Below, one piece after another: positions 1 to 64,000 of a stretch of DNA of 64,000 nucleotides. Below the pieces are notes generated by a model that ran no database searches, was not told where the DNA came from, and saw nothing but the letters and a program-made list of their open reading frames with translations. Origin of the DNA: a virus. A program made the position numbers and the translations under genes. Numbering within the stretch: the stretch's first letter is position 1; the number at the start of each line of letters is the position of its first letter. The DNA lies in the IMG/VR virus record IMGVR_UViG_3300048851_000098, positions 32,001-96,000 of that record. One strand, 5' to 3'.

Positions 1-803
1 CCGAGCACGTTGACGGCAAGCGCAAAGTCGCCTGTTTTATCTGGCGTTGCTGAGACGCCTACACGATAGCGAGCAGAAAAGCGATCCAGCAGCTTGTTAT
101 ACGTGCCGGCTGTTGCGTGATGGCATTCGTCAAGACAGACAAGCGAGAAGTAATCATCGAAAAAGCCGCTCTGCTCAAGATCGTCAAAGCGGCTGTGAAG
201 CGTCTGCGCTGTAGCGATAGTGATGTACGGCGAGACTTGAAAGATACCGTCGCCGATCTGGCCTATCGGATAGTCTTCACCAAGAAAAGTTCTGACTCGA
301 TCTATCCACTGCCAGAGAATATCTTTGGTGTTGATAATGATCAGGCTGCTGCAACCGAGCTGCTGAATCGCCGCAAGGATCGCCACGGTCTTTCCACTAC
401 CAGCAGGCGACTTGATGATCCCTTGTTCATAGGAGAAGATCGATTCGATTTGTGGCTTTTGCCACGGCCGTGCTCTGACTCTTCTGCCAACGCGAAACAG
501 CGGTTCCCAATAGCGCCCCTCGACCAACTCGATCTGCGCCCCAAAGTCATTCATCCCCGCAGCAAAATCAGCAAGAAATCCCCGTGGCATCACGAGGATT
601 TCAGATCCATCTTCCGCTTGCGTGATCTCGTACAGACAGATCGTGTCGGGCATCTCCTGCCAGCCCCACTCATCCATCTTGCGAGCCTTCTGCTTGGCGA
701 TATTCGGGATGTTGAGAGCTTCCAACATGAACGGAACGCTCTCGATAGGAAGATCTGAAAGACGTACGCGAAGCTTGTGATCGATAGTGGTCTTGATAGC
801 CAT
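1..803 (-). CDS. SF2 (DExH, UvsW/XPB-like) helicase, N-terminal part; runs off the window start
   Basis: Manual translation from ATG 803: MAIKTTIDHK...; Walker A SPAGSGKT, motif Ia IINTKDILWQW, motif II LDECHH, motif III GVSATP; no stop before base 1, so absent from the ORF track. Confidence 0.9.
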   Translation of the reverse strand, partial: MAIKTTIDHKLRVRLSDLPIESVPFMLEALNIPNIAKQKARKMDEWGWQEMPDTICLYEITQAEDGSEILVMPRGFLADFAAGMNDFGAQIELVEGRYWEPLFRVGRRVRARPWQKPQIESIFSYEQGIIKSPAGSGKTVAILAAIQQLGCSSLIIINTKDILWQWIDRVRTFLGEDYPIGQIGDGIFQVSPYITIATAQTLHSRFDDLEQSGFFDDYFSLVCLDECHHATAGTYNKLLDRFSARYRVGVSATPDKTGDFALAVNVL

Positions 804-810
804 TTCGCTT

Positions 811-840
811 TTGCCGTAGGTAGCTCTTACATGATAGCAT
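811..840 (+). promoter_or_regulatory. sigma70/SigA-like promoter, probably giving a leaderless mRNA
   Basis: TTGCCG-N18-TAGCAT, 6 nt before ATG 847. Confidence 0.45.
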
Positions 841-846
841 CGCGGC

Positions 847-1101
847 ATGAGATCTGCAATCTCTGCATGTGCTACTCCAAAGTGCTCAAAGGCGCGTATT
901 GAGAGAAGATCGTTCTGTCAAGAATGTTCTGAAAATCTTGCACGTATTCGTAGAGAACTTGAAGAACATCCAGCATTGCTCTTCAATCAGCGAGTAGCAG
1001 GTATGAGAATAAAAAAGTTTCCAACTTGCTGCTTCCCAGGCTGTTTTGAACGGCGAGTACCGCCAGAACCCTTCTGTTACAAAGGTGAAGACGGACACTA
1101 A
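847..1101 (+). CDS. small Cys-rich hypothetical protein
   Basis: CxxxxC, CxxC and CCxxxC clusters; TAATG coupling to the next gene. Confidence 0.55.
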   Translation: MRSAISACATPKCSKARIERRSFCQECSENLARIRRELEEHPALLFNQRVAGMRIKKFPTCCFPGCFERRVPPEPFCYKGEDGH

Positions 1102-1412
1102 TGAGAACTGGTTACTTCGATATGGACACGCGAGCAATAGTCTCGCTTGATCCTGTTATCAGAACTAACACAGGCAAGGATCATACGTGGATTGTGCGTG
1201 TCAATACGCCTGAACGGCATCGAAATAGAGGACTCGCAACAAGATTGATGGAGGAAGTCTGCGCGGATGCCGACAAGGAAAAGGTAATCCTCTATCTCGG
1301 GATTACCGCAAGTGGTCCTCTTGATGGCAAGAGACTGGCGAAGTTCTACGCGAGATTCGGATTCGTATTCTACGACCAACACTCTGCTTCAATGGTGCGG
1401 AATCCACGATGA
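1101..1412 (+). CDS. GNAT-family acetyltransferase
   Basis: Motif A VNTPERHRNRGLATRLM; C-terminal LAKFYARFGF. Confidence 0.8.
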   Translation: MRTGYFDMDTRAIVSLDPVIRTNTGKDHTWIVRVNTPERHRNRGLATRLMEEVCADADKEKVILYLGITASGPLDGKRLAKFYARFGFVFYDQHSASMVRNPR

Positions 1413-1840
1413 GAGCTACCGCATTCACAGATGGCCGGGGAAACGCGAGAAGAACAGGATCTTGCGCGGCAGTTCTGAGATTTCCCGATAGAGAGGTTGA
1501 GCAAGCGAAACGTCTTCCGGGAGAACCTACTAACAACGAAGCCGAATATGAAGGCGTAATTCTGGCTTGTCTTACTGCAATCGGAATGAGAGTGAGAGAG
1601 TTGGAAATCTATTCAGATTCGCAACTCATCGTAAATCAGATCAATGGCTTGTGGAGAATCAGAGAACCACGTCTTCTTCCTTATCGAGATCGAGTTTGGG
1701 CCATTTGTCAATCTTTCGACAAGGTGACCATCAACTGGATTCCTCGTGAAGAGAACGAACATGCTGATTCCCTTTGCCGCAGAGTGATCAAAGAACCTTC
1801 TCCCCGCAGACCAAGGAAGCATCCTCTGTACAAGTTCTGA
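1409..1840 (+). CDS. rnhA: ribonuclease HI
   Basis: FTDG, TNNEAEYEG, IYSDSQLIVNQ, WIPREENEHAD catalytic motifs. Confidence 0.92.
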   Translation: MRATAFTDGRGNARRTGSCAAVLRFPDREVEQAKRLPGEPTNNEAEYEGVILACLTAIGMRVRELEIYSDSQLIVNQINGLWRIREPRLLPYRDRVWAICQSFDKVTINWIPREENEHADSLCRRVIKEPSPRRPRKHPLYKF

Positions 1841-1851
1841 TCCACCGCAGA

Positions 1852-2080
1852 GTGCGGGATGACATTCCACCCGTAGTAGCCCTCCGCTTTCACGGCACCG
1901 CATCCCAGGCTCTACGCCAAGAGTGTCCTCAAGGCGCATGCCAACTCCCGCCCCTCTGATGGTGAACACGCATTTCACCAACGGGCTACGTAACGGTTTG
2001 ACGAATCTTCACAAAGCATTACTTCTCGCCGCGCTTTGTTGATAAGATTCCAACCGCGTTAAGAATCGCGTCCCTGGACA
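1852..2080 (+). ncRNA. candidate structured ncRNA, unassigned
   Basis: Helices GGGATG 1856/CATCCC 1901, GTAGCCC 1876/GGGCTAC 1983, TGGTGAA 1960/TTCACCA 1974, ACAAAGC 2011/GCTTTGT 2033; no credible ORF; followed by a terminator. Confidence 0.4.
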
Positions 2081-2084
2081 GTAC

Positions 2085-2123
2085 CAGAAGCCCCGAGCCT
2101 CGCCGCCGGGGCTTCTGTGTTTC
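2085..2123 (+). terminator. intrinsic terminator
   Basis: 11-bp stem CAGAAGCCCCG/CGGGGCTTCTG followed by TGTTTCT. Confidence 0.7.
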
Positions 2124-2142
2124 TGAGTACGATTCTGACCAC

Positions 2143-2511
2143 GTGCATTACAGAACCCGTCAGCGCCTCCGCGAGCTGGGCTATCCCACCTACGCCCACT
2201 ACCTCCGCTCAGCCATATGGGCCGACATCCGAAAGAACTACTTCGCGATATACAGACGCGAGTGTTGGATTTGCGGAAAGAATCGAGATGTAGCTCTTCA
2301 TCACATCTCCTATGACCGCATTGGTGGAGATGAGCTGTTTGAAGATTTCATTCCGTTGTGTAGGCGACATCATCGCGCTCTGCACAACTTCATGAAATAC
2401 TATCGAGTAGGTCTTATTCACGCACATATTGAATACAAGGCGCATCTCGACAGACCACGGAGAAGACGCAGAAAAAGACGCGCTAGACAGATTCGACGGA
2501 GAGCGATATAG
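2143..2511 (+). CDS. HNH endonuclease-like protein
   Basis: CWIC...LHHISY...LCRRHHRALH; Arg-rich tail. Confidence 0.75.
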   Translation: MHYRTRQRLRELGYPTYAHYLRSAIWADIRKNYFAIYRRECWICGKNRDVALHHISYDRIGGDELFEDFIPLCRRHHRALHNFMKYYRVGLIHAHIEYKAHLDRPRRRRRKRRARQIRRRAI

Positions 2512-2632
2512 TTCCCGCTCCTGCGATAGAAGCGTTCACAGGAACATGGTCCGGACACTGGCGCGTGCTCACGTCGGGGGACACGCCATGACAGTGCGCT
2601 GAAGAGGGTCCTAGGGATAAAGCGCACTACCC

Positions 2633-2705
2633 GCCTCGGTCGTCCAGGGGACTAGGACGCTTGGTTGTCGACCAAGAAACCGGAGTTCGAATCTCCGTCG
2701 AGGCG
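2633..2705 (+). tRNA. trnD: tRNA-Asp(GTC)
   Basis: Cloverleaf; CTTGG-TTGTCGA-CCAAG; T-loop GTTCGAATC. Confidence 0.9.
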
Positions 2706-2707
2706 TT

Positions 2708-2887
2708 ATGAAGTCGGCTACACGTATGTTTGTTGAAGGAATGTCATATCGCGATGTAATGAGAATCGTCGGCATGCGCCAGCGTTACAGTCGCGAAGTG
2801 AATGATCCTGCTCTGCGGCCGGCTCCTCGTCGCAGACCCACGAGACGCCGCGACCGTCGTGCCCCTACAAAACCAATGCGCCGATGA
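2708..2887 (+). CDS. 59-aa basic hypothetical protein
   Basis: ATG 2708 to TGA 2887; ATGA overlap with the ORF at 2884. Confidence 0.45.
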   Translation: MKSATRMFVEGMSYRDVMRIVGMRQRYSREVNDPALRPAPRRRPTRRRDRRAPTKPMRR

Positions 2888-3123
2888 GATCACGAGCTGT
2901 ACGCCGTCATCATCGTTCCCGTCTGATCAAAAGACGCTCTCGCGATGCACTTGCTGCTTCGGTGATGCATTCTCCCGGAAAGCATCCTGAAGGCGCTCTT
3001 GCTGATAATCAGTATTGGCTCGGGTGTAATCTCCCGAACTGCGGCCTTTGCCATCCGTGGAAGCGATGGAGCCGAAGTGCTGATCGCCACAGAGCAAAGA
3101 TCAGCTTGCACGAGGAAATCTGA
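2884..3123 (+). CDS. hypothetical protein
   Basis: ATGA-coupled; CxxxxCxxCH cluster. Confidence 0.45.
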   Translation: MRSRAVRRHHRSRLIKRRSRDALAASVMHSPGKHPEGALADNQYWLGCNLPNCGLCHPWKRWSRSADRHRAKISLHEEI

Positions 3124-3215
3124 GCTGCTAGATTGCATCTCGTGAGCCGTTTCCGCTACATCCGCGCTTCGCGATCAGATCGATCGCGATATACCAGTCG
3201 ATTGCTGCGACTCCG

Positions 3216-3247
3216 CTAGCGCGCGGGTGAGATATCCCGCGCGCTAG
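3216..3247. repeat. perfect 12-bp inverted repeat
   Basis: CTAGCGCGCGGG-TGAGATAT-CCCGCGCGCTAG, 13 nt upstream of tRNA-Leu. Confidence 0.8.
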
Positions 3248-3260
3248 AACAGCAGTGCGC

Positions 3261-3348
3261 GTCGGGGTGGTGAAACATAGGCAGACACGCGGGCCTCAGA
3301 CGCCCGTGCCCCTAACAGGGCGTGAGGGTTCGAATCCCTCTCCCGACA
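3261..3348 (+). tRNA. trnL: tRNA-Leu(CAG)
   Basis: CGGGC-CTCAGAC-GCCCG; long variable arm. Confidence 0.92.
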
Positions 3349-3355
3349 CTTTCAT

Positions 3356-3442
3356 GGCGTCGTGGCGGAATTAGGTATACGCGCGCGGCTGAGTACCGCG
3401 TGGGAGTCAAATCCCTTGGAGGTTCAAGTCCTCTCGACGCTA
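3356..3442 (+). tRNA. trnL: tRNA-Leu(GAG)
   Basis: CGCGG-CTGAGTA-CCGCG; long variable arm. Confidence 0.9.
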
Positions 3443-3459
3443 CCTATAACAAAATAGTT

Positions 3460-3537
3460 GTGGCGATTGTTGAAACTTCAACTGCTCACGTAAGGGGCGA
3501 GCCGAACGTGGGACAGGGAGCTTCAAACAATCGCCAC
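3460..3537 (+). ncRNA. long irregular hairpin RNA, unassigned
   Basis: GTGGCGATTGTT/AACAATCGCCAC 12-bp base plus two further inner helices. Confidence 0.5.
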
Positions 3538-3557
3538 GAGACGAGTGTAGCAGACAC

Positions 3558-3641
3558 GCGCGAGTGGCGGAACGGCAGACGCGCTCGACTCAAAATCGAG
3601 TGTTCCTTGTGAACGTGTGGGTTCGACTCCCACCTTGCGCA
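3558..3641 (+). tRNA. trnL: tRNA-Leu(CAA)
   Basis: CTCGA-CTCAAAA-TCGAG; long variable arm. Confidence 0.92.
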
Positions 3642-3655
3642 TTTAGGTAAAACTT

Positions 3656-3742
3656 GGAGGCTCGCAAGGTTGGCGTGCTTATCGGTCTTGAAAACCGTGA
3701 TGGCTCTAACGAGTCGTGGGGGTTCGATCCCCTCAGCCTCCG
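3656..3742 (+). tRNA. trnS: tRNA-Ser(TGA)
   Basis: CGGT-CTTGAAA-ACCG; long variable arm; G73. Confidence 0.9.
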
Positions 3743-3754
3743 TAGTTCCAACAT

Positions 3755-3836
3755 GCCGGGAAGGCCCCAATGGTGGGGCACCTGACTGTAAATCAGGCGT
3801 CTCTGACAACGGCAGGTTCGATCCCTGCTCCCGGCA
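3755..3836 (+). tRNA. trnY: tRNA-Tyr(GTA)
   Basis: CCTGA-CTGTAAA-TCAGG. Confidence 0.92.
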
Positions 3837-3864
3837 CTAAGAAAACATAAAAACCCCTGCAAAT

Positions 3865-3952
3865 GGACGGTATCCGAGTGGTTAGGGGCGCGACTGCTAA
3901 TCGCGTAAGACAGAGCGAATCTGTCCGCTGGGTTCGATTCCCAGGCCGTCCG
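3865..3952 (+). tRNA. trnS: tRNA-Ser(GCT)
   Basis: CGCGA-CTGCTAA-TCGCG; long variable arm. Confidence 0.92.
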
Positions 3953-4071
3953 TACTAATCGTTCTGATCGTTCTTCTCTTGACTCTTTGTAGAGGAGTGG
4001 TACTGTTGTGTGCAAGTCGCCTCGTAATGAGGCTTTCCCACACACCACGATGACCTTAGGAGGCCATCAGC

Positions 4072-4596
4072 ATGACCGCTCTTCTCGAAGAGATGACGAC
4101 CAGAATCGACAGTCGTATGGAGGAGCTTCAGCCGCTCGTCCAGGAGTACGGCGAGTTGGCCGAGGCCAAGGCTCGCCTGACCGGCAGAGAGGTCAACGTC
4201 TCCCTGTCTCCCGCGCGTCGTCGCGGCCGCCCGAGCGCCAAGGACGGATCGGCTCCCCGCGCCGGCAAGCGCACCGACATGGTGATCGCTTACCTGCGCG
4301 AGCATCCGGACGGTGCCACGGTCAATCAGATCGTGGAGGGCACGGGCACGTCGCTCAACTACACCTACGCGATCGTCCGCGATCTCGTGGACGCGGAGCC
4401 GCCCGTCGCCAAGCGCGCGGAGGGCAGAGTGGTCCTGATCGACCCCAACTACCGTTCGCCGAGCGAGGACGAGAACAAGGGCGACGAGGGGAACAGCGAT
4501 GGCGACTCGACGCAGGGCGAGCAGAAGCCCGACGAGACGCCGGCCCCCGACAAGGCCAAGCCCGCCGCGAGAGCGAGAGCGACCAGCAGAAAGTGA
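4072..4596 (+). CDS. putative nucleoid-associated DNA-binding protein (coiled coil, AT-hook-like RRRGRP, winged HTH)
   Basis: N-terminal heptads; RRRGRP; ATVNQIVEGTGTSLNYTYAIVRDL HTH-like segment; strong RBS AGGAGG; upstream TTGACT-N16-TACTGT. Confidence 0.7.
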   Translation: MTALLEEMTTRIDSRMEELQPLVQEYGELAEAKARLTGREVNVSLSPARRRGRPSAKDGSAPRAGKRTDMVIAYLREHPDGATVNQIVEGTGTSLNYTYAIVRDLVDAEPPVAKRAEGRVVLIDPNYRSPSEDENKGDEGNSDGDSTQGEQKPDETPAPDKAKPAARARATSRK

Positions 4597-4601
4597 TCTC
4601 C

Positions 4602-4648
4602 TAGCGGCTCGCTTGTAATCACTCAGGCGAGCCGCTAAGATCCTTTTT
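4602..4648 (+). terminator. terminator-like hairpin overlapping a promoter
   Basis: TAGCGGCTCGC/GCGAGCCGCTA stem, T-run downstream; TTGTAA(4613)-N17-TAAGAT(4636) lies within it. Confidence 0.55.
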
Positions 4649-4659
4649 GGAACAAAGAA

Positions 4660-4732
4660 GGGTCGTTAGCTCAGTCGGTAGAGCAGGAGACTCTTAATCT
4701 CAAGGCCGTAGGTTCGATCCCTACACGACCCA
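4660..4732 (+). tRNA. trnK: tRNA-Lys(CTT)
   Basis: GAGA-CTCTTAA-TCTC; canonical D and T arms. Confidence 0.93.
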
Positions 4733-4754
4733 TACTGGTTATATCGTTGATATG

Positions 4755-4979
4755 GTCAGAACTACCCCCGAAAGGTAAGAGCGGGCCACGTCCGGGTACC
4801 CCGAGGCCGGACAACAATTTCATAGTGTCCCGAGAGCGGGTAGCTGACGGTAGGAGAAATCCGTACTAAGGTCCGACTCCGGATATCTGTACGTGACAGA
4901 GAAATTGCCTTCGGGAACCGATACACGGAATGATCGGATCGCGGACAAATGTGGGGGTGCGTCCACTATAAAAACGCAC
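4755..4979 (+). ncRNA. multi-branched structured RNA ending in an H-type pseudoknot, unassigned
   Basis: GTCAG(AA)CTACCC 4755/GGGTAGCTGAC 4838; GTCCGG/CCGGAC; pseudoknot GTGG-GG-GTGCGT-CCAC-TATAAAA-ACGCAC 4951-4979. Confidence 0.6.
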
Positions 4980-4983
4980 ACTC

Positions 4984-5059
4984 GCCCCGTTGGTCTAGTT
5001 AGGCTTAGGACGCCTGCCTCTCACGCAGGAGATCACCGGTTCAAATCCGGTACGGGGTT
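4984..5059 (+). tRNA. trnE: tRNA-Glu(CTC)
   Basis: CCTGC-CTCTCAC-GCAGG. Confidence 0.92.
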
Positions 5060-5119
5060 TAGGGAATTGGAAAGCCAACTAATCACAAAGCGCGAGCGTT
5101 TCTAGAGCGACTGCGGCGT

Positions 5120-5311
5120 GCGTCATTAGAGTAGGAGCTATCGATTCCCGATCTCGGAATCGGATTCCTCTTACCTTGCCTTTCCTCTAATGGGTCTGGC
5201 TGGGAAGATCCCCACGCAGCCCTCTGGCACCGTTCCAATGGGATTCGGCATTGCCATTCCCGGAGCAACGCTTTGAGGTCGGTCGGCATACGACTAGAGG
5301 AATCCGATTCC
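5120..5311 (+). ncRNA. candidate structured RNA or paired operator region
   Basis: Perfect 16-bp inverted repeat 5156-5171/5296-5311, crossed by CATTAGAG 5124/CTCTAATG 5185; inner hairpins. Confidence 0.5.
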
Positions 5312-5323
5312 ATCTTCTGCGAA

Positions 5324-5380
5324 GTGGCGTTTGGCCGGACTTGGTAGCCGGTGTAAACGGGTTCGATTCCTGGCGTCACG
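5324..5380 (+). ncRNA. 57-nt D-armless tRNA-like RNA with a TGG-centred loop
   Basis: Acceptor GTGGCGT/GCGTCAC; GCCGG-ACTTGGTAG-CCGGT; T-loop GTTCGATTC; only 3 nt where the D arm should be. Confidence 0.55.
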
Positions 5381-5533
5381 CTTATGAAATTCAGACCAAT
5401 CGACGGCATGGCTGTAGAAGTTGATGATGAGGAAATCATTGTCAACTATTCGGGCGAAGGTACCGATTTGCTCTTGCATCAGGCACATCTGGCCGATAAG
5501 ATCATCGACAGATGCGTGAGAGCGCATGATTCT

Positions 5534-5605
5534 GCCCGGTAAGCTTTGTTGGCGAAGCGCTGGTTTTGTAATCCAGTGAGCAGGGTTCGATTCCTTGACC
5601 GGGCG
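5534..5605 (+). tRNA. trnT: tRNA-Thr(TGT)
   Basis: Acceptor GCCCGGT/ACCGGGC; loop TTTGTAA. Confidence 0.88.
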
Positions 5606-5610
5606 CTTGC

Positions 5611-5985
5611 ATGGACAACCCGCGTCGAGATGAACTTGGCAATTACATCTTTCTGCCGCAAACCCGGTTCGATCCCGAACCTTGGGCGAGAGTTCTGCGC
5701 CGCGATCCATGCTCATATTGCGACGGCGCGGGCGGCACTGTAGATCACATCGTGCCGCTGGCTCATGGCGGCGAGAAGGCCGTTTCTGTCAACGGCACCG
5801 GCGCCTGCTCGACCTGTAACAGTCTGAGCCACCAGAAGTCCGACACGCCCCTCCTCCAATTCCTCCTCAAGCGAGCACAGCGGAGAGACGCCTACGAGCA
5901 CTACGTCAGATCCTCTCCGCAGATCACTCACAGATTCTTCACGGAGGAGCAGTTGGAACTTCTACGTCGAGTTGCAGAAAGCTAG
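5611..5985 (+). CDS. HNH endonuclease
   Basis: CSYC...TVDHIVPLAHGG...NGTGACSTCN. Confidence 0.9.
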   Translation: MDNPRRDELGNYIFLPQTRFDPEPWARVLRRDPCSYCDGAGGTVDHIVPLAHGGEKAVSVNGTGACSTCNSLSHQKSDTPLLQFLLKRAQRRDAYEHYVRSSPQITHRFFTEEQLELLRRVAES

Positions 5986-6010
5986 CGAATACTGTAGTAT
6001 TGACCCTCTT

Positions 6011-6083
6011 GTGCCTATAGCTCAATTGGTAGAGCAGTGGACTTCTAATCCAAAGGTTGAGGGTTCGAGCCCCTCTAGGCATG
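6011..6083 (+). tRNA. trnR: tRNA-Arg(TCT)
   Basis: TGGA-CTTCTAA-TCCA; canonical D and T arms. Confidence 0.93.
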
Positions 6084-6086
6084 TAT

Positions 6087-6473
6087 ATGAAGGAATATAG
6101 AGATTTCATGTGCTCTTGTAAGCCTGACGGCAAAGAGCGATGTGAAGACACTCTAAGAAGAGTTTGCAGACTTCTTAGAGTTGAACCAACAAAGCTTCTC
6201 ACTGGTGTTGTTTACAACATGCAGCATCTTGAGAATTGGAGAGATAGACCGGGAACTGTTTGGATTTGCGGTAATATCGAATCTATCTATTCTGATATGT
6301 GGGCTGCGATCAATGCAGAGATCCAGTATCACGATGAGGAAGAAGATGAATTCAGACTTATTGCAAGAATTCGAGTTCAATGTGATCTGATTGAACATGG
6401 CGTTGCTCGTGTTTATGAGCTGGCGCTTAGAGCAGCAGAAGATTTCGAAGCGTCTATAGCTCAGTCTGGTTAG
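6087..6473 (+). CDS. hypothetical protein
   Basis: ORF between tRNA-Arg and tRNA-Ile; stop lies inside tRNA-Ile. Confidence 0.55.
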   Translation: MKEYRDFMCSCKPDGKERCEDTLRRVCRLLRVEPTKLLTGVVYNMQHLENWRDRPGTVWICGNIESIYSDMWAAINAEIQYHDEEEDEFRLIARIRVQCDLIEHGVARVYELALRAAEDFEASIAQSG

Positions 6474-6524
6474 AGCGTCCGTCTGATAAGCGGAAGGCCC
6501 GAGGTTCAAATCCTTGTAGGCGCA
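6450..6524 (+). tRNA. trnI: tRNA-Ile(GAT)
   Basis: TCCGT-CTGATAA-GCGGA. Confidence 0.93.
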
Positions 6525-6527
6525 CCT

Positions 6528-6737
6528 ATGGCATTGCATAAAGAGGATTTCGACGGACAGATCTGCCACTGCGGCGATGATGGATGCGATATGAGCATTA
6601 TGTATCTGCATTCGAGTTGTCATCTTGGTGCGCCTACGGAGGCTTCGTATTCCGGAGGCGAGATTACAATCAGATGTTCTGTGTGTAAAACCTTTATCGC
6701 TTCGATAGCTGTCGCATCAAATGCAACAACGAATTAG
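6528..6737 (+). CDS. small putative Zn-binding protein
   Basis: CHC...C, YLHSSCH and CSVC clusters. Confidence 0.55.
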   Translation: MALHKEDFDGQICHCGDDGCDMSIMYLHSSCHLGAPTEASYSGGEITIRCSVCKTFIASIAVASNATTN

Positions 6738-7011
6738 TCACAAGCTCACTGCTCACCACTTCCGTCATAATCGTAAAGGCGGAACGATTATTGGTGTCTG
6801 TAGCTGCGGATATCGCCATGGCATCTTTCGCAAGATGCGTCGTACACAGCTCACTCGCGGAATCGTCTGTTTCTTCCGTGGTGGGCATCGATGGGGCGAG
6901 GAAGATACCTGGGAGGTCGGCCCGGCCGGCTTCAGAGACGGCGAAGGTGAAGCTTCTGGCCGTTTCAAGCAATGCGATTTCTGCTATAAGATCGAAGATA
7001 CGCACCTGTAG
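6721..7011 (+). CDS. Cys/His-rich hypothetical protein
   Basis: CSCG...CFFRGGHRW...CDFC; overlaps neighbours. Confidence 0.5.
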   Translation: MQQRISHKLTAHHFRHNRKGGTIIGVCSCGYRHGIFRKMRRTQLTRGIVCFFRGGHRWGEEDTWEVGPAGFRDGEGEASGRFKQCDFCYKIEDTHL

Positions 7012-7073
7012 TGTTAGTGGTAACACGTCAGCCTTCCAAGCTGAAGTGCTCGGTTCGAATCCGAGTAGGTGCT
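7002..7073 (+). tRNA. trnG: tRNA-Gly(TCC)
   Basis: TCAGC-CTTCCAA-GCTGA; U73. Confidence 0.93.
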
Positions 7074-7115
7074 TTTGTTCGCTAGAGGGCGAACGAAACG
7101 AACCGAACAAAAGCC

Positions 7116-7144
7116 TTGACACGCCCCAAAACCTCCTCTAAGAT
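7116..7144 (+). promoter_or_regulatory. sigma70/SigA promoter
   Basis: TTGACA-N17-TAAGAT. Confidence 0.8.
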
Positions 7145-7220
7145 GCAAAGCATGATGCAGCCGCCCACCACTCAGAATTGCCGCCGATGGCGATTCCATC
7201 GACCGTGCCGAAATATGCAT

Positions 7221-7291
7221 GGGCGAGTGGTGCAACGGCAGCACAGCGGCTTCCAACCCCGCTGATCCGGGTTCGATTCCTGGCTCGCCCG
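7221..7291 (+). tRNA. trnW: tRNA-Trp(CCA)
   Basis: Counting from the D arm gives stem GCGGC/CCCGC (C31-C39 mismatch) and loop TT-CCA-AC; G73. Confidence 0.82.
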
Positions 7292-7292
7292 C

Positions 7293-7490
7293 TTCTGGTC
7301 CTCGCCGGCCACAAGGTGAACGTGCGCACTGCGACGGCAGAGCGCGGCCCCCACAGCGTTCACTGGTCGTTTGGACGCCAGAGCGCCTGTCTGAAGCAGA
7401 GGATAAGATAGGCGGCTAGCCGGGTGGTCTTCGCACTCCGCGACCGACAGACGCCACCATACGCCTCTCCAAGACGGAGATAGAGAGGAC
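7293..7490 (+). ncRNA. structured spacer with two copies of an ACGCC + NAAG..GATA hairpin motif
   Basis: GTGAACG/CGTTCAC; CGCCTGTCT-GAAGCAGAGGATA-AGATAGGCG 7384-7414; CCTCTC-CAAGACGGAGATA-GAGAGG 7464-7488. Confidence 0.5.
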
Positions 7491-7495
7491 TTCGA

Positions 7496-7568
7496 TGCGC
7501 GATAGTTCAATTGGCAGAACGCTCGACTGTTAATCGAGTAGTTGAAGGTTCAAATCCTTCTCGCGCAG
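7496..7568 (+). tRNA. trnN: tRNA-Asn(GTT)
   Basis: CTCGA-CTGTTAA-TCGAG; G73. Confidence 0.93.
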
Positions 7569-7569
7569 T

Positions 7570-7752
7570 ATGCGAATAGCAGCTCGTGTAGCACATACAA
7601 GAAACGGACCTGTTGTTACTATCGTTGATGATGTTCCTAACGATTGTGGTCCTGGCGAATATGTGATTCTGGAAGAACGCGAAGGAAAATACACAGAAGT
7701 CGGAGAATTTGGTAAAGATATAGATACTCGCACTGATAGCTCAGTCCGGTAG
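7570..7752 (+). CDS. small hypothetical protein
   Basis: Fills the Asn-Phe spacer; stop lies inside tRNA-Phe. Confidence 0.45.
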   Translation: MRIAARVAHTRNGPVVTIVDDVPNDCGPGEYVILEEREGKYTEVGEFGKDIDTRTDSSVR

Positions 7753-7804
7753 TAGCGCCTGTCTGAAAAGCAGGAGGTCCCTGGTTCGATTCCAGGTCAG
7801 TGCA
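7730..7804 (+). tRNA. trnF: tRNA-Phe(GAA)
   Basis: CCTGT-CTGAAAA-GCAGG. Confidence 0.92.
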
Positions 7805-7805
7805 T

Positions 7806-7880
7806 GGGTCCGTAGCATAATTGGAACAATGCCCCTGGTTGTGGTCCAGGTCGATGCGGATTCGAATTCCGCCGGACCCC
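7806..7880 (+). tRNA. trnH: tRNA-His(GTG)
   Basis: CCTGG-TTGTGGT-CCAGG; C73. Confidence 0.9.
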
Positions 7881-8014
7881 TATGAAAATGATCGGGAGAT
7901 GTGTCGGATTGGGATACTGCTGGTGTCCCGAGTGCCGTCCTCGCGGCGATAGCAGAAAATCAGAAAGACGACGGATCAAGCGGCGCGAGCGTCAGAAATG
8001 GAAGAGAATCGTGA

Positions 8015-8218
8015 ATGGCGCGCAAATCTAGAGATCTGAGAGTAAGAGTAGGAGACGTTCTGACTGAGCATCAAGTCAGTCAGATTGAAAAACTAGAAGC
8101 GGAATGCGTAGCTCTTGCCAAGGAAGCAAATCGTTGGCGAGAGGAAGCGCATCGATTGAAGACTAGACGTAGCGCGGTGCGTGAATGGCTAGCGGGTCGC
8201 CTGCAAAGCGAACGATAG
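8015..8218 (+). CDS. small coiled-coil hypothetical protein
   Basis: Heptad pattern; 3' end overlaps tRNA-Cys. Confidence 0.4.
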   Translation: MARKSRDLRVRVGDVLTEHQVSQIEKLEAECVALAKEANRWREEAHRLKTRRSAVREWLAGRLQSER

Positions 8219-8241
8219 GGGTTCGATTCCCCTCCGCGCTT
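8171..8241 (+). tRNA. trnC: tRNA-Cys(GCA)
   Basis: TCGC-CTGCAAA-GCGA; U73. Confidence 0.88.
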
Positions 8242-8259
8242 CTTTGCTAAACTGCACGC

Positions 8260-8463
8260 ATGAATCTAAGAATTATTCGCAAAGGTACAATTTGGAAGTA
8301 TAAAAACAGAACGGGAGCTGCTACTATTGTAAAAGTCATCTTTGTCCATACCATCGCAAGTGTCACATGGGTTGCCTTTATGCCGATTCACCGCGATAGA
8401 CTTGGCGGGGTAATGACAAGAGAAGACTTTTGTGATACATTCGAGTGGATGTCGAGCAAATAA
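8260..8463 (+). CDS. small hypothetical protein
   Basis: Fills the Cys-Val spacer exactly. Confidence 0.45.
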   Translation: MNLRIIRKGTIWKYKNRTGAATIVKVIFVHTIASVTWVAFMPIHRDRLGGVMTREDFCDTFEWMSSK

Positions 8464-8536
8464 GCCCGGATAACTCAGCGGTCAGAGTGCGGTCCTTACA
8501 AGACTGTGGTCCTTGGTTCGAATCCAAGTCTGGGCA
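8464..8536 (+). tRNA. trnV: tRNA-Val(TAC)
   Basis: CGGTC-CTTACAA-GACTG. Confidence 0.93.
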
Positions 8537-8539
8537 CTT

Positions 8540-8746
8540 ATGAGTCTTTTTGTATGTGAAGAATGTAGATGTATCGAGAACACTGCAACCAGTAAATACT
8601 GGTTGCGTAGCGAGATCGACGGAAAAAGACTCTGTTCGCTGTGTGACCCTCGAATTGGAAAATGGCATAACATCTTTCCGCGTGAGACAATTTCCGAATT
8701 TGAACAACGAATCGGAAGACCAGTAGATCGCAGCAACTATTTGTAA
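8540..8746 (+). CDS. small Zn-finger-like protein
   Basis: FVCEECRCIENTA...LCSLCDP...WH. Confidence 0.6.
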   Translation: MSLFVCEECRCIENTATSKYWLRSEIDGKRLCSLCDPRIGKWHNIFPRETISEFEQRIGRPVDRSNYL

Positions 8747-8752
8747 CAACCA

Positions 8753-8827
8753 CGGGATATAGCGCAGCCTGGCTAGCGCGCTCGCTTTGGGAGCGAGAGG
8801 TCGAAGGTTCGAATCCTTCTATCCCGA
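8753..8827 (+). tRNA. trnP: tRNA-Pro(TGG)
   Basis: CTCGC-TTTGGGA-GCGAG. Confidence 0.94.
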
Positions 8828-8828
8828 C

Positions 8829-8899
8829 TGCGGAGTAGTCTAACGGCAAGACGCACGGTTCTGGCCCGTGAGTAGAGGGTTCGAGTCCTTCCTCCGCAT
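8829..8899 (+). tRNA. trnQ: tRNA-Gln(CTG)
   Basis: CACGG-TTCTGGC-CCGTG. Confidence 0.92.
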
Positions 8900-9002
8900 T
8901 ATGCCGCTACATGATCTTATTGCTCTAGGAATTCTTATTGCTGTGATACTGCTAATTGGATTGCTTTTGTTGATTTTCTTCGAACTGAAAGACTGACCCC
9001 TT

Positions 9003-9074
9003 GGGGGTCTAGCTCGAAGGTCGAGCAGGGAGCTTTTAACTCTCCGGTGATGGGTTCGATTCCCTCGGCCCCCA
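9003..9074 (+). tRNA. trnK: tRNA-Lys(TTT)
   Basis: GGGAG-CTTTTAA-CTCTC. Confidence 0.9.
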
Positions 9075-9076
9075 CT

Positions 9077-9268
9077 ATGAAAACTGAAACGTTTTATTGT
9101 GATCGGTGTAAAATAGAAGTTCATCCGGAGCGTCTGCATAGGATCACACATGATTGGTATCCTGCTGCGAATGTCTCTGAGACTTATGATTTTTGCGTAA
9201 ATTGTATTACTGATATCGTAAATGTAATCAATCGCGCAAGTGATACAAATCAGTTTCGATTTCGATGA
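9077..9268 (+). CDS. small CxxC...CxxC protein
   Basis: YCDRC...DFCVNC. Confidence 0.55.
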   Translation: MKTETFYCDRCKIEVHPERLHRITHDWYPAANVSETYDFCVNCITDIVNVINRASDTNQFRFR

Positions 9269-9339
9269 TGGCGGATCGTCTAATGGTAAGACGCAAGCCT
9301 TTGGAGCTTGCTATCGGGGTTCGAATCCCTGTCCGCCAG
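9269..9339 (+). tRNA. trnQ: tRNA-Gln(TTG)
   Basis: CAAGC-CTTTGGA-GCTTG. Confidence 0.93.
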
Positions 9340-9448
9340 TGGCAATGACTAGACAGCGTACGAGTTGAACAGGGAAGCTGGCACGTCAGGCGTGTAGAGG
9401 TTGAGTCGGTACCAGGCTCGCCGTCCCTTGCGGCCCTTGTCATTGCCA
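9340..9448 (+). ncRNA. branched RNA closed by a perfect 10-bp helix, unassigned
   Basis: TGGCAATGAC/GTCATTGCCA; inner AGGGA/TCCCT and CACG-TCAGG-CGTG. Confidence 0.5.
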
Positions 9449-9468
9449 ATTCGTTTACCGCAGCACCT

Positions 9469-9542
9469 ACCCCGGTAGCTCAACTGGACAGAGCGCTGGT
9501 CTACGGAACCAGAGGTTTGGGGTTCGAATCCCTAGCGGGGTG
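9469..9542 (+). tRNA. trnR: tRNA-Arg(ACG)
   Basis: CTGGT-CTACGGA-ACCAG. Confidence 0.92.
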
Positions 9543-9552
9543 CTGTAACAAT

Positions 9553-9646
9553 GGGCCGGTAGCCAAGGTTAGGACAGGCCACTCCCCGGCAGTGGTAGCT
9601 GTCGGAAGAGAAGGAGTGAAAGCGGGTTCGAATCCCGTCCGGTCCA
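9553..9646 (+). ncRNA. tRNA-like RNA with Ala identity (G3-U70, A73) and the anticodon loop replaced by a 27-nt hairpin module
   Basis: Acceptor GGGCCGG/CCGGTCC-A; D arm GCC/GGC; stem ACTCC/GGAGT enclosing CCGGCAG-TGGTAG-CTGTCGG-AAGAGAA; T arm GCGGG-TTCGAAT-CCCGT. Confidence 0.75.
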
Positions 9647-9647
9647 T

Positions 9648-9677
9648 TTGACACAGACTATGATTCTTGTGTATAGT
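9648..9677 (+). promoter_or_regulatory. sigma70/SigA promoter with extended -10
   Basis: TTGACA-N18-TATAGT preceded by TGTG. Confidence 0.75.
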
Positions 9678-9791
9678 AGCTCTACCTTCGCAAAAGGTGC
9701 GTTACGAGTAGGTTCTGGAAATTTCTGCAAACCATCAACTGGTTGAGAAACGCCTAAAGTTGCATCGAAGTCAGAATAGATGCAGCTCCGC

Positions 9792-9862
9792 TGCGGATTG
9801 GTGGATTGGTACCACGCGAGGCTCATAACCTTGAGGGACGGGTTCGATTCCCGTATCCGCTA
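9792..9862 (+). tRNA. trnM: tRNA-Met(CAT); unpaired 1:72 suggests initiator-like, Ile2 not excluded
   Basis: CGAGG-CTCATAA-CCTTG; U1-U72 mismatch. Confidence 0.85.
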
Positions 9863-9940
9863 TGTGCGATAGCTGGCCGCGCATCTCTGAGTGTGCCTTT
9901 GGCATTTATCAGACAAGGGTCTTCGACTCCCAGCTAACTA

Positions 9941-10012
9941 GGGCGATTGGTGTAATCGGGAACACACTAGCTTTGCAAGCTAGAATTGGGGGTTCGACTC
10001 CCCCATTGTCCA
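9941..10012 (+). tRNA. trnA: tRNA-Ala(TGC)
   Basis: CTAGC-TTTGCAA-GCTAG; G3-U70; A73. Confidence 0.92.
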
Positions 10013-10107
10013 TGCCGAGCCGGATGTGATGGATTATCTTGGTAAATGGTGCGACCCACCTACCGAGTTCGAGTCTCGGGTATCCACCGCAATTGATTTG
10101 CTCGGCA
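10013..10107 (+). ncRNA. Y RNA (distal copy with a T-arm only)
   Basis: TGCCGAGC/GCTCGGCA ends; CGAGCCGGA-N9-TTATCT...ATTTGCTCG motif as in the three Ro60-adjacent RNAs; CCGAG-TTCGAGT-CTCGG. Confidence 0.75.
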
Positions 10108-10133
10108 ATCTAAATCCACAAAGGAGGCGAATC

Positions 10134-10169
10134 ATGCTGAAGCGCCTGCTTGTCCTTAGGACAAGCTAG
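10134..10169 (+). promoter_or_regulatory. putative leader peptide MLKRLLVLRTS
   Basis: Strong RBS AAGGAGG 10121-10127; ORF contains hairpin GCTTGTCC/GGACAAGC. Confidence 0.45.
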
Positions 10170-10238
10170 CCTCAGTCGAAGGGACGGATGAACCGTCTCT
10201 AGTGCCGGCTGGGGCGCCCCGAAAGGGGGTGAAACAGC

Positions 10239-10415
10239 ATGGCTAGTGGAACGCCCCATACGGCGAAGTCCACCACTACGAAGACGAACAAAAAACGTCT
10301 TCGCAAGGGCGGTCGTAACGAGCGAAAGTACGCGAGATATCGCGCTCGCGTCGGTAAGCCGAACGGCCCCGGTATGCCCGGTAATAAGTCGGGCAAGAAC
10401 AAGATCCATTCATAG
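10239..10415 (+). CDS. 58-aa highly basic protein (not in the ORF track)
   Basis: MASGTPHTAKSTTTKTNKKRLRKGGRNERKYARYRARVGKPNGPGMPGNKSGKNKIHS; RBS GGGGGTG; terminator follows. Confidence 0.6.
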   Translation: MASGTPHTAKSTTTKTNKKRLRKGGRNERKYARYRARVGKPNGPGMPGNKSGKNKIHS

Positions 10416-10447
10416 GGGGTGAGCTAATGTCTCCCCACAAGGCAACG

Positions 10448-10471
10448 GCCCCGCTTTCGAGTGGGGCTTTT
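10448..10471 (+). terminator. intrinsic terminator
   Basis: GCCCCGC-TTTCGA-GTGGGGC-TTTT. Confidence 0.75.
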
Positions 10472-10634
10472 GTCGTTCCCTAGAAGACAAGTACGAGCAT
10501 CAGAATTACTGCTGCCCAAAACGCAATAAGGAAAGCAGTAATAGTTACCAGCATCTCTGTCTCTCGTGTACGATTGTTCATCTTCGCGATTTTACACGAT
10601 TACCTTGCTATCAACTTCGCGCTAAGATAGCATC

Positions 10635-10997
10635 ATGCAAGAAGATCAAAACCCTGATCGGATCTACATCAGGGAGGCTGCGGAGATGCTGAATCGTCGC
10701 ATGCCCACACTGCGAAAGTGGGATCGCGATAGAGAACTTCCTACGCATCTCTGCCCAAGACGCGGTATTCGTGGTTGGCGATATTGGAGTCCTGAGCAGA
10801 TCGAAGGAATCCGGCAATGGCTTCGGGATACTGATAAACGTCCCGGAAAGAGTTTGCCGCATTACAATCCCACAGAAGAACAACTGAATAACGCAATCGC
10901 AGCAATGCGAAGACCACGATGGAGATTCGGAAAAGCCGGACCATCTGGTATTGTTTTCACAGAAGAAAAAATAGAAAAGGAAAACAATGGCGACTAA
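10635..10997 (+). CDS. MerR-type HTH DNA-binding protein
   Basis: IYIREAAEMLNRRMPTLRKWDR...P.R...GWRYWS; TAAGAT -10 six nt upstream (leaderless). Confidence 0.8.
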   Translation: MQEDQNPDRIYIREAAEMLNRRMPTLRKWDRDRELPTHLCPRRGIRGWRYWSPEQIEGIRQWLRDTDKRPGKSLPHYNPTEEQLNNAIAAMRRPRWRFGKAGPSGIVFTEEKIEKENNGD

Positions 10998-11394
10998 TCC
11001 TTTCATCGCTAGAACTGTGGGAAAAGAAGACACACAGTCGCGAGCCAAGGCTGATTCTGCGTCTAGACGTGCAAATGAACAGGTGTCAGGACTTGATGCC
11101 GGTAACGGGTGGCCTCGCAACGCGAGAGGCACACCAATGGTCGAGGCAGAAATGTCTTGTGCCGAGCTGATTCCAACAGGAAACTACGCCAATGTATCTA
11201 TTGGTCCTGCTCGCATCCATTTTCTCATCGATCCTGATCGCGATCTCGAATCAGGAAATTACTTCACGTCTGAGCAGTGGACGAATATCACTCGTGCTCT
11301 CAATGAAGCTGCGGAATTGGTAGGAACTGACGTTATTGCCGTACAACGCAATCTCGTCATGGAGTCGATGCAAGAGCAGATTGGACAGAGATGA
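10987..11394 (+). CDS. hypothetical protein
   Basis: Coupled ORF in the replication operon. Confidence 0.65.
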   Translation: MATNPFIARTVGKEDTQSRAKADSASRRANEQVSGLDAGNGWPRNARGTPMVEAEMSCAELIPTGNYANVSIGPARIHFLIDPDRDLESGNYFTSEQWTNITRALNEAAELVGTDVIAVQRNLVMESMQEQIGQR

Positions 11395-11723
11395 TGGATG
11401 AAAGACAGATTAGAGATGAGGGATTTGTCAGAGTGGATGAGGAAGGAACACCTGTTGTTGAGCATCGCCCTCTCGACATGAAGGATCTCGCCGGCCCGCT
11501 CGATGTAGTTCATCTCCCGCAGGTTCTCAACGACGAGTTCGGACTGAGCCTCAGTGAAGCTCGACGCATCCTCACCTACGGCGTGGAGATCGATAGCCAG
11601 CCGTGGACTGGTGGCTTGGATGTGCCGCTTGAAGAGATCGATGGAAAGCTCGTGAGAGTAAAGGATCAGACGAAGAGTCTGATGTTCACGTATCGCCCAG
11701 CGCGCGACCGCTATTTCGGCTAA
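11391..11723 (+). CDS. stand-alone S4-like RNA-binding domain resembling the TyrRS C-terminus
   Basis: VHLPQVLNDEFGLSLSEARRIL..GVEIDSQP...LDVP...DGKLVRV resembles the S4 SxSEARR..I..G.V..DG pattern; recalled similarity only. Confidence 0.55.
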   Translation: MMDERQIRDEGFVRVDEEGTPVVEHRPLDMKDLAGPLDVVHLPQVLNDEFGLSLSEARRILTYGVEIDSQPWTGGLDVPLEEIDGKLVRVKDQTKSLMFTYRPARDRYFG

Positions 11724-11725
11724 AG

Positions 11726-13075
11726 ATGGATATTGAGCGCGCTCTCATCAGCAAGATTATCTCGACTGGACAACTGGAAGAAGTAGTAAGTCGAGGCATT
11801 CGCTTCGACTTTTTTAGCGATCCAGAATGTCAAGATATGTTCAAGTATCTTGCCGGTCATGTTCGTAGATACAAGGTTGCTCCCTCTTCTGCTGCGGTGA
11901 AGGAAGCAAAGCCCGGTTTTGAGTATGTAATCGTTCAAGATCCGCTTAATTATTTGATTGACGAGTTTGTTGTCAAAGTCAAGCGACTCAAGGCGAATGA
12001 AATGCTCAGAGAGCTGGCAGTGATTGCTAGCGACAGAGAGAAGAGCCGCGATATCGAGTTGCACTTCATGGAAATCAGTCGCACGCTGGCGACCATGGTT
12101 CCCTCTATCGAAGTTCACAATTTCGCTAGAGATATGGAATCTCGTATTATCGATTACGAGAGAAAAGCAAAGGAAGGTGTTCCGCCTGGAATTCCTTTCG
12201 GTTTCCCGACACTTGATCGTTGGACTGGTGGCATTCAGTCGCACGAATTTGTGACGGTGATGGCCCCATCTGGTGTTGGCAAGTCGACAATGCTGATGAA
12301 GATGGCATTCAATGCGTGGATGGCCGGAAAGACTCCACTCGTTATTTCGCTTGAGATGGAGAAGCATGCCATTGCCCGTAAGTTCGATGCCATGTTCGCC
12401 GGCATCGACTACAACAAAATTAAACACCTTGAACTTCCTGAAGTACAACTTCGCCGTTGGCGTCAAAAATTGCAGGAAGTTGAAGGAAGAGGATGTGACA
12501 TTCCGATCATCGATTCGATTCGCGAATGCACTCCTGATCACGTATTTGCTGAGACTGTTCGGCACAGTCCCGACATTGTTTTCATCGACTACCTGAGCCT
12601 TATGCGGTCCTCGCGGCCCAACAGTAGTAGTTCGTCTCAGTGGCAGACCATCACTGAGATCACTCAGGACATGAAGCAGAACGCGCGTACTCTGAGAGTT
12701 CCGATGGTGGCCGCCGCGCAGACCAATCGCGAAGGCTTCAAGAGAGGCGTCGATCTCGAAAACGTAGGCCAGTCGATTTCTATCGTTTGGGATTCAGACA
12801 TCATCGTTGCGCTGTGGGCGACCGACGAGATGAAAGAAGCCAATCGCATTGATCTCAACCTGCTGAAGAATCGTGATGGTCGTCTTGGTCAACTCAGAGG
12901 CGTGTGGGATCACAAGCACGCCGACTATCGCGAGTGGAGAGATGGTGAAGAGCTGCGTCATTTCCAGCGCGAAGAGCAAGATCGTCAGGAAGATGAACTT
13001 GACAAGGCAATGGAAGTAGCCAAAGAAAAGGCCAAAGCTCAGATGGGAAACCCATTCGAAAAGTTTATGAGATGA
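11726..13075 (+). CDS. dnaB: DnaB-like replicative helicase
   Basis: APSGVGKST, ISLEM, FIDYL, AAAQTNRE, LLKNRDG. Confidence 0.95.
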   Translation: MDIERALISKIISTGQLEEVVSRGIRFDFFSDPECQDMFKYLAGHVRRYKVAPSSAAVKEAKPGFEYVIVQDPLNYLIDEFVVKVKRLKANEMLRELAVIASDREKSRDIELHFMEISRTLATMVPSIEVHNFARDMESRIIDYERKAKEGVPPGIPFGFPTLDRWTGGIQSHEFVTVMAPSGVGKSTMLMKMAFNAWMAGKTPLVISLEMEKHAIARKFDAMFAGIDYNKIKHLELPEVQLRRWRQKLQEVEGRGCDIPIIDSIRECTPDHVFAETVRHSPDIVFIDYLSLMRSSRPNSSSSSQWQTITEITQDMKQNARTLRVPMVAAAQTNREGFKRGVDLENVGQSISIVWDSDIIVALWATDEMKEANRIDLNLLKNRDGRLGQLRGVWDHKHADYREWRDGEELRHFQREEQDRQEDELDKAMEVAKEKAKAQMGNPFEKFMR

Positions 13076-13338
13076 GTGAAGACGAGCTTGGAAAGCAGGA
13101 CATCAAGAGAGTATACGAAGCAATCAGTACGTCTCGTCAAGATGATGAAGAATTTGATGGTGCTGTGCTGATTGGCTTCATGTCTATCGGTGAGTGGATT
13201 ACTGCTGAAGGCAAGAAGTATTTGACACTCATTGATGGCAACGGCTCAGGTGAACGCTTGCATCGTTGGCAAGTACAAGGGTACTGTTTCAATCTTCTGC
13301 ACGACCCCTTGTGGGGACCTGATCGCAAGGAGGACTAA
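13072..13338 (+). CDS. hypothetical protein
   Basis: ATGA-coupled to dnaB. Confidence 0.6.
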   Translation: MSEDELGKQDIKRVYEAISTSRQDDEEFDGAVLIGFMSIGEWITAEGKKYLTLIDGNGSGERLHRWQVQGYCFNLLHDPLWGPDRKED

Positions 13339-13591
13339 TGCCATTTGATATCGGCACTAGCAACCATTCTAACTTCTATCTGAGAAACCCAATCTATTAT
13401 CCGCCGTTTCAATACGGAACTGGAACCAGAGTCAAGCTGGTGGATCGGCTTCAGCAACAGCATCATTACAACGATTTTCATTTTCAGATTCCAAGAATCA
13501 CACTCGACAGAATCACGCTCGACATGCTTTCAAGAGCGTGGGACGATCCAGAAATTCTTCCGAGATCAGACATGGATGAAATCTATCTCAG

Positions 13592-14671
13592 ATGTCCCGA
13601 TTTGACGTAACAAATGTAGATGTTGAGCATTTTCTTGACACTCTAGAGATTCGGAATATCACAAAAGCGACGGAGGAGGAATTCCGATTCTCCTGCCCCT
13701 ACCCGAATCACTCGGGTGGCGATGAGTCACCGTCGTGTTATATGAATGCCGAGACAACTAAGTTCTATTGCCATGGGTGCAAGGAACGAGGCAACGCGAT
13801 TTCGTTTGCCTCTTATTGTCTCGGTATTTCATATATCGCATCAATTTCTCTACTTCGATCGGCATATCAGCCTGGCGCTCTCGACCCTGACGAGATCGAC
13901 ATGGTTGCCGAGATTGAGCGTTTGCTCAATCTAAGAGAAGAAATTGATGAACAACCATTGCTTCCTCCATCTCTCGTAGATAACTACGAGATGGATTGGA
14001 AATTGGCATGGGATGCTTATCAGGAAGGTAATGGCTTCGAACCAGCCAACTACATGTTCGAGCGTGGATTTGATTGGGAAACGCTCACAACATGGGGATT
14101 CGGTTGGGATGATTTTTCCAAGCGCATTGTCTTTCCTGTGTATGACGACGTTGGTCGTCTGATCGGATTCAAGGGGCGAGCCACAGACGGCCGGCATCCG
14201 AAGTACCTCGTGCTCGGTGACGGGCCTAGAAGATCGCTCTACGGCTTTCCGCGTTATTACCCGTCCAGAGTGGTGTTCGGGGCCTACAGAATCCAGGACG
14301 ACCCGGTTCTGATCGTCTGCGAGGGTGAGCTGAATGCCATTGCCGTGACGATGAAGACGGGCCTTCCCGCAGTGGCGATCAACGGCTCCCACTTCACCGA
14401 ATACCACTCCAAGGTCATTCGCAGAATTGCATCTGAAGTGATCCTTTTTCTGGACACCGACAGAGCTGGTGACGATGCCGTGTGGGGCTGGGACGATGAG
14501 AGAACTGGTAAGCACCATTCAGGAATCGTAGAAAGTCTTAGTCCATTTCTCCCTATCAGACTCGTTCCTCCGCACGAGGGTGACCCTGCTTCTATGACAA
14601 AAGAAGAGATCATCGAGTGTGTAGAAAGATCAGAGTCAGATCTATTGACATTTCTTTCTGAACCTTGCTAA
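13592..14671 (+). CDS. dnaG: DnaG-type primase (CHC2 Zn finger plus TOPRIM)
   Basis: CPYPNH...CHGC; RIVFP; GFKGR; CEGELNA; FLDTDRAG. Confidence 0.93.
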   Translation: MSRFDVTNVDVEHFLDTLEIRNITKATEEEFRFSCPYPNHSGGDESPSCYMNAETTKFYCHGCKERGNAISFASYCLGISYIASISLLRSAYQPGALDPDEIDMVAEIERLLNLREEIDEQPLLPPSLVDNYEMDWKLAWDAYQEGNGFEPANYMFERGFDWETLTTWGFGWDDFSKRIVFPVYDDVGRLIGFKGRATDGRHPKYLVLGDGPRRSLYGFPRYYPSRVVFGAYRIQDDPVLIVCEGELNAIAVTMKTGLPAVAINGSHFTEYHSKVIRRIASEVILFLDTDRAGDDAVWGWDDERTGKHHSGIVESLSPFLPIRLVPPHEGDPASMTKEEIIECVERSESDLLTFLSEPC

Positions 14672-14674
14672 GGT
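14645..14674 (+). promoter_or_regulatory. promoter for the SSB gene
   Basis: TTGACA-N18-TAAGGT with TG extension. Confidence 0.7.
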
Positions 14675-14729
14675 GATCACACGCGGCGGAAACGCCAGAA
14701 ATAATCAGAAGCAGTAGAGGGAGAATTAC

Positions 14730-15455
14730 ATGCCGCGCGGGTTTGGAGCTGTTCGTCAGGCTGCCGCTGAGCTTGAAAGCAAGCGAGGCTCCGGTGGTCC
14801 GGGAGTCTTCTATTTCAAGTTGGACGCTGGCGAAGAAGCGGTAGTGCGATTTCTTGAGCAGGATGATGATGTCTTCTGCGCAATGATGCACGAAGTTCCT
14901 GTTGAAAATCGCAGTTGGGGTAAGAACGTCGTTTGCATCGATCAAGAGCGCGACGGTACACCTTGCCCCGGTTGCGAACGAGATATGGATCGCCGCTTCA
15001 AAGGCTTCATCAATGTTATTTGGTTCAATGCGCCCGTATTCAGACGTGATGCTGATAGAAAGCTGATCCGCGACAGCGCTACAAACAAGCCAGAGAAGAT
15101 TGGTGAAAGACCACAAGTAGCAGTGTGGAATTCAGGCATTCGCCTTTTCGAAGAACTTGAAGAGATCAACGCCAACTACAAAGGCTTGAAGTCTCGTCGT
15201 TTCAAGGTCAAGCGCAAGGGCAGAGGGCTTGATACGAAGTATGTAATCGTTCCCGAAGACATCGATTCTGGACCACAGCCGATGACTGAAGAGGAACAGA
15301 AGCTTGCGGCCGAGAAGCCTGATCTGAATCAGTTCACCAGACCAGGCACCTACGAAGATTTCCTGCGGGAATTGAGTGGTGGCGGTCAGTCGCAACAGAG
15401 TCAAGAAAGCGGTTCGGCTCCGTCGAGAGCTAACCCTTTCATGCGTAATCGCTAG
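14730..15455 (+). CDS. gp32-like single-stranded DNA-binding protein
   Basis: FKL..GEEAVVRFL, HEV, C...PCPGCE; flexible tail; sits between primase and polymerase. Confidence 0.7.
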   Translation: MPRGFGAVRQAAAELESKRGSGGPGVFYFKLDAGEEAVVRFLEQDDDVFCAMMHEVPVENRSWGKNVVCIDQERDGTPCPGCERDMDRRFKGFINVIWFNAPVFRRDADRKLIRDSATNKPEKIGERPQVAVWNSGIRLFEELEEINANYKGLKSRRFKVKRKGRGLDTKYVIVPEDIDSGPQPMTEEEQKLAAEKPDLNQFTRPGTYEDFLRELSGGGQSQQSQESGSAPSRANPFMRNR

Positions 15456-15484
15456 AAAAACAACAAACCAGGAGTAAGAGCAAA

Positions 15485-15808
15485 ATGGCTCCAAGACCGA
15501 ACCCTGCCGCTGCATCCAACGGCGAGGCCCCCGAGGTCGAAGGCGGGGAGAAGCAGAAGAGAGAGAAGAAGCCGGCGCTGTACCACATCTACGATGCGGA
15601 AAAGCTGGCCGACGCGCGTATCGGTTCCTACGACGCGATCAACGCCATGGGCGCCATCGCTGCGTTCATCGAATCGGGCGATCAGGAAGAGATCGCCGAG
15701 CAGGTAACGAACGGTAACCTCGTGGTCGCCGTGGTCCCTGAGCGCAACCAGACGGTCGCCTCCGCGCAGGTGCAGACGAAGACCAAGGTGAAGCTCTCCG
15801 CTGTGTAA
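15485..15808 (+). CDS. hypothetical protein with high-GC3 coding
   Basis: RBS AGGAG; strongly biased codons. Confidence 0.7.
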   Translation: MAPRPNPAAASNGEAPEVEGGEKQKREKKPALYHIYDAEKLADARIGSYDAINAMGAIAAFIESGDQEEIAEQVTNGNLVVAVVPERNQTVASAQVQTKTKVKLSAV

Positions 15809-15942
15809 TAATCTGATTGCTGTCGTAATTCCCGCCCGACAGCACTCGGCCAAGAATGCCGCGTACCGCACCGTCGTCAACCGGTGTAGGGCGCGGCATT
15901 CGCCTTTCTTGAGCAGAGTATGTACATAACCGAGGATATGTC

Positions 15943-18900
15943 TTGACAATTGTTCACTTGCATCGCCACAGCGAATTCTCAAGACTTGATGGAATTGGTA
16001 CTGCTCGGCAATATGCAAGACGAGCTGCTGAGCTTGGACAGCCAGCACTTGCACAGACAGATCACGGTACCCTTTCAGGAGCACTGCATCATATTGTCGC
16101 TTGCGCTGGTAAAGATGAAAAGGGCAAGCGAATTCATGATCCGATCATTCCGATCTCAGGCGTCGAAGCTTACTTCCGTCCAGATCGTAGACTCGCTGTA
16201 AAATTTAGACAGCGTCAAGCGTGGCATTTGTGTCTGTTTGCTCGTAATCTCAAAGGCTGGCACAATCTCCTGAATATCGTCTCGACTGCTTATGCCGATC
16301 CGAAGGACGGCGGTGGCTTCTATCAGTACCCGTGTGTCGATTGGGAACTGCTCGAACGATATAAAGAGGGCCTTGCTGTCTCTTCGGCTTGCATCTCCTC
16401 ATATCTTTCAACACTCGTACAGGATGGACACGCTGCTTCCATCAGAGAGTTTGTTGGGAGAATGCTCTCGATCTTCGGAGAGAATTTCTGGATCGAGATC
16501 ATGCCGCACGACTTCGAGGAGCAGTGGAGACTCAATCTGGCCCTCGTAGATGTCGCGCAGGAATTCAGTGTCCCTCTGATCGCTACTAACGATGCTCACT
16601 TCCCCTTCAGAGAGTGGGCAGAGACGCAGCGTGTAGCGAAGCTCTGCGGGACCAAGAGATCTTTCAAGTCAGTCGAGATTGACAAGGCGAAGGGCAGAGC
16701 GAGCTACCTCGCGGATCTTCACCCGACTTTGTATCTGGCTTCCGAGGATGAAATGCGGACGTGGTTCCGCAAGCATCATCCTGGTATTCCGCCATCGGTT
16801 GTTGATGAGTCAATCAGCAACACGGTTTTGTTCATGCAGAAGATCAAATTCTTCATGCTCGACAAGACCGACAAGCTTCCCAAGGTCGTCAACTCGAAAG
16901 ACGAAGGCGAAGCCCTTTTGAGATCGTGGATCGATGAGGGATGGGATCGACTCTGTGAGGAATACCCCGAAGACCATTGGGATAGATGGTCCAGACAGAC
17001 ATATTTGGATCGTATTGAGTCGGAATGGAAAATCCTCAAGAGCAAGGGAGTAATTGATTACTTCCTGCTGACTGGTGATGTTGTCCGCTGGTGTAAGAGT
17101 GACGCTCCTCTTCCAGACAGATCAACATGGGAGAAATTCAGACATGAAGAGGGAAGAAAGCGACCAATTCGTGTTGGTCTTGGTCGTGGCTCTGCTGCTG
17201 GCTGCCTCATTTCGTATCTGGTTGGAATTGTTGCGATTGATCCCATTTCGTGGGGACTTCTTTTCGAGCGTTTTCTCAATCCTTCGCGCAAGGGTCTTCC
17301 GGATATCGACCTCGATTTCCAGAGACACCGCCGGCATGAAGTCAAGGAATACATCTCCCAACAGCACGGTCGAGATCACGTTGCAGACATCATCACCCAT
17401 GCTCGATTCCAACCAAAATCTGTACTCAAGGCGCTCTGTCGAGTTCATGACATCCCGTTTGCAGAGTCGAGAGCGGTAACAGACACAATCGAGATCCGGC
17501 AGGATTCAGAAGAAACAACACTCGAAGAGCTGCTTCCGCTCAACGAAGCACTGAGAGCTTTCAAGAACAGATATCCCCAAATTTGGGAACACGCGCTGCG
17601 TCTTGAAGGCACAGTAGAAAATGCCGGCAAGCATGCTTCCGGAGTAATCATCACTCCCAAGCCTGTTGCTGATTACATGGCGTTGGAACGAGGCACGAGA
17701 GGCGATCTCGTAACGTCATGGTCAGATGCAGCCGACTTCCCCGTTGTTTCTGATCACGGTCTGGTCAAGATTGATGCTCTCGGCTTGCTCGGCTTGGAAA
17801 AGCACGATCACTCACTGCTCGCTATCGAGAGACGCCACAAAAAGTTCATCGATCTCAATAGATTGCCGCCCCTGCGCAATCCATATGACGTAGACGATGA
17901 AGTGCTTGAAGGATTCCGCAAAGGCTGGACTATCGGAATCTTTCAGTTCGGCTCACGCGGCATCACGAGCCTCATGCGCGACATCTCACCGTCCGGCGCT
18001 GCCCTTGACATCGCCGCAGCGAACGCGCTCTACCGTCCTGGCCCTATGAAGGGTGGAGTCACCTGGGACTACCCGAAGCGCAAGAGAATGGCTATCCAGA
18101 ACGACGGCCATTTCGATGAGTGGTACTGGCATGAGTACGTCTTTCCGATTCTGTCTGAGACGTACGGCTTGGTCTGTTATCAGGAACAGGTGATGGAGAT
18201 CTCGAAGCAGCTCGGCGGCTTCTCAGGTGCCGAAGCTGATGATCTCCGCAAGGCCATGGGCAAGCTCTACCGCATCAAGGGCGGTAACGCTGCCAAGGAA
18301 TTCATGAAGCGGTTCGAGGAAAGATGGTTCGCCGGCTGTGTGAACCGTGAAATCCCAATCGATATCGCTCACGAGATCTGGAACAAGATCCTTGAGTTCG
18401 GTCACTACGGATTCAATAAGTCGCACTCCGCATCATATGCACTTCAGGCATATCAAGACATGTGGCTTAAGGTGCATTACCCAATCGAATTCTATGCGGC
18501 ATTTCTCACGTACGAAGCTGATGACGATAAGAGAATGGCTGCTATCCGCGAGGCTCGTGGTCGCGAGATTCAGATTCTCCCACCTTGTATCAACTCATCT
18601 GATATCGGATGGACAGCAGATGATAATTGCATTCGCATGGGTATCCCTTCTATCAAGGGGCTTGGTGACAAAGGCGCCGCTGCCATCATCAAAGAGCGCG
18701 CCTATGGAAGATTCGAGAGCATCGATGACTTCAGAGAGCGAGTACCAGCAAAATCAGTAAACAGAAGAGCGCAAGAGGCTCTGTTTGAATCTGGCGCACT
18801 TGATTGCTTTGAGGCCCGAAGAGGCGTTGACGAGAGAATCATTGCTGCGTGGGAAAAGGCTCGCTTGAACATGAGCCTTACGGTGCCGAGTGGCGCCGAC

Positions 18901-19248
18901 AGATATGCAGAAGTGCTGAAGAGAAACATCTACACGCAAGATGAAGTCGCGTCGTATATGCCTGGCACCACTGTGATTGTCGGTGGGGAAATCACCAGAT
19001 TCGAAGTGAAGAACACAAGACGTGGCTCACCCTTTGCCAACGTCGATCTGATCTTTGAACTGAATCAATATCGCGTCAAGTTCTGGTCAGAAGCGCTTGA
19101 AGAAAACTACTCTAAGTTGGCTGAAGGCAACACCATCATCGTTGCCGGAAAGATTGATGAGTGGAATGGATTTCGATCAGTAGTAGCACGCGATGTAACA
19201 GACGATCTGCAAGCTTTGGAAGGTAAAGATGCCAGTCAACCCGAATAA
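15943..19248 (+). CDS. dnaE: DNA polymerase III alpha subunit
   Basis: PHP HLHRHS/TDHG/GVEAY/TNDAH; GRGSAAG; PDIDLDF; GKHASG; KIDALGL; YGFNKSHS; OB tail; no intein. Confidence 0.97.
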   Translation: MTIVHLHRHSEFSRLDGIGTARQYARRAAELGQPALAQTDHGTLSGALHHIVACAGKDEKGKRIHDPIIPISGVEAYFRPDRRLAVKFRQRQAWHLCLFARNLKGWHNLLNIVSTAYADPKDGGGFYQYPCVDWELLERYKEGLAVSSACISSYLSTLVQDGHAASIREFVGRMLSIFGENFWIEIMPHDFEEQWRLNLALVDVAQEFSVPLIATNDAHFPFREWAETQRVAKLCGTKRSFKSVEIDKAKGRASYLADLHPTLYLASEDEMRTWFRKHHPGIPPSVVDESISNTVLFMQKIKFFMLDKTDKLPKVVNSKDEGEALLRSWIDEGWDRLCEEYPEDHWDRWSRQTYLDRIESEWKILKSKGVIDYFLLTGDVVRWCKSDAPLPDRSTWEKFRHEEGRKRPIRVGLGRGSAAGCLISYLVGIVAIDPISWGLLFERFLNPSRKGLPDIDLDFQRHRRHEVKEYISQQHGRDHVADIITHARFQPKSVLKALCRVHDIPFAESRAVTDTIEIRQDSEETTLEELLPLNEALRAFKNRYPQIWEHALRLEGTVENAGKHASGVIITPKPVADYMALERGTRGDLVTSWSDAADFPVVSDHGLVKIDALGLLGLEKHDHSLLAIERRHKKFIDLNRLPPLRNPYDVDDEVLEGFRKGWTIGIFQFGSRGITSLMRDISPSGAALDIAAANALYRPGPMKGGVTWDYPKRKRMAIQNDGHFDEWYWHEYVFPILSETYGLVCYQEQVMEISKQLGGFSGAEADDLRKAMGKLYRIKGGNAAKEFMKRFEERWFAGCVNREIPIDIAHEIWNKILEFGHYGFNKSHSASYALQAYQDMWLKVHYPIEFYAAFLTYEADDDKRMAAIREARGREIQILPPCINSSDIGWTADDNCIRMGIPSIKGLGDKGAAAIIKERAYGRFESIDDFRERVPAKSVNRRAQEALFESGALDCFEARRGVDERIIAAWEKARLNMSLTVPSGADRYAEVLKRNIYTQDEVASYMPGTTVIVGGEITRFEVKNTRRGSPFANVDLIFELNQYRVKFWSEALEENYSKLAEGNTIIVAGKIDEWNGFRSVVARDVTDDLQALEGKDASQPE

Positions 19249-20260
19249 TTGGGATGATATTGTTGCGAGAATCAACAAGAAATACGAGAATGACATTCGA
19301 CTTGGAAATGACTTTCAGAAAGTAAGCCGAATCCCGACTGGCTCTCTCGAACTGGATGCCGCAATGGGTGGCGGTGTCCCTATCGGTCGCTGGACGCGCT
19401 TCTATGGTGGCTATTCATCTACTAAATCAACTCGTGCCCTGAGTGTTGTTCGCGAAGCTCAGAAGATGGGCCTGCTCTGTGCCTATTACAACTTGGAGAA
19501 GCAATACGATCCGGTGTTCACAAAGAACAGCATCGGCGTCGATGTCGATAACTTGACGGTCGTAGAAGGAACGTCAATCGAAGAGGTTGGCGACAAGATG
19601 GAAGCGCTCTTCCAAGTTGTCCATCTTCACGTCATCGATTCGTGTTCGATTGCTGTTTCCGAAGATGAGCTTGATGCTGATATTCGTGAGTGGCGCCCCG
19701 GTATTACCTCGCGCGCTTGGGGCAAGGTGTTTCGTCGTCTGAATGAGCGCTTCGATCAGAACGAGAACACCGTGATCATGATCGATCAGGTGCGAACCAA
19801 CTTCAAGACGGGCGCCGAAGAGGCCCCCGGTGGGCGCATCCTTGATCACCAATCCTCTATGACCATCCACTTCAAAAAGGGCGCTTGGCTCCACCGCGCA
19901 GAGGATGGATTCCTTGACGACAGAGCTAGACAGGCCAGAGGCGCATCAGGTCAGATGGAGCCTGCGGGCATTGAGGTCAGAGCACGTGTGATGAAGTCGC
20001 GCGTCTGTCGGCCATTTCGCACTGCAACGATGCGTTTTGATTTCAAGTCACTCGGTTTCGATAACGAATTTGAAGTCATCAAAGCTGCAAAGTATTACGG
20101 GATTGTAGACGTTAGAGGTCGCTTCATCTACTACACGCCTCCGCAAGGTGGAGAAGCGATCCGTTTCGACAACAGAGTAGATTTTCGCAACTTTGTGCGT
20201 AGCGATATCTCTTTCCAGGAAGAGGTTCGCGACCGTGTGATGAGATCATTGGATCGTTGA
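19229..20260 (+). CDS. recA: RecA/UvsX-like recombinase
   Basis: IPTGSLELDAAMGGGVPIGR; variant P-loop GGYSSTKS; VIDS; IDQVR; PGGRIL. Confidence 0.9.
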   Translation: MPVNPNNWDDIVARINKKYENDIRLGNDFQKVSRIPTGSLELDAAMGGGVPIGRWTRFYGGYSSTKSTRALSVVREAQKMGLLCAYYNLEKQYDPVFTKNSIGVDVDNLTVVEGTSIEEVGDKMEALFQVVHLHVIDSCSIAVSEDELDADIREWRPGITSRAWGKVFRRLNERFDQNENTVIMIDQVRTNFKTGAEEAPGGRILDHQSSMTIHFKKGAWLHRAEDGFLDDRARQARGASGQMEPAGIEVRARVMKSRVCRPFRTATMRFDFKSLGFDNEFEVIKAAKYYGIVDVRGRFIYYTPPQGGEAIRFDNRVDFRNFVRSDISFQEEVRDRVMRSLDR

Positions 20261-20468
20261 TAATTTGATAGGATAAATCTGTGTCGAAGCTCTGCAAAAT
20301 CTGTGACCGACCAACTCACAATGGTTTGTGCAACATGATCGAACTGAGCAATGGCAAGATTGTTCACGCACATCGCGTGGATTCTTACGAAGGCGATGTA
20401 CGAAAGCAAATCGAACGTGGCGAAGTCAAAGTAAGAAACCGCTGGATCAAGAGACGGTAGGTGTATCT

Positions 20469-20648
20469 ATGCCGATTGAAATAACAAGAGCTGTCTTGAG
20501 AAGGGGCTATGCCTACTGTCTTCACTGTGAAGGCAAGGGTTGTCGTTCAAAATACGACGAGGGCTGGCGATCACTCGCTCATAGTCCCGAACTTGCCGCA
20601 CCACGAACATGCGGTTGGTGCAATGGCACAGGCTTGAGGAAGATATGA
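20469..20648 (+). CDS. small protein with DnaJ-type CxxCxGxG repeats
   Basis: CLHCEGKG...CGWCNGTG. Confidence 0.6.
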   Translation: MPIEITRAVLRRGYAYCLHCEGKGCRSKYDEGWRSLAHSPELAAPRTCGWCNGTGLRKI

Positions 20649-21181
20649 CGCTTGTCGTAAATCTCTTCGGCGGCCCTGGAAGTGGCAAGTCAACGACTGC
20701 CGCTGGCGTCTTTCATGACCTGAAGATGAACGGAACAAATGTCGAAATTGCTCATGAATTCGCCAAGGATCTTGTATGGGACAAGTCAGACCGAATGCAC
20801 TTTGAATGCCAGCCGCGCATTGCCGGTGAGCAGATTTGGCGCATCGAGCGACTGATCGGACAAGTTGATGTTGTAATCACTGATAGCCCGGTTCTGTTGT
20901 GCTCGCTTTATCACAAGAGCAGTGGGCCTGTTGAAGAGGCTTTCGACAAATTTCTGATTGAGCAGTGCAAGCACTGGCCTGCGTTGAACATTTACATCAA
21001 CCGTAGTGGTCGCCCTTATAACCCAAGAGGTCGCAATCAGACGCTTGAAGAGGCATTGGATCTTGATGCACAGATTCGTGACTTGCTTGCGCGAACTGAA
21101 ACGCAATACACGACAACTACTGTAGAAGAAGCAACTGACTACACGTATCGACAAATCCGCGATTATATCGGTGGTACGTGA
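20645..21181 (+). CDS. NadR/AAA_28-like P-loop nucleotide kinase
   Basis: VVNLFGGPGSGKST; EFAKDLVW; VITDSPVLL. Confidence 0.8.
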   Translation: MTLVVNLFGGPGSGKSTTAAGVFHDLKMNGTNVEIAHEFAKDLVWDKSDRMHFECQPRIAGEQIWRIERLIGQVDVVITDSPVLLCSLYHKSSGPVEEAFDKFLIEQCKHWPALNIYINRSGRPYNPRGRNQTLEEALDLDAQIRDLLARTETQYTTTTVEEATDYTYRQIRDYIGGT

Positions 21182-21573
21182 TGAATGTCTACATTGCTGG
21201 ACGCACTTATGCTAATACTGCGATCACTGAAGTAGAAGACGTAGTAGAAAATCTCGGTCATGAAATCACTTTCAAGTGGTGGCTCGCCGACGAAGAACAA
21301 AACTGGCGAATCGATCAAGGAATCGCTGCTGATCTTGCTGGTAGAGAACGACAAGCGGTTTGGGAAGCAGATCTTCTTATCCTTTGTTATGCAGAGGATT
21401 TGCTTGGCGGTCTGATTGAAACTGGAATCGCAATTGGTGAAGACAAAGACGTATATATTCTCAATGCGTTTCGAGAATCAGTGTTTTGGCATCTACCCAA
21501 TGTGTATCTGCTGAGAGATATCGAAGAGCTGAAGGTTGCTCTTCGACATGAAAGATACCGTTGGCTGACGTAA
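21178..21573 (+). CDS. nucleoside 2-deoxyribosyltransferase-like protein
   Basis: VYIAG...AVWEADLLIL...GGLIETGIAIG. Confidence 0.7.
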   Translation: MMNVYIAGRTYANTAITEVEDVVENLGHEITFKWWLADEEQNWRIDQGIAADLAGRERQAVWEADLLILCYAEDLLGGLIETGIAIGEDKDVYILNAFRESVFWHLPNVYLLRDIEELKVALRHERYRWLT

Positions 21574-21812
21574 CGAGACGAAATCCTTTTATTCTCAAAG
21601 CCAAGAGACGCGAGCTAGATCAGCTCAGAATTGGCGATGAAGTAGAAGCAGTATGGAAGGTTGATCCGGCGTATTCAGTCAAGGGTCAGTCAACTGCTCG
21701 GCACAAAGGAAGAATTACTAGAATTTCCGGATGGGGAATAGAAATAGTAGACAAAGATAATGTCTACATGTATTCTCTGTACTACATGTTCTCGTCGGTA
21801 AGAAAGATATGA
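21561..21812 (+). CDS. hypothetical protein
   Basis: Coupled ORF. Confidence 0.5.
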   Translation: MADVTRRNPFILKAKRRELDQLRIGDEVEAVWKVDPAYSVKGQSTARHKGRITRISGWGIEIVDKDNVYMYSLYYMFSSVRKI

Positions 21813-22825
21813 TCTACGACAAGAAAAACATTGCGTCACTAAAGCTTAGAAGCGCTTCTTATCTGCGGAGACTTACTCGCAATGAGATGCTGACGCGAAT
21901 GCAGATTGTTCGTAGTCTTGAGCCAATCGTCGCTAGCGCATATAAAGACGTAGAAGATCGCAAGTGGAGAGAGCAACTTGATGACTCTCCACACGGGAAC
22001 CCGTGGCACGTTTCCTTCCATGCCTCTCAGTTTCCCGGTGATAACCCGATGGCGTGCCCTCGGCAATCGCTGTACCGGATGATGGATCTTCCATCTGAGA
22101 CGCCATTCTCGCGCGCCAGTCGTACCGTCATGTCCGCAGGCAAGGGCATTGAGATTGAGCTGGTGCAGACCTTTTCCGACGCTGGCATTCTGCTGAGCGC
22201 CAGACCTGATGACGAAGTGCAGACGGGATTTGAGATTCCAGATGTGTGGCTGACTGGATCAGTTGACTGCGTAATTCTGCCGCCTCGTTGGAACAAGCCT
22301 CTGCCCATCGAGATCAAGACGAAGTACCAAGAGAACATCAACAGAATGAAGCTTGGTCTTCAAGGTCCAGATGATGGACACGTATTTCAGATCAAAGTGC
22401 AATTGGCTCTACTTGCTCTGAGACAGAAGGAATACTGGCCTGGTCTTGATCAGATCACACACGGCTACATCTACTACTTGTCGCGAGATCGCCCTGATGA
22501 CACAGCAGAATTTCGTGTCGATCTCGATATGCGCTTCTATGAAGCAGGCGTAGAGCAGCTTTTGAAGTGGAAGCAAATGTTTCTTGATGAAGTATTGCCC
22601 GAGTATGACCCTGGTAAGCGCACTACCAAGTTCGGTCACCCGATGGGTTGGAAGTGGAGCAAACTTCCTTGTGCGTGGTGCTCTTTCAGAAAAACATGCC
22701 AACTTGATTTCCGTCAGAACATTCAGGAGATGAGAGAATCAGTTGGCATTGAGCGGGCGAAGCTGGTTCGGCCTCAATACGATTACCAAGTCGCCCGACA
22801 GAGAGTTTTGGAGCGGTGGAGATGA
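21809..22825 (+). CDS. PD-(D/E)xK exonuclease (RecB/Cas4-like)
   Basis: ACPRQ; GSVDC...IEIKTK; Q motif; C-terminal CAWCSFRKTC. Confidence 0.8.
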   Translation: MIYDKKNIASLKLRSASYLRRLTRNEMLTRMQIVRSLEPIVASAYKDVEDRKWREQLDDSPHGNPWHVSFHASQFPGDNPMACPRQSLYRMMDLPSETPFSRASRTVMSAGKGIEIELVQTFSDAGILLSARPDDEVQTGFEIPDVWLTGSVDCVILPPRWNKPLPIEIKTKYQENINRMKLGLQGPDDGHVFQIKVQLALLALRQKEYWPGLDQITHGYIYYLSRDRPDDTAEFRVDLDMRFYEAGVEQLLKWKQMFLDEVLPEYDPGKRTTKFGHPMGWKWSKLPCAWCSFRKTCQLDFRQNIQEMRESVGIERAKLVRPQYDYQVARQRVLERWR

Positions 22826-23346
22826 CCGCCTACTACGCGGGTATCGGATCACGAGAGACGCCCAGCGACATCCTCGCTGTCATGGAAAAGGCCGCTTGGC
22901 ATCTGAATAAGGAGGGCTGGACCCTCCGCAGCGGTCACGCACCTGGAGCAGATCAGGCTTTTGAGAATGGTGCTCGTGGTAAGGCTCAGATCTTTTTGCC
23001 ATGGAGAACATTTGAATCAGAAGTGCGCGTATGCGCAGCAGAGGTATACAACGAACCAATCAGACAAGCATATGCAGTAGCAGCGGAGTTTCATCCGGCT
23101 TGGGAAAAACTCAGAAGAGCTGCGAAGACTCTCCACGCTCGTAACACACATCAGATGCTCGGTCCAAAGCTTGATGATGTTTCATCATTTGTTATATGTT
23201 GGACTAGGAATGGCAGAGCATCCGGAGGCACCGCCCAAGCATTGCGTATTGCTGAGAGTTTTCAGATTCAGATCTTCAATCTTGGCGATCCGTTTGATCT
23301 GCAACTCATTGAGAAATGGCTGAATAAGACGAAGGGAAAGAAGTGA
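22822..23346 (+). CDS. DprA/SLOG-family protein
   Basis: YAGIGSRETP, LRSGHAPGADQAFE, ARNTHQMLG, GGTAQA. Confidence 0.8.
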   Translation: MTAYYAGIGSRETPSDILAVMEKAAWHLNKEGWTLRSGHAPGADQAFENGARGKAQIFLPWRTFESEVRVCAAEVYNEPIRQAYAVAAEFHPAWEKLRRAAKTLHARNTHQMLGPKLDDVSSFVICWTRNGRASGGTAQALRIAESFQIQIFNLGDPFDLQLIEKWLNKTKGKK

Positions 23347-24563
23347 ACGCTGAAAAAGCACGAGCTATTCTGGCTCAGGCTAAAGCAGATGAGACATACG
23401 AAGGGCCAATCCCTGAAGATGACTCGAAGGCAATTTCCGAAGCCAATAATCTCGTAGAACAAGCTCAGACCGCATGGGATCAGTTCGCTCGCGGCCCTGA
23501 AGTAGAATCAATTTTGCGCATTGCCAAGGAAGATTTCGGTGGCGATGCAACACCCGAAGCAATCGAAGAATCAGAAGCACCGGCTGATGAAGTGTCGGAT
23601 GTGGTCCCTGATGCTCCTGCTCCTATGACTGAAGAGGAGATGCAAACCACAGAGCCCTGGGATAACTATTCGATTGAGCGTGTTTCAGATGTTATTTCTG
23701 GAATCAATGCGGCAGTCGATAGTTTCTCTGAGCAAGATCTCACTGACCTCATGGGTCACATTTGGATCTACGAAGAGGCAAATAAGAGACGTGCGACAGT
23801 TCTCACCCATCTTCAGGATATTGCGAATCGTCTTGAGAATGGATCTGATCTGCCAGATGATCCTGAAGATGCACAGCCGGACGCACCTGGCACGCCTGAG
23901 CCTGAAGTAGAACCAGAGCCAGAGCCAACGCCCGAACCCAATCCTGAGCCGGCCCCTGCACCGGCAGCCGATCCTGAGCCTGAGCCAGAACCGGAGCCTG
24001 CTAGAGAGCCAGAAGAAGTACCAACACCTGAGCCGGAAGCAAGAGAACCGGAGCAGGAAAGAAGCGAATATTCAGATCTCGTCAGCAGAGTCAATGATGA
24101 GTTGAGTCGTGAGCGTATGCACACGCCTGAGCCACCATCTGAAGAAGTCCCTGATTTGCCTTGGGACTGGACGAAGATGTCTGATGCAGAGTTGCATCGC
24201 TTCTACGGAATCTACTCAAACATTTGTTACTACAAGTCATACCTGCTCGAAAGAGACGAGCGTATGACAGCGCATTGCCGTCAAGCTGCGGACGAGATTC
24301 ACAATGCTCTGCTCGTAAGACTCGATAAGTACGATGACAACGGCAAGCAAAAGACAATGACGTTGCTTGAGGCAGAGATCGAGAATCACGATCTCGTAAA
24401 GAGCTGGCGTCATCGTCAGCGCAAGCATGAAATGTATGCGTCGGGCCACCGTCGTGAACGTGACTCCCTGATCAAACTGGTCGAGGCCCTGTCTCGCGCA
24501 GAGTCCATGCGCCAGCAGGAATGGGAGCGCAGTGGTGGCAAGTCCGGACGCAGAGTGAAGTAA
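23343..24563 (+). CDS. acidic protein with a Pro-Glu repeat linker and helical C-terminus
   Basis: PEPEVEPEPEPTPEPNPEP tract at about 23890-24050. Confidence 0.8.
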   Translation: MNAEKARAILAQAKADETYEGPIPEDDSKAISEANNLVEQAQTAWDQFARGPEVESILRIAKEDFGGDATPEAIEESEAPADEVSDVVPDAPAPMTEEEMQTTEPWDNYSIERVSDVISGINAAVDSFSEQDLTDLMGHIWIYEEANKRRATVLTHLQDIANRLENGSDLPDDPEDAQPDAPGTPEPEVEPEPEPTPEPNPEPAPAPAADPEPEPEPEPAREPEEVPTPEPEAREPEQERSEYSDLVSRVNDELSRERMHTPEPPSEEVPDLPWDWTKMSDAELHRFYGIYSNICYYKSYLLERDERMTAHCRQAADEIHNALLVRLDKYDDNGKQKTMTLLEAEIENHDLVKSWRHRQRKHEMYASGHRRERDSLIKLVEALSRAESMRQQEWERSGGKSGRRVK

Positions 24564-24635
24564 GATTCTGATGGGGCGCGCAACTACACGGATGGTGATC
24601 ACCGAGGCTGGCTCTGTGCGCCCCGCCAGCCTCCT

Positions 24636-25082
24636 TTGCGGGGGTCGCGCGTGATCACTCTGCGCATTGCTGGTCAAGCTAAGGGCAAGGACCGTCCAAG
24701 ATTCAATACGTTCACTAGAAGAACGTATTCGTCTTCCAGCAATATGATTTCTGAGAACGATGTGCGAGCTGTCTGGCGTGAAGCTGGCGAACCGCGTATC
24801 GATGATGACGTTGCAGTGGGAATCGCGCTCAGAATCGAAGTACCTCGCCCGCAAGGTCATTTCAAAGCTAACGGTGAGTTGTCCGCAACAGGACTGCGAC
24901 ACCCTGTGCCTCGAAGCAGAAAGCCTGATTTGGATAACGCGGTGAAACTTGTGATGGATGCGCTGAATACTCGCGCTTACAGAGATGACGTACGAATCGC
25001 TCGTGTTTACTGTGAACGGGTATGGGGTGATTGGCCCTTGACAGTCGTAAAGATTTGGCCTTTGCATGAGCCGGTTGAATGA
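24636..25082 (+). CDS. rusA: RusA-like Holliday junction resolvase
   Basis: KGKDRPRF; KPDLDNAVKLVMDALN..YRDD. Confidence 0.9.
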   Translation: MRGSRVITLRIAGQAKGKDRPRFNTFTRRTYSSSSNMISENDVRAVWREAGEPRIDDDVAVGIALRIEVPRPQGHFKANGELSATGLRHPVPRSRKPDLDNAVKLVMDALNTRAYRDDVRIARVYCERVWGDWPLTVVKIWPLHEPVE

Positions 25083-25771
25083 GCGTATATAACCCGTATC
25101 TCGAAGATACAGAAGAAACTTCTCGTCTCTATCAAACATATCCAGGTGGACGTAAGCTGTGCAAACATAAATCGCACATCGGTCCGCGTTGGCTTTTCTA
25201 CTCAGAGTTTGCGATTCTGAGACGGGATTACAACGGAAGAGTGCAAACCCTTCGATCATGGTGCAAGACATGTCAGCGTGTCCATGATCGTTATCAGAAG
25301 GGCATGCAGCGATACGGCCGTCCGATGACTCCTATCTATAAGAGATACATCCACGGTGATCGTAAGCTTACTGATGGCGAGCGACAAAGACGCTACATGG
25401 AAAGACTTGCTCGCACCAATCCTGAAGCAATCGAGATTCGCAAGCAGAGAAAACGCGAATACGATGCGTTCTATCGTGAGAGAATTCGTCAGCTAAACGG
25501 TATTAGACAGCGACAGAAGAAAACTGATCTCAATGAGGGGGCGGGTAGAAGATTGCCGGCGGCTCCCATGTGTGCTTGGGCGAGAGCAGTTATTGACGGT
25601 CGAAACATGTCATTCACAGAGCTTGCTAAAAGATGCGATGTGAATGAAAAGACGATTCGTAATCTCTACACCAGTAGCGTGGCATATATTTCTGAAGGTC
25701 TTGTAGATCGCATGCTCACGAGTGAAGGGTCCAGCTTGCTGCTGGAAATTTATCCCGAGCTGTACGCATGA
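25079..25771 (+). CDS. hypothetical protein with an N-terminal Cys motif and C-terminal HTH
   Basis: SWCKTC; MSFTELAKRCDVNEKTIRNL. Confidence 0.6.
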   Translation: MSVYNPYLEDTEETSRLYQTYPGGRKLCKHKSHIGPRWLFYSEFAILRRDYNGRVQTLRSWCKTCQRVHDRYQKGMQRYGRPMTPIYKRYIHGDRKLTDGERQRRYMERLARTNPEAIEIRKQRKREYDAFYRERIRQLNGIRQRQKKTDLNEGAGRRLPAAPMCAWARAVIDGRNMSFTELAKRCDVNEKTIRNLYTSSVAYISEGLVDRMLTSEGSSLLLEIYPELYA

Positions 25772-25790
25772 TTATTGCTACAGTTTGAAC

Positions 25791-26276
25791 ATGTCTGAAA
25801 GACGTAGACGGCACATCAGTCCGGAAGCACGAGAGAAACTTTCTCGGTTGGCAAAGCAGCGTCATGCCGAAGGTAAGTTCAATCTCACACCCGAGCTGTA
25901 TGAAAAGCGTCGTAGAACTTTCAGAGAGAAGAACAGACGTGAGCGAATCGCCAAGCGTGTTGCGGAAGCAGCAGCAGATGATGCAAACGCCAGAGCGATC
26001 ATCGAAGTCTTCAAGGATGCGATCCATCCGAATCAGCCTATGCAGACTCGCCTCAAGGGGGCAGAGGCGTGGGCCAAGCTCGCGATGGAGCATGCGAGAT
26101 TCGAGCTTCATCAGGAAGTGCAAGATGCAGCTCAGCACTCCCGCGAGGAACTGCTCGAAATCCTTTCAGACAAGCTGACTAACGGTCCCGCCGCTCGCGT
26201 CATCAGTGCTCAGCTTGAGCAAGAAAATATTGCCGAAGCTGAGATCGTGGAGGAGGAAGAGGATGCCGCCGCCTGA
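25791..26276 (+). CDS. putative terminase small subunit
   Basis: Directly upstream of TerL; helical; TGC-TACAGT -10 gives a leaderless start. Confidence 0.55.
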   Translation: MSERRRRHISPEAREKLSRLAKQRHAEGKFNLTPELYEKRRRTFREKNRRERIAKRVAEAAADDANARAIIEVFKDAIHPNQPMQTRLKGAEAWAKLAMEHARFELHQEVQDAAQHSREELLEILSDKLTNGPAARVISAQLEQENIAEAEIVEEEEDAAA

Positions 26277-28074
26277 CATGCTGGCGACTCTTTCTCGTCT
26301 TAGTGATGACGAGCTGCGGGAACTGCTCGACGCGCAAGAGCAGCTTGAACGCCGCCTTCAAGAGGAAGGTCCGAGAAATGATGACGAGCTGCACGAATGG
26401 TTGAAGTTCGAACTTGGCATCGACGTTCCACGGGTGGCAGTGTGCGAAGGACATTCATCGCCGTTTCAATTCCTGGCAGATCTGTACTTCGAACGGATCG
26501 AAGCAGCTCTCGGTGTAGCAAATCGTGGCGGCTCCAAGACGTTTCTCGTCGCCGTTCTGCACTGGCTCAACTCTCGTTTCAAGCCCGGCTGCGAAAGCTG
26601 TACGTTCGGCGCTATTGAGGCTCAGTCATTCCGAGCGTATTCCCACCTGAAGGGGTGGATCTTCGATGAGAGAGGAGATAAAAAGGCAGAGGTTGTTTCT
26701 TCTCTCATGCGCGAGACGATTTTCGAGAACGGATCGAGAATCGAAGTGCTCGGTTCGACCCCTGAAGCCGTCAACGGCCCTCACCCGCAGAAGGCACACG
26801 CTGACGAGATCGAACTGATGCGCGACGATACTTGGAAAGAGTCGCGCAACATGACCGTCTCCAAGAGATTGAGAAATGGTCAAGTCCTGATTCCCCAGGA
26901 CATTCTCACGAGCACGCGCAAGGGTCCGTCTGGTCGCGTGCAGATGCTCATTGACGAGATCGAGCAGGCGGTGGCCGCCGGCTATCAGCCACCACGCTCT
27001 CTCTATATTTGGTGCATCAAGGAAACAGCGTCACAGGTGAAGAACTGTCGTGTCGCACGTCCTGATCTGCCCGAGGCATTCAAGTGCCCTTGCAACAGAA
27101 TCCCGAAGGGGGAATGGGAAGACGGTAGACCGCGCACGCTCGACAGAATTTGTCAGGGAGATTTCTATCGGTCGCGTGGATGGCAGCCATATGGCGACAT
27201 TGTGAAGCACTTCCGCGAGAATGATCGCAACACATTTGAAGTGCAGCAGCTTTGTTCAAAGCCAGAAATGAGCTACCACTATGTTCCGAATTGGCGTGAT
27301 GACCGTCATCTTGTACGCAACTTTGTTCCTGATCCAGCAAATGGTCCGATCGTCCAGTCAGTCGATTGGGGAGGTACCAACCCTCACGCCGTCAACTGGT
27401 ACCAACTTTTGCGCAATGAAGTTGAAGCAGAATCATGGCTTCAGCCCGAGCATGGTCCGCCTAACACGGTGCGTCTCAGAGAAGGCACCCTTGTCTGTTT
27501 CGATGAAATCTACATTGCTGAGATCGGTAATGAAAAGTTGGCAAAGCTCGTAAAAGCCAAAGAAGATTACTGGAAGCTCAGATTCGGTCCACAATGGCAG
27601 ACGTTTGAGCGTTATGCAGACCCCCAGGGTAGAGCTGCGCGTCTCGATTGGAAGGCTGAGGGGCTTCGCACTACCTGGCATACGACTCGTGAGTTTGACG
27701 AACATATCAAGGCGATCCGCAATATGTTCGAGGATGATCTCTTTCGCTGTGCCGGCGATAGATGTCCAAAATTTGTATGGGAAGTGAAGCAGTGGCGCGC
27801 TGACGAGCGCACGGGCAGACAGCTCGACATCAACAACCACGCGATGTCGAACTTCCGCTATGCCGTAGCAAATCTGAAGCGCATCAGACGCCGCTTCGTG
27901 GGCGATCACAGACCGCGTGCGCGAGCATTCACCCGTCGATCTGTTCGAGTAAGAATTACTCGATCACACGAATCGACTCCTCCGGTAGTCTTCAACGATA
28001 AGAACGATAGATTTGCTCAGTGGCGTAAGTCTCTCGGCGGCCCTATCACCGACGACGAACGTAGATTGGTATGA
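26263..28074 (+). CDS. terminase large subunit
   Basis: ANRGGSKT, HADEIELM, LTST, nuclease SVDWGGTNP, YADP, DINNHAMSNFRY. Confidence 0.9.
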   Translation: MPPPDMLATLSRLSDDELRELLDAQEQLERRLQEEGPRNDDELHEWLKFELGIDVPRVAVCEGHSSPFQFLADLYFERIEAALGVANRGGSKTFLVAVLHWLNSRFKPGCESCTFGAIEAQSFRAYSHLKGWIFDERGDKKAEVVSSLMRETIFENGSRIEVLGSTPEAVNGPHPQKAHADEIELMRDDTWKESRNMTVSKRLRNGQVLIPQDILTSTRKGPSGRVQMLIDEIEQAVAAGYQPPRSLYIWCIKETASQVKNCRVARPDLPEAFKCPCNRIPKGEWEDGRPRTLDRICQGDFYRSRGWQPYGDIVKHFRENDRNTFEVQQLCSKPEMSYHYVPNWRDDRHLVRNFVPDPANGPIVQSVDWGGTNPHAVNWYQLLRNEVEAESWLQPEHGPPNTVRLREGTLVCFDEIYIAEIGNEKLAKLVKAKEDYWKLRFGPQWQTFERYADPQGRAARLDWKAEGLRTTWHTTREFDEHIKAIRNMFEDDLFRCAGDRCPKFVWEVKQWRADERTGRQLDINNHAMSNFRYAVANLKRIRRRFVGDHRPRARAFTRRSVRVRITRSHESTPPVVFNDKNDRFAQWRKSLGGPITDDERRLV

Positions 28075-30596
28075 GTCCACAACCACGCATTATCAGAACT
28101 AATGGTTCGAGAAATGGTGGTGCTCCCGTTGGCGAGGTAACGCCTGAAGAAGCGGCAGTTATTCGCTCTTCTGTCGGTGCGAGAGAACAAGCGCCTTCCA
28201 CGCGAGTCCAGTCGATTTTCTCGAACTGGCGCGAAGTAGCAGATCAGCTTGGCGATCCATTCGAAGTAGAAAAGATTCCTGTCTCAAAGCTTCGAGCGAT
28301 GCGCCGAGATCCGATGCTCGGCTTTGGTCTTTCGTTCACAAAGACCCCGCACGTACGGGCGAAGTGGACAATCAACGCGAAAGATAACAGAGGGCCAAAT
28401 CCTCAAGTTGCTGCGCATCTTGATCACGACTGGCGACGTATCCATGCCAGCTTCGTAATGCAATATTTGAACTGCCTTGAGTTTGGCTTTCAAGCTATTG
28501 CAAAACGTTTCGAGTTTCGCACTCCATCGGGCACATACATCGATAACACCAGCGAAAGCCCATCTGAAAGACCTATTTGGTCTGAAGGTGGTATTCAGCC
28601 AATCGCATGGAAGCCCTTCGTGGCTCTGCGACCAGAAGGCGTCGATCCGATTTGGGATAGATCTACTGGTGAGTTCTCTGGTATCGAGTACACCCCTTCT
28701 GGCGGCGGGAGAACTGGTGGAGGCGGGAGCGCCCCCGCTGGTACTGCCGCGCAGCAAACCTCCGGCGGCAGTGGCGGCACCAATAGAGAGCAGACCTACA
28801 AGATCGATCTGCCTCACTCTCTGTGGGTGACGAATGAAAAGGATGCGAACTTCGGTTCCGTCTTTGGATATCCACGTCTCGGATACGCATATCGTTATTG
28901 GTGGAGCTATTGGATGCGCTGGGCGATTGCTGATCGTGCATTCGAGCGCAAGGCTGATCCTTCTGTACTCGTGTATCACCCCGAAGGTGAGTTCCTTGAC
29001 GAGGACACAGGTCAAACTCTGACACACTCTGAGTACGCGCTTATGATTGGTGAGCGTATGCGCTCAGGTGGCGTTATCGCGATGCCTTCAGAAGTGTTTG
29101 AGAGCATCGATGGTCGCGGTACTATTCGTCAGTGGCAGATCGAGTTCACCAAAGATTCAACAAACTTCGATCCATTCGATAAGTCGTTCGAATATCTCGA
29201 TGTGCAGAAACTTCGTTCTCTGTTCATTCCTGAACAGGCATTCCTTGAAGGCAAGGGCGGCACTTCCTCTCGAAATGTTGCAGCCGAGATGGGTGATTCC
29301 TTTGTCGAATCACAGGCTGTACTCAACGCACAAATCGTAGAGACGATTAATCGTTGGATCATCCCACAATGGCTTGCGGTGAACTACCCCGAGTTTGTCA
29401 TGAATGGCGGCACTGCCGAGATCATGATGCAGGGATTCGGCGATGAAGATGTCACCTTCATGAATCAGCTCATCACGCTCATTGGTCAGCAAGAGAGCGG
29501 TATGAGAGAAATTCTGAAGATGGCTGATCTCAGAAAAATGCTCGAAGATCGCGGTGCTCCCATCGCAAACTTCGCCGAGCAGCAGCGTCGTGAGAGACAG
29601 TTGATCGAAGAGGCGCAAGCCGCTGCGGCCCCTGCTGTTGCGCCGGCACCAGGAAGACTTGGCGTGGTGCCTACCGCTACGGGATTCTCCTACGTAGCTC
29701 CGCGCGAGATCATCTACCTGTCTGAGACGGCGACGAGCTTCATCGACAATCTGCCTGACGCCCCACAGTACGAGGACAGATCAGTAAGACAGCTTGCGCG
29801 ACAGCTCTGGAATATCTATGCAGATCTGTATCGTGATGAATATCTCTCCGCTATTGACATCATTCTGAATGGTGACGATAACGTAGAAATGAGCGACTTC
29901 AAGGAACGCGCAAAGAGACTGCTCGAAAAGTGGACAGGCTCAGAACGCTGGGCAAGTGCGCTTGATAAGTCGATCTCTCTCATGACCAACCTCATGCGTC
30001 GTGCGGCCAGAATCGAGTTGACCCGAGTTGGTGAGGTCGGCGAAGTTTCTGACGAAGAGGTCGAGAGATGGTTGCGCGAGCACTTGGCTGAGATCGCTCC
30101 CAAGATCGCTGCTACTACTCGTGGCGAGGTAGAGAGCTTCCTCGCGGCCACCATGGAGTCTGGCGTTACCAATCGCGAAGAGCTTGCACAAGCTGCGCGT
30201 GAACACTTCTCTGATTTCCCACAGTGGAAAGCTGATCGCCTCGTGCGCACAGAGGTCCGCGACATCTACAACGCGGCCACCCTGCTTGCCGCAGAGGCTC
30301 ACGGAATCAGACGTGTACAGGCTGTAGACGCTCAGGTCACGGCCAACACCGACGAGGAGTGCGTCCACCGCGACGGCAGAATCTTCGCGATCAGAGATGC
30401 CTTCGAACAGCGCGAGCATCCGAACGGAACGCTCGGCTGGCGCATGGTTCCTGCTGAGTTGTCTATTGAACGCCGGGACGTTGATGGTGCAGAGTTTGAC
30501 GAGAGACTGAAGATTCTCACGCTCTCGAATGACTTGCCAGAAGAGACAGAAAACAGAATTCTCAAATCAGTGGTGGATGTGATGCTTAGTGCTTAG
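28071..30596 (+). CDS. portal protein fused to a MuF-like minor head domain
   Basis: Follows TerL; DUF935-like region; C-terminal RLVRTEVRDIYNAA...CVHRDG...HPNG. Confidence 0.8.
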   Translation: MSPQPRIIRTNGSRNGGAPVGEVTPEEAAVIRSSVGAREQAPSTRVQSIFSNWREVADQLGDPFEVEKIPVSKLRAMRRDPMLGFGLSFTKTPHVRAKWTINAKDNRGPNPQVAAHLDHDWRRIHASFVMQYLNCLEFGFQAIAKRFEFRTPSGTYIDNTSESPSERPIWSEGGIQPIAWKPFVALRPEGVDPIWDRSTGEFSGIEYTPSGGGRTGGGGSAPAGTAAQQTSGGSGGTNREQTYKIDLPHSLWVTNEKDANFGSVFGYPRLGYAYRYWWSYWMRWAIADRAFERKADPSVLVYHPEGEFLDEDTGQTLTHSEYALMIGERMRSGGVIAMPSEVFESIDGRGTIRQWQIEFTKDSTNFDPFDKSFEYLDVQKLRSLFIPEQAFLEGKGGTSSRNVAAEMGDSFVESQAVLNAQIVETINRWIIPQWLAVNYPEFVMNGGTAEIMMQGFGDEDVTFMNQLITLIGQQESGMREILKMADLRKMLEDRGAPIANFAEQQRRERQLIEEAQAAAAPAVAPAPGRLGVVPTATGFSYVAPREIIYLSETATSFIDNLPDAPQYEDRSVRQLARQLWNIYADLYRDEYLSAIDIILNGDDNVEMSDFKERAKRLLEKWTGSERWASALDKSISLMTNLMRRAARIELTRVGEVGEVSDEEVERWLREHLAEIAPKIAATTRGEVESFLAATMESGVTNREELAQAAREHFSDFPQWKADRLVRTEVRDIYNAATLLAAEAHGIRRVQAVDAQVTANTDEECVHRDGRIFAIRDAFEQREHPNGTLGWRMVPAELSIERRDVDGAEFDERLKILTLSNDLPEETENRILKSVVDVMLSA

Positions 30597-30705
30597 AAGA
30601 GGTATTCCAAGTGGCGAGATTTGTAATCAGTGTGGTGGAATGCTGATTCAGACTGGTTCATGTAGAACCTGCACACAGTGCGGATCGACTTCAGGTTGCG
30701 GGTAA
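30589..30705 (+). CDS. 38-aa stand-alone Zn ribbon resembling the class II RNR (NrdJ) C-terminus (not in the ORF track)
   Basis: MLRRGIPSGEICNQCGGMLIQTGSCRTCTQCGSTSGCG; overlaps the portal stop and is TAATG-coupled to the next gene. Confidence 0.65.
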   Translation: MLRRGIPSGEICNQCGGMLIQTGSCRTCTQCGSTSGCG

Positions 30706-31427
30706 TGAGATTCGATAGGAACGGTGTTCAACTTGCAAACGTTCCGAATGCTGGCGTATCGCGCCGTAACGCCGATACTGATTCCGGCAATGCTAATCAT
30801 GATATTCGTTCTGGTAAATTCGCTCCGGGCGGTAGACCTGATCAAAGACCTACTGCACCGGCGAATGTTGATCCGCTCGAATATCAACGAATGCTCGATG
30901 CCGTACGCGATGCAGCACGTGAGTTCGATGGCTTCGATGAAGGTGACATCAGAGAATTTGTGAGTGGTCGCGCTAACGCTCCGGATGTCGTAGATATTAG
31001 ACAATTCATGGAGATGGTGACAGAGCAGCGCAAGAGTGATCTTGTGGACATGCTCGATCAGATTCTTCGTGTATATGGCTCCGCTCCGCGAGGACGACGC
31101 AAGGTGCGTGTCTCGGCACCAAAGGGATTCATTCGCAAATCTCTCAACGGCCTTGATCCTGATGATCTTGCCAACGTAATGCACCGCTTGGAAGCTCGCG
31201 GTCATACGACTGAAGATGTCGAGAGATTTTTTGAAGGACGTACAAAAAATCTTGATAGAGCCAAAGAGAGACGAGATACTTTGACAGCTTCAGATAACTG
31301 GTGGGAAGATCCATTTGATTCTGAAGCTACAATCTCATCTGACCAACCGATTATCGTCAACGTGTTCGCTAACGATCAGGTGAACCCTGATTTGATTGCA
31401 GACGAAATTCGGTTCCGACTCAGATAG
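30705..31427 (+). CDS. hypothetical protein, possibly virion-associated
   Basis: Coupled ORF; NHDIRSGKF resembles head-associated HPR..GKF repeats. Confidence 0.6.
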   Translation: MRFDRNGVQLANVPNAGVSRRNADTDSGNANHDIRSGKFAPGGRPDQRPTAPANVDPLEYQRMLDAVRDAAREFDGFDEGDIREFVSGRANAPDVVDIRQFMEMVTEQRKSDLVDMLDQILRVYGSAPRGRRKVRVSAPKGFIRKSLNGLDPDDLANVMHRLEARGHTTEDVERFFEGRTKNLDRAKERRDTLTASDNWWEDPFDSEATISSDQPIIVNVFANDQVNPDLIADEIRFRLR

Positions 31428-31442
31428 CGCTACAATTTCAGC

Positions 31443-32090
31443 ATGGCTCTGAATGGTCGGCTGCCGGCATCGGATCTCGCGCCAATTGCCGGCGGTCAAC
31501 TCCGCAAAGACGCAGCATTGCGATGGAATGCAATGAACTACTCGCGTCGCAAGAACGGTCTTACCACCATTCTTCCCAATGGTCCGCAAAGTTCGTATCG
31601 AACTTATAACGGACAAGTGCTGATGCGTAATATGTGGTGTGGAATGGGTAAGTGCGGAAACGCTGCCATTCCAGGCACATCAAATCACGGCTGGGGGCTT
31701 GCGGTAGACGCGAATAACCCTGCTGGTGTGAGTGCATCTGGTGCTCCGTATGGCTATCAAAAGAGATGGTCAGACGCATCATGGGAACCATGGCACTTCA
31801 AGTGGGCAGGGTTCGGATCTACGGTCGGCGGTGCTCCTACAGCAATCGACCGTGTTCGCGAGAATCCGCTGCGCCTTGGAAGCAAGAGCACGGATGTTCG
31901 AGACATTCAAATCTGGCTTCGTCGCGGTGGATACATTCGCAGAAACGCCAGAATTGCAAAGAATGTTGGCACTATGGGTCCAGCAACAGTTAGTGCCGTA
32001 AAAAGATTTCAAAGGCATGTCGGATTGACTGCCGATGGAATCGTTGGACCTAAGACTTACGCCGCAATTCGGCGTCGTTGGATCAAATAA
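31443..32090 (+). CDS. endolysin: M15 (VanY-like) peptidase plus peptidoglycan-binding domain
   Basis: SSYRT, GTSNHGWGLAVD, EPWHF; AVKRFQRHVGLTADGIVGPKT. Confidence 0.9.
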   Translation: MALNGRLPASDLAPIAGGQLRKDAALRWNAMNYSRRKNGLTTILPNGPQSSYRTYNGQVLMRNMWCGMGKCGNAAIPGTSNHGWGLAVDANNPAGVSASGAPYGYQKRWSDASWEPWHFKWAGFGSTVGGAPTAIDRVRENPLRLGSKSTDVRDIQIWLRRGGYIRRNARIAKNVGTMGPATVSAVKRFQRHVGLTADGIVGPKTYAAIRRRWIK

Positions 32091-32108
32091 CCCACAGGAG
32101 GATATCTC

Positions 32109-32492
32109 GTGGACTTCGGGGACCAGATCGAAAAGGTCTTCAAGAGCTATATCGGTCGAGTTGTAGCATTTGTGCTCGCACCGCTGCTCGCTATTGCAGT
32201 TCCGCCACTCACTGTTGCCGTGAACAATGTTCTCGGAACAGGGTTCAGTGACGGTGAGATCGCAACTGTCGCTATCGCTGCTGTCGTCGGTGTGGCACTG
32301 GCAGTCTTCCAGTGGCTCCGTAACCTCGGCAATTGGGAAGCAAAGGCACAAGAGGCATACATGCTCTACAGAGCTGGTGAGCAGAATCTTGCCGCTGTTG
32401 AAGCTCAGCAGGGCATCGTTGCAAGTGAGCCTGACGTTTCTGCTGAGCCTCTTCCCAATGAGGGAATGCCCAACCGTCCTGATCGACTGTAA
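32109..32492 (+). CDS. putative holin
   Basis: Two hydrophobic helices; between two lysins. Confidence 0.65.
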   Translation: MDFGDQIEKVFKSYIGRVVAFVLAPLLAIAVPPLTVAVNNVLGTGFSDGEIATVAIAAVVGVALAVFQWLRNLGNWEAKAQEAYMLYRAGEQNLAAVEAQQGIVASEPDVSAEPLPNEGMPNRPDRL

Positions 32493-32494
32493 TC

Positions 32495-33211
32495 ATGGCC
32501 TGGCGCCCCTCCGCAGCGTTCCGATACGCCTTCAAGGAAGGGATGTCCGGGTGGGATGTGTGGGCACTTCAGATCAACCTGAAGCAGCTTGGACCTTCTA
32601 CTAGAGACATCCCTCTTGATGGGAGTTTTGGTCCTGCTACGAGACAAGCTGTACTTCTTCATCAGAAGAATAGAAATCTCGTACAGGATGGGATTGCCGG
32701 GATTGCAACGCAAACTTCGATTTGCTTGACACTCTCAAAGAAGCCCGAACAGGCAGCTAATTTGCCTATCGGGCTTCTGCGAGGTCTGATCGAAGGTGAG
32801 TCTGGATTTGCGATTGCCTGTTTCTCGCCTCATCCTTCAGACTCGGGGTTTGATCTTGGAGCTTTCCAGGACAGCATCACCCCCGGTGAAGTAGGTAACC
32901 AGCAACGTTATGCTCGCGCATTCAACGTTCCAGTGCTTGCTGTTGAAACTGCTGAGAAGATTCGTACTCAGTTTGACGAGTACGCAAAGGTAGTCAGTCA
33001 TAAGCGTGCTTGGGAATTGGCTGTGCTGTATCACAACTGGCCGTCTGCTGCACACAATCTTGCCTATATCGGACGCATCTACAAGAATCAGTCAGCAGAT
33101 GAACCACAACAGTGGATTATCTCTGCAACTGGCGGTCGTCTCCAAACAGCAAGACAATGGGTTGAAAGTTACATCGAAAAGAAGTTTATTTACGTCACAA
33201 GGTTTCCTTGA
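32495..33211 (+). CDS. peptidoglycan-binding domain plus lysozyme/SLT-like domain
   Basis: LDGSFGPAT..AVLLHQKNRNLVQDGIAG; LIEGESG, LGAFQ, AVLYHN. Confidence 0.7.
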   Translation: MAWRPSAAFRYAFKEGMSGWDVWALQINLKQLGPSTRDIPLDGSFGPATRQAVLLHQKNRNLVQDGIAGIATQTSICLTLSKKPEQAANLPIGLLRGLIEGESGFAIACFSPHPSDSGFDLGAFQDSITPGEVGNQQRYARAFNVPVLAVETAEKIRTQFDEYAKVVSHKRAWELAVLYHNWPSAAHNLAYIGRIYKNQSADEPQQWIISATGGRLQTARQWVESYIEKKFIYVTRFP

Positions 33212-33269
33212 CAGATGTGCAAAACTTCCTGTAATATTCGCGCTTAGCTTGAAAGCCAACGGGGGACAG

Positions 33270-33521
33270 ATGACTGCTATTGAATCTTATTATACCTACA
33301 TTTGCCAAGGAAAGCTTCCTGCAACCGTACCTGTAGCTAGTAAAGATGGAAAATTCATCGGCATTGCTACTACTGCTTTTGATGTCAGAACACCTGATGC
33401 TGTCGAGATGGCAATGAGTGCTGATCCGAGACAGCGCGCGCTTGCTGCCATTTACGCGATTAGTGATGCGATGGATCGTATCCATAACGAGAGTGAGACG
33501 CTTGAACCAGTAATCCGCTAG
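33270..33521 (+). CDS. small hypothetical protein
   Basis: RBS GGGGGACAG directly upstream. Confidence 0.55.
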   Translation: MTAIESYYTYICQGKLPATVPVASKDGKFIGIATTAFDVRTPDAVEMAMSADPRQRALAAIYAISDAMDRIHNESETLEPVIR

Positions 33522-33530
33522 TGTTAGCGG

Positions 33531-34022
33531 ATGCTCTCAACGCTTGTTGTAGCAACAGCAGCAGCATTTACTATCTCGGGGCCTTCGTCTTGGTACGGAG
33601 GCCCTTGTGATTCGGGGGACAACAATATCCCGAAGTACGCGCCGAGCGACTACAATCGCACCCCCGGCATTGCGATGCGCACAAGTCACACCGTGCGCCG
33701 CACATTCCTTTTGAGAGGGTCTAATAACCGCCTGGTGGTGGTCTGGCATTCAGACTACGGCCCCGCCCTCTTCACCGGGAAGCTCGTAGACGTGAACTAC
33801 ACCGCCGTCATGGGCCTGGGCTATCCCGGCCCCTGCGCTTGGTCATATCCCACGCCATCGACAGTCTGGCTCAGACCACTTGACCGTCGTGGTGCTTCCT
33901 GGTGGGCGTACAAAACCAGAACCACGCTCGATGACAAATGGATCGTTCGCAGATGGGTTCTCTACAAGTTGAACCGATCACAGCAAAAGAAAAACTTGCA
34001 GAAAGCGAAGCGAATGCGGTAA
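33531..34022 (+). CDS. secreted RlpA/DPBB-like protein
   Basis: Signal-like N-terminus; SSWYGG; DYGP...LVDVN. Confidence 0.6.
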   Translation: MLSTLVVATAAAFTISGPSSWYGGPCDSGDNNIPKYAPSDYNRTPGIAMRTSHTVRRTFLLRGSNNRLVVVWHSDYGPALFTGKLVDVNYTAVMGLGYPGPCAWSYPTPSTVWLRPLDRRGASWWAYKTRTTLDDKWIVRRWVLYKLNRSQQKKNLQKAKRMR

Positions 34023-34031
34023 CATTTTAGC

Positions 34032-34736
34032 ATGCATGCAACGCTTTGCTTTCTCTCGTACAACCGAGCAGAATTTCTCGCAAGTGCGATCACAACAGCA
34101 GTAGACAACGCAGGATATCCAGTTGAGGTAATCGTTCATGATGATGGTTCGACTGAAGGTGATGATGTCACCACGGATATGTTGCGTGAGTTTCAAGAAG
34201 ATGGATATGTCAGCACACTGATTCTCAATCGCCCTGGTCATAATGAAGGCCAGGGTGTTGCTTTGAATCGCATGTTTAGTATCGCCACTGGCGATTACAT
34301 AGTGAAGCTGGATCAAGATCTTATCTTTTTTGATAACTGGCTCAGACAAGCAGTAGATATCCTCGAAAAAGATACTGAGATCGGTTTGCTTGGTCTTTTC
34401 AGATACGAGCACGATCCTGTTGACTATCGCAAGACCGAAGTAGTTAGCGTCACGCCTCAAGACGACACCTACACATTCCACACGCACATTTGCGGATCTG
34501 GATTCGTCGTCCCACGCGGTGTGTGGGAAGAGCTTGGCCCCTTTGCTCAACGCAGCCCGGCGTTCTCAGAAGATTGGGAATTCCAGAGAGCTGTAGCTGA
34601 GGGCTGGTACAACGCCTTGCCTACGAGGGATCTCGTACAAAATCGCGGCTTCGGTATTGGTCCGAGCACCATTGTGAATCCTGGCAATAAGATCACCAAG
34701 ATTCAGACCGGCCCCTACATCATCGAGAGAAGATGA
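34032..34736 (+). CDS. glycosyltransferase family 2
   Basis: SYNR, VHDDGS, KLDQD, SEDW. Confidence 0.9.
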   Translation: MHATLCFLSYNRAEFLASAITTAVDNAGYPVEVIVHDDGSTEGDDVTTDMLREFQEDGYVSTLILNRPGHNEGQGVALNRMFSIATGDYIVKLDQDLIFFDNWLRQAVDILEKDTEIGLLGLFRYEHDPVDYRKTEVVSVTPQDDTYTFHTHICGSGFVVPRGVWEELGPFAQRSPAFSEDWEFQRAVAEGWYNALPTRDLVQNRGFGIGPSTIVNPGNKITKIQTGPYIIERR

Positions 34737-35626
34737 CTGATTTCGTTCCCGGTGTCGTGATGCCTGTTGGTCCTGGACGGCACGAGTTCGCGAATAAATC
34801 TCTCAAGAGTATTTATGCAGGTGATATAACGCCAGCCGCTTGTGTTGTGGTGGCTGATGGATGGACACCGGATTCTAGCCTTGAACAGATTTTTCCTACC
34901 GATGTCAGAGGATTTCGCGTCGCAAATGCGGAGTACATTTTTCATGAAACTCGTAAACATGAGCCGGGAAGAGAGCAGCCGCGCAACATAGGGGTGCGAG
35001 TGCTTCGTGATCATTTCGCTGAATGCACACATGTTTGGTTTGCAGACAGCGATTTGATCTTCGAGAGATCAGCGCTTGCTGAGTTCAAAAAGGCGTACGA
35101 GAAGATTCGCGACAACAGAGCAATCCTGATTGGCCCTTATGAGTGGATGCCATCTGGAAACGATCAGCCAATGCCAAAGTTGAGAAACGACCCTCGATGG
35201 CCTTTCTTCAACGAGACTGAAGCAGGAGATATTCAAACAGGACTGAATGCAGGGCTCGCCTGCTTCTCAGGTAATCTTGTGTGGAATATCGATGAGTTCA
35301 TTCGCATTGGAGGTTTCTGGAATGAGATTCATCACGGTCGTTGCGAGGACGGGGAGCTTGGTATTCGCGCGTATGCGCAAGGAATGGCCTTTGCCCCTGT
35401 TGCCAACGCTCGTGGTTGGCACATGGATCACCCTCGGAATCATCAACGCATTCTTGAGATGAACGCCCGCGACGTGCCGATGCTCAATGAGCGCCATCCG
35501 TGGGTCGAGCAGCACGGGGTCTTCGTCGCAGAACGAGACGGTAAGCGTTTCGACCAGACCTGCGCTATCTGTGGACAGGTCGTCAACACCATCGACTGGT
35601 GGCAGCACCAGGAAACGCACTCATGA
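34733..35626 (+). CDS. glycosyltransferase family 2 (GT-A)
   Basis: VVADG, RNIG, FADSD, GGF...CEDGELG, HMDH. Confidence 0.85.
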   Translation: MTDFVPGVVMPVGPGRHEFANKSLKSIYAGDITPAACVVVADGWTPDSSLEQIFPTDVRGFRVANAEYIFHETRKHEPGREQPRNIGVRVLRDHFAECTHVWFADSDLIFERSALAEFKKAYEKIRDNRAILIGPYEWMPSGNDQPMPKLRNDPRWPFFNETEAGDIQTGLNAGLACFSGNLVWNIDEFIRIGGFWNEIHHGRCEDGELGIRAYAQGMAFAPVANARGWHMDHPRNHQRILEMNARDVPMLNERHPWVEQHGVFVAERDGKRFDQTCAICGQVVNTIDWWQHQETHS

Positions 35627-35811
35627 GTCACTACGGTGATTTGTATCGACACGATGAAGAATCGCGTCTTGTCAAACGGTTCCTGCCGAGATGGGCAGAT
35701 GAGATGAGACTTGATTGGCGTGTACAAGTGGAGATTGCCAAGGGTCAAAAAGCACAGAAGCAATTGTGTGATTTGCAAACTGCAATCAGAGTATTTATCG
35801 ATGCAGTCTGA
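35623..35811 (+). CDS. small hypothetical protein
   Basis: ATGA-coupled within the GT cluster. Confidence 0.45.
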   Translation: MSHYGDLYRHDEESRLVKRFLPRWADEMRLDWRVQVEIAKGQKAQKQLCDLQTAIRVFIDAV

Positions 35812-36592
35812 CACATTGGCAGTAATGCCTACATTTGTGCGCTCTCGTGATGATCTTGACATCACGATGAATGCAATCGAGAGCCTGCATGCGACTAGCG
35901 ATGCTGAAATTCTCGTAGTCGATGACTGTTCACCGAACGAGAAGCTTCGAGAAGAGCTGGCAGATTTTGTAGCCGGTCAATCGCTTAGTATTAACCTGAA
36001 GGCGAGAAATGAAGGCTTTTCAAAGACAGTCAACTACGGTCTGAGACAAGCTCTTGAACGCGGACAACATGGCCTCTTGGTGAACGCAGATATCCAGTTC
36101 TTCAATAACAGATGGCTGGATATTATGCGCAGTAACGATGCTGATGTGGTAGGTGCTCTGCTTCTATATCCCAACGGTCTTGTTCAACATGCCGGTATTT
36201 TCTTCAGTGTGATCACTCGCATTTTTGATCACATCCACCGCATGGCACCAAGCACTCTTGACCTTGTAGATCGCCCACGCATTTGTCCTGTGACCGGTGC
36301 TCTGCAACTGATCAAACACAGAACACTTGAGACTATTGGTCTGTATGACGAGAATTTCAAGATGGGCTGGGAAGATGTTGACTACTGCCATATGGTTTTC
36401 AAGGCAGGCATGAAGTGCGCCTACGAGCCAAGAGCTATTGCGATTCACTATGAAAGCTTGTTTCGTAATAGAGATCCGCCGAGACACATTCAAGAGTGGA
36501 CCACACAAAGTCTTGAATACCTCTATGAGAAGCACAAAGGTCACGGCTTCTCTGAATATGTTCCGTCAATGATTTGGCCTGATGAGATCTAA
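35801..36592 (+). CDS. glycosyltransferase family 2
   Basis: VVDDCS, NEGFSKTVN, LVNAD, VTGA, WEDVDYC. Confidence 0.92.
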   Translation: MQSDTLAVMPTFVRSRDDLDITMNAIESLHATSDAEILVVDDCSPNEKLREELADFVAGQSLSINLKARNEGFSKTVNYGLRQALERGQHGLLVNADIQFFNNRWLDIMRSNDADVVGALLLYPNGLVQHAGIFFSVITRIFDHIHRMAPSTLDLVDRPRICPVTGALQLIKHRTLETIGLYDENFKMGWEDVDYCHMVFKAGMKCAYEPRAIAIHYESLFRNRDPPRHIQEWTTQSLEYLYEKHKGHGFSEYVPSMIWPDEI

Positions 36593-37638
36593 TGCTTTCA
36601 TCTGAAGACGTTCTTTTTGTTGGCAAGGGAACTGGCGTAGTGCCGTGGTATCGAACCGGCCTCCCTGCTTTCAATCTCGGGTGTGACTGGATCGGCGCAG
36701 TAGGAAGACCCAATGATCTGCGCATGGATACCAGTCTCAAGCGAGGCGGCCATGTGATGCCGAACCTGTACAGCTACAAGGTGATCGTTCTCCAACAGGT
36801 ACATGGTCCCGACTGGATGCGTGAGATCTGCCGTCTGAGAGATCAGGGGATCAAAGTCATTTATGAGGTAGATGACTACTTGCATGGTGTGCGTCGTGTG
36901 AAAGGGCACAGCGCACGCAGAATGTACACCCGCAAGGTAATGCCTCTCTTCGAGATGTGCATGCGAGTATGTGATGCAATGATTGTCTCTACTGAATGGC
37001 TTGCTAATGCTTACAAGAGATTCAATCGTAACATCTATGTGTGTAGAAATGGCGTAGATAGCAGACGTTATGCAAAGTTCAGATTGCCTAGACGGAGAAC
37101 TCTCAACTTCGGTTGGGCAGGTGGAGAGGGGCATCTCGAATCTGTTTCTGCATGGTTGCCGGCAATCGATGCATTGCTCAGAGAGAATGAGAACTATCGG
37201 TTCATCTCTATTGGTCTTTCTGCGGCAAGAGCGCTTAACAATCCCAAGCAGGCTGTATCGCTGCCCTTCATTTCCATTGAGAATTTCCCTGGTGCGCTGA
37301 CCAACATCGATGTAGCGATTGCCCCGGCGGCCCGCAACAGTTTCTTCGCGGCCAAGTCAGATCTGCGGTTCCTTGAGACTGGCGCTCTCGCTATCCCCCT
37401 CGTCGCAGATCCCTTCGTCTATAGAGACTGCATCCCTGGTGAGACTGCTCTCTACGCCGAGAACGCGGATGAGGCATACGAGGCCCTGCGCAAGCTTGCC
37501 GGCGATGCTGAGCTTCGTAAAGAGATCGGATACAACGCACGCGATTACGTCAATCAGAATCGATCTATCGAAAGAGCAGTCGAGCAATGGGAAGAAGTAT
37601 TCGTGAAAGTGACAGTGCCGAGAAAGATCGCGGCATGA
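36592..37638 (+). CDS. GT-B (GT4-like) glycosyltransferase
   Basis: IYEVDD, IVSTEWLA, NGVD, FGWAGG, DVAIAP...KSDLRFLE. Confidence 0.88.
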   Translation: MLSSEDVLFVGKGTGVVPWYRTGLPAFNLGCDWIGAVGRPNDLRMDTSLKRGGHVMPNLYSYKVIVLQQVHGPDWMREICRLRDQGIKVIYEVDDYLHGVRRVKGHSARRMYTRKVMPLFEMCMRVCDAMIVSTEWLANAYKRFNRNIYVCRNGVDSRRYAKFRLPRRRTLNFGWAGGEGHLESVSAWLPAIDALLRENENYRFISIGLSAARALNNPKQAVSLPFISIENFPGALTNIDVAIAPAARNSFFAAKSDLRFLETGALAIPLVADPFVYRDCIPGETALYAENADEAYEALRKLAGDAELRKEIGYNARDYVNQNRSIERAVEQWEEVFVKVTVPRKIAA

Positions 37639-38300
37639 AGGAAGAAGAGTTCTGGAAGTATGAGAACTGGCCTTCTGGTGAGCCGTATCAGTGGGAGCCA
37701 GCCGGACGCGGATCAACAAAGTACGACCTGATGGATTATCACGTTGATCTTGGATGTGGAACGATAAAGAAGGGTCGTATTGGAATCGATCGTTTCGTCG
37801 CACCCGGTGTCAATATCGCGATGGATTTGAACATCAGTTATAACGGCGAGCTTCGACCAGTCTTGATGCCAGAGCGACCGGGTGATGATGCAACAGTCAC
37901 CACGTTCCAATCTGGTCTTCCGTTCCCTGACTCTTCCATTGAATCAATCATCTCCCATCATTTCTTCGAGCACGTTGGTGACGGATTCGTAGACCTTATT
38001 GATGAGTGTTATCGGGTTCTGAAGCCTGGCGGAATCCTGCGCGCAATCACACCACTCTTCCCCTCACGCACTGCCGTAGAAGATCCTGATCACAAGCGCT
38101 ACTTCATGGAAGGCTCGTGGGAATCTTTCTGCGGTACGCCTGGTCCTGGTGGCTCATGGTATGAGTCATTTAGTGTTCCTTATATGAATGCGCGGTTCAC
38201 AATGCTCCATAAGGAGACAACTCCACCACTTCCCATTGAAAAGCAATGGGGGCCTGAAGATGCTCGTGAGATTCGAGTAGCTTTGCAGGCAAACAAATGA
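37635..38300 (+). CDS. class I SAM-dependent methyltransferase
   Basis: VDLGCG, LPFPDSS, HFFEH, RVLKPGG. Confidence 0.9.
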   Translation: MKEEEFWKYENWPSGEPYQWEPAGRGSTKYDLMDYHVDLGCGTIKKGRIGIDRFVAPGVNIAMDLNISYNGELRPVLMPERPGDDATVTTFQSGLPFPDSSIESIISHHFFEHVGDGFVDLIDECYRVLKPGGILRAITPLFPSRTAVEDPDHKRYFMEGSWESFCGTPGPGGSWYESFSVPYMNARFTMLHKETTPPLPIEKQWGPEDAREIRVALQANK

Positions 38301-38872
38301 GCGTACCTGTGTCAATTTTGTGCGATTCAACAATCGTGCGGCTTGCACTCGACGGACAGATCAAAATAGAACCATTCGATAGCAGTCTTGTACAACCAGC
38401 AAGTATTGACGTAAGACTTGGAAGTCACTTTCGAATCTTTGATACTCATACGATTGAAGTTATTGATCTGAAAAGCAAGCAGCGCAAGATTACTAGAGAA
38501 GTAACAATCAGAGACGATGAAGCATTTATTATTCATCCTGGTGAATTCTGTCTTGGGACTACAGTCGAGCGAGTAGAGCTTCCGCGAAATATTGTTGCAC
38601 GTGTAGAAGGCAAGTCATCTCTTGGTCGTCTCGGATTGATTGTCCATGCGACAGCAGGATTTATTGATCCCGGCTTCAGAGGCCCGATTACTCTTGAGTT
38701 GAGCAACCTGATGCGCGTTCCGATCATGCTGTACCCCGGTATGCTGGTTGCTCAGCTTTCTTTTATGACACTTGATCAGCCAGCGATGTTCCCGTACGGC
38801 AGTCCCGAGTTGAATAGTCACTATCAGGATCAGGAGGGGGCAACAGAGAGCCGATACGAGGTGACTGGCTGA
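38297..38872 (+). CDS. dcd: dCTP deaminase
   Basis: QPASIDVRLG, EGKSSLGRLG, TAGFIDPGFRG, AQL, HYQDQ. Confidence 0.96.
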   Translation: MSVPVSILCDSTIVRLALDGQIKIEPFDSSLVQPASIDVRLGSHFRIFDTHTIEVIDLKSKQRKITREVTIRDDEAFIIHPGEFCLGTTVERVELPRNIVARVEGKSSLGRLGLIVHATAGFIDPGFRGPITLELSNLMRVPIMLYPGMLVAQLSFMTLDQPAMFPYGSPELNSHYQDQEGATESRYEVTG

Positions 38873-38890
38873 CTTTCATTAGGAGGGGTA

Positions 38891-39319
38891 ATGGATGATC
38901 AGGCAGATATTCGTGATTTGTACGACCGCTTGCGGCAATGGGAAGAAAGATTTCATGCTGAGCGAGATCGTCGTTATGCAGAAGTTGCACTTGAACGTGA
39001 AAAAGCTCTGAAAATCAAAGAGACAGGCGACAATGCCGCGCTGAAACTTGCACGCGAAATTCAAACATACAAAGACGAAAAGGCAAATGAGTTGCGTTCT
39101 CAAATCGAACGTGAACGTGTAACATACGCCACAAAGGAAGACTTGAAAGCACTTACTGACAAATTCGAGATTGCTTTGAAACCATTGAATGAATATGTAT
39201 CTTCACAACAAGGTCGACAAGAAGGAATCAGACTTAGTACGGGAGCTATTGTCACTACGGTTAGTCTTATCATCACGATTCTCGGGGCGATTATTGTAGC
39301 CGCGAATGTTCTTACATAA
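38891..39319 (+). CDS. coiled-coil protein with a C-terminal TM helix
   Basis: RBS AGGAGG; hydrophobic C-terminus. Confidence 0.7.
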   Translation: MDDQADIRDLYDRLRQWEERFHAERDRRYAEVALEREKALKIKETGDNAALKLAREIQTYKDEKANELRSQIERERVTYATKEDLKALTDKFEIALKPLNEYVSSQQGRQEGIRLSTGAIVTTVSLIITILGAIIVAANVLT

Positions 39320-39753
39320 TGACTCGTGCTAATCCTTTCAAGCGTCCCGGTGAATCTGCACAAAAAACCGGATATCGTTTCGAAAGATACTTTGCCAAGA
39401 TTTTCGGGGTAAGTCCTACCAGGGGTAGCGGCTCGCAATGGACTGCCAAAATGGACGTTGGCGACGGCACAATCCTCTGGTCGCTCAAGCACACGGATGC
39501 TGAATCGTTTCGCGTCACTCAAGGATTGATGCGCGAGGTCATCGACGCGATCAACGGTCCCGGTGGCGTGGGTGGTGATGTGATTCCGGGCCTCGCCATC
39601 TCTGTGCAGGGTGAGATCTACACGGTCCTCCGCGCAGATGATCTGATTGCGATGCTGACCAGTGATGAGGTTGGCTACATCAGACCGAGCAAGGGTGAAG
39701 CCAAGCGTCGCCGCGCGCGCGTACCAAACATGTTCAAGGACGAGATAGAATGA
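39319..39753 (+). CDS. PD-(D/E)xK (Hjc-like) endonuclease
   Basis: G..FER, GSGS, DVGD...WSLKHT. Confidence 0.65.
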   Translation: MTRANPFKRPGESAQKTGYRFERYFAKIFGVSPTRGSGSQWTAKMDVGDGTILWSLKHTDAESFRVTQGLMREVIDAINGPGGVGGDVIPGLAISVQGEIYTVLRADDLIAMLTSDEVGYIRPSKGEAKRRRARVPNMFKDEIE

Positions 39754-40028
39754 GCAGAAATATAAATCTTGCGGGAGAATTTCTGCGAGGCGTGGCAGTT
39801 AGTAGGTGCTGGCACACCTGTCATCGCTGCGGCAAGCCTATTATCGGAATGGAAGAACAATACGACATCGTTGCATTCTGTCGCTTCTGTTCTAAAAAGC
39901 TCGTGAAGGAAGATAAAATTGGCTAATCGAGTAAGAGGCAAGCGAAAAGCAGCAGCCGCTCGTAGAGGTCACAAAAATACGAGCAGACGTAATTCTAATG
40001 CGGGTACACGTAAAGCTGCACGAAAGCG

Positions 40029-40361
40029 ATGGGGGAAGAAGTGATTCCTGAAGACCGACTTCAAGAAATTATTCTCCACAAGGATGCTGAGAGAGCACTC
40101 GACTGGTGTACAAGACATCAGTATTCAGAAGGCTGGGCGATCATTGATGGTGCAATGGTCATCTATGACATCGACAACCCACCTGTCTGGCTCAGACCGA
40201 TTCTTGCGATGCGCGATGAAGACGGAAACTCGCCGAGAAAACTCATCGATGTAATCCCTGTGCGTAGACCTACCGCGAGAGAAAGAAAGCGCGGTGTCGC
40301 TTCTGTGACGTGGTTCGACTTCCCTGATAACAACGGGATCTACGAGAGTGAGGCAGCGTAA
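40029..40361 (+). CDS. hypothetical protein
   Basis: TAATG-coupled to the next ORF. Confidence 0.55.
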   Translation: MGEEVIPEDRLQEIILHKDAERALDWCTRHQYSEGWAIIDGAMVIYDIDNPPVWLRPILAMRDEDGNSPRKLIDVIPVRRPTARERKRGVASVTWFDFPDNNGIYESEAA

Positions 40362-40612
40362 TGCCCTGGCCTGCTCTTGGCCCTGTCCGCAGAGACGATT
40401 CGAACGAGCGTGATCTGACTGGCGGCCACCCTACGGTTCCAGGAGATCTCGATAGAACTGTCTACCGTCACGGCTTGCCCTCACCTGGCAACGGAATGCC
40501 GGGTATCCCTCGCGTAAGACACGGCCGCCGGCACGGCCCTGGTATCCCCGGCATGACGCCTACGGGACCGACGCAGCCTGGTGTCACCTACGACGGCGAG
40601 AGAGAACTGTGA
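40361..40612 (+). CDS. Pro/Gly-rich hypothetical protein
   Basis: Coupled on both sides. Confidence 0.5.
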   Translation: MPWPALGPVRRDDSNERDLTGGHPTVPGDLDRTVYRHGLPSPGNGMPGIPRVRHGRRHGPGIPGMTPTGPTQPGVTYDGEREL

Positions 40613-40941
40613 CACATATCGGATATGAGATTCCTGAAGACGCAGTTGATATCGGACATGACCATTTCATATCTTTTTACGGATGGTCGCCTGATCGTCA
40701 ACTGAATCCACAATTTGATGGAATCGCAGACGAGGATAGATCTGGTGTGATGATGTACCATCGAACATCAGATGGCTGGTGTGGTGGTGGAGTTACGTTT
40801 GATACTCCCGCGATGAGAGCTGCACACAGCGGCCCGATGTGGACCGTAGAATCGTTTGAACCACTGACGATTTCGCCTTCTGTGCTTTGCAGTTGCGGTG
40901 ATCACGGGTTCATCAGGCAGGGTCGCTGGGAACCAGCCTGA
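40609..40941 (+). CDS. conserved Cys/His protein (DUF6527-like)
   Basis: LTISPSVL...CGDHGFIRQGRW. Confidence 0.65.
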   Translation: MTHIGYEIPEDAVDIGHDHFISFYGWSPDRQLNPQFDGIADEDRSGVMMYHRTSDGWCGGGVTFDTPAMRAAHSGPMWTVESFEPLTISPSVLCSCGDHGFIRQGRWEPA

Positions 40942-40986
40942 TTAGGGTACAATTTCTACTAAGCCTTCGAAGGGGGTGAATCACAT

Positions 40987-41256
40987 ATGGCTAAGCGTGG
41001 TAGCAATAAGGTTGTAACTGTAACTTCCAGAGGAAGTTTCGCACCTGCGTTGACTCGTTCACGTATTCCGGTTGCGAACCTCGGAAGATTCGATCCTGCG
41101 ACTGGACGTGTTTATCAGCGTCCGCGTCAGAAGATCGATTATGTCAGTGGCAGCTCTGTTCGTGTGACGAACCCCGCATATGCTGGTGGACGGCAGGAAC
41201 AGCGCACTGCTTCTATCGGCATGAACGCAGCCGGGCAGAAGATGCGTAACTCGTAA
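40987..41256 (+). CDS. small basic protein
   Basis: RBS GGGGGTG; upstream TACAAT; terminator downstream. Confidence 0.65.
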   Translation: MAKRGSNKVVTVTSRGSFAPALTRSRIPVANLGRFDPATGRVYQRPRQKIDYVSGSSVRVTNPAYAGGRQEQRTASIGMNAAGQKMRNS

Positions 41257-41283
41257 CACTTACGAGAAAATTTATGTAAAATA

Positions 41284-41312
41284 AAAACGCCCCGGTTATT
41301 CCGGGGCGTTTT
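41284..41312. terminator. bidirectional terminator at the strand switch
   Basis: AAAACGCCCCGG-TTATT-CCGGGGCGTTTT. Confidence 0.9.
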
Positions 41313-41595
41313 GCGTATCTCGAACGAGATCCAGATGTGATTCTCGTGCCCTTAGCTCAGATGAGTAGCGCATCATGACTTCGCCATTGATCATTGTCTC
41401 CCATAGAAGAGGTTCATCACCGCCAAAGGAGTGATCAATGCCAAGAAACACTGTTGAAATCTCCCATAAATGATCCTTATAGTAACCGATGCGAAATGGA
41501 TCAGGAAATCCTTGCTTGATCATCTCTTCACGAGCAGCAGAGATCTCAAGCATCTCTGACTCTGTGATTTGTCTTCCTGATCGGTTGTAGAACAC
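41296..41595 (-). CDS. conserved phage hypothetical protein
   Basis: ISTVFLGIDH...PLLWETMI. Confidence 0.7.
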   Translation of the reverse strand: MFYNRSGRQITESEMLEISAAREEMIKQGFPDPFRIGYYKDHLWEISTVFLGIDHSFGGDEPLLWETMINGEVMMRYSSELRARESHLDLVRDTQNAPE

Positions 41596-41861
41596 TAATT
41601 CATTTCAGCGTCAAGTCGAATTGCGCGATGCCAAGCTCCCCAGCCAAGTTGAAGAGCTTCAAGCGCATATTCTTTCTGTGGCTCTGTAGTTGCGACAATA
41701 ATCCTTCCATCTGGTGGCAATGTCACAACCAGAGTGATGTTTGGCTTGTCTTCGTCCGTTGAGAATTCTTCTCGAAACGCTTTCTTGATGGCTTCAATTG
41801 CACGTTCTGCGATGACCTCTGATGGATCATCGCGGTTCGGTTCTCTGCGGACCCTAGCCAT
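41595..41861 (-). CDS. hypothetical protein
   Basis: Coupled ORF. Confidence 0.6.
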   Translation of the reverse strand: MARVRREPNRDDPSEVIAERAIEAIKKAFREEFSTDEDKPNITLVVTLPPDGRIIVATTEPQKEYALEALQLGWGAWHRAIRLDAEMN

Positions 41862-42237
41862 GGATCACGATGCGCGCGCTCGCACTCTGTGCTGAGCAGT
41901 TACCCTTGCGGCAGACGGTGATCGTGAACACACCGGGGAGCATGCCGGCGACGGTGCGCATGCGAGCGTCTACGCGGCCCCACGAGTCCGTCACGGCCCA
42001 TCCGAATCTCACACGTCTGCCGCTGTTGCTAGCGAAGACCGTCAGGCGAGCGCGGCCGTCGAAGCCTCGTGCTCGCACGTTGAAGCTGTCGCCCGCCTGG
42101 ATCTCTCTCGGCGCCACTGTGACGCGAGGCCCCTCCGCAGCGTCAGCATCTCCACCGAACGCCATAGCGATAGCGAATCCCATCGCAACCGCAAACACAC
42201 AGAATCCGAATGCATACTTTTTCACGAGCTTATTCAT
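41854..42237 (-). CDS. secreted Ig-like protein
   Basis: Signal peptide ending ADA; beta-strand pattern; preceded by AAAGGATCAG. Confidence 0.65.
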   Translation of the reverse strand: MNKLVKKYAFGFCVFAVAMGFAIAMAFGGDADAAEGPRVTVAPREIQAGDSFNVRARGFDGRARLTVFASNSGRRVRFGWAVTDSWGRVDARMRTVAGMLPGVFTITVCRKGNCSAQSASARIVIHG

Positions 42238-42463
42238 GACTGATCCTTTTCGTGTAAAAATCATCGCAATACTGCTCGACTTTGATCTTCGAGACTGAGC
42301 AGCGGCCACAGTACCGCAGCAGCTTCGTTGTAGTGACTGATGTTGAGCTGTTCGTTTCTCAGCTCGGCGATCTTTCTTGCGATAGCTCTCTTTGTTTCTC
42401 CATAGTCAAGAGTCACACCATCAGGAAAGAATCTGTAGTTGCCGCGCTCCGGAATATCAGCCA

Positions 42464-42832
42464 TCATCGTCTCCACACAAGTTCACGCAAGCGGCTTTGT
42501 TTATTCTCGCTACGTGTTTCTTTGGCTTCGCGCTTCTGTCGCTTGAGCCGAGCTTTCTTATCAGGGCTAACAAACAGAACGTCGTAAATAATAAAATTGA
42601 AGTATCTTCTACCGAGAAGATAGATGGCAACGAAAGGCCACAAAAATCCCAGCTCTATCCCGCCAAACAACAGGAAAAACAGGATCTCACCCACATCTGG
42701 ATCGCTGTGGTGATTATCACGGTATGCGATAATAGTCGCGATACGACATGATGTATAAAACCAGATAACACCATAGGCAATCAGAAATATCAAAGGCAGT
42801 GAGATGATTTCGTGAAGAATATCCAGAATCAT
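42464..42832 (-). CDS. membrane protein
   Basis: Two TM helices and a basic tail. Confidence 0.6.
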   Translation of the reverse strand: MILDILHEIISLPLIFLIAYGVIWFYTSCRIATIIAYRDNHHSDPDVGEILFFLLFGGIELGFLWPFVAIYLLGRRYFNFIIYDVLFVSPDKKARLKRQKREAKETRSENKQSRLRELVWRR

Positions 42833-43392
42833 GGCTGATCACACGGATGATGACCGTGCTCCAAGAAATACTTATTGCTCTTCTTGAACTTCAATCTGCC
42901 GTCAACTCTGCGTGGCACCCAAAACCCCCACTTGCGACGATCAGGAAAGAAATACAGAAGTGTCCAACAGCCGCCGGGATCAACAGCAACAGTGTGTCTG
43001 TGCTCAGCTTTGCGGAATGCGAACTTTCCCGGTGTCATGTGCTGAAATCTCATCATATACCCGTGCGCACACTTGAGTCGAGCGCACACGCCTGACGCGC
43101 ACCACGGGCATCTTCTGTCGGTCAGCTCCCAATCGACGTAACCGCCCTTGAGCACGAGCGTGCAGAAATCTGCGGGGTGATCGTGCTGGTAGCGCTTATC
43201 GTCGCTCCGGTACCAGTGGTGGAGCCGCAATGAGCCGAGCCGGCCCATGTTGATGACCCACCGTCGCAGGTACGGGCATTCAGGTTCGCCGAGGTACTGC
43301 CCCCATGTCACGCCAAGCTTCAAGAAATTCCTTCCTTGAGCAGAGCTGTTTCCACAATGGATTTCACCTGAGAGTTCTTCAGATGATTCCAC
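42829..43392 (-). CDS. cupin-like phage protein
   Basis: YLRRW, LRLHH, HDHP, VLKGGY, HRHTV, WTL. Confidence 0.7.
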   Translation of the reverse strand: MESSEELSGEIHCGNSSAQGRNFLKLGVTWGQYLGEPECPYLRRWVINMGRLGSLRLHHWYRSDDKRYQHDHPADFCTLVLKGGYVDWELTDRRCPWCASGVCARLKCAHGYMMRFQHMTPGKFAFRKAEHRHTVAVDPGGCWTLLYFFPDRRKWGFWVPRRVDGRLKFKKSNKYFLEHGHHPCDQP

Positions 43393-43682
43393 TTCGCCTC
43401 GCGAACAGCAGTGCGGATAGCAGCTTCGAGTTCTTCTGCTGTTCTCGCCGCATCGTTCATGGTCTGTTCCGATTCTCAGGCAAGTTCTCAGGCAACAGAT
43501 CGCTGGCAGGCCGCAGGCCGGCGTCTACCTGTCTCTGCACGCGGATCTGCCGACATGGAACACACTCAAACGCATTCACTATTCCGCCATCAACGATGAA
43601 TGTGATGTAACGATCCGTGGGTTCACCACAGTTGTAACATCTCATTGCCTCGATGGCTTTGCGGATTTGTTCTCTCAGGTCG

Positions 43683-44252
43683 TCATCCATCAGATTCCAG
43701 CTCTGCCCACGACTTCTGAAGATACTTATACCAACGGCTATTAACTCTGCCTTCTGATTTCACATCCCATTCAGACAGCGTGGCCTTGTCGCCGTCTCGA
43801 ATGATCACGGCTGAGGCCAGGGATTCGTCTTCCACGCATGCGAACCAAACCAGTACGTTTTCCTCGACACCATCCATGTAGGAAATGTCGCCGTAGTATT
43901 CAACAGGATTGCCAGCAGCCTTGCGTCTTTGTATGTAATCGAAGGCGGGTGTGTCTCCTTTGATATTCCATGTCTCAGTCAGAATAGCGAAGTATCTGCC
44001 GCCTGCTGTTGCCATAGGCGCGAGCACTTCTGAGCCAAGTCGCTCTTTCATCGTAGGATTTGCAAACAATTCCGTCGGCATATTTACGATAATTGCAACG
44101 GGATCGATCGTTCGATGCGTGATCAGAATCGGAAGCATTTGTCCGGCACGTCTGAATACTTCATCTGCGGCATGCATTACAAATTCAGTGAACTCCTCAA
44201 AGGAGCCTCTGAATGGCAGTGAAAGCGAATGAATATCTTCTTCAGTGATCAT
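43683..44252 (-). CDS. hypothetical protein
   Basis: Long ORF in the co-oriented arm. Confidence 0.6.
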   Translation of the reverse strand: MITEEDIHSLSLPFRGSFEEFTEFVMHAADEVFRRAGQMLPILITHRTIDPVAIIVNMPTELFANPTMKERLGSEVLAPMATAGGRYFAILTETWNIKGDTPAFDYIQRRKAAGNPVEYYGDISYMDGVEENVLVWFACVEDESLASAVIIRDGDKATLSEWDVKSEGRVNSRWYKYLQKSWAELESDG

Positions 44253-44419
44253 TGATTTCCCGCGCTTTCCTAATTCGCTTTGCTTCCCATTCATATGTCG
44301 TGCGAATACGAATAGGCGCTGTCAGATCCCACCAGCGGAGTTGCCAGCGATGATAGTGCCACCATGGCTTAGCTTCCATTTTGTCAAGGATCTGCGCTGC
44401 TTCCATAGGATTTGTTCGT

Positions 44420-44770
44420 CTAATGTTCATCGCTGGATTCAAGTTCCTTGATGCGTCTGTCTCGAATTGCGATTCTGATCTCTCTTTTTGTTGCTGGCGT
44501 AAAGTGCATGAATGTTCTGATGAACGTCCATCTCATCGTCTGCGGTCGCTTGCTCTCGATTGTATTGCCGGCGACGACCAGCCACGCCAGCGGCCACATG
44601 AGTGCACAAATACCACCGATGAGCAGTGCGCTACCGGCCCCCGGCTGGCTTCTGTAGTCGCTCCACCCCTCTGACCATCTCCGCAGACGTGGTGCGTACA
44701 GCATGCCCGCGAAGATCCGCATGCTGATAATCGCAATGACCAAGTACACACTGGTCACATAGATGTTCAT
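44420..44770 (-). CDS. membrane protein
   Basis: Two TM segments. Confidence 0.55.
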   Translation of the reverse strand: MNIYVTSVYLVIAIISMRIFAGMLYAPRLRRWSEGWSDYRSQPGAGSALLIGGICALMWPLAWLVVAGNTIESKRPQTMRWTFIRTFMHFTPATKREIRIAIRDRRIKELESSDEH

Positions 44771-45102
44771 ACTTGACTTCCGCCTCCCAGCAAGTCCAGT
44801 CCGATACAAATCGCCAGAGCGATTGCCCAATCATTCCAATCGTTGAAACTGACGTGCGGTGTATCTGAAATCAACCACACTACAAACCAAATGAACGTCA
44901 TCGAATCACCAGTTTCAACAATCCACCGCAACGTCGTCCATGTTCTTTGACGTGAACGCCTTGACGTTGAATTTCACCAATTGCACTGCAACAGGCTTTG
45001 ATAGGCAAAACAGTGCCACCACGCGGACAAAGAAAGTTCCTCATCCACGAGTAGTTTCCGTTGTATCTACCGCCACAGCGCTGGCACTGGAATATGTATG
45101 AC

Positions 45103-45315
45103 TTAGCCATCGTCGCTCGCAAGTCGCGACAGAAACGTTCCGATAGCGTCGTTGATGTCATCCCGGAATCTGACTATACGTCGAGAATCAGCCAGTACAT
45201 CAGGAGTAACATCAATATTCAGCTTGTCAGCTTCGGACACCAGTTGGCGAAGCTCTTCGACCTGCTCATGAGAGAGCGAGAGCGCCAATTCCTTGATTTG
45301 CTCATCACTCATCAT
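45103..45315 (-). CDS. small coiled-coil protein
   Basis: Co-oriented; coupled downstream. Confidence 0.5.
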   Translation of the reverse strand: MMSDEQIKELALSLSHEQVEELRQLVSEADKLNIDVTPDVLADSRRIVRFRDDINDAIGTFLSRLASDDG

Positions 45316-45479
45316 CAGGGTCAAAAATTTACAGAATATTCCTTGAAATCATCCTATAAAGATAGGCAAAACATCCAGCAAGAAGACGCTGCCGGGGTGG
45401 TCGCGATCTGCGCGGCCCCAGGGGGTTTAGGGCACTCGTTAGGGCAGACCGATCAACCAGGGGGCACCCCCGACAGCAG

Positions 45480-45673
45480 CACGCAGGGTGGGATTTGAAC
45501 CACACGACCTCCGGGTTGTATCGAGTCTCCGAGCGACTACTTGCGCGCCGGCCGGAATACGCAAGTGCTTATCATCGGCTGTCCGGCGGTCGATGCCTCG
45601 ACCCTCCATGTTTACCGATTTCCACCTGCTCTTTGACTCTTCCCGGTGCTCTACCAGACTGAGCTACCCGCGT
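45480..45673 (-). ncRNA. tRNA-like RNA with a 126-nt structured insert replacing the anticodon loop
   Basis: Acceptor ACGCGGG/CCTGCGT; D arm GCTC-AGTCTGGTA-GAGC; stem CCGGG/CCCGG around 45516-45641; AGGTC variable region; T-loop GTTCAAATC. Confidence 0.75.
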
Positions 45674-45811
45674 ATGTGATGGGTTGCGATTCCAGACCTT
45701 ACGCAACCCGAATCGGATTCCCTCCCATACTTCACAGCGAATCCGATTGAATGAAGTAGTCTTCAGCCGCCCGTTACGACGTGGCTCATCTGGACTTCAC
45801 TCATGCGATGC

Positions 45812-45840
45812 ACTCTACAGTAGCTTGTGGGCTTTGTCAA
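45812..45840 (-). promoter_or_regulatory. sigma70/SigA promoter driving the tRNA-like RNA
   Basis: TTGACA-N17-TAGAGT on the minus strand. Confidence 0.75.
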
Positions 45841-45842
45841 CC

Positions 45843-46277
45843 CTAGGCGGCGACAAGCTCGCGCCCGCGCAAGTCCTCCACGGCACGGTCAATGACCTCC
45901 GCGCATGCCTCTGCACCATTGCGCACCATGTAGTCCGTGAAGGGGTCTGCTCTCATATCGCTTTCGAAAAACGTCGTCCCGGAATCTGCCTCTTCCGGGA
46001 TGAACGGCATGACAGCCAATTGCGCTCTATCGGCGAGTGGACTGTCATCGAACAGCGATGGAACGACTGGAATAACGCCGTAGCCATGCTCGCCCAAATC
46101 GTGTGCTGCCATCCGAATGCAGCCGACAAAGCAACCGCGCTCTGCTGTGCCAGTCCACGCCCCTTGAGCCCCGTCCGCAGTTTCGTACATAGAGTGAAGC
46201 GGGTCCTTCACCACTCTGTCAGGATCACGCAGCATTCTGGCGGCTGCTTCGAGCACGTCGATTTCAGAAACGCTCAT
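45843..46277 (-). CDS. hypothetical protein (DUF6197-like pattern)
   Basis: VLEAAARML...GCFVGCI...AEVIDRA; RBS AGAAAGGGACAG. Confidence 0.6.
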   Translation of the reverse strand: MSVSEIDVLEAAARMLRDPDRVVKDPLHSMYETADGAQGAWTGTAERGCFVGCIRMAAHDLGEHGYGVIPVVPSLFDDSPLADRAQLAVMPFIPEEADSGTTFFESDMRADPFTDYMVRNGAEACAEVIDRAVEDLRGRELVAA

Positions 46278-46543
46278 CTTCTGTCCCTTTCTGCTTCAAG
46301 ATCCGATACGAGTACATTGATCGGATTTTTGAAATCTGCGGCCAGTTCATCACAGATGATTTCTGCTTCGCCGTACTCATCATTGATTTCATGAATAGTG
46401 CATCTGAGACGGCTTACATTTTCTGATTTGAGTGAGCAGATTTTTCTTAGGAGAAGCGCGTTTGGATACCAACCAGAATGCTCTCGAATAACTTCTTCGA
46501 GTTCATCTGACAGGATCAGATACGCTGTGTCACCGGTTTGCAT
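46274..46543 (-). CDS. hypothetical protein
   Basis: TAATG- and ATGA-coupled on both sides. Confidence 0.55.
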   Translation of the reverse strand: MQTGDTAYLILSDELEEVIREHSGWYPNALLLRKICSLKSENVSRLRCTIHEINDEYGEAEIICDELAADFKNPINVLVSDLEAERDRR

Positions 46544-47001
46544 TAGCCGATGATTCCGAGCACGGCACTGACCTTCGCCAGTTCCTTCTGCCACTCGGCC
46601 TTTTCTCTTTCTGCTTGCTCGATTACTCTGTCCTGCCAAGCAATTCTCTCGCGAAGGAAATCGCAATGCTCGGTAGCGCTTTTGTACAACGCCGGAATCA
46701 GGTTACCCTCGTGAGTTGATTCTTTGAGAGGCAGACGTGATCTGTCGTCGTACTTCGTTTGTGTTGAGCTAACTGTGCTTCGAGGATCTACAGGCAGCTC
46801 AAGCCCCAGGCGTCTTGCGCCACGGCGAATTTTCTTCGCACTGAAGCCTGTTGCATCTTCGATCTGCGTCCACGTCAGCCCATCGTGACGCATCTCAACT
46901 GCCCATCTAATTCTGAAGTCGTCGCCTTGGTTTGGCTCCTCCTCCACCGCCACTGACTCGCGTGCCTCTTCGCCAGTGACCCCTTCCTCGGTTACCACCA
47001 C
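46543..47001 (-). CDS. HTH plus coiled-coil protein
   Basis: GLTWTQIEDATGFSAKKIRR. Confidence 0.65.
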   Translation of the reverse strand: MVVTEEGVTGEEARESVAVEEEPNQGDDFRIRWAVEMRHDGLTWTQIEDATGFSAKKIRRGARRLGLELPVDPRSTVSSTQTKYDDRSRLPLKESTHEGNLIPALYKSATEHCDFLRERIAWQDRVIEQAEREKAEWQKELAKVSAVLGIIG

Positions 47002-47021
47002 GACTCCTTTCCTCGTGTTCC

Positions 47022-48704
47022 TTAGATGCTCTCCTGAATGAACTGCGCCATGATCTGTGGTGCGCCAGAGTCGAACCCGACGACATCCAACATGCCTGGA
47101 TCTCTTGGGTTAGCGATGCTGTATTCGGTAGCTGTGTAGGCAGCAGCAATCAGCTTTGCTCTGATACCGCTTTCCTTGCGATAGAACTCCAAAGCTTGCG
47201 ATGCGTGAATCCCACCATTCCACGACTCGTTATCGGTGTGGATCTCGAAAACGTCGTATTCCTTGCCGTTCTCACGGGCGTACATGATTGGCAGTGCGCA
47301 ATCTGTAGCACCCATAAACGGAGACATCGCTCGCATCGCGCGATCAACATCATCGAGACGCTGACGGGGGCTGAGTGCCATCGGTGTCAAGCCAGGGTAG
47401 ATCTCTCTACCGGAGTTCCGACTGCGGTAATAACTGTCCCCTCCGCTGGTAAACGCAACCACGTCGTAGGGATCGCCCGTCTTCATGCTGGCGAGCGACA
47501 TCGCACCGGCCGCCTCTGCGGCCACGAACCCTTCGATGCCGGCGACGTACCTCGGGTACGCGCCCCACATCGAACCGGAGATATCGAGCGCAATCAGACG
47601 ACGTGCGCCAGTCGGCTCCAAATTGTCGAACGCGAGATAGAACGCCTCATCGAGGGCGTCGAGAATCTGAGGCACAGGTGTCCACGTCTGCCCGCGCCGG
47701 CCCACCCCCGCCGCATAGGTCTTTGAGGCCAGCAGCACGTTGGCAGGGTGGATTCGCGCAGCGCTGATTACCTCCGCGTCAGTGAGCGTTCTGCGGATGA
47801 TGTCCGTCTCTCTGCTTGTGCCAGTGATCACACCATCGCGTGTCATGTTGGCGAGATTGCGAATCATCGCCGTCATGGGCATTTGTGCATTCAGAAGTGC
47901 AGACCAGACCTCGGGCTGATTTCTGTGCTCAGTCAGAATCGCCTCGCGTGGCAGACGGAATCTTTCGATCAGTCTGGCAGTAGCTCTCGGCGTTCTCGCT
48001 CTGAGAGCCTTGCCGGCAGCCTGCACGATCTCCGGGAGATCTCTTTTCTTTCCCTTGTATCTGTTGGTCGCCCACTGGAAGAGCATCTTCATCTCTTCCA
48101 TATCTTCGTGAACAACTCTCTCGCGATCCTCTGGATTTGGATGTGCGAGACGCAACAGATCCTCGTGCGACCATCCGTCGCGCTGTGGATACTTCACGAG
48201 CTGGTAGGCGAGCTTCGGAATTGGCTTCTTCAGATACCAATTCGCCACGGCGTTTCTCATACCACGGCCCCAGCCGGCGAACTGCTCGCGGAACGTAACG
48301 AATTGGAACAAATGTGTGCCGATACGGCAGACATTGTTCACGTTCTCGAATGCGTACTGGCGTGTTGCGTCATCACCAAGCGCAGAGGCCATGGCGAGAG
48401 CGAACACGGCTTGATCATTCTTCGGTGCGCGAGCGTCCATCGAGATTTCAACGATGGTGTCCACGGTTCTGATTCCGTCAAGTTTGCAACACTCGATTAC
48501 GCACTCGGCGTTTTCACGAGTCAGCTTGCGCTCACCCGTGTAGTAGGTCCCGCCCTCGGAACCGAGAATGAGGAATCGCCGCAGACGAGCAAAGGGATCG
48601 ATCTCATAGACGAAACCACCAGCGTTGTTCTCGACCTGATCTTGACCAGGGATCGGTTCGCTCTGTGGTGTTTCTTTTGCTCCGTAATTTCTCAGATACG
48701 ACAT
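47022..48704 (-). CDS. rsr: Ro60/Rsr TROVE-domain RNA-binding protein with a vWA domain
   Basis: NNAGGFVY, RLRRFLILGSEGGTYY, VCRIGTHLF, YQLVKY.QRDGWSH.DLLRLAHP, MPMTAMIRNL, MIDAS ALDISGSM, TDC, TDNE, MLDVVGFD. Confidence 0.97.
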   Translation of the reverse strand: MSYLRNYGAKETPQSEPIPGQDQVENNAGGFVYEIDPFARLRRFLILGSEGGTYYTGERKLTRENAECVIECCKLDGIRTVDTIVEISMDARAPKNDQAVFALAMASALGDDATRQYAFENVNNVCRIGTHLFQFVTFREQFAGWGRGMRNAVANWYLKKPIPKLAYQLVKYPQRDGWSHEDLLRLAHPNPEDRERVVHEDMEEMKMLFQWATNRYKGKKRDLPEIVQAAGKALRARTPRATARLIERFRLPREAILTEHRNQPEVWSALLNAQMPMTAMIRNLANMTRDGVITGTSRETDIIRRTLTDAEVISAARIHPANVLLASKTYAAGVGRRGQTWTPVPQILDALDEAFYLAFDNLEPTGARRLIALDISGSMWGAYPRYVAGIEGFVAAEAAGAMSLASMKTGDPYDVVAFTSGGDSYYRSRNSGREIYPGLTPMALSPRQRLDDVDRAMRAMSPFMGATDCALPIMYARENGKEYDVFEIHTDNESWNGGIHASQALEFYRKESGIRAKLIAAAYTATEYSIANPRDPGMLDVVGFDSGAPQIMAQFIQESI

Positions 48705-48762
48705 TTCGATCCCTTCGCATATGTGATTTCTTCAGCGCCCCTAAGAGGCTACGAACCTCTAT

Positions 48763-48862
48763 CTGTTATCGGAAAGCTCAGCCGGTGTGCATCGCCTGCG
48801 CGTGGCCGCGTTAGAAGCACGACCAGCGAGAGGGACCGGCAGCCTATGACACTTTCCAACAG
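48763..48862 (-). ncRNA. structured RNA presenting an isolated anticodon-like stem-loop (CUUCUAA)
   Basis: CTGTT-GGAAAG/CTTTCC..AACAG, GCCGGT/ACCGGC, TGGTCGTG-CTTCTAA-CGCGGCCA (48803-48825). Confidence 0.5.
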
Positions 48863-48888
48863 GACTCGTACGAGAGTCGGGGCAAGAA

Positions 48889-49025
48889 AGGCTACGAGCA
48901 AATTGTTTGGATTCGATATAGGCGCTCTAACCAGGCTGAGCTACACGCCTTTTGAGCGTGACGGGATTCGAACCCGCGACCTCCCTCTTATGCGGAGATA
49001 ATCGATTCCATCCGGCTCGTAGCCT
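48889..49025 (-). ncRNA. YrlA-type Y RNA with a permuted tRNA-like domain
   Basis: AGGCTACGAGC/GCTCGTAGCCT ends; T arm (GGGTTCGAATCCC), closed acceptor (CACGC/GCGTG), then D arm (TAGCTCAGCCTGGTTAGAGC); adjacent to Ro60. Confidence 0.9.
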
Positions 49026-49033
49026 TCAAGAGA

Positions 49034-49106
49034 TCTCGCGAACAAATAGTTGGTGATGGGTATTGTCTGTTCGATAGAGATAACCCAAAACCTCCGGCTC
49101 GCGAGA
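49034..49106 (-). ncRNA. minimal 73-nt Y RNA without a tRNA module
   Basis: TCTCGCGAGC/GTTCGCGAGA ends; CGAGCCGGA-N9-TTATCT...ATTTGTTCG. Confidence 0.8.
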
Positions 49107-49128
49107 GCAGTTATTCAGTTGTAAGGGG

Positions 49129-49270
49129 CTGGTCGAACAAATTAGTTGAAAAGCGAGATTTTTTACCACTGCTCTACCAATTGAGCTACCGACGCTCTTC
49201 GAGCCTCGGGCAGGAATCGAACCTGCAACCTTTGGTCCCTGAGATAACGCTTATCGTCCGGCTCGACCAG
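49129..49270 (-). ncRNA. second YrlA-type Y RNA
   Basis: CTGGTCGAGC/GTTCGACCAG ends; T arm GCAGG-TTCGATT-CCTGC, closed acceptor, D arm TAGCTCAATTGGTAGAGC. Confidence 0.9.
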
Positions 49271-49276
49271 TTGTAA

Positions 49277-49441
49277 CTATTTTCTCCTTGACCCTCGCCA
49301 ATCAGCTCTTCGTGTCTTTCTATTATGAGCCCATTTTCTTGCTGCTCTTCTAGCAGTGGCCCACATAAATCTACGCTGCTTTTCACTTCTGAATTTACCG
49401 CCGCCATGTTTTCTCTGGCGAGAGCGAGAAGCCATTTTCAT
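49277..49441 (-). CDS. 54-aa Arg-rich small protein (not in the ORF track)
   Basis: MKMASRSRQRKHGGGKFRSEKQRRFMWATARRAARKWAHNRKTRRADWRGSRRK; GGGAGA RBS. Confidence 0.6.
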   Translation of the reverse strand: MKMASRSRQRKHGGGKFRSEKQRRFMWATARRAARKWAHNRKTRRADWRGSRRK

Positions 49442-49516
49442 CTATCTCCCGAAAATCTCTTCCGCCCGACATCCGAAGCATACCATGAGATCCGAATCAG
49501 ATGCAAGGAATCCCTG

Positions 49517-49684
49517 CAAAAGAAAAGAACTGCCGAGAGATCGCGATACGCGGTGTCTCTCGACAGTCCTTTTCCCCCAACACAGCGACCAGGCGGGACG
49601 TGGTCACTGTCATGGTGAGCCTGCAAGCGAATGCCGGAAGAGGATCAGCAAAACCGGCGGGCTTGCAGGCTCTCCACGATTATA
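49517..49684 (-). ncRNA. putative trans-acting sRNA with its own promoter and terminator
   Basis: TGnTATAAT (49679-49687); 12-bp stem GAGCCTGCAAGC/GCTTGCAGGCTC; 16-nt loop TTTTGCTGATCCTCTT; 11-bp terminator stem followed by TTCTTTTCTTTT. Confidence 0.65.
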
Positions 49685-50041
49685 TCAGTCTCTTTCGTGT
49701 TCCCGCATGATCTCGTGCGCTTGAATGTCAGCCTCTTCGAGATCATGCACGAGTCTGATTGCTTCTTCGAGAGTTTCACAGGAATGCACTTCAACATCCC
49801 ATTTACTTGGCTTTCGACCAGGATATGAAATTTCTCGACCGCTGTCATCCAGAATCAAAATCTCGCCAACGTGGAAGACTGGTGCTCGCATCACCAATGC
49901 AAGCTGAAGAGGAATAGGAGAGAATTTTCCATCATCTCCATATTGCTTTTCAGGATTATCTGAATACAGCTCGAAAGCAGCAGCCAGATTACCACCTGTC
50001 TCTGGTTCGCACACTCTGGTGACAACAGCGAATTCAGCCAT
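49685..50041 (-). CDS. hypothetical protein
   Basis: Overlaps the Fic stop; ends at the sRNA promoter. Confidence 0.55.
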   Translation of the reverse strand: MAEFAVVTRVCEPETGGNLAAAFELYSDNPEKQYGDDGKFSPIPLQLALVMRAPVFHVGEILILDDSGREISYPGRKPSKWDVEVHSCETLEEAIRLVHDLEEADIQAHEIMREHERD

Positions 50042-50507
50042 GATGTCTGTCAAGCGTGGCGTAGTACCAGAGCTGAAGGAACGGCAGTACGAACGGATCG
50101 TTGCCAAGCCTCATCATCTGCCAGGCCCACAGAGCGCGCCCGCTGCGGCCGTTGCCGTCCATGAACGGGTGGATGCGCTCGTACTCCGCGTGTGCGTCGT
50201 ACGGGTTGTCCAGCACACCGTTCACAGCGTCTTGTATCCCGTCGAGCCAGTCGGTCAGGTACTTCACGACCAACGGCCCGCCTTGTGGCGGAACATGATT
50301 CCCCACAACCACAGAGTGATGATCCTGCGTCCGCAGTGGTGCGTTGGCTACCGTAGAAACGAATTCTTGTATATCTTCGATTCTCAGGTAGTCCTTCATC
50401 CACAGATCTTCGTGCGCTCTGATCTCGCTCGCATTCGGACGACGAAAGATTCCCTCGATCCCGTTCGACTCTGTGATGAATGCTATTACCTTTTCTCTAT
50501 TCATCAC
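50034..50507 (-). CDS. Fic-domain protein with an N-terminal inhibitory helix motif
   Basis: HPFMDGNGRSGR; SNGIEG matches (S/T)xxxE(G/N). Confidence 0.92.
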   Translation of the reverse strand: MMNREKVIAFITESNGIEGIFRRPNASEIRAHEDLWMKDYLRIEDIQEFVSTVANAPLRTQDHHSVVVGNHVPPQGGPLVVKYLTDWLDGIQDAVNGVLDNPYDAHAEYERIHPFMDGNGRSGRALWAWQMMRLGNDPFVLPFLQLWYYATLDRHHG

Positions 50508-51022
50508 AGATGATCATTCTCTCGATCAATTCTCTTCATGCGCTCGTAGATGACCAACCAGACTATCGCGCAAAAAAGCACGAACAGTCCGAGCATCACC
50601 AGAATGCCTGCAATTGTAAGGGCTACTTCCATTAGTCCACTTCTGCGTCGGGGTACGGAACTTCCGCTTCTTCGAACCGAAGTGTACCAGTTTCTTCCTG
50701 ATAACGTTCGCGCTGTTGCTGATTCGCGTAGATCTTCTCAGCTCTTACACGTTGATCGCCATGATAGCGAATCGCATCAGCAATTCGATTTACCCAGCGA
50801 TCAACGTCGAAAGAATTGATCACTGTCTTGGTGGTGCTGCACTGAAGAGCTGAGTGCGAAGATCTTCGACTTCGTTGCCGAGTGCTTCGTTACTTGCGTT
50901 GAGGCGATTGATCTCGATTCTGTAATCTTTTGTAGCCTCTTCGATTCTGTCGGCTACATATCTTCTGAAAGTGGGCTTCTGTTCCAGTTTGTTGAAAAGG
51001 AACTGAGTGAGCATGTCTGACA

Positions 51023-51313
51023 TTATTCGCTCAGTCTCTTCAGAGCACGCCCGCGCGCGATGTTACGCCCGATGCGCTTGGAGAACTGATCGTTCGGGTG
51101 GCACACAGCCAGGCCCGTAGCGATGATGTTCTCTTCGGCGTCGTAGACCGTTGCGGCGGTCGCCCGGTGCTGCTCGCCCAGCGTATGGCCCTGCGGGGTG
51201 GAAAGCGTGTAGGCGTGGTCATAGATGACCTTGGCGCCTTCGGGAAGCTGGAATCGGCCCTTCGGCTTGCTTCTCGGCTTGTCTGTCTGCGTCATGCGTT
51301 CTCCTATCTGCAC
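51023..51313 (-). CDS. conserved phage hypothetical protein
   Basis: GLAVCHPNDQFSKRIGRNIARGRA. Confidence 0.65.
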   Translation of the reverse strand: MQIGERMTQTDKPRSKPKGRFQLPEGAKVIYDHAYTLSTPQGHTLGEQHRATAATVYDAEENIIATGLAVCHPNDQFSKRIGRNIARGRALKRLSE

Positions 51314-51564
51314 GTTGGGTCTTCGATTACTGCCACCGCCACGCCGACATCATCCCCGCCGACTGAGTAGACGCGATGCCCTCTGCTGTCGCACTTGTGT
51401 GCAACGCTGGCGAAGCCATCAGGAAAGTTGATCACGTTCGCTGGGGCAGTATCACGCTGCTCGATCTTCGCATCGTTACCGCACCCCGCGAAGAAAATCA
51501 GAACAACAACTGCCGCGATGATTGCAACACACAGCAGAAAGAAACGTTGATTGGTTCTACTCAT
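51304..51564 (-). CDS. lipoprotein
   Basis: Signal peptide with lipobox FAGC. Confidence 0.65.
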   Translation of the reverse strand: MSRTNQRFFLLCVAIIAAVVVLIFFAGCGNDAKIEQRDTAPANVINFPDGFASVAHKCDSRGHRVYSVGGDDVGVAVAVIEDPTCR

Positions 51565-51691
51565 AGTTATCCCTTGAATATAAGCCACAGAAAAACAAGT
51601 GCGAGAAGTGTTCCGCACAGGATGATCGTTACTTGTACTGCGGGGTGAAGTTCCGTGAAACTGGTTTCTTCGGTCGCTGCCAAAATAAAGT

Positions 51692-51988
51692 TCATCGATT
51701 CAGTGTCCGATCATTGAGCGCAACCAGCTTATATCGAGCTTGAGATCGCAACTCTTCGATTCTGTATTCGAAATCAGGATTAGCGAATGCAACTGATCCG
51801 ATCAGAAGACGCTCTTCACCCGGCTTGACTACGTAGACAACGACTTGTTCGCCGTCAGATCTCTCGCTCAGCTCCCACTCGGCATCGGCCTGCTGACGCT
51901 TAGCAAGCTGAGTTTTGGCCCATGTGACCGCCAGGTATCCCAGGCAGACCACGAGGATGATCAGAAGCAGTACCGCGAGCGCTTTCAT
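51692..51988 (-). CDS. membrane-anchored protein
   Basis: N-terminal TM helix. Confidence 0.6.
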   Translation of the reverse strand: MKALAVLLLIILVVCLGYLAVTWAKTQLAKRQQADAEWELSERSDGEQVVVYVVKPGEERLLIGSVAFANPDFEYRIEELRSQARYKLVALNDRTLNR

Positions 51989-52398
51989 CTGACTGGATAG
52001 TCGTAATCAAGAGATTGCGGACTGGCTCTGGCGTCGTCACTGACCACCACGACCTCTTCCCGCAGCAGTTTCAAGCCCTCTGTCAGATCGTTGATGTCGA
52101 GCTTCAGCAATTCGCCATCGTCTTTTGTGCTGAAGATGATGGTTCCGTTCTCTCTGGCGCGTGCGATGATCAGCTCGCATCTGATGCCGTACTCATTCAC
52201 AACAGCAGGCAGCCGCACATCTACTTCGATGTTGCGAACGACTCTCGGCGTTGGCGTCTCCACTGGCGTTTCCGCTCTCGCGGATCTCTTCTTTCTGTCT
52301 TCGCGCCGTCTGCGAGCGCGCTCAGCCTGCTTGCGTCTTTCGCTCGGCAGATCTCTCTTGTAGTAGTAGCTCTTGCCGTCTTCGAAGTATCGCGGCAT
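51985..52398 (-). CDS. hypothetical protein
   Basis: AAAGGATCAG motif and TGCTATAAT promoter (52450-52458) upstream. Confidence 0.65.
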   Translation of the reverse strand: MPRYFEDGKSYYYKRDLPSERRKQAERARRRREDRKKRSARAETPVETPTPRVVRNIEVDVRLPAVVNEYGIRCELIIARARENGTIIFSTKDDGELLKLDINDLTEGLKLLREEVVVVSDDARASPQSLDYDYPVR

Positions 52399-52460
52399 AT
52401 GCTGATCCTTTCTGAAATTCTACAAAAACTGATTCGAACTCTACCTATTATTATAGCACA

Positions 52461-52736
52461 CTACTCGTCGCGTCTCCAAATGTCCCATTCTCTCATGAAT
52501 CGTCTCCACCACCAGTGAAGACACCACAGCATCCATATACCGGCAATAATTTGCCCAACGCCAATAAGAACGATATAGGTCTTTTCGTCATCCAGTTTAC
52601 TTCCGCCAGACAAAAAGTCGTAGATGCTGAAGATGATGCACCAAATAACGAAAAAGAGCGCCAACCAGAAATCTGGACGTGGCGGCTTCCAGCGTCTACG
52701 GCGGCTGCGTATACGAGGCAGTGCGATGCTCGTCAT
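52461..52736 (-). CDS. two-TM membrane protein
   Basis: Two hydrophobic helices. Confidence 0.6.
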   Translation of the reverse strand: MTSIALPRIRSRRRRWKPPRPDFWLALFFVIWCIIFSIYDFLSGGSKLDDEKTYIVLIGVGQIIAGIWMLWCLHWWWRRFMREWDIWRRDE

Positions 52737-52974
52737 GTCGGAAGACGGTCGCCCATGTACTCGCGCACGCTCTCGGGCAACTGCAACACCATCACGCCAT
52801 CAACTGAGATACCACAGCGTTCACAGTCAATGCGACAGAAGAGAGATCTTTTAGCATCGCTGAGTCTCCGGTCCCACTTGTGTTTACCGGTGACTTTGCA
52901 CATGAATGGTTTATTGCGAAGATTATTGAGCATGATGGAAAAAGCGGACGGGATCTCTCCCGCCCGCTGAATTC

Positions 52975-53970
52975 CTATCTGAGGTTGGTGATTACGTCGC
53001 CGCCCCCGCCGAGCACCTGAAGGTTCTGACAGCCTGCGTCGCCACACAGTGCCTTCACGTAGTCGATTCTCGCCTGGTACGGATTTCTCTCGTACGATCT
53101 AGCTGTGAGAGCGATCTGCTTCGCCGTCTCACGTCTGACTGCTGTCACGCCCTCTGCGGCGACTCTAGCTCTCTGAGCGTCGAGCGCTGCATTGGCGACC
53201 TCTGTGCGCTTCGTCTGCGCCGCAGTGATCTGCGTATTGACCTCGGGCGCGAAGCCGATCTTCAGATTCTGGAAACGCACGCCTTCCAGATATTCGTCAC
53301 CAAGATTCGCTCTGAGTCCGATGATGAGCTGTCTGGTGATCTCGGCCTGCACTTCGGCCAAGTTCTGAGTGTTGTTGATCGACTTGACTCTGCCTCTGAC
53401 TGCTGAATCTGCCGACTGAATGTACTGGCAGAGGTTATTCAGATCAGTGCAGTTATTAGCGCCGATTGACTGACGGAGTGCATCAGTCAGAACCGGACGG
53501 AATCGAATGCGAAGGAAGTTCTTCCAGCCCTCGTCACTGCTCAATTCCTTGCCGTCCCACTTACGCCGGCCGTACGCTCTGACGAATCTCCGCAGCAGTA
53601 CCGGATCGCTGGTCAGACGGAAAAGCGCCTGCCCCTCGGGGAACACCTGCACAGCGTCAGCCGTGGAGACAGAAATCTGATCCACGTCGTCATTGTCAGT
53701 CTCGTTCGGATTGCTCGAAAGAACCCAATCGCGTTCGGTGATCGAGTAGCAGTCCTGCTTGTTGAACGCACCGATTGGCTTGGCACCAGAGCCGGGCTGA
53801 CGAACCTCTGTGATGTCCCGTCCGTCGAATGGGCCACCTTGGCGGATAACGCACGCCTCGCCGGAATCCGTGCCCTTGAACGAGAACAGCCAAGCGGCGC
53901 CCCCAACTATCAGAAACAAGACCACGATGATGCCGACGATGCCGGCGACAAATCCCGCCGTTGCCTTCAT
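52975..53970 (-). CDS. SPFH/band-7 domain membrane protein
   Basis: N-terminal TM; STADAVQV; FRPVLTDALRQ; C-terminal coiled coil. Confidence 0.75.
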   Translation of the reverse strand: MKATAGFVAGIVGIIVVLFLIVGGAAWLFSFKGTDSGEACVIRQGGPFDGRDITEVRQPGSGAKPIGAFNKQDCYSITERDWVLSSNPNETDNDDVDQISVSTADAVQVFPEGQALFRLTSDPVLLRRFVRAYGRRKWDGKELSSDEGWKNFLRIRFRPVLTDALRQSIGANNCTDLNNLCQYIQSADSAVRGRVKSINNTQNLAEVQAEITRQLIIGLRANLGDEYLEGVRFQNLKIGFAPEVNTQITAAQTKRTEVANAALDAQRARVAAEGVTAVRRETAKQIALTARSYERNPYQARIDYVKALCGDAGCQNLQVLGGGGDVITNLR

Positions 53971-53971
53971 A

Positions 53972-54850
53972 TTACTCCTCTCCACTACTTTCATTGCTAA
54001 CCGCCGTTGCGGTCAGCACGTTGTCAGAACCAACGATGCGAGGAAAAGGTTCCTTCACGCGCCACGTCAGTTGCATCAGTCTGTCACCGTTATAGAAGGC
54101 GTTGAATGCCTTCACGATGAATGCGGTTGCCATGATCGGCGGCACTCGCTTCAGGTCAGATGCTCTCTCGCGAAGCATCCGGTTGCGGAGCGTGAAAATC
54201 GGACTATCTTCGGCAAGACCGGCACCACTGCCAATCTGTTCGAAGAAATCCGTAGCAATATCTTCATCCACAACTGAGAAGAGAAAATGAAGAGCTGCGA
54301 TATCGGTCTTCTGAAGGATCTCAGCGCCGGCCCCTCTACGTGATGAGAACGTAACGGATCGCCGCAGATCACCGTGCCGATTCAGAAATTCGAGTGCTTG
54401 ATTGTTGCTCGTTTGGTGACGCGGGCCGTAGGGGACGCCGGTCCGTTCGTACGCGACGCACTTTCGCAGTGCTGAAGCAAGCACGTATACGTTCGTCTCT
54501 CTGCGAAGTCGCAGAGTGTCTGCGAGCGTACGCGCCGCTCCGGTGTCCATCGTCTCTTGTGTCGCATCGGCGACCCCTCTCACGACGAGTGACACCATTG
54601 GCGTGTTGCCCTCGATGATTGCCAGAAGTCGATTCTGACCGTCGAGCAGACGACCTGTGTTAGCGAAAATGATCGTCTCGCCATTGATATTCCATCTTCC
54701 CGCCTGCATGTCTTCTGCGTACTGCGTGATCTTGCGATCCCGTGATCGACGGTTATGCGTGTTCTGACCGATCCACTTCTCGGCAATCTCCGGAGTGATC
54801 TGAATCAGATCTACTTGGAGGTTTACACCGAATCTTCTGATACGAGCCAT
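53972..54850 (-). CDS. ParB/Srx-like N-terminal domain protein
   Basis: ITPEIAEKW..NTHNR..YAEDM..GRW..NGETI..LLDGQNRLLAI. Confidence 0.75.
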   Translation of the reverse strand: MARIRRFGVNLQVDLIQITPEIAEKWIGQNTHNRRSRDRKITQYAEDMQAGRWNINGETIIFANTGRLLDGQNRLLAIIEGNTPMVSLVVRGVADATQETMDTGAARTLADTLRLRRETNVYVLASALRKCVAYERTGVPYGPRHQTSNNQALEFLNRHGDLRRSVTFSSRRGAGAEILQKTDIAALHFLFSVVDEDIATDFFEQIGSGAGLAEDSPIFTLRNRMLRERASDLKRVPPIMATAFIVKAFNAFYNGDRLMQLTWRVKEPFPRIVGSDNVLTATAVSNESSGEE

Positions 54851-54980
54851 TCTGATCCTTTCCCGTGATCTGGTGTGCTGGCCGAACACTACCAGAAACG
54901 GCTTACATGCGGTGACTTTCACAGATACGGGCTACAAGCAATAAGCGCCTGTAGCCCCGTATTTCTGCGACTAGTTGGTG

Positions 54981-55808
54981 TTAGCTCGGGTTCACTGCGC
55001 CGAGCTTCAGCGCGTCGATCTTGGCAGCTCCGATTTCACCAGGATCAGAACCCTGACTGATGAGTGCGAAGCACCGCACTTCGAGAACCGTCTCACTTGC
55101 GAACGTCTGCTGAGCACCGAGATTGATTCCGACTCGATATCCGGGTGTTCCGCTCTCGCTGTTGTTGTAGAACGATGCGTAGAACGTGTCGATGTTCGCG
55201 CTGTCCGTCGCGTTGACGAGATTGCACCGAGTGCGCGAGATCAGACCGCCGTCGCCATCGACAGCCGGCGCGATGGCGCTGACGCTGCTGGTGATCATGT
55301 ACGTTCCGGCCGGGACCGTGAGAGTCGTCTGAGTGGTCCCCTTGAGCGTGTAGTCGCCCGCGTCGGTATCTACGTCCGCAGCACGCCGACCACCGATGCC
55401 GTTGGTGTAGAGAGCGACTGACGCATCGGTTCCAGGCTCACCCTGTGGGCCTTGCGGACCCTGAGCGCCGTCCTCGCCGTCTCTCCCATTCGCACCCGGC
55501 GCACCATTGGTGCCGTCTCTTCCCGCCGGCCCTTGCGCGCCGTCGAGTCCCTTCGCACCGTTGATCCCGTTGGCGCCGTCCTTGCCATTGGCGCCCGGAG
55601 TGCCGGCAGGCCCCTGCGGACCGACAGGTCCCGGCTTTCCTGTCTTGTTCAGCTTGCTCGTGACGCCAGGAGCGAGATCCTTCTGCTGAATCGATCTGTC
55701 CTTGATGTCCTTGCTCCCGATGAGAGAGCCTGCCGTAGCGAATGCGCCACCGCTGATGAAAACGCCCACGAGCACGAAACTCAGGGCAAAGAGGATCTTT
55801 CTCCTCAT
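54981..55808 (-). CDS. secreted collagen-like (Gly-X-Y) protein
   Basis: Signal peptide ending AFA; about 24 GXY triplets. Confidence 0.85.
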
Positions 55809-55880
55809 TTTGGCTGATCCTTTCTGTTGTTGGCGATACAGCCGGACTACAGGGTAACACAGAACCCCAAAGTCCACAAG

Positions 55881-56339
55881 CTACTTCTGACGCTTCTCTT
55901 CTGTGATCTTGTGAATGGTTGCTGTCAGGACCAAATGCGTTCTCATGAAGAGATCGAACACCTTCAGAATTCTTGCGTCAATTTTGCCTTCGATGCCCGG
56001 TTCGTTTACTGCTTCTTCCAGATCAATAGTGCCCATGAGGGCGGTCTGACAGGCAGCAATCATGGTTCGCATAAATCTTGCTTCGTGAGAATCATCCATC
56101 CATTCGGACAGATATTCCGCGAATGCGCTGGTGATCACACGCGGCTTTTCTGCTTCAGGCAGATTGAGGAAAGCGCCAAGCGACATATCCCCAATATTGA
56201 GATCGCCCTCGTCAAGTTCGATATCATCGAAAACCGACTGACTTGGCTTGGTGATCTCGATACCGACCATCTGAATATTATCGCCTTCAATTCCGAGTTT
56301 TCTCAGAATCTCTTCCACTTGATCGTCAGTGAGTCTCAT
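55881..56339 (-). CDS. acidic hypothetical protein
   Basis: TAATG-coupled. Confidence 0.6.
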   Translation of the reverse strand: MRLTDDQVEEILRKLGIEGDNIQMVGIEITKPSQSVFDDIELDEGDLNIGDMSLGAFLNLPEAEKPRVITSAFAEYLSEWMDDSHEARFMRTMIAACQTALMGTIDLEEAVNEPGIEGKIDARILKVFDLFMRTHLVLTATIHKITEEKRQK

Positions 56340-57886
56340 TATCGTGTTGTCCGGGTAGGGGATTCGAGCCGGCTTGCCAGCAATGCTGTGCGGTCGGCAT
56401 AACGGAACAGAGCTGCGCTGTTCTCGGGAATTCTTTCGATTCGACGGCGCTCGTTGTCATTGATCGGAATCTGTGCGCCAGGTCCGATTTGCACGACCTC
56501 TTGGCCCGTGTATCGGGTTCCGACAATTCGACCGCCGAAATCGGCGAATACTGTTTCGCCCCACTCAGGAATTTGAATGCTCTGCTCAGCCGGACGAAAG
56601 CCAGTGCAGAGAATCGCCCAATCGTAGGGAACCTCTCGCACCCGCACACCTTCGTAAGAAGGTTCTATATCTGTCTTGTCGCGCACCGGAAAGATTCGAG
56701 AGGTTTTCACTTCACTAGAGTTCTTCGGGAAATAACGGCTCAAGCCCTTGTAGCGTGAGCGAACACATCTTTCCCATTCAGAGCGATACGCTGATTCTTG
56801 GAGAAAGCCCAGGCCAAACCAGGCGATCTTTCTCGGGTAGTCGAGCGCTGCGACGGACATGCCAGTAGACGGCCCTTGGCCCGTCAGCGCCTCCACCACT
56901 GTCTTTCCGGAGTCACCACCCCCGATCACGGCCACACGATCCATTCCGCGCAGGGGGAACGGCTGGTCCATTCTTGCCATGAATTCGGTGAAGGTGATGA
57001 TGCGAGGATCGGCAACTGGCGGCGGCAGTGGCTCGCCGAGTCCCTTCGCCACGATGATCCGATCAGTGAATATGAATCTGTTGTCCTGCTCTGTGACAAT
57101 CAGATATCTGCGAAGACCAGGATCAGCGAATCTGTTATTCGTGTTCTGTATCCGTGTAACTCTCGCATTAGTCATCACATCGGCGTTCATCGCCAACGCA
57201 ACGCGAATCGCCAGTGCAAGATCCGTATTGCGCTGATATTCGTCACCGCTCAGATCTGAAGGCTGGATCGGACCACCAGGAATGACGTTGAGTGCAGTCC
57301 CTCCCGAACCTGATCCGGGAAGTCCGATGGTGCCGGGGCGATTGCGAGAATTCAGATAGAAAGCAGCTTGCTTGCTCATCGCGAAGGCACCACCGACGCG
57401 AGGCCCGCTTTCGAGCACGAGCGGTCTAGGAAAGCCGCGCTGGCGCCGCACAGAGCAGTAGATAGCGGCGTGGAGGCCACCACCGATCACCACTTCCTCG
57501 GCATCGTAGATGCGCTCGCTCTGATCCCAAATCGTGTCGAGCTGATTCTCGAATTCAGTACGACTTGAAGAGTCCATCGCAATAGCAGCGATTCGCGCAG
57601 CTATCGGAGTAGAGAATTCCGCCTCGCGTTCCAACATCAAATCCATGATGCTGGAATCCATGTTTCTGCTGATCTCTACCAGAGCACGCTCGAATTGCGG
57701 AATCTTCTCAAACGGAGATGAATAGAAGAGCGAGCTATCGAAATCACTGTCATTAATGCGTACAGTGATAGATCCAGTTTTCACAATACCGCCGGACGCA
57801 TAAGCGGTAGCAGGAATCTCTTCTGTTTTTGTCAGGTCTGCCAGCTCTTCTCTGGTAACTGACCTGATATCGCTCCACCCTGCCAC
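56339..57886 (-). CDS. FAD/NAD(P)-dependent oxidoreductase (class B flavoprotein monooxygenase-like)
   Basis: VVIGGGLHAA..VLE..VGGAF; VAVIGGGDSG; ILCTGF. Confidence 0.7.
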   Translation of the reverse strand: MAGWSDIRSVTREELADLTKTEEIPATAYASGGIVKTGSITVRINDSDFDSSLFYSSPFEKIPQFERALVEISRNMDSSIMDLMLEREAEFSTPIAARIAAIAMDSSSRTEFENQLDTIWDQSERIYDAEEVVIGGGLHAAIYCSVRRQRGFPRPLVLESGPRVGGAFAMSKQAAFYLNSRNRPGTIGLPGSGSGGTALNVIPGGPIQPSDLSGDEYQRNTDLALAIRVALAMNADVMTNARVTRIQNTNNRFADPGLRRYLIVTEQDNRFIFTDRIIVAKGLGEPLPPPVADPRIITFTEFMARMDQPFPLRGMDRVAVIGGGDSGKTVVEALTGQGPSTGMSVAALDYPRKIAWFGLGFLQESAYRSEWERCVRSRYKGLSRYFPKNSSEVKTSRIFPVRDKTDIEPSYEGVRVREVPYDWAILCTGFRPAEQSIQIPEWGETVFADFGGRIVGTRYTGQEVVQIGPGAQIPINDNERRRIERIPENSAALFRYADRTALLASRLESPTRTTR

Positions 57887-57944
57887 GCTGATCCTTTCTG
57901 ACAGTTTTCAGGCTATCGGTCTACATCATCTCATATGCGCTGCT

Positions 57945-58505
57945 TTAGAGCAAGTCGTTCTCTTCAAGCTTTTTCCGCAAAAGGCGCAAATTCTCAGTCA
58001 GACCTTCGACTTGCTCGTGAAGCTGCTGCTTTCCATTTTCGCGCTGAGTATGTCTTACGCGAATCAAAACAAATATGAACGGACTAGAGAACAGCAAGGC
58101 CACGAGGATTACTGGCAGGAGCCACGCCGGATTGATAATGAGACTCGTGATTGTTTCGCCGTAGTTTCTTGACCATCCGCGCGTGTCTTCCCATGTCTGT
58201 TCACGCGAGCACTCAATATAAGTTTGTCCAGAATCGATTTGTTGAGTGAAACTCACGGGGTCGTTCTGACCAATAACTCTGTCTGAACAAACTTGGATAT
58301 CTCTCGTAGTGGCATCTCTATCGAGCAGATAGGCAGATGCAGTGAGTTGTGTTACATCTGACGGCAGTCTGCCGCTGTGATTCCAGTCTTGGCGTCCGCT
58401 GACATCAAGCGCTATTGAGGCGATAATGAACGATGTAACGGCCAGACACAGCCAACCGAACATCCAACTGCCCCAATACTCATACCAGTGTGGAAGTTTC
58501 TTCAT
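57945..58505 (-). CDS. two-TM membrane protein
   Basis: Two TM helices with an extracytoplasmic loop. Confidence 0.6.
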   Translation of the reverse strand: MKKLPHWYEYWGSWMFGWLCLAVTSFIIASIALDVSGRQDWNHSGRLPSDVTQLTASAYLLDRDATTRDIQVCSDRVIGQNDPVSFTQQIDSGQTYIECSREQTWEDTRGWSRNYGETITSLIINPAWLLPVILVALLFSSPFIFVLIRVRHTQRENGKQQLHEQVEGLTENLRLLRKKLEENDLL

Positions 58506-58680
58506 CTCTCGCCTATCCACCACGCGCGCATTTTCGATGATTGCTCATCGATTTGGACGAGTTCTGTTTCAACCAGACCTTGTGATTCGAGTTCGAGCAC
58601 CATTGGCAGGACAGGCGCATCGCGACGATCTATCACGATTGTTCTGCCTGCTTTCAGGCCCTCGATCAGTTCACCCATGG

Positions 58681-59145
58681 TCATTCGAATCTCACCAGCT
58701 CATCCGCGATATGGAGAGTAAGAGTATCTTCGAGATCCCATTCGCAAATGAGACTCCACAAATTATCCCACTCTTTGACTTTTTCAATTACATCTGCAAC
58801 AGTGGGATTTTCAGGGATATCCTCTTCATCAGGCCAAATCTCATCAAGAGTGAGATCAGAAGTACCTGTTATCTCAAAATGAAATGTCTTTGGTGAATTG
58901 GAAGCAGCTTCATCGTTTCTGACTGACACGGTTGTTACAGATGATTCATGCATCATGATGTGTCTAAGTACGCGCGATGGATCTCCCAGCGCCGCTACAC
59001 GCGCTTTGTGAGCGGTTGTACGTCTGGCATGGCACTCACCGAGAATCGGAAATCCTTCTCTGTCTTTACAGAATTCGCCTGCATCTGCACAACATTCTGG
59101 ACACGCGGTAATCGTTATTGCCGCTTCGAAACTATCGATCTTCAC
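58681..59145 (-). CDS. Zn-finger-containing hypothetical protein
   Basis: ACPECCADAGEFC...CHARR. Confidence 0.6.
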   Translation of the reverse strand: MKIDSFEAAITITACPECCADAGEFCKDREGFPILGECHARRTTAHKARVAALGDPSRVLRHIMMHESSVTTVSVRNDEAASNSPKTFHFEITGTSDLTLDEIWPDEEDIPENPTVADVIEKVKEWDNLWSLICEWDLEDTLTLHIADELVRFE

Positions 59146-60137
59146 AGTCCCGCACCCCCAAGTGCCAGATCGAACGCATTTGCCTTGAATGAGCCGGGAT
59201 CATCTATGGCGCGCTGAAAGCGACCGCCATCCTTGCGTTCCTCGCGCATCCAATCGGCATGCTCCACAGCAGCGTTGTAGAGGCTCCACCACGAGCGCGG
59301 GGAGTTGCCAGTGGTGTCGCCATCGGGGCCGTGGCCCTCGAAAATGAGCTGGACCTGTTCACGTGCCGCCTCGCGATTCCGTCTCTGACGCTCGCCTGTC
59401 TGATCGGTAATCGGAAACAGTCCGCTCAGGTAGGCGCGAACATCGGCTTGGGAGGGGATCGCCATAGCGAGCAGATCACCCAACGCCTTGAACTGTTCGT
59501 AGTAGTTGACGGTGACTCTGAGCACATTTGCAGCGTTTTCCATCTTCGCTTGCATGTTGCCCAGGTGTCGAAGCGTGTAGGTCCGGTCAGCGTTGTAGTC
59601 GTGCGCGAGCCTTACAGCCGCCGTGACGGTGTTCTGACAGACGATGCGGATCGGGGTCACCGCCGCAGTGATAGAGCGCTTGCCGTCGTGAGCATTCTCG
59701 ATGAATGCGTACTGGCCGATGGCGTCGCCGCCGACCTCGATGTAGTCAGGGATCTTGAGCATTACCCATACACGTCTGCCGTTCATCAACGAACCGGCAG
59801 TTTCGAAATGCATCTCAGACTGGAAGATTCCAGACAGGAAAGAGAATGCTTCGATGTTCTGCACTGGCGAATAACGTCTAGAGACGATGCCAAGTGATGC
59901 ACCTGTATCACTTCGCACGTTTGCAAAATAGCCAGGAATTGCTGTGAATGTTGGTTCATCCAGACTATTCAGGCTGTGATAAGCAATTGGCTTCTGAACG
60001 ACATCCCAGGCGAGCCCGGAAAGATGAATCGCTTCTTCAATGCTGTCGGGCGCCTTGTCGAGCACAGCCCCCAGGCCGTGCCACGGCACTTCCCGTACAG
60101 AGAACATGTGATCGTCTTGATTGATTCCCGCCGGCAT
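59142..60137 (-). CDS. DUF932 (TIGR03299-type) phage/plasmid protein
   Basis: MFSVREVPWHGLG, LGIVS.RY.PVQN, FETAGSL..GRRVW, N.HDG, PIRIVCQNT, W..YNA. Confidence 0.92.
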   Translation of the reverse strand: MPAGINQDDHMFSVREVPWHGLGAVLDKAPDSIEEAIHLSGLAWDVVQKPIAYHSLNSLDEPTFTAIPGYFANVRSDTGASLGIVSRRYSPVQNIEAFSFLSGIFQSEMHFETAGSLMNGRRVWVMLKIPDYIEVGGDAIGQYAFIENAHDGKRSITAAVTPIRIVCQNTVTAAVRLAHDYNADRTYTLRHLGNMQAKMENAANVLRVTVNYYEQFKALGDLLAMAIPSQADVRAYLSGLFPITDQTGERQRRNREAAREQVQLIFEGHGPDGDTTGNSPRSWWSLYNAAVEHADWMREERKDGGRFQRAIDDPGSFKANAFDLALGGAGL

Positions 60138-60147
60138 TTCTGATCCT

Positions 60148-60600
60148 TTATCTTGCGGTTCTGTGTTTGATGTGCGCTTTCATGACAGCCGCTTTGTCGT
60201 CAGACCACATGCCTCTCAGATCATCGAACTGTGGCAATCCGTTCTTTGCTCGTTCGATCTCCAAACGACGGCGATCATCAGACCACATTTTGCGAAGCTG
60301 TCGTTGTCTTTCTTGATCTGCTTTATTTTTGTTGTTTGGCTCATATGGACCAAACTCATCGATAAGTCGATGAATCAGATCGATAATCGGATGCGATTTA
60401 TCTCTCTGAGGCTTTGTTTCTTCTATTGCTGAAAGCGCAGTCGCTACATCCACACCAGCTTCGATTTCCTGAATCACGTTAGTAGCGACTCGCCATCTGC
60501 GGTTTGCATCCTCGATCTTTTCTTTCGCTGCAACCAGACCTAACCATGAACCGGCACCAATTCCAGCGATAAAGATTACAAGTGCGATCAAGAGTTCCAT
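60148..60600 (-). CDS. membrane-anchored hypothetical protein
   Basis: N-terminal TM; AAAGGATCAG upstream. Confidence 0.6.
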   Translation of the reverse strand: MELLIALVIFIAGIGAGSWLGLVAAKEKIEDANRRWRVATNVIQEIEAGVDVATALSAIEETKPQRDKSHPIIDLIHRLIDEFGPYEPNNKNKADQERQRQLRKMWSDDRRRLEIERAKNGLPQFDDLRGMWSDDKAAVMKAHIKHRTAR

Positions 60601-60626
60601 TGCTGATCCTTTACGTCAAACGCACA

Positions 60627-60650
60627 GTGGCGAGGCCGAAGCCCCGCCAC
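60627..60650 (-). terminator. terminator-like hairpin after the AAA gene
   Basis: GTGGCGGGGC-TTCG-GCCTCGCCAC. Confidence 0.6.
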
Positions 60651-60675
60651 ATTGCGCATTTCGTTGTTACTGGTG

Positions 60676-62193
60676 TTACTTCTCGGCCGGAACGAACACG
60701 CCCGTTTCGCCGATGCGAGGCATGTCGATGTTGGTCTTTCTGAGACGCGAGTCCACCGCTTCGTCCACCACGCGCGTGAGGCTGACCGTCAGCGGCTCTC
60801 TCGTCGCGTCCTCCTGCGCTTCCTCCATCAGTCTGAGCTGATCGCGCAGACCGTTGGCAGCGTGGACGAAATCGTCCGTCGTGAGCTTCTTCGGACGCCC
60901 TCTCTCGCGCCCGATTGCGTAGCGCTGCGCGCGGTCGATGGCTTCCTTGACGAACGCCGGCATGTAGCCGTCCATCGCTCTGCCGATGGCGTCGTAATCG
61001 AGGTTGTCGAACAGGTCGTTTCTGACCGTTGCCTCGATCATGCGTTGCACGCCGTGCGTGTCGAGCGCGCCGATGTGGATAACGGCGTCGAGACGGCCGG
61101 GACGCACCATGCCCTTGTGAATGCGCTCGGCGTGGTTGGTGGTCAGAATCGCCACCAGTTCGGTTCCCTTGGCGGTAATGCCGTCGAACATGTCGAGCAG
61201 CTCGGAAACCGCGTCAGTGCCTCTCTCAGGTGTGGAAACGGCGTCCACGTCCTCGAAAAACACCACCGATGGCTGATAGAGCCGGGCGGTCGCCATGACC
61301 TCGCTCAGATCGTCCTTGTTCGGACGGCAGAAGATGAACGTCCACCCGTTCTTGACGGCCTTCTGAGCGGTCAACAGGGCGGCCAGCGACTTGCCGGTAC
61401 CGTACGGACCTTCGAGCAGAACCGAGCGCTTGAGGGGCAGGCCAAGCTCTCGATTGAGTCTGGTCTGTTCCAGCAGCGTGAAGACGTTCGCGCCGAGCTG
61501 CGTGATCACTTCGTCGGAATAGATCACTCTGCTGGCGTGGACTGCGTTCTGATCCAGGAACGTCGGATCGGTCGAGCCGTAGATCGCTCTGCCCTTGTAG
61601 ATGGAACGCTCGCGCAGCTCCTCGCCGATTGCCTGAAACAGGCCCTCGACGTGAGTAGCGAACTTCTTCGGAGCAGTGATCGACAGCTTGAAGAGCTGGC
61701 CCAGCTCAGAATCGATGGTGTAGCCGAATTCCATCGTGCCTTGCAGCACGGGCATGGAGATCTCGCCCCACGGCACCTGCACCGTGTCAGTCAGGGAGAT
61801 CGGAATCGAGATCATCTGCGGCGGCTGGTAGCCACCGAAGAAAGACCATGTGCCCTTGCCGATGCCCGTCGTACCGAAGATGCGTCTGGTGGCAGCCAGA
61901 ACGGCGTGCGCGCCATCCCACGGGCGGAACTTGAACACGCGGGAGAATTCCGTCTCCTTCTCCTGCGCCTCCATGTGCTGTCTGAGGAACTTGATCACTG
62001 CCGGGATCGACATTCCCTCGGGCAGAACGATCTGCTTGCCCGTGTGAATGATGTCCTCGTTGGTGACGCGCTTCCCGCCGATCTCCGCGAGAATTGCGAG
62101 CTGCTGCTTTTCGAGCTGTTCCTCTGACGTAAGTCTGCGACGGCCGTTGCCGTTCGTCTCCTCCACGTCCACTTCCATCAGGTCTGTTGCCAT
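60676..62193 (-). CDS. AAA+ ATPase (classic clade)
   Basis: LLEGPYGTGKS; VFFEDVD; TTNH; RPGRLD Arg finger. Confidence 0.92.
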   Translation of the reverse strand: MATDLMEVDVEETNGNGRRRLTSEEQLEKQQLAILAEIGGKRVTNEDIIHTGKQIVLPEGMSIPAVIKFLRQHMEAQEKETEFSRVFKFRPWDGAHAVLAATRRIFGTTGIGKGTWSFFGGYQPPQMISIPISLTDTVQVPWGEISMPVLQGTMEFGYTIDSELGQLFKLSITAPKKFATHVEGLFQAIGEELRERSIYKGRAIYGSTDPTFLDQNAVHASRVIYSDEVITQLGANVFTLLEQTRLNRELGLPLKRSVLLEGPYGTGKSLAALLTAQKAVKNGWTFIFCRPNKDDLSEVMATARLYQPSVVFFEDVDAVSTPERGTDAVSELLDMFDGITAKGTELVAILTTNHAERIHKGMVRPGRLDAVIHIGALDTHGVQRMIEATVRNDLFDNLDYDAIGRAMDGYMPAFVKEAIDRAQRYAIGRERGRPKKLTTDDFVHAANGLRDQLRLMEEAQEDATREPLTVSLTRVVDEAVDSRLRKTNIDMPRIGETGVFVPAEK

Positions 62194-62276
62194 TACTTGG
62201 CTGTCCCGCCTTTGTGTTGGTTTACACAACTACCGATGCCCTCACCGGTAATGAGAGTTACGGGAATCGAACCCGT

Positions 62277-62573
62277 CTACACCATCGCTTCCGCAAGCTG
62301 CACTCTCAGCAAATCTGTTGCAGCAGACATTCTCGTCAGTTCTTCGGGATCACCTTCGAAATTCGCCTCTTCAGTGCGGAGAATCCCAATGTATTCGATG
62401 CTCTGATCGATTACCTCTTGTCTCTCGCCTGAAATGGTGATCGCATCTCTGATCGTTACCGAATCGACTGTGAATCCCCCACCTTCAATCAGAGTTCTGA
62501 CATACCAACCAAGAAAGGTTCCGCCTCGATTGATATTGAAATGCAGATTGTATTCAGCGCCAAGATCCACCAT
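62277..62573 (-). CDS. hypothetical protein
   Basis: Co-oriented and overlapping its neighbour. Confidence 0.5.
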   Translation of the reverse strand: MVDLGAEYNLHFNINRGGTFLGWYVRTLIEGGGFTVDSVTIRDAITISGERQEVIDQSIEYIGILRTEEANFEGDPEELTRMSAATDLLRVQLAEAMV

Positions 62574-63107
62574 TTATTCTAAACTCGAAAGTTCCTCCGG
62601 TAGATTGAATAAATGCATCGACTTGCGACAGCAACTCGACCACGATTTCGGTCTGATCTTCGTAACCGCTAATCGCCATTCCGCCGCGCTCTTCTGAGCG
62701 AAGAATGATGATCGAAGACAGGTCTTCCTGTTCTCTGATCACGTCCTGCATCTTTTTAGCCCACTGTGTGAGCCGGTCATGCGGACTGTCGGAACTTCTA
62801 ATGTCTGTTGTGAGTGCCACTAGCACGCTCGCTGGTACTTCTCTTCGACAGAGCCGGTGTCCTTCACGCGCTTCCAGCCGAGAGTTTCCATGTTGATATC
62901 GACATCACGGCTCGTACCTCTCTTGCGTGATCTCGCCATTCTCTTGGCCTCGACCATGGCCACATGGATCTCTCGCCGCAGAGCGCGGAGTCTCTTCGCC
63001 TCGCGCAGTCTATTGACGTGTCTGCGGTGTGTGATCTCGCGTGTTTTCAGGTTCATTCTCGCCTTTTTTCTAACTGTTACGAACCCTACAGACTGGCTCG
63101 AAAGCTG

Positions 63108-63434
63108 TCAAGCCTCATCGTCCATGGGATATCTGTACTGTTCGAGCATTTGCGCCAGGGTGATACATGTTTCGTTTGGACCAGCGCGATTGAAGCTTAT
63201 TACTTCTTCTGCTGACGAATTTGTATTTGTATAGCTAGTACCGGTTTCGTCTGCGCGGGCGATCCGGGCCTCGCCGGTTGCCAGGTCACGGGAAACCCCT
63301 TCTTCCGTGATGGTGTATTCGCTCGCAGCCTTCACCGCTTGCTCCCGCGTCATCACATACGACACGGGAGCATCTACGACCTCTGACCACTCGATATATG
63401 CGTCATCACCAAGTTTCAGGAATGCACGACTCAT
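63108..63434 (-). CDS. conserved phage hypothetical protein
   Basis: YIEWSEVVDAP...FNRAGPNE. Confidence 0.6.
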   Translation of the reverse strand: MSRAFLKLGDDAYIEWSEVVDAPVSYVMTREQAVKAASEYTITEEGVSRDLATGEARIARADETGTSYTNTNSSAEEVISFNRAGPNETCITLAQMLEQYRYPMDDEA

Positions 63435-63510
63435 TAGATATAATACACCATGAGAGCTACAAACGCGAGAAACATGATGATTTCGCCAATGCTGGCAGTG
63501 CGTGTTCTTC

Positions 63511-63810
63511 TCATGATTTGTTCTTTCGTGGTGGTGTGATTTCTCGGATTCGATTCATGACGATTGCCAGACGAATGAGAACGTCTTGCTGAGCAAAACG
63601 GTCCCAATAGCCTCGACAAATCGCGTTGTTGCCATCAAGTGTTGAATGGCAGACAATGGTACCGCCTTCCTTGCTTCGAGCACTATCTACCATCTCGCGT
63701 ACTCGACCCGACTTGAGCTGCATGCGGTTGCCGCTATGGAAAATGCATGTGTCGCACATTCTGGCGCACACATGCACATGATCATCTCGAAATACGTTGT
63801 GTTGATCCAT
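63511..63810 (-). CDS. Cys/His-rich actinophage-type protein
   Basis: MCDTCIF...VCHSTL...AICRGY. Confidence 0.65.
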   Translation of the reverse strand: MDQHNVFRDDHVHVCARMCDTCIFHSGNRMQLKSGRVREMVDSARSKEGGTIVCHSTLDGNNAICRGYWDRFAQQDVLIRLAIVMNRIREITPPRKNKS

Positions 63811-64000
63811 AGCGCTTCATCACCCATTTCACGTGTGCGATGAACCTGCGGTAGCGCCGCTCCGCAGCGACAGGCGGATACCTCTTGACCTCGTGCCGGC
63901 GGGCTTGTTCTGTCCGCATATTCATGCCTTGCAACCCGTCACGCATGGCTTCATCTCCCCTCTAGCTGCCTGGTCGTGGACGTACAGTCTTAGGACGCGG

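What the first reader, a model, noticed from the sequence alone, without database searches (positions are those of the whole stretch)
2633..49684. Umbrella hypothesis: an RNA-based tRNA-decoy and Ro60 system spread over two loci
Seen together in one window: a 20-amino-acid tRNA set, Ro60, four Y RNAs, at least three tRNA mimics each altered in a different arm, an isolated anticodon stem-loop RNA and a stand-alone S4-like domain. Known: bacterial Rsr/Y RNA is linked to tRNA damage and RNA repair, and phage tRNAs can counter host anticodon nucleases. Inference: a coordinated anti-defence or translation-takeover system that uses tRNA-shaped non-decoding RNAs. No RNA ligase is visible in this window.
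Basis: inference. Interest (0 to 1): 0.75.

Follow-up and report, generated by a model that had tools for sequence, protein, structure and literature searches.

The report
Phage Ro60, Y RNAs, tRNA array
A 124-kb phage carries the known Ro60 RNA-binding protein with four matching Y RNAs, one hidden among its 27 tRNA genes 37 kb away, but the proposed single "tRNA-decoy" system is only partly borne out.

Summary
The core is real. The window holds a 27-gene tRNA array covering all 20 amino acids, an intact Ro60 (TROVE plus vWA) gene, and three tandem Y RNAs directly upstream of it. A fourth paralogous Y RNA abuts tRNA-Ala in the tRNA array, 37 kb away on the other strand. The composite Y motif occurs exactly four times in the whole 124-kb genome.

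Two further RNAs (9553-9646 and 45481-45673) have tRNA bodies but enlarged, non-decoding anticodon arms.

Three listed items fail. The "isolated anticodon stem-loop" and the 5.3-kb "mimic" fold no better than shuffles. The S4-like domain has no family support. One "mimic" is simply the inside of Y4.

In 151 other Ro60 loci, tandem Y RNA arrays are common. About a third of the loci sit in or next to same-strand tRNA arrays, with Y RNAs sometimes starting a few bases after a tRNA. Ro60 also occurs without tRNAs, and no RNA ligase is present here.

Verdict: a split-architecture variant of the known phage Ro60/Y RNA module. It is linked to tRNA transcription and processing. An anti-defence decoy role is untested.

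By-product: a non-permuted, tRNA-topology Y-like RNA class in 30 of the 151 loci.

The parts
2632..10012 (+). tRNA array: 26 decoding tRNAs for all 20 amino acids plus one non-decoding tRNA-bodied RNA. It is interspersed with small ORFs, HNH endonuclease genes and spacers. No tRNA gene encodes its CCA end.
3755..3836 (+). tRNA-Tyr(GTA) with a long variable arm. Default ARAGORN missed it.
   Evidence: Rfam 47.7 bits; anticodon loop CUGUAAA read from the sequence
5318..5376 (+). Claimed arm-deleted tRNA mimic. It is a weak T-loop-like motif and is not supported as a structured RNA.
   Evidence: fold z -0.08; not found by the strict T-arm scan
9553..9646 (+). tRNA-bodied RNA with alanine identity marks (G3:U70, A73). 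The anticodon loop is replaced by a 7-8-bp hairpin plus an AAGAGAA bulge.
   Evidence: Rfam tRNA 35 bits; fold -43.5 kcal/mol, z -3.7
9648..9677 (+). Promoter-like site TTGACA-18-TATAGT (11 of 12) ahead of tRNA-Met, tRNA-Ala and Y4
   Evidence: consensus match only
9792..9862 (+). tRNA-Met(CAT) with a U1/U72 mismatch, which is initiator-like
9941..10012 (+). tRNA-Ala(TGC). Its discriminator base is directly followed by Y4.
10013..10107 (+). Y4: fourth Y RNA, with an 8-bp terminal stem, bulged C, GGA/UUU helix, a second helix, a small hairpin and a T-arm-like hairpin
10447..10468 (+). Terminator-like hairpin closing the unit tRNA-Met, tRNA-Ala, Y4 and a small basic ORF
11391..11723 (+). This is not established, and the ORF lies in the replication operon just before DnaB.
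   Evidence: no hit; weak structural hint only
45481..45673 (-). tRNA-bodied RNA (acceptor, D arm, GGG/CCC anticodon stem, T arm) with a 126-nt structured insert in place of the anticodon loop. It has its own promoter-like site at 45840-45812 and a terminator-like hairpin at 45395-45375.
47022..48704 (-). rsr / Ro60 gene, 560 aa: TROVE ring plus vWA domain. The MIDAS motif DxSxS is invariant in the alignment.
48746..48888 (-). rsr leader, claimed to be a free anticodon stem-loop RNA or a divergent Y RNA. Not supported beyond a single hairpin.
   Evidence: fold z -0.84
48889..49025 (-). Y3: YrlA-type Y RNA with a circularly permuted tRNA-like module (T arm, closed acceptor, D arm)
   Evidence: Rfam YrlA 42.9 bits; fold z -4.5
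49034..49106 (-). Y2: minimal Y RNA made of the Ro-binding stem plus a small hairpin
   Evidence: Rfam ceN72-3 (nematode Y homologue) 30.4 bits; fold z -3.8
49129..49270 (-). Y1: YrlA-type Y RNA with a tRNA-like module
   Evidence: Rfam YrlA 41.7 bits; fold z -3.6
49278..49441 (-). Small, very basic ORF (54 aa) directly upstream of Y1. Its role is unknown.
   Evidence: phrog_1375, E 2.7e-5

Best explanation
This is a phage copy of the known Ro60 (Rsr) / Y RNA ribonucleoprotein module, in a split layout. Three Y RNAs sit in a row upstream of rsr. A fourth paralogue sits at the end of the phage's tRNA array, in a unit that reads promoter, tRNA-Met, tRNA-Ala, Y4, small ORF, terminator.

Shown:
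- All four Y RNAs keep the same Ro60-binding helix: terminal stem, bulged C, GGA/UUU, and a GCCGGANG motif that is one base away from the published GNCGAAN0-1G.
- Their inner modules differ. Y1 and Y3 carry permuted tRNA-like domains, Y2 a small hairpin, and Y4 a hairpin plus a T arm.

Inferred:
- The Y RNAs are cut out of polycistronic precursors by the host's tRNA-processing enzymes. Y4's 5' end would be made by 3' processing of tRNA-Ala, because no tRNA here encodes CCA.
- Each Y RNA binds the outer face of the Ro60 ring. Its variable module tethers or gates a partner, most likely a host 3'-5' exoribonuclease such as PNPase, as in the D. radiodurans RYPER complex and Thermus phage phiLo.
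- This redirects decay or quality control of structured RNAs during infection, possibly including the phage's own tRNA precursors.

The tRNA array itself is an ordinary translational supply set. It shares transcription and processing with Y RNAs, as it does in many other Ro60 phages. The two tRNA-bodied RNAs with enlarged anticodon arms are real, but their role is unassigned.
For: - Ro60 domains are present and MIDAS residues are invariant. 354 phage records encode relatives.
- The Y motif occurs exactly four times in the genome. Stems covary among the four paralogues. Folds beat shuffles at z -2.4 to -4.5. Rfam gives YrlA and sbRNA hits.
- Tandem same-strand Y motifs occur in 77 of 166 Ro60 loci, with up to 7 copies, against 6 single hits on the opposite strand. 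One provirus has six tandem Y RNAs, and the closest relative, L216, has four.
- 54 of 151 loci have flanking tRNAs, 491 on the same strand and 0 on the opposite. Twelve Y RNAs start 15 nt or less after a tRNA. In Streptomyces phage Gilson, Ro60 lies inside the tRNA array with Y motifs between tRNAs.
- Literature: YrlA RNAs occur in 254 bacteria and 22 phages; a D. radiodurans Yrn2-tRNAAsp-Yrn1 polycistronic precursor exists; RNase P cleaves M. smegmatis YrlA (PMC4201824). phiLo Ro60 binds two phage Y-like RNAs and host PNPase (PMC12135203).
- A promoter-like site and a terminator-like hairpin bracket the Y4 unit. No tRNA gene encodes CCA.
Against: - The YrlA hits are below Rfam's gathering score (42 against 69 bits).
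- No expression, processing or binding data exist for this uncultured phage.
- No credible distal Y RNA was found in five other whole records, so the split layout is so far unique.
- The partner of the RNP is inferred from other systems only.
- The protein neighbours of rsr are not conserved in other loci and give no functional hint.
- The record is about 85% complete.
Confidence: 0.65

Rival explanations
1. The tRNA set, Ro60, Y RNAs and tRNA-shaped non-decoding RNAs form one anti-defence system. The tRNA-like RNAs act as decoys or sponges for host tRNA-targeting nucleases or tRNA-binding factors, and Ro60/Y RNPs handle the damaged RNA.
For: - Two well-formed tRNA bodies lack a decoding loop.
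- Y1 and Y3 mimic tRNA.
- Ro60 and tRNA arrays are frequently found together.
- Bacterial rsr/Y RNA genes sit in an RNA repair operon regulated by damaged tRNAs (PMC7790460).
- tRNA arrays have been proposed as anti-defence (PMC12803027).
Against: - No RtcB, Rnl2-type ligase or CCA enzyme is present.
- The decoys lack the anticodon loop that anticodon nucleases recognise (my knowledge of PrrC, RloC and colicins).
- Three of the listed parts fail their checks.
- Ro60 with Y RNAs occurs without tRNAs, and arrays occur far from Ro60.
- The two tRNA-bodied RNAs have no detectable counterparts elsewhere.
Confidence: 0.15
2. The Ro60/Y RNP works mainly on the phage's own tRNA production. It monitors or helps trim the 3' ends of the 27 CCA-less, densely packed tRNA precursors, as Rsr helps 23S rRNA maturation with RNase II and RNase PH in D. 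radiodurans. The tRNA-like Y modules place it at tRNA-processing sites.
For: - tRNAs near Ro60 are strictly on its strand, and Y RNAs often abut tRNA 3' ends.
- Y RNAs are interleaved with tRNAs in Gilson.
- All tRNA genes here lack CCA.
- Rsr has a known role in rRNA maturation with exonucleases (PMC4201824, introduction).
Against: - Ro60 phages exist that have few or no tRNAs.
- Many tRNA-rich phages lack Ro60 (general knowledge).
- There is no direct evidence for this role.
Confidence: 0.15
3. The features are unrelated. The tRNA array serves codon supply. Ro60/Y is a self-contained cassette. Y4 is a stray duplicate. The tRNA-bodied RNAs are decaying tRNA genes hit by insertions.
For: - The loci are 37 kb apart on opposite strands.
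- No close relatives are available to show conservation.
- The split layout was not seen elsewhere.
Against: - Y4 keeps every pair of the Ro-binding helix, with compensatory changes in both stems, so it is under selection.
- The 9553-9646 RNA keeps a perfect tRNA core and a stable fold (z -3.7).
- 45481-45673 has its own promoter-like and terminator-like sites.
Confidence: 0.05

Closest known systems
YrlA/YrlB Y RNAs with Rsr (Salmonella Typhimurium, Mycobacterium smegmatis; Rfam RF02553; PMC4201824)
   Same: Y RNAs lie directly upstream of rsr on the same strand. They have a bulged-C Ro-binding helix and a circularly permuted tRNA-like domain (T arm, closed acceptor, D arm) in Y1 and Y3. A second, simpler Y RNA type is also present (Y2, Y4).
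   Different: - The motif is GCCGGANG rather than GNCGAAN0-1G.
- Rfam scores are below the gathering cut-off.
- There are four paralogues, one of them 37 kb from rsr on the other strand.
- There is no rtcBA repair operon.
Ro of Mycobacterium cluster C phages (Bxz1/Cali) and other actinophage Ro60 genes
   Same: Large phage with about 30 tRNAs and a Ro60 gene. The proteins are 47% identical.
   Different: There is no DNA similarity. G+C is about 52%. The Y RNA consensus differs. In Cali only two tRNAs lie near Ro.
Thermus phage phiLo Ro60 with Yrl1/Yrl2 and host PNPase (PMC12135203)
   Same: A phage Ro60 has several phage-encoded Y-like RNAs upstream of the gene. It serves as the model for hijacking a host exoribonuclease.
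   Different: That system is experimentally shown and this one is not. No tRNA array link is described there.
D. radiodurans Yrn2-tRNAAsp-Yrn1 polycistronic precursor (PMC4201824)
   Same: Y RNAs are co-transcribed with a tRNA and released by processing.
   Different: That case is one tRNA next to rsr. Here a Y RNA ends a 27-gene array remote from rsr.
Streptomyces phage Gilson (NC_048742) tRNA region
   Same: A dispersed tRNA array with HNH endonuclease, RNase H and small ORFs. Y-like motifs lie between tRNAs.
   Different: In Gilson, Ro60 lies inside the array. Here it has moved to the opposite-strand arm.
Stable RNAs C and D in the phage T4 tRNA cluster (from memory, not checked)
   Same: Non-tRNA stable RNAs are encoded within a phage tRNA cluster and processed along with it.
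   Different: No Ro60 is involved, and those RNAs are unrelated in sequence.

Membership tests
Ro60 / Rsr (TROVE) | TROVE (HEAT-repeat ring) domain | tested here: met
   PF05731, 8.8e-48, 164 bits
Ro60 / Rsr (TROVE) | C-terminal vWA domain with MIDAS motif | tested here: met
   PF25045, 7.2e-45; D374, S376 and S378 invariant in a 17-sequence alignment
Y RNA, YrlA type (RF02553) | Score at or above the Rfam gathering threshold | tested here: not met
   42.9 and 41.7 bits against 69; E 3.5e-6 and 7.9e-6 over the whole window, about 1e-7 when only the 1,061-nt stretch is searched
Y RNA, YrlA type (RF02553) | Helix formed by the 5' and 3' ends, with a bulged C and the GNCGAAN0-1G motif | tested here: met
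   All four have the stem, the bulged C and GCCGGANG, one base off the published motif
Y RNA, YrlA type (RF02553) | tRNA-like domain: T arm, loop-closed acceptor, D arm | tested here: met
   Met for Y1 and Y3 (alignments). Y2 has none and Y4 has only a T-arm-like hairpin.
Y RNA, YrlA type (RF02553) | Encoded within about 4 kb of rsr (the criterion used in PMC4201824) | tested here: met
   Met for Y1-Y3 (185-566 nt upstream). Not met for Y4, which is 37 kb away on the opposite strand.
Y RNA, YrlA type (RF02553) | Bound by Ro60 | not testable with these tools
   Needs EMSA, RIP or CLIP
tRNA (RF00005), for 9553-9646 | Cloverleaf core above the gathering score | tested here: met
   35 bits against 29
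tRNA (RF00005), for 9553-9646 and 45481-45673 | 5-bp anticodon stem with a 7-nt loop that presents an anticodon | tested here: not met
   Inserts of 26 nt and 126 nt. ARAGORN's intron mode gives only a forced solution.
Non-permuted 'tRNA-topology' Y-like RNA (class defined here from 27 sequences, model R1) | Anticodon arm replaced by a hairpin that carries the Ro-binding helix (CTTGCC, loop, GGGCCGA.G...GGTTATC) | tested here: inconclusive
   The arm of 45481-45673 aligns at only 14.6 bits. The arm of 9553-9646 is skipped. R1 also scores plain tRNAs through the tRNA body.
S4 RNA-binding domain (PF01479) | Match to the S4 profile | tested here: not met
   No Pfam hit at E up to 0.1, and none in PHROGs or PDB. 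The only hint is TM 0.37-0.42 from a model with pLDDT 0.41.
Rtc-type RNA repair operon | RtcB or another RNA ligase alongside rsr and the Y RNAs | tested here: not met
   PF01139 and PF09414 are absent from the 124-kb record. T4 Rnl1 was not searched.

The most novel reading that the evidence does not exclude
Phages that encode Ro60 use the tRNA body as a general chassis for non-decoding RNAs. These RNAs would be transcribed and processed with tRNAs, and perhaps charged: 9553-9646 has alanine identity. They would carry alternative 'payload' arms in place of the anticodon. In 30 of 151 other loci the payload is the Ro60-binding helix itself, giving a non-permuted Y RNA. In this phage the two tRNA-bodied RNAs would carry new payloads that recruit Ro60 or trap host tRNA-binding or defence factors.
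Probability: 0.2. Interest if true: 0.75.

Novelty: new variant of a known kind. Interest (0 to 1): 0.5.

Why it matters
- Y RNA surveys so far looked only within 4 kb of rsr and discarded hits overlapping tRNA clusters (PMC4201824). A Y RNA fused to the 3' end of a tRNA, 37 kb from rsr, shows that such surveys can undercount Y RNAs.
- The recurrent placement of Ro60 and Y RNAs inside phage tRNA arrays points to a link between Ro60 RNPs and tRNA transcription or processing. That link could be tested in cultured Streptomyces and Mycobacterium phages.
- The non-permuted tRNA-topology Y-like RNAs found in relatives, if unpublished, would fill the gap between tRNAs and the circularly permuted YrlA. 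They bear on how Y RNAs evolved from tRNAs.

Tried and rejected
The 112-125-kb contigs whose Ro60 is 50-55% identical (P0003, P0006, P0008, P0018, P0019) could therefore not be fetched, and conservation of Y4 and of the tRNA-bodied RNAs in near relatives remains untested.
- No near DNA match exists in the phage collection. The DNA polymerase finds only one 58% relative in IMG/VR.
- An exact-pattern scan of IMG/VR for the private Y motif gave mostly chance hits, apart from L110 with its six-Y array.
- MAFFT misaligned the three Y RNAs, so stems were tabulated by script.
- A distal motif hit in G007 lies in coding sequence with no closing stem and was rejected.
- Model R1 scores ordinary tRNAs through the tRNA body, so it cannot by itself assign membership.
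- A distant search with the 45481-45673 RNA found only generic tRNA pieces.
- Odd-length tRNAs in other Ro60 loci are not counterparts of 9553-9646.
- Identical T-arm 17-mers (Y3 with 9553-9646; the 62260 hairpin with tRNA-Met) were judged uninformative, because the T arm leaves few free positions.
- The ARAGORN 'permuted tmRNA' call at 9553-10204 was treated as spurious.

Full report
**Setting**

The window is bases 32001-96000 of a 124,171-bp IMG/VR virus record, linear and about 85% complete. It has replication genes (DnaB, primase, DNA polymerase) and a portal gene. There is no near DNA match among 50,697 phage records, and only one 58%-identical polymerase relative in IMG/VR.

**The tRNA array**

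- ARAGORN finds 26 tRNAs at 2632-10012, all on the plus strand.
- Rfam adds one more at 3755-3836. Its loop reads CUGUAAA, so it is tRNA-Tyr. All 20 amino acids are therefore covered.
- None of the genes encodes CCA.

**Ro60**

- The ORF at 47022-48704(-) matches TROVE (8.8e-48) and the Ro60 vWA domain (7e-45).
- The MIDAS residues are invariant among 17 relatives.
- 354 cultured-phage records encode relatives. The best are Mycobacterium cluster C phages at 47% identity.

**The four Y RNAs**

- Upstream of rsr on the same strand lie three RNAs: 49129-49270, 49034-49106 and 48889-49025. A fourth starts at 10013, the base after the discriminator of tRNA-Ala.
- CGAGCCGGA occurs four times in the window, only at these sites.
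- The composite motif GAGCCGGA.G..TTATCT...ATTTGYTCG occurs exactly four times in the whole genome.
- Each RNA forms an 8-13-bp terminal stem whose outer pairs differ but stay complementary. Each also has a bulged C, a GGA/UUU helix and a second helix that covaries.
- Folds beat shuffles, with z from -2.4 to -4.5.
- Y1 and Y3 match Rfam YrlA end to end at 41.7 and 42.9 bits. This is below the gathering score of 69; the E-values are about 1e-7 when only the 1,061-nt stretch is searched and 3.5e-6 to 7.9e-6 over the whole window.
- Y2 matches a nematode stem-bulge RNA family that I know to be Y RNA homologues.
- The motif GCCGGANG differs by one base from the published GNCGAAN0-1G (PMC4201824).

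I regard all four as Y RNAs and the fourth as well beyond chance.

**The claimed tRNA mimics**

- 9553-9646 is a convincing tRNA body. It scores 35 bits on Rfam tRNA and has G3:U70 and A73. A 26-nt hairpin-plus-bulge sits where the anticodon loop should be.
- 45481-45673(-) has acceptor, D and T arms and a GGG/CCC anticodon stem around a 126-nt insert. It has its own promoter-like and terminator-like sites. ARAGORN's intron mode gives only a forced reading, Rfam finds nothing in the insert, and no phage record matches it.
- The 'mimic' near 5324 folds no better than shuffles (z -0.08), and so does the 'free anticodon stem-loop' at 48746-48888 (z -0.84).
- The 10021-10087 'mimic' is the interior of Y4.

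**The S4-like ORF and RNA repair enzymes**

- The 'S4-like' ORF at 11391-11723 has no Pfam, PHROG or PDB sequence match. Its only support is TM 0.37-0.42 to TyrRS and S4 clusters, from a model with pLDDT 0.41.
- The whole record lacks RtcB, Rnl2-type ligase and CCA-adding enzyme.

**Comparison with other Ro60 loci**

I fetched 166 Ro60 loci (151 unique) from IMG/VR and metagenomes.

- A generic Y 5' motif is found on the Ro60 strand in 77 loci, with up to seven copies. On the opposite strand it gives only six single hits.
- When a closing stem is also required, there are 126 Y RNAs in 60 loci.
- One 129-kb provirus has six tandem Y RNAs upstream of Ro60. The closest relative, at 55% identity, has four. 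Tandem Y arrays are therefore ordinary.
- 54 of the 151 loci have tRNAs in their flanks: 491 tRNAs, all on the Ro60 strand. Twelve Y RNAs begin 15 nt or less after a tRNA.
- In the cultured Streptomyces phage Gilson, Ro60 lies inside a dispersed tRNA array that also holds HNH and RNase H genes, as the array here does. Y-like motifs lie between its tRNAs.
- The link is not obligatory. In whole records, Ro60 is 55 kb (G003) or 16 kb (G004) from the array, adjacent to it (G005, G007), or in a 63%-complete record with no tRNA hit (G002).
- Gordonia phage Cashline has Ro60 and two Y motifs beside its integrase and no tRNA nearby.
- No credible distal Y RNA turned up in five other records.
- The protein neighbours of rsr here are not conserved elsewhere. 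Only Y RNAs and tRNAs recur.

**Literature**

- YrlA-type Y RNAs are known in 254 bacteria and 22 phages. That survey looked only within 4 kb of rsr and discarded hits overlapping tandem tRNAs.
- D. radiodurans makes a Yrn2-tRNAAsp-Yrn1 precursor, and RNase P cleaves M. smegmatis YrlA (PMC4201824).
- Thermus phage phiLo Ro60 binds two phage Y-like RNAs and host PNPase (PMC12135203).
- Jumbo-phage Ro60 has been noted as part of RNA repair toolkits (PMC7824862).

**Interpretation**

The best reading is a known Ro60/Y RNA module in a split layout. One Y RNA gene sits in a tRNA transcription unit bracketed by a promoter-like site at 9648-9677 and a terminator-like hairpin at 10447-10468. That Y RNA would be released by tRNA 3' processing.

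The Y RNAs' different inner modules probably tether different partners to Ro60. Host PNPase is the most likely partner, by analogy. The idea of one coordinated tRNA-decoy system remains a hypothesis. Several of its parts fail, there is no repair enzyme, and the elements occur independently in other phages.

**By-product**

Many other Ro60 loci carry 104-160-nt RNAs with normal tRNA topology in which the anticodon arm is replaced by a hairpin bearing the Ro-binding helix.

- There are 41 such RNAs in 30 of 151 loci, none on the opposite strand, and 39 of them lie 72-876 nt upstream of Ro60.
- In an alignment of 27 of them, 23 of 26 consensus pairs show compensatory changes. This includes the arm helices, which were not used to select the sequences.
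- Published YrlA RNAs are described as circularly permuted tRNAs with closed acceptor stems (bioRxiv 10.1101/312249).
- The two tRNA-bodied RNAs in this window share the topology but show no clear Ro-binding helix.

**Tool note**

Noticed in passing
L219:2130-2252; L015:2572-2693 and 2764-2883; L047:2659-2781; L081:270-389; L222:722-845 and 973-1098; L227, L230, L265, L278 (several each): This is a class of 104-160-nt RNAs just upstream of Ro60 with normal (non-permuted) tRNA topology. The anticodon arm is replaced by a hairpin that carries the Y RNA Ro60-binding helix. There are 41 in 30 of 151 loci and none on the opposite strand. 23 of 26 consensus pairs show compensatory changes. No description was found in the held papers.
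   Followed up: partly
window 2706-9268 (+): Nine or ten of the 27 tRNAs are followed within 1-5 nt by an ATG opening a 31-128-aa ORF, against 11% at random positions. Several of these ORFs end just before the next tRNA (8540-8746, 8901-8996, 9077-9268). This suggests tRNA-punctuated, possibly leaderless mRNAs. Several products are Cys-rich.
   Followed up: partly
window 62260-62276 (-): A lone perfect T-arm hairpin (ACGGGTTCGATTCCCGT, identical to that of tRNA-Met) sits directly after the stop codon of ORF 62277-62573. No tRNA body surrounds it.
   Followed up: no
window 49278-49441 (-) and 10239-10415 (+): A small, very basic ORF lies next to the Y RNAs at both loci. The first matches phrog_1375, of unknown function. 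The two are not obviously related to each other.
   Followed up: partly
window 49540-49684 (-): A strongly structured RNA (fold -66 kcal/mol, z -4.5) lies between a TGATATAAT box and a terminator-like hairpin, upstream of the Y RNA array. It is probably an independent sRNA.
   Followed up: no
window 50034-50507 (-): A Fic/DOC-family ORF (7e-9) lies upstream of the Ro60 region. One other Ro60 locus (L056) also has a Fic relative nearby.
   Followed up: no
window 46543-47001 (-): The ORF just downstream of rsr has a weak match (E 9e-4, 41 residues) to a PHROG annotated as RNase E. It has no Pfam hit.
   Followed up: no
L110 7900-9050 (-) = G001:116102-117116: A 129-kb provirus has six tandem Y-like RNAs upstream of Ro60, with a small ORF between the fifth and sixth.
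   Followed up: partly
window 9792-9862 (+): The only tRNA-Met(CAT) has a U1/U72 mismatch and a purine11:pyrimidine24 pair. These are initiator-like features, so an elongator tRNA-Met may be missing from the set.
   Followed up: no
window 1409-1840, 2143-2511, 5611-5985 (+): RNase H and two HNH endonuclease genes lie in and beside the tRNA array. Streptomyces phage Gilson has the same mix in its tRNA region.
   Followed up: no

Follow-up and report, generated by a model that had tools for sequence, protein, structure and literature searches.

Lak megaphages carry tRNA genes with conserved 'enigmatic' introns that lie just after the anticodon (Devoto et al. 2019, PMC6784885). The insert of the Lak tRNA-Tyr gene measures 93 nt (Table S6). 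One of the Lak inserts resembles a tRNA itself, and identical copies are shared between cohorts (PMC6784885). Mycobacteriophage DS6A, in turn, encodes a TLD-only tmRNA (Hudson et al. 2014, PMC4131195). The TLD has neither a D stem nor an anticodon stem and acts through SmpB. In eukaryal and archaeal tRNAs, the introns pair with the anticodon.

Here we describe a real, unusual tRNA gene of a soil-type phage that touches on all three systems. Like the Lak introns, it has a non-group-I insert directly after the anticodon of a bacterial-virus tRNA gene, and such genes are missed or mis-called by bacterial-mode tRNA finders. Unlike the Lak inserts, that of the present element is only 20 nt long, pairs directly with the anticodon and is accompanied by C33, and the element is a singleton. 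Alanine acceptor identity without anticodon decoding is common to the DS6A TLD, synthetic alanine minihelices and the element, which in contrast to the TLD is a complete cloverleaf. With archaeal and eukaryal intron-containing pre-tRNAs it shares an insert at or near position 37/38 that pairs with the anticodon and lengthens the anticodon arm, whereas it differs from pre-tRNAs of the bulge-helix-bulge (BHB) type in having no paired 3-nt bulges, a bacterial host and no accompanying endonuclease gene. We would class the element with the insert-bearing phage tRNA genes glimpsed in the Lak phages, as a very short variant that masks its anticodon.

Should the RNA prove stable and charged, it would be a natural example of an aminoacyl-tRNA that a small hairpin of its own keeps out of decoding, and the anticodon-less alanine acceptors of phages would gain a member with a full cloverleaf. 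If the insert is removed, an undescribed tRNA-splicing route would have to operate in bacteria or their viruses, and the simple 94-nt substrate would make a convenient splicing assay. Because standard tools mis-call the gene (ARAGORN as tRNA-Arg(CCG) and as a false permuted tmRNA), genes of this kind are mis-annotated in phage genomes.

The source phage and its tRNA array

The window, that is the whole stretch of DNA analysed (64,000 nt), corresponds to bases 32001-96000 of a 124-kb IMG/VR virus record estimated to be 85% complete; coordinates given below without a locus name are those of the window. The phage encodes DnaB, a primase, a DnaE-type polymerase, a UvsX-like recombinase, a terminase and a portal protein. 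As its polymerase is at most 34% identical to those of the nearest isolate phages (Streptomyces, Rhodococcus), it belongs to an uncultured lineage. The element lies near the end of a large tRNA array on the plus strand:

2632-10012, plus strand: tRNA array, 26 ARAGORN tRNAs besides the element, to which Rfam adds 3755-3836
3755-3836, plus strand: class II tRNA-Tyr(GTA), loop CTGTAAA, 47.7 bits with Rfam, missed by ARAGORN
9469-9543, plus strand: tRNA-Arg(ACG), found by ARAGORN and Rfam, 9 nt upstream of the element
9553-9646, plus strand: the element, a tRNA-Ala(GGC)-type cloverleaf with a 27-nt anticodon 'loop', 94 nt, CCA not encoded
9648-9677, plus strand: sigma-70-like promoter TTGACA-N18-TATAGT, 11 of 12 consensus matches, beginning 2 nt past A73 of the element
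9792-9862, plus strand: tRNA-Met(CAT) with a U1-U72 mismatch atop the acceptor stem
9941-10012, plus strand: ordinary tRNA-Ala(TGC), found by ARAGORN and Rfam (64.6 bits), 295 nt downstream of the element

The cluster comprises 27 tRNA genes, and with tRNA-Tyr(GTA) completing the set all 20 amino acids are covered even when the element is left out. The ordinary tRNA-Ala(TGC) had been placed about 300 nt away by the initial annotation, in agreement with the distance found here. The element is probably co-transcribed with tRNA-Arg(ACG), and given the promoter at 9648-9677 the array seems to be transcribed as more than one unit. The U1-U72 mismatch of tRNA-Met(CAT) recalls bacterial initiator tRNA; the base of its anticodon stem has two G-C pairs only.

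Anatomy and fold of the element

The element consists of the following parts, all on the plus strand:

9553-9559: acceptor stem 5' strand GGGCCGG, G3 at 9555, seven of seven bases paired with 9639-9645
9562-9579: D arm, 3-bp stem GCC/GGC and a 12-nt loop with GG
9580-9585: anticodon stem 5' strand CACTCC, pair probabilities of 0.99-1.0 with 9613-9618
9586-9605: hairpin CCGGCAGT-GGTA-GCTGTCGG, 8 bp including two G-U pairs, pair probabilities of 0.97-1.0
9592-9611: inferred 20-nt insert, with a one-base ambiguity of register (alternatively 9591-9610)
9606-9612: purine bulge AAGAGAA on the 3' side, single-stranded in the minimum free energy (MFE) and centroid folds
9613-9618: anticodon stem 3' strand GGAGTG, forming a 6-bp stem with 9580-9585
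9622-9638: T arm GCGGG-TTCGAAT-CCCGT, from the MFE fold and the Rfam alignment
9639-9646: acceptor stem 3' strand CCGGTCC (U70 at 9642) and discriminator A73 at 9646

The Rfam tRNA model (RF00005) aligned with the element end to end at 35.0 bits, above its gathering score of 29 although the lowest in the array, and placed a 26-nt insertion in the anticodon loop. The MFE fold is a cloverleaf of -43.5 kcal/mol (z = -3.69), equalled in stability by none of 200 shuffled sequences. None of the 29 base pairs is broken; the bona fide neighbours tRNA-Arg(ACG) and tRNA-Met have one mismatch each. Score and fold thus bear out the canonical acceptor, D and T arms with G3-U70 and A73 that had been noticed initially. 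The inner hairpin and the AAGAGAA bulge within the anticodon stem were likewise recovered, the hairpin having 8 bp, two of them G-U, rather than the 7 bp first counted. No second copy of the hairpin was present in the window with up to three mismatches allowed, and there was no close paralog of the element within the tRNA array. A 3-bp D stem of the same style also occurs in a tRNA-His of a related phage.

The alanine identity set, read directly, is complete (G1-C72, G2-C71, the G3-U70 wobble and A73). AlaRS disregards the anticodon and reads the acceptor stem only, and to our knowledge non-alanine tRNAs avoid the combination of G3-U70 and A73. Ordinary bacterial and archaeal tRNA-Ala(GGC) genes have the same four features together with GGC at positions 34-36; the element differs from them in its 27-nt instead of 7-nt loop, its paired anticodon, C33, the 3-bp D stem and a 4-nt variable loop ending in A. 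The acceptor and T arm of archaeal tRNA-Ala genes (L120, L129) are letter-identical to those of the element, and tRNA-Ala(GGC) of a Terriglobia genome matches it at six of seven acceptor and 15 of 17 T-arm positions, the 25-nt stretch of T arm and acceptor 3' strand together with GGGCCGG being a common tRNA-Ala solution.

A buried GGC anticodon and a 20-nt insert

Instead of a 7-nt anticodon loop with U33, which is near-universal in tRNAs, and an exposed anticodon, the element has 27 loop nucleotides that open with CC-GGC-AG and close with AA, the last two A of AAGAGAA being the would-be positions 37/38. The triplet GGC at 9588-9590 occupies positions 34-36, where a cognate NGC triplet has a chance of 4/64, and is base-paired in the hairpin with a probability of about 1. 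The first six bases of the hairpin are loop positions 32-37 (C32, C33, G34, G35, C36 and A37), and TGTCGG in the insert is their complement; position 33, a C, pairs with G. Full complementarity to positions 32-37 arose in 1.2-1.8% of trials with random 20-mers. The hairpin arms deviate from a perfect DNA palindrome twice, and both deviations give G-U on the transcribed strand.

Removal of the 20 nt in silico left a sequence of about 74-76 nt, which ARAGORN called as tRNA-Ala(ggc) with the 7-nt loop CCGGCAA. This result, together with G3-U70 and A73, shows that the body of the element is that of a tRNA-Ala(GGC), interrupted by 20 extra nucleotides directly behind the anticodon. Since the insert complements positions 32-37, the anticodon is present but buried: it is masked rather than absent, and the initial description of a tRNA mimic with no anticodon has to be corrected in this respect. 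Its corollary, that the unprocessed RNA is unable to present an anticodon, agrees with the near-certain pairing of GGC.

Can the insert be removed?

The insert lies at position 36/37 or 37/38, which we take to be the canonical site of tRNA introns. In a BHB, each splice site lies in a 3-nt bulge and a 4-bp helix separates the two bulges. Neither the fold nor inspection by hand revealed such a motif in the element, where the 8-bp helix is capped by a GGUA loop and accompanied by a single 7-nt bulge. The 5' junction falls inside the 8-bp helix with no 5' bulge, the 3' junction falls in the 7-nt bulge, and by hand positions 32-35 were found unable to pair with the four bases preceding the 3' junction. 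We know of no protein tRNA-splicing endonuclease in bacteria, and in the phage record, estimated to be 85% complete, no tRNA-splicing endonuclease (PF01974), RtcB (PF01139) or Rnl-type ligase (PF09414) was found. An intron of the BHB type was rejected on account of the missing bulges and of the endonuclease and ligase genes lacking in that record.

Group I introns require a U-G pair where the 5' exon is cut and a ribozyme core of at least some 200 nt, and 20 nt is far too short for any ribozyme. A group I intron was therefore also rejected, the insert having no Rfam intron match and the 5' exon loop no U. ARAGORN in intron mode reported nothing on the native sequence. FemAB, AlaRS and a CCA-adding enzyme were likewise not found in the phage record. 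The roles first proposed for the RNA, as an alanine donor for non-ribosomal transfer, a modulator of the ribosome or of the stringent response, or bait for anticodon nucleases, consequently find no backing there, as it is without FemAB, AlaRS, RtcB, Rnl and splicing endonuclease.

Search for relatives of the element

No ortholog of the element, with or without the insert, was found in any relative reached. Exact and gapped pattern scans of IMG/VR viral contigs yielded none, and blastn against isolate phages matched the neighbouring tRNA-Arg only. A covariance model of the element (R1) detected ordinary tRNAs only in 33 related loci (the best a tRNA-His with 41 bits). Run over the entire records of four related viruses and over two actinophage tRNA arrays, it matched either ordinary tRNAs or nothing, and it found no homolog of the element in the phage's own record. 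DnaB has many metagenomic homologs on contigs of 105-127 kb; the closest relatives encode P0002 (69% identity, 71 kb), P0009, P0010, P0014, P0015 and P0051. A search for viral-contig relatives with the single DnaB protein found none, and a DnaB-alignment search of viral and metagenome contigs reached short or distant loci only; three loci reached with the alignment (L009, L010 and L011) are tRNA arrays upstream of dnaB, and those of L009 and L011 are without the element. These ortholog searches covered the reachable relatives. Within the accessible data the element is thus a singleton, and because all ortholog searches were negative it has no support from conservation or covariation.

Long-insert tRNA bodies in other viral contigs

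Viral contigs were also searched with a structural pattern (GGGC...TAG, a long gap, a T loop and GTCCA, giving G3-U70) and with a control ending in GCCCA (G3-C70). As raw counts, 10 long-insert tRNA bodies had G3-U70 and 11 had G3-C70. Long inserts in the anticodon region are hence not alanine-specific, at least by raw counts, and as G3-C70 bodies are as frequent as those with G3-U70 the alanine identity of the element may be incidental: the identity on which the initial annotation was built is fully present, yet it need not be the point of the element. Four of the G3-C70 controls proved to be canonical loops (CU-NNN...AA) split directly after the anticodon by hairpin inserts of 18-32 nt:

L146:13801-13892: split tRNA, tRNA-Sup(UUA) upon removal of the insert
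L149:6509-6609: split tRNA, tRNA Arg(CCU) upon removal of the insert
L152:6345-6450, minus strand: split tRNA, tRNA Met(CAU) upon removal of the insert
L156:8759-8851, minus strand: split tRNA, tRNA Leu(CAA) upon removal of the insert

These four share with the element an insert 3' of the anticodon whose deletion restores a canonical tRNA, but unlike the element they keep U33. Three cloverleaves with alanine identity (L137, L140, L142) have structured modules in place of their anticodon loops and no recognisable anticodon.

Ro60 and Y RNAs of the phage

The phage also encodes Ro60 and several Y-RNA-like RNAs:

47022-48704, minus strand: Ro60/TROVE gene, Pfam TROVE domain (8.8e-48) and Ro60 vWA domain
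48889-49022, 49035-49106 and 49147-49253, minus strand: three Y-RNA-like genes before the Ro60 gene
10012-10112, plus strand: fourth Y-RNA-like RNA, directly after tRNA-Ala(TGC) and 37 kb from the Ro60 gene

Two of the Ro60-adjacent RNAs are YrlA-like (42.9 and 41.7 bits, under the Rfam threshold of 69 bits, E about 1e-7), and one is similar to ceN72-3, a family of Y homologs from nematodes (E 0.0017). The RNA at 10012-10112 has CGAGCCGGATG...ATTATCT and ...ATTTGCTCG in common with them and forms a T-arm-like hairpin (MFE -35.1 kcal/mol, z -2.1; no Rfam report), whereas 10016-10092 alone gave no significant structure (z -0.19); it probably helped to trigger the false tmRNA call of ARAGORN. Tyrosine tRNA of class II, the near-consensus sigma-70 promoter and the YrlA-type Y RNAs point to a bacterial host, as do DnaB/DnaE and Ro60 with YrlA.

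The element and the YrlA-type Y RNAs (RF02553) have in common that they mimic tRNA in a phage that also encodes Ro60, and the T arm of the YrlA-like RNA at 48889-49022 is identical to that of the element over 18 nt. YrlA is, in contrast, a circular permutation in which the acceptor hairpin is closed and the ends of the RNA lie in the Ro-binding stem; the acceptor ends of the element are open.

Competing explanations

With a probability of roughly 0.4, we favour the explanation that the insert is retained and that selection maintains the RNA as a tRNA look-alike that putatively accepts alanine but would not decode. The element would be transcribed together with the tRNA array, the transcript would be trimmed by RNase P and 3' processing and receive CCA from a host enzyme, and AlaRS, reading the acceptor stem only, would charge the product. 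In the predicted fold GGC, C33 and A37 are locked in the 8-bp hairpin stacked on the 6-bp anticodon stem with its 7-nt purine bulge, and this elongated closed arm would be barred from the decoding site; the simplest guess for a role would be that of a sink or decoy for tRNA-binding factors. A maintained mimic is suggested by the near-certain modelled fold, the 29 intact pairs of 29, the anticodon-complementary insert and the changes that preserve pairing as G-U, and by analogy the alanine-identity cloverleaves L137, L140 and L142 may be counted in its favour. C33 adds stability to the hairpin and would be detrimental to decoding, an argument against a spliced decoder. Against maintenance stand the absence of an ortholog from the relatives searched and the other tRNAs (26) that already cover the 20 amino acids; moreover, the phage encodes no partner protein, and alanine identity may be incidental. 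The same singleton status and redundancy, the latter including tRNA-Ala(TGC), would fit a pseudogene, a possible but somewhat doubtful explanation in which tRNA-Ala(GGC) was inactivated by a recent gain of 20 nt, for example through local inverted duplication by template switching, the product being functionless and the intact stems a sign of recency. C33 would be tolerable in a dead gene, the Rfam score is the lowest in the array, and the hairpin arm approximates an inverted copy of the adjacent loop bases, as expected from templated duplication. A dead gene is harder to reconcile with 29 intact pairs where working neighbours have mismatches, with the anticodon complementarity of the insert, or with two palindrome changes that both keep pairing as G-U, for which we estimate a chance of about 1/36 under neutrality. 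Nor would random damage be expected to strike the very site at which four unrelated phage tRNAs and the Lak tRNAs (PMC6784885) are split.

The 20 nt might also be a mini-intron. It would be excised from the precursor and the flanking halves joined in a way not yet described, perhaps by an endonuclease of host or phage together with host RtcB, to give a decoding tRNA-Ala(GGC). L146, L149, L152 and L156 are split at the same place and favour an intron-like reading over a maintained mimic; the conserved Lak 'enigmatic' introns at this site (PMC6784885) count for a mini-intron as well. Removal in silico restores a canonical tRNA-Ala(GGC), and there would be work for it, GCU and GCC making up 332 of 671 alanine codons (49%) in 16 phage genes. 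The position 36/37 or 37/38 fits the canonical intron site, and pairing between insert and anticodon is likewise a feature of eukaryal and archaeal tRNA introns. We nevertheless consider splicing unlikely: there is no BHB, bacteria have no known protein tRNA-splicing endonuclease, tRNA_int_endo, RtcB and Rnl were not found in the phage record estimated at 85% completeness, the insert is too short for a ribozyme and has no Rfam intron match, ARAGORN in intron mode found nothing, and the spliced tRNA would carry C33 where the four clear split tRNAs keep U33. An extension by analogy, that short post-anticodon inserts in bacterial-virus tRNAs might form a wider class spliced by an undescribed protein-based bacterial route, appears improbable to a similar degree; in an alternative form of the mini-intron idea, the insert would act as a switch that masks the tRNA until it is processed. 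Two further explanations, prompted largely by ARAGORN, carry very little weight. Its call at 9552-9647 makes the element a tRNA-Arg(CCG) with C33 and a 26-nt variable region, and the phage does use CGG (51 of 664 arginine codons), but this fold was rejected as 19 kcal/mol costlier (-24.8 versus -43.5 kcal/mol) and in conflict with the D stem: its anticodon stem (CCACU/AGUGG) has a pair probability of 0.000, it takes a D-stem base and leaves two D pairs, its 'variable arm' has no stem, and G3-U70 would make it a substrate of AlaRS, so that we regard it as the least probable of all. Scarcely more credible is a tmRNA piece, an inhibitor of trans-translation resembling a TLD-only tmRNA, or a Y RNA bound by Ro60, even though alanine identity is common to tmRNA, the TLD-only tmRNA of DS6A is a precedent (PMC4131195), the phage has Ro60 and Y RNAs, one of them 370 nt downstream of the element, and ARAGORN called a permuted tmRNA at 9553-10204. 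The permuted tmRNA was rejected because it spans two real tRNAs, tRNA-Met and tRNA-Ala, has an implausible tag and lacks an Rfam tmRNA match; a search of 9400-10300 gave neither a tmRNA nor a YrlA match at 9553-9646 with E <= 1. In contrast to the TLD, the element further possesses an anticodon stem and a complete D arm; it ends at the acceptor stem, unlike the permuted YrlA, and is without the CGAGCCGGAUG / AUUUGCUCG Ro-stem motif of the phage's four Y-like RNAs, and the analogy with tmRNA drawn initially is on these grounds abandoned. All readings other than a mimic, a pseudogene or a mini-intron are, even taken together, highly improbable.

Other RNAs with an alanine-type acceptor

Extra tRNA genes scoring 46-57 bits, whose acceptor and T arm are exactly those of the element (G3-U70, A73), were encountered in Acidobacteriota/Terriglobia (L108, L112, L114, L117, L119, L122, L126, L127 and L130) and at G005:C1:2484026-2484097. 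Their loops read CCGUCAA or CUGUCAC (GUC, Asp) and CCGCGAA or CUGCGAC (GCG, Arg), mostly with C33. In one complete acidobacterial genome the extra gene occurs alongside a normal tRNA-Asp(GUC) and three normal tRNA-Ala genes and, unlike those tRNA-Asp and tRNA-Ala genes, has no encoded CCA. Judged by its sequence, the extra tRNA might mistranslate by delivering alanine in place of aspartate, or it might be a tRNA-like RNA with no part in decoding; no conserved neighbour genes were found for the acidobacterial alanine-acceptor genes. Two gammaproteobacterial MAGs (L109:2034-2104 and L131:4298-4368, both minus strand) contain tRNA genes of 57-65 bits with the loop CUCUCAA (CUC, Glu), the alanine acceptor and T arm of the element, and the inverted repeat CCTCCGTG / CACGGAGG at their flanks.

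Shorter elements of 68-69 nt without a D arm, which may be TLD-only-like alanine acceptors, were seen in viral contigs (L003-L008), Demequina (L111), Occultella (L115) and a Pseudomonadales MAG (L123). They have the GGGCCGG acceptor, T arm and A73 of the element around variable cores of about 36-37 nt, and one type is identical across five viral contigs from different samples. On an 86.8-kb viral contig, a tRNA with anticodon UUA, of the ochre (UAA) suppressor type (L007:3500-3580, minus strand), is followed by about 330 nt of structured non-coding sequence with a 69-nt alanine-acceptor element at its end. The window itself contains, at 62252-62307 on the minus strand, a small acceptor-plus-T-arm hairpin (GGGTTCGATTCCC, closing stem of 6-7 bp, z -2.6) without alanine identity, which matched model R1 weakly (15 bits) and inside which the stop codon of a minus-strand ORF falls.

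What the first reader, a model, noticed from the sequence alone, without database searches (positions are those of the whole stretch)
10013..10107. Fourth Y RNA hidden in the tRNA array, 39 kb from Ro60 and on the other strand
Seen: it starts immediately after the discriminator base of tRNA-Ala and has the exact CGAGCCGGA-N9-TTATCT...ATTTGCTCG consensus. It retains only a T-arm hairpin and a small second hairpin. Inference: its 5' end would be produced by tRNA 3' processing, linking Ro60 RNP assembly to tRNA-array expression. A synteny-based Y RNA search would miss it.
Basis: partly seen in the sequence, partly recalled or inferred. Interest (0 to 1): 0.72.

Follow-up and report, generated by a model that had tools for sequence, protein, structure and literature searches.

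The report
Phage Y RNA inside tRNA array
An uncultivated soil phage that encodes the RNA-binding protein Ro60 keeps a fourth partner "Y RNA" gene not beside Ro60 but fused to the end of an alanine tRNA gene 37-39 kb away, and the same tRNA-to-Y-RNA layout recurs in dozens of other phage contigs, so these RNAs are probably cut out by the tRNA-processing machinery.

Summary
Observation confirmed. Window 10013-10107 (+) starts at the base after the discriminator of tRNA-Ala(TGC) (9941-10012). It carries CGAGCCGGA-N9-TTATCT and ATTTGCTCG, as do the three Y RNAs upstream of Ro60 (47022-48704, -). These are the only four exact matches in the 124-kb record.

A covariance model built from 11 other short phage Y RNAs, candidate left out, finds it full length at 46 bits, E about 1e-9. 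Eighteen of 19 model pairs are standard and the bulged C is kept. It is a short Y RNA with one hairpin and a canonical T-arm. It is not YrlA, not a tRNA and not a tmRNA.

The 5'-end idea is inferred, not shown. All 27 tRNAs lack encoded CCA, and at least 23 are followed by T, including T10013. No promoter-like site lies between the tRNAs and the Y RNA.

The layout is not unique:
- A complete 119-kb phage (Ro60 40% identical) has four Y RNAs at Ro60 and one in its tRNA array 65 kb away on the other strand.
- About 40 metagenome contigs have a Y RNA 0-15 nt after a tRNA.

There is no expression or binding evidence. It is a new variant of a known kind, of moderate interest.

The parts
10013..10107 (+). 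Fourth Y RNA (Y4), 95 nt, short T-arm-only type
   Evidence: Exact family motif. CM R1, built without it, scores 46.0 bits at E 1.5e-9 over the full model. Closed fold at -34.3 kcal/mol.
10013..10024 (+). 5' strand of the Ro60-binding helix: outer stem 10013-10020, bulged C10021, GGA 10022-10024
   Evidence: It pairs with 10097-10107 (UUU + GCUCGGCA). The geometry is the same as in the three Y RNAs at Ro60 and in the model consensus. It resembles the GGUCCGA / GNCGAA Ro-contact motif described in PMC4201824.
10025..10033 (+). 5' strand of the inner (N9) helix, pairing with 10083-10091
   Evidence: Eight of 9 pairs are standard and A10029-C10087 is a mismatch. All 9 pairs of this helix covary across the family.
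10034..10038 (+). Conserved unpaired UUAUC
   Evidence: Invariant in alignment A1. The same motif is in the Rfam nematode sbRNA consensus that the middle Y RNA hits.
10048..10060 (+). Small hairpin GGUG-CGACC-CACC, extendable to 10038-10067 in the MFE
10063..10079 (+). T-arm: CCGAG / UUCGAGU / CUCGG with a canonical T-loop
   Evidence: Read from the sequence. The conformer is 1.0 kcal/mol above the MFE. The same position is seen in L034b, L107b, L114, L115, L118 and L122.
10083..10107 (+). 3' strand: inner helix 10083-10091, loop AUUGA, UUU 10097-10099, outer stem 10100-10107
9941..10012 (+). tRNA-Ala(TGC) with G3:U70 and no encoded CCA; its discriminator A10012 abuts Y4
   Evidence: ARAGORN, Rfam 64.6 bits, junction. 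The tRNA and Y4 fold independently in a 195-nt precursor.
9792..9862 (+). tRNA-Met(CAT), same presumed transcription unit
9648..9677 (+). Promoter-like site TTGACA-18-TATAGT (11 of 12), the nearest one upstream of Y4
   Evidence: No other + strand site lies between it and Y4. An RNA-library contig begins at 9685; this is a weak hint only.
10447..10468 (+). First terminator-like hairpin downstream of Y4
47022..48704 (-). Ro60 (Rsr) gene, 560 aa
   Evidence: Pfam TROVE 8.8e-48 and vWA_Ro60 7.2e-45
48887..49027 (-). Y RNA next to Ro60, YrlA-like (T-arm, closed acceptor hairpin, D-arm)
   Evidence: Rfam YrlA 42.9 bits, below the gathering score; motif; closure
49034..49106 (-). Short Y RNA without a tRNA module
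   Evidence: R1 58.3 bits; Rfam sbRNA ceN72-3 30.4 bits
49129..49270 (-). Y RNA, YrlA-like
   Evidence: Rfam YrlA 41.7 bits; motif and closure

Best explanation
Window 10013-10107 encodes a genuine fourth Y RNA of this Ro60-encoding soil phage. It is a short type. The family's Ro60-binding helix (outer stem, bulged C, GGA/UUU, covarying inner helix, unpaired UUAUC) closes a reduced tRNA-like module of one hairpin and one canonical T-arm.

It has no promoter-like site of its own. I infer that it is made as the last RNA of the tRNA-array transcript, most likely the unit that starts at the promoter-like site 9648-9677 and contains tRNA-Met and tRNA-Ala.

Its 5' end (U10013) would then be produced by the same endonucleolytic cut that matures the CCA-less tRNA-Ala just after its discriminator. 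That is the RNase Z pathway; RNase Z is known to cut immediately 3' of the discriminator of CCA-less pre-tRNAs. Its 3' end would come from cleavage or trimming in the A/U-rich single-stranded stretch after A10107, back to the stem.

The released RNA would bind the phage Ro60 like its three siblings. That would make part of the Y RNA supply depend on tRNA-array expression, not on the Ro60 operon.

Shown: sequence and structure membership, the junction, the array-wide processing signature, and recurrence in other phages. Inferred: transcription, the cleavage enzyme, Ro60 binding and function.
For: 1. The 5' motif occurs exactly four times in the 124-kb record, with 0 control hits. The candidate also carries the matching 3' strand.

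2. CM R1 was built from 11 other short phage Y RNAs. It finds 10014-10107 at 46.0 bits, E 1.5e-9, over the full model despite a 38-nt insert. This is the second-best hit in the window and in the whole record.

3. Covariation in the family:
- 86.8% of cells are paired, against 66.5% in shuffles;
- 16 of 19 pairs change on both sides;
- 0 of 500 shuffles reach the observed values;
- slid controls give about 40%.
The N9 helix differs between the four copies in the window, with matching changes on the 3' strand.

4. Ro60 is encoded in the same genome.

5. None of the 27 tRNAs encodes CCA. At least 23 of 27 are followed by T, including T10013, where about a quarter would be expected by base composition. 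RNase Z cuts CCA-less pre-tRNAs right after the discriminator, and the trailer of the tested tRNA-Ala started with U (PMC8549757).

6. The tRNA-Ala cloverleaf and Y4 fold side by side in the precursor. No promoter-like site lies between 9678 and 10013.

7. Recurrence in other phages:
- A complete phage, G006 (Ro60 40% identical), has four Y motifs upstream of Ro60. A fifth lies 65 kb away on the other strand, 2 nt after tRNA-Leu(CAG) and 3 nt before tRNA-Thr.
- L003 has tRNA-Ala(TGC), then a Y RNA, then tRNA-Ala(TGC).
- 64 metagenome loci match a T-loop-to-Y-motif pattern. About 40 of them have a called tRNA 0-15 nt upstream, and four have a gap of 0 or -1.
- 24 of the 68 loci tested (these 64 plus four viral fragments) carry a Ro60-like ORF in the fetched flank.

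8. The same hairpin-then-T-arm geometry is found in seven distinct short Y RNAs. M. smegmatis YrlB, a Ro60-bound RNA, also has a T-arm (PMC4201824).
Against: - No RNA ends or Ro60 binding have been observed.
- The T-arm is not the MFE. A competing extended hairpin is 1 kcal/mol more stable, and the family-consensus helix is 3 kcal/mol above the MFE.
- The overall fold z-score is only -2.4.
- No Rfam family matches, even at E <= 10.
- The training set for R1 was ascertained with the same 5' motif and includes a sibling from this window. The score is therefore not fully independent.
- The pattern used to find tRNA-to-Y junctions required proximity, so the gap distribution is conditioned on that.
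- A stem starting right at the cleavage site could hinder RNase Z.
- The host and its 3'-processing pathway are unknown. No CCA-adding enzyme (PolyA_pol) was found in the 85%-complete record.
- No close relative of this phage was found, so conservation of this particular locus is untested.
Confidence: 0.75

Rival explanations
1. Cis-acting element of the tRNA operon, not a released Y RNA. The Ro60-binding helix would stay attached to the precursor or to the downstream structured RNA or mRNA (10108-10480). It would recruit Ro60, and through it a 3'-5' exonuclease, to the transcript. Alternatively it would act as a 3' protective cap, or regulate the downstream short ORFs.
For: - There is no terminator directly after Y4; the first terminator-like hairpin is at 10447-10468.
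- The 373 nt after Y4 are unusually structured, z -5.6.
- A strong AAAGGAGG-N6-ATG lies 13 nt after Y4.
- In D. radiodurans, Y-RNA-free and Y-RNA-bound Ro60 act with exonucleases on structured RNAs (PMC4201824).
Against: - In G006, L092, L115, L108, L130 and L003 the equivalent Y RNA is followed within 2-9 nt by another tRNA. RNase P would release it there, so a free RNA is the general design.
- The downstream ORFs have no family match.
Confidence: 0.12
2. Inactive relic: a Y RNA copy, or a chimera of a Y RNA and a tRNA fragment, dropped into the array by recombination between T-arm sequences. It would no longer be used.
For: - It is a single copy far from Ro60.
- The tRNA module is reduced.
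- There is one A-C mismatch in the inner helix.
- No relatives are available to show purifying selection at this locus.
Against: - Eighteen of 19 model pairs, the bulged C, UUAUC and all conserved T-loop positions are intact.
- Its N9 helix differs from all three siblings, yet its 3' strand matches its own 5' strand.
- The junction fits the array's discriminator+U rule.
- The same split layout exists in a phage whose Ro60 is only 40% identical.
- The T-arm-only geometry is a recurrent subclass.
Confidence: 0.08
3. Not a Y RNA at all, but a degenerate tRNA, a piece of a two-piece tmRNA (ARAGORN calls a permuted tmRNA at 9553-10204), or a short protein-coding ORF (10026-10169).
For: - ARAGORN tmRNA* call, with a tag peptide read across the element.
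- A canonical T-arm is present.
- A 47-codon GTG ORF overlaps it.
Against: - No tRNA or tmRNA family hit covers 10013-10107, even at E <= 10.
- The predicted tag GATHLPSSSLGYPPQLICSAI does not end like the usual tmRNA tags, by my own knowledge of tags such as ...ALAA.
- The call spans four independently called tRNAs.
- ARAGORN and Rfam call no tRNA there.
- The motif shared with the three Ro60-adjacent Y RNAs and the CM score are not explained by any of these readings.
Confidence: 0.02

Closest known systems
YrlB of Mycobacterium smegmatis and Salmonella (second, short Ro60/Rsr-bound Y RNAs; Chen et al. 2014, PMC4201824)
   Same: It is a short Y RNA whose ends form the Ro60-binding helix. It lacks the full tRNA-like domain. 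Like M. smegmatis YrlB it retains a T-arm. It coexists with longer YrlA-type Y RNAs in a genome that encodes Ro60. It is presumably processed out of a longer transcript.
   Different: YrlB is encoded between YrlA and rsr on the same strand. This one lies 37-39 kb away on the other strand, fused to a tRNA gene. The helix motif is GCCGGA...GGUUAUC instead of GNCGAA. Binding has not been shown.
YrlA (Rfam RF02553)
   Same: It has the same Ro60-binding stem logic and a tRNA-derived module with a canonical T-loop. Two siblings in this window hit RF02553 at 42-43 bits.
   Different: There is no D-arm and no closed acceptor hairpin, and no RF02553 hit at E <= 10. In Y4 the T-arm sits directly 5' of the 3' strand of the stem. 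The stem therefore takes the place of an acceptor stem, not of the anticodon stem.
Metazoan Y RNAs and nematode sbRNAs (Rfam RF00019, RF01656)
   Same: It has a bulged-C helix formed by the two ends, a GGUCCGA-like 5' strand and an unpaired UUAUC next to the upper stem. The middle sibling hits the sbRNA model at 30.4 bits.
   Different: Those are independent Pol III genes with no tRNA module. Here the gene is part of a bacterial-type polycistronic tRNA array.
Non-tRNA RNAs released by tRNA-processing enzymes. Examples: murine gammaherpesvirus 68 tRNA-pre-miRNA units cut by tRNase Z, MALAT1/mascRNA, plant tRNA-snoRNA units, the E. coli 3'ETS-leuZ sRNA (own knowledge, not checked here), and GOLLD RNA inside Mycobacterium tRNA arrays (Morgado et al. 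2020, cited in PMC9569102)
   Same: A structured non-coding RNA abuts a tRNA and would get one end from the tRNA cut. It is also an ncRNA embedded in a tRNA array.
   Different: None of these is a Y RNA or serves Ro60. The comparison concerns how it would work, not family membership.
Thermus phage phiLo Ro60 with Yrl1 and Yrl2 (PMC12135203)
   Same: A phage-encoded Ro60 with several phage-encoded Y-RNA-like partners. Binding and a PNPase complex have been shown in vitro for that system.
   Different: Yrl1 and Yrl2 were sought and found directly upstream of the Ro60 gene. No tRNA-array copy is described.

Membership tests
Y RNA (Ro60/Rsr-binding ncRNA, bacterial/phage Yrl type) | 5' and 3' ends pair into a helix that carries the conserved Ro-contact motif with a bulged C | tested here: met
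   UGCCGAGC-C-GGA (10013-10024) pairs with UUU-GCUCGGCA (10097-10107). The motif is identical to that of the three Ro60-adjacent copies.
Y RNA (Ro60/Rsr-binding ncRNA, bacterial/phage Yrl type) | Significant match to a structure-aware model of the family built without the candidate | tested here: met
   R1: 46.0 bits, E 1.5e-9, model positions 1-63 of 63. Caveat: the training set shares the 5' motif by ascertainment.
Y RNA (Ro60/Rsr-binding ncRNA, bacterial/phage Yrl type) | The helices are supported by covariation across the family | tested here: met
   Sixteen of 19 pairs change on both sides, 0 of 500 shuffles reach the observed values, and slid controls give about 40% paired against 86.8%. 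The alignment was fitted to the model.
Y RNA (Ro60/Rsr-binding ncRNA, bacterial/phage Yrl type) | The genome encodes a Ro60/TROVE protein | tested here: met
   ORF 47022-48704(-): TROVE 8.8e-48 and vWA_Ro60 7.2e-45
Y RNA (Ro60/Rsr-binding ncRNA, bacterial/phage Yrl type) | Operational criterion of the published survey: reported only within 4 kb of Ro60 (nearly all best matches were also on the same strand) | tested here: not met
   36.9 kb from the ORF, on the opposite strand. This is a search filter in PMC4201824, not a property of the RNA.
Y RNA (Ro60/Rsr-binding ncRNA, bacterial/phage Yrl type) | Exists as a stable small RNA | tested here: inconclusive
   One soil metatranscriptome run holds two identical contigs of this phage (9685-9961 and 12382-12597, depth 2.6). 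Neither reaches 10013. Contigs cannot show RNA ends, and DNA carry-over is not excluded.
Y RNA (Ro60/Rsr-binding ncRNA, bacterial/phage Yrl type) | Physically bound by Ro60 | not testable with these tools
   Needs EMSA or pull-down.
YrlA (Rfam RF02553) | Permuted tRNA-like domain: T-arm, closed acceptor-like hairpin and D-arm | tested here: not met
   Only a T-arm and one other hairpin are present. There is no RF02553 hit at E <= 10, whereas two siblings hit at 42-43 bits.
tRNA | Cloverleaf with an anticodon arm, recognised by tRNA finders | tested here: not met
   No ARAGORN or Rfam tRNA call over 10013-10107
tmRNA (including two-piece forms) | tRNA-like domain, pseudoknots and a tag reading frame; match to Rfam tmRNA models | tested here: not met
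   There is only an ARAGORN permuted call spanning 9553-10204 across four tRNAs. No Rfam tmRNA family hits the region at E <= 10.

The most novel reading that the evidence does not exclude
Y RNAs would be regular, conserved passengers of phage tRNA operons, not merely neighbours of Ro60. RNase Z and RNase P would cut them out at the flanking tRNAs. Ro60 RNP assembly would then be coupled in amount and timing to phage tRNA production. The T-arm-only subclass, with its stem stacked on a T-arm like an acceptor/T minihelix, may direct Ro60 and a partner exonuclease to surveillance of the phage's own pre-tRNAs, or to defence of them against host tRNA-targeting nucleases.
Probability: 0.3. Interest if true: 0.75.

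Novelty: new variant of a known kind. Interest (0 to 1): 0.55.

Why it matters
Y RNAs are found almost entirely by looking next to Ro60, and the main survey filtered out anything far from Ro60 or overlapping tandem tRNA genes. This locus and its parallels show that phages also place Y RNA genes inside tRNA arrays, flush against tRNA ends. The parallels are one complete phage with the same split layout and about 40 metagenome contigs.

Three consequences follow:
1. Y RNA inventories of Ro60-encoding phages, and perhaps of bacteria, are likely incomplete.
2. The layout gives a concrete, testable route of biogenesis: a precursor with defined RNase Z and RNase P cut sites.
3. It ties the long-noted tRNA mimicry of bacterial Y RNAs to actual co-expression with tRNAs. 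That bears on the open question of what Ro60-Y RNA particles do during infection.

The finding concerns genomic organisation and is backed by sequence only. It does not reveal a new kind of molecule.

Tried and rejected
- **Rfam on 9400-10700 at E <= 10** gave nothing on the element. This shows only that curated models do not cover this short type.
- **INPHARED phages, blastn 'distant'** on 9700-10400 and 48650-49400 gave no relative of this phage. Only tRNA-Met and tRNA-like-module matches appeared.
- **The search for related loci with the neighbouring DnaB-like helicase in IMG/VR** found no relative. Conservation of this exact locus therefore could not be tested.
- **Strict Y4-like pattern** (5' motif + GTTCGA + TTTGYTCG) in metagenome contigs gave 0 hits.
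- **Sequencing runs.** The DNA run X1 is probably the source sample and is not independent. The RNA-library run X2 has two low-depth contigs of the phage and none over Y4. The uncovered part is not evidence against expression, and the contig start at 9685 is only a hint.
I replaced it with tblastn on the fetched flanks.
- **PolyA_pol/CCA-adding enzyme in the phage record** was not found. The record is 85% complete and the host enzyme would serve.
- **Orthology of Y4 with the array Y RNAs of G006, L067 and L070.** The N9 and 3'-loop similarity (GCAAU...) is no better than the similarity to its own sibling Y3. I make no claim.
- **ARAGORN permuted tmRNA call** was rejected.
- **One paper, PMC10870794** (Annu Rev Microbiol 2020 review), is not held. 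I could not check whether it mentions tRNA-array Y RNAs. Full-text searches for Y RNA with tRNA array or cluster and phage found no such description.

Full report
**The sequence**

The window is bases 32001-96000 of a 124,171-bp IMG/VR virus record, 85% complete. Earlier notes of this scan call it an uncultivated soil phage.

A + strand array of 26-27 tRNA genes runs from 2632 to 10012 (ARAGORN; Rfam). Its last member is tRNA-Ala(TGC), 9941-10012, 64.6 bits. It has the G3:U70 pair, discriminator A10012 and no encoded CCA.

The next base, T10013, opens a 95-nt element that reads UGCCGAGC-C-GGA-UGUGAUGGA-UUAUC...AUCCACCGCA-AUUGA-UUU-GCUCGGCA.

- CGAGCCGGA-N9-TTATCT matches exactly at 10016(+), 48996(-), 49078(-) and 49242(-).
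- With up to three mismatches the window gives 6 matches, against 1.84 +/- 1.26 in shuffles. None of 100 shuffles reaches 6.
- The whole record holds only these four exact matches, and none of the reversed control pattern.
- The three minus-strand copies lie directly upstream of a 560-aa ORF (47022-48704) with TROVE (8.8e-48) and Ro60-vWA (7.2e-45) domains.
- Two of those copies hit Rfam YrlA at 42-43 bits. The middle one hits the nematode sbRNA (Y RNA homologue) model at 30.4 bits.
- All four copies close with ATTTGYTCG.

**An independent model recognises the candidate**

I scanned IMG/VR for the 5' motif and kept loci whose 3' strand closes the helix. Eleven short Y RNAs were aligned without the candidate (A1) and made into covariance model R1 (19 pairs).

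R1 finds 10014-10107 at 46.0 bits, E 1.5e-9, over the full model length despite a 38-nt insert. This is second only to the training sibling in the window and in the whole record.

Eighteen of the 19 model pairs are standard. A10029-C10087 is the exception.

On 25 distinct family members:
- both helices covary, with 86.8% of cells paired against 66.5% in shuffles;
- 16 of 19 pairs change on both sides;
- 0 of 500 shuffles reach the observed values;
- slid registers give about 40%.

Two caveats apply. The alignment is fitted to the model, and the family was ascertained by the 5' motif.

**Anatomy**

From the outside in:
1. Outer stem 10013-10020 / 10100-10107.
2. Bulged C10021.
3. G-U, G-U, A-U (10022-10024 / 10097-10099).
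4. Inner helix 10025-10033 / 10083-10091.
5. Unpaired UUAUC, 10034-10038.
6. A small hairpin, core 10048-10060.
7. A T-arm, 10063-10079, with a loop UUCGAGU that keeps the conserved T-loop positions.

The bulged-C helix and its 5' strand resemble the GGUCCGA / GNCGAA Ro-contact motif quoted by Chen et al. 2014 (PMC4201824).

ViennaRNA prefers an extended first hairpin over the T-stem by only 1.0 kcal/mol. The family-consensus helix with the T-arm is 3 kcal/mol above the MFE.

Comparison supports the T-arm. Of 93 distinct closed Y RNAs in all loci fetched, ten are short and contain a T-loop. Seven of these, counting the window's, have it 37-44 nt from the 3' end, directly 5' of the inner helix's 3' strand.

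The element therefore belongs to a recurrent T-arm-only subclass. It is not YrlA: it has no D-arm, no closed acceptor hairpin and no RF02553 hit at E <= 10. The closest characterised relative is M. smegmatis YrlB, a Ro60-bound RNA that also has a T-arm (PMC4201824).

It is not a tRNA. ARAGORN's permuted tmRNA call 9553-10204 spans four tRNAs and has no Rfam support.

**Biogenesis (inferred)**

No sigma-70-like site lies between 9678 and 10013. The nearest one upstream is TTGACA-18-TATAGT at 9648-9677. The first terminator-like hairpin downstream is at 10447-10468.

None of the 27 tRNAs encodes CCA, and at least 23 are followed directly by T, as tRNA-Ala is by T10013. Base composition would predict about a quarter.

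RNase Z matures CCA-less pre-tRNAs by cutting immediately after the discriminator. In the tested streptococcal tRNA-Ala the trailer began with U (PMC8549757). From my own knowledge, not checked here, a stimulating effect of U just after the discriminator has been described for B. subtilis RNase Z.

The cloverleaf and Y4 fold side by side in a 195-nt precursor. One cut at 10012|10013 would therefore finish the tRNA and create a Y RNA whose first base pairs with its last.

The 3' end needs a second event in the A/U-rich stretch after 10107.

None of this was observed. One soil metatranscriptome run holds two identical low-depth contigs of the phage (9685-9961 and 12382-12597). The first begins 8 nt after the -10 hexamer but stops inside tRNA-Ala.

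**The layout recurs in other phages**

A pattern asking for a T-loop 12-32 nt before the Y motif found six IMG/VR loci and 64 metagenome loci.

- In L067-L071 the Y RNA sits 2-3 nt after tRNA-Leu(CAG), inside arrays of 19-29 tRNAs. In L069 and L108 it is 3-7 nt before tRNA-Thr. R1 scores these at 32-41 bits, with inserts of 33-39 nt.
- L069 lies in a complete 118,922-bp phage, G006. Its Ro60 is 40% identical to the window's, with four Y motifs upstream at 71.3-71.7 kb (-). The array copy is at 5.7 kb (+), 65 kb away on the other strand. This is the same split design as here.
- L003 and L130 have tRNA-Ala(TGC), a Y RNA, then tRNA-Ala(TGC), with gaps of 8-11 nt.
- L083, L092, L116 and L118 have gaps of 0 or -1.
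- L115 and L118 carry the same hairpin-plus-T-arm type as Y4.

All six viral records with the motif that are 14-100% complete encode TROVE. Of the 68 loci tested (the 64 metagenome loci plus four viral fragments), 24 carry a Ro60-like ORF in the few kb fetched.

In G001-G005 the Y RNAs, tRNAs and Ro60 lie within about 2-3 kb of each other.

**Literature**

Chen et al. 2014 searched whole genomes but reported only hits within 4 kb of Ro60, noted that nearly all best matches lay on the same strand, and discarded hits overlapping tandem tRNA genes.

The phiLo study looked for Y-like RNAs near the Ro60 gene. Full-text searches found no description of Y RNAs embedded in phage tRNA arrays. One review could not be read.

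GOLLD RNA in Mycobacterium tRNA arrays is a precedent for an ncRNA inside such arrays.

**Verdict**

The RNA is an ordinary member of the Y RNA kind.

What is new is the placement, fused to a tRNA, far from Ro60 and on the other strand. The follow-up adds that such tRNA-linked Y RNAs are widespread in phage and metagenome contigs. Expression, the cleavage enzyme, Ro60 binding and function remain untested.

Noticed in passing
window 10108-10480 (+): The 373 nt between Y4 and the terminator-like hairpin fold far better than shuffles: -161.3 against -127.6 +/- 6.0 kcal/mol, z -5.6, 0 of 100. The stretch holds a strong AAAGGAGG-N6-ATG with an 11-codon ORF (10135-10170). It also holds a 58-aa very basic ORF (10239-10415) with no PHROG match. 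It may be a structured RNA, not a coding region.
   Followed up: partly
window 2632-10012 (+): None of the 27 tRNA genes encodes CCA, and at least 23 are followed directly by T, often as TATG. This array-wide 3'-processing signature fits RNase Z-type maturation. No PolyA_pol/CCA-adding enzyme was found in the phage record.
   Followed up: partly
window 9863-9940 (+): The spacer between tRNA-Met and tRNA-Ala has a 7-bp acceptor-like closure (TAGCTGG...CCAGCTA) and a degenerate T-arm-like GGGTCTTCGACTCCC. Neither ARAGORN nor Rfam calls it a tRNA. It may be a tRNA relic or mimic.
   Followed up: no
window 9648-9685 (+): A promoter-like TTGACA-18-TATAGT (11 of 12) ends at 9677. An identical 277-nt contig from a soil metatranscriptome library begins at 9685. 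This may be a transcription start inside the tRNA array. Contigs cannot prove a start.
   Followed up: partly
L002, L011, L020, L026 (IMG/VR loci): In many phage Y RNAs the conserved 5' CGAGC faces 3' GCCCG. This places a recurrent A-C mismatch inside the Ro-binding stem, whereas the window's copies have GCUCG or GUUCG (pair 5/148 is unpaired in 8 of 25).
   Followed up: no
window 49034-49106 (-) and family alignment A1: The phage Y RNAs share CCGGA...GGUUAUC with nematode sbRNA and metazoan Y RNA consensus (Rfam ceN72-3 hit at 30.4 bits). UUAUC is invariant in A1. The motif is therefore conserved between phage and animal Y RNAs.
   Followed up: no
G006 (IMGVR_UViG_3300021404_000006), 5712(+) and 71267-71691(-): A complete 119-kb phage with direct terminal repeats has the same split design. 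Four Y RNAs lie upstream of Ro60. A fifth sits between tRNA-Leu(CAG) and tRNA-Thr(TGT) 65 kb away on the other strand.
   Followed up: yes
window 3755-3836 (+): Rfam calls a tRNA here (47.7 bits) that ARAGORN does not list.
   Followed up: no
window 63258-63328 (+): A weak hit of the Y RNA model R1 (17.1 bits, E 0.045) with several non-standard pairs, probably chance.
   Followed up: no
Mycobacterium phages Sparky (28877-28974), Farewell and Phabba (93858-93942); Xanthomonas phages Tabio, Sopo and Tenjo: The tRNA-like module of the Ro60-adjacent Y RNA matches unannotated stretches ('none' under the match) in these deposited phage genomes at 77-83% identity. These may be unannotated YrlA-type RNAs or tRNA-like elements.
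   Followed up: no
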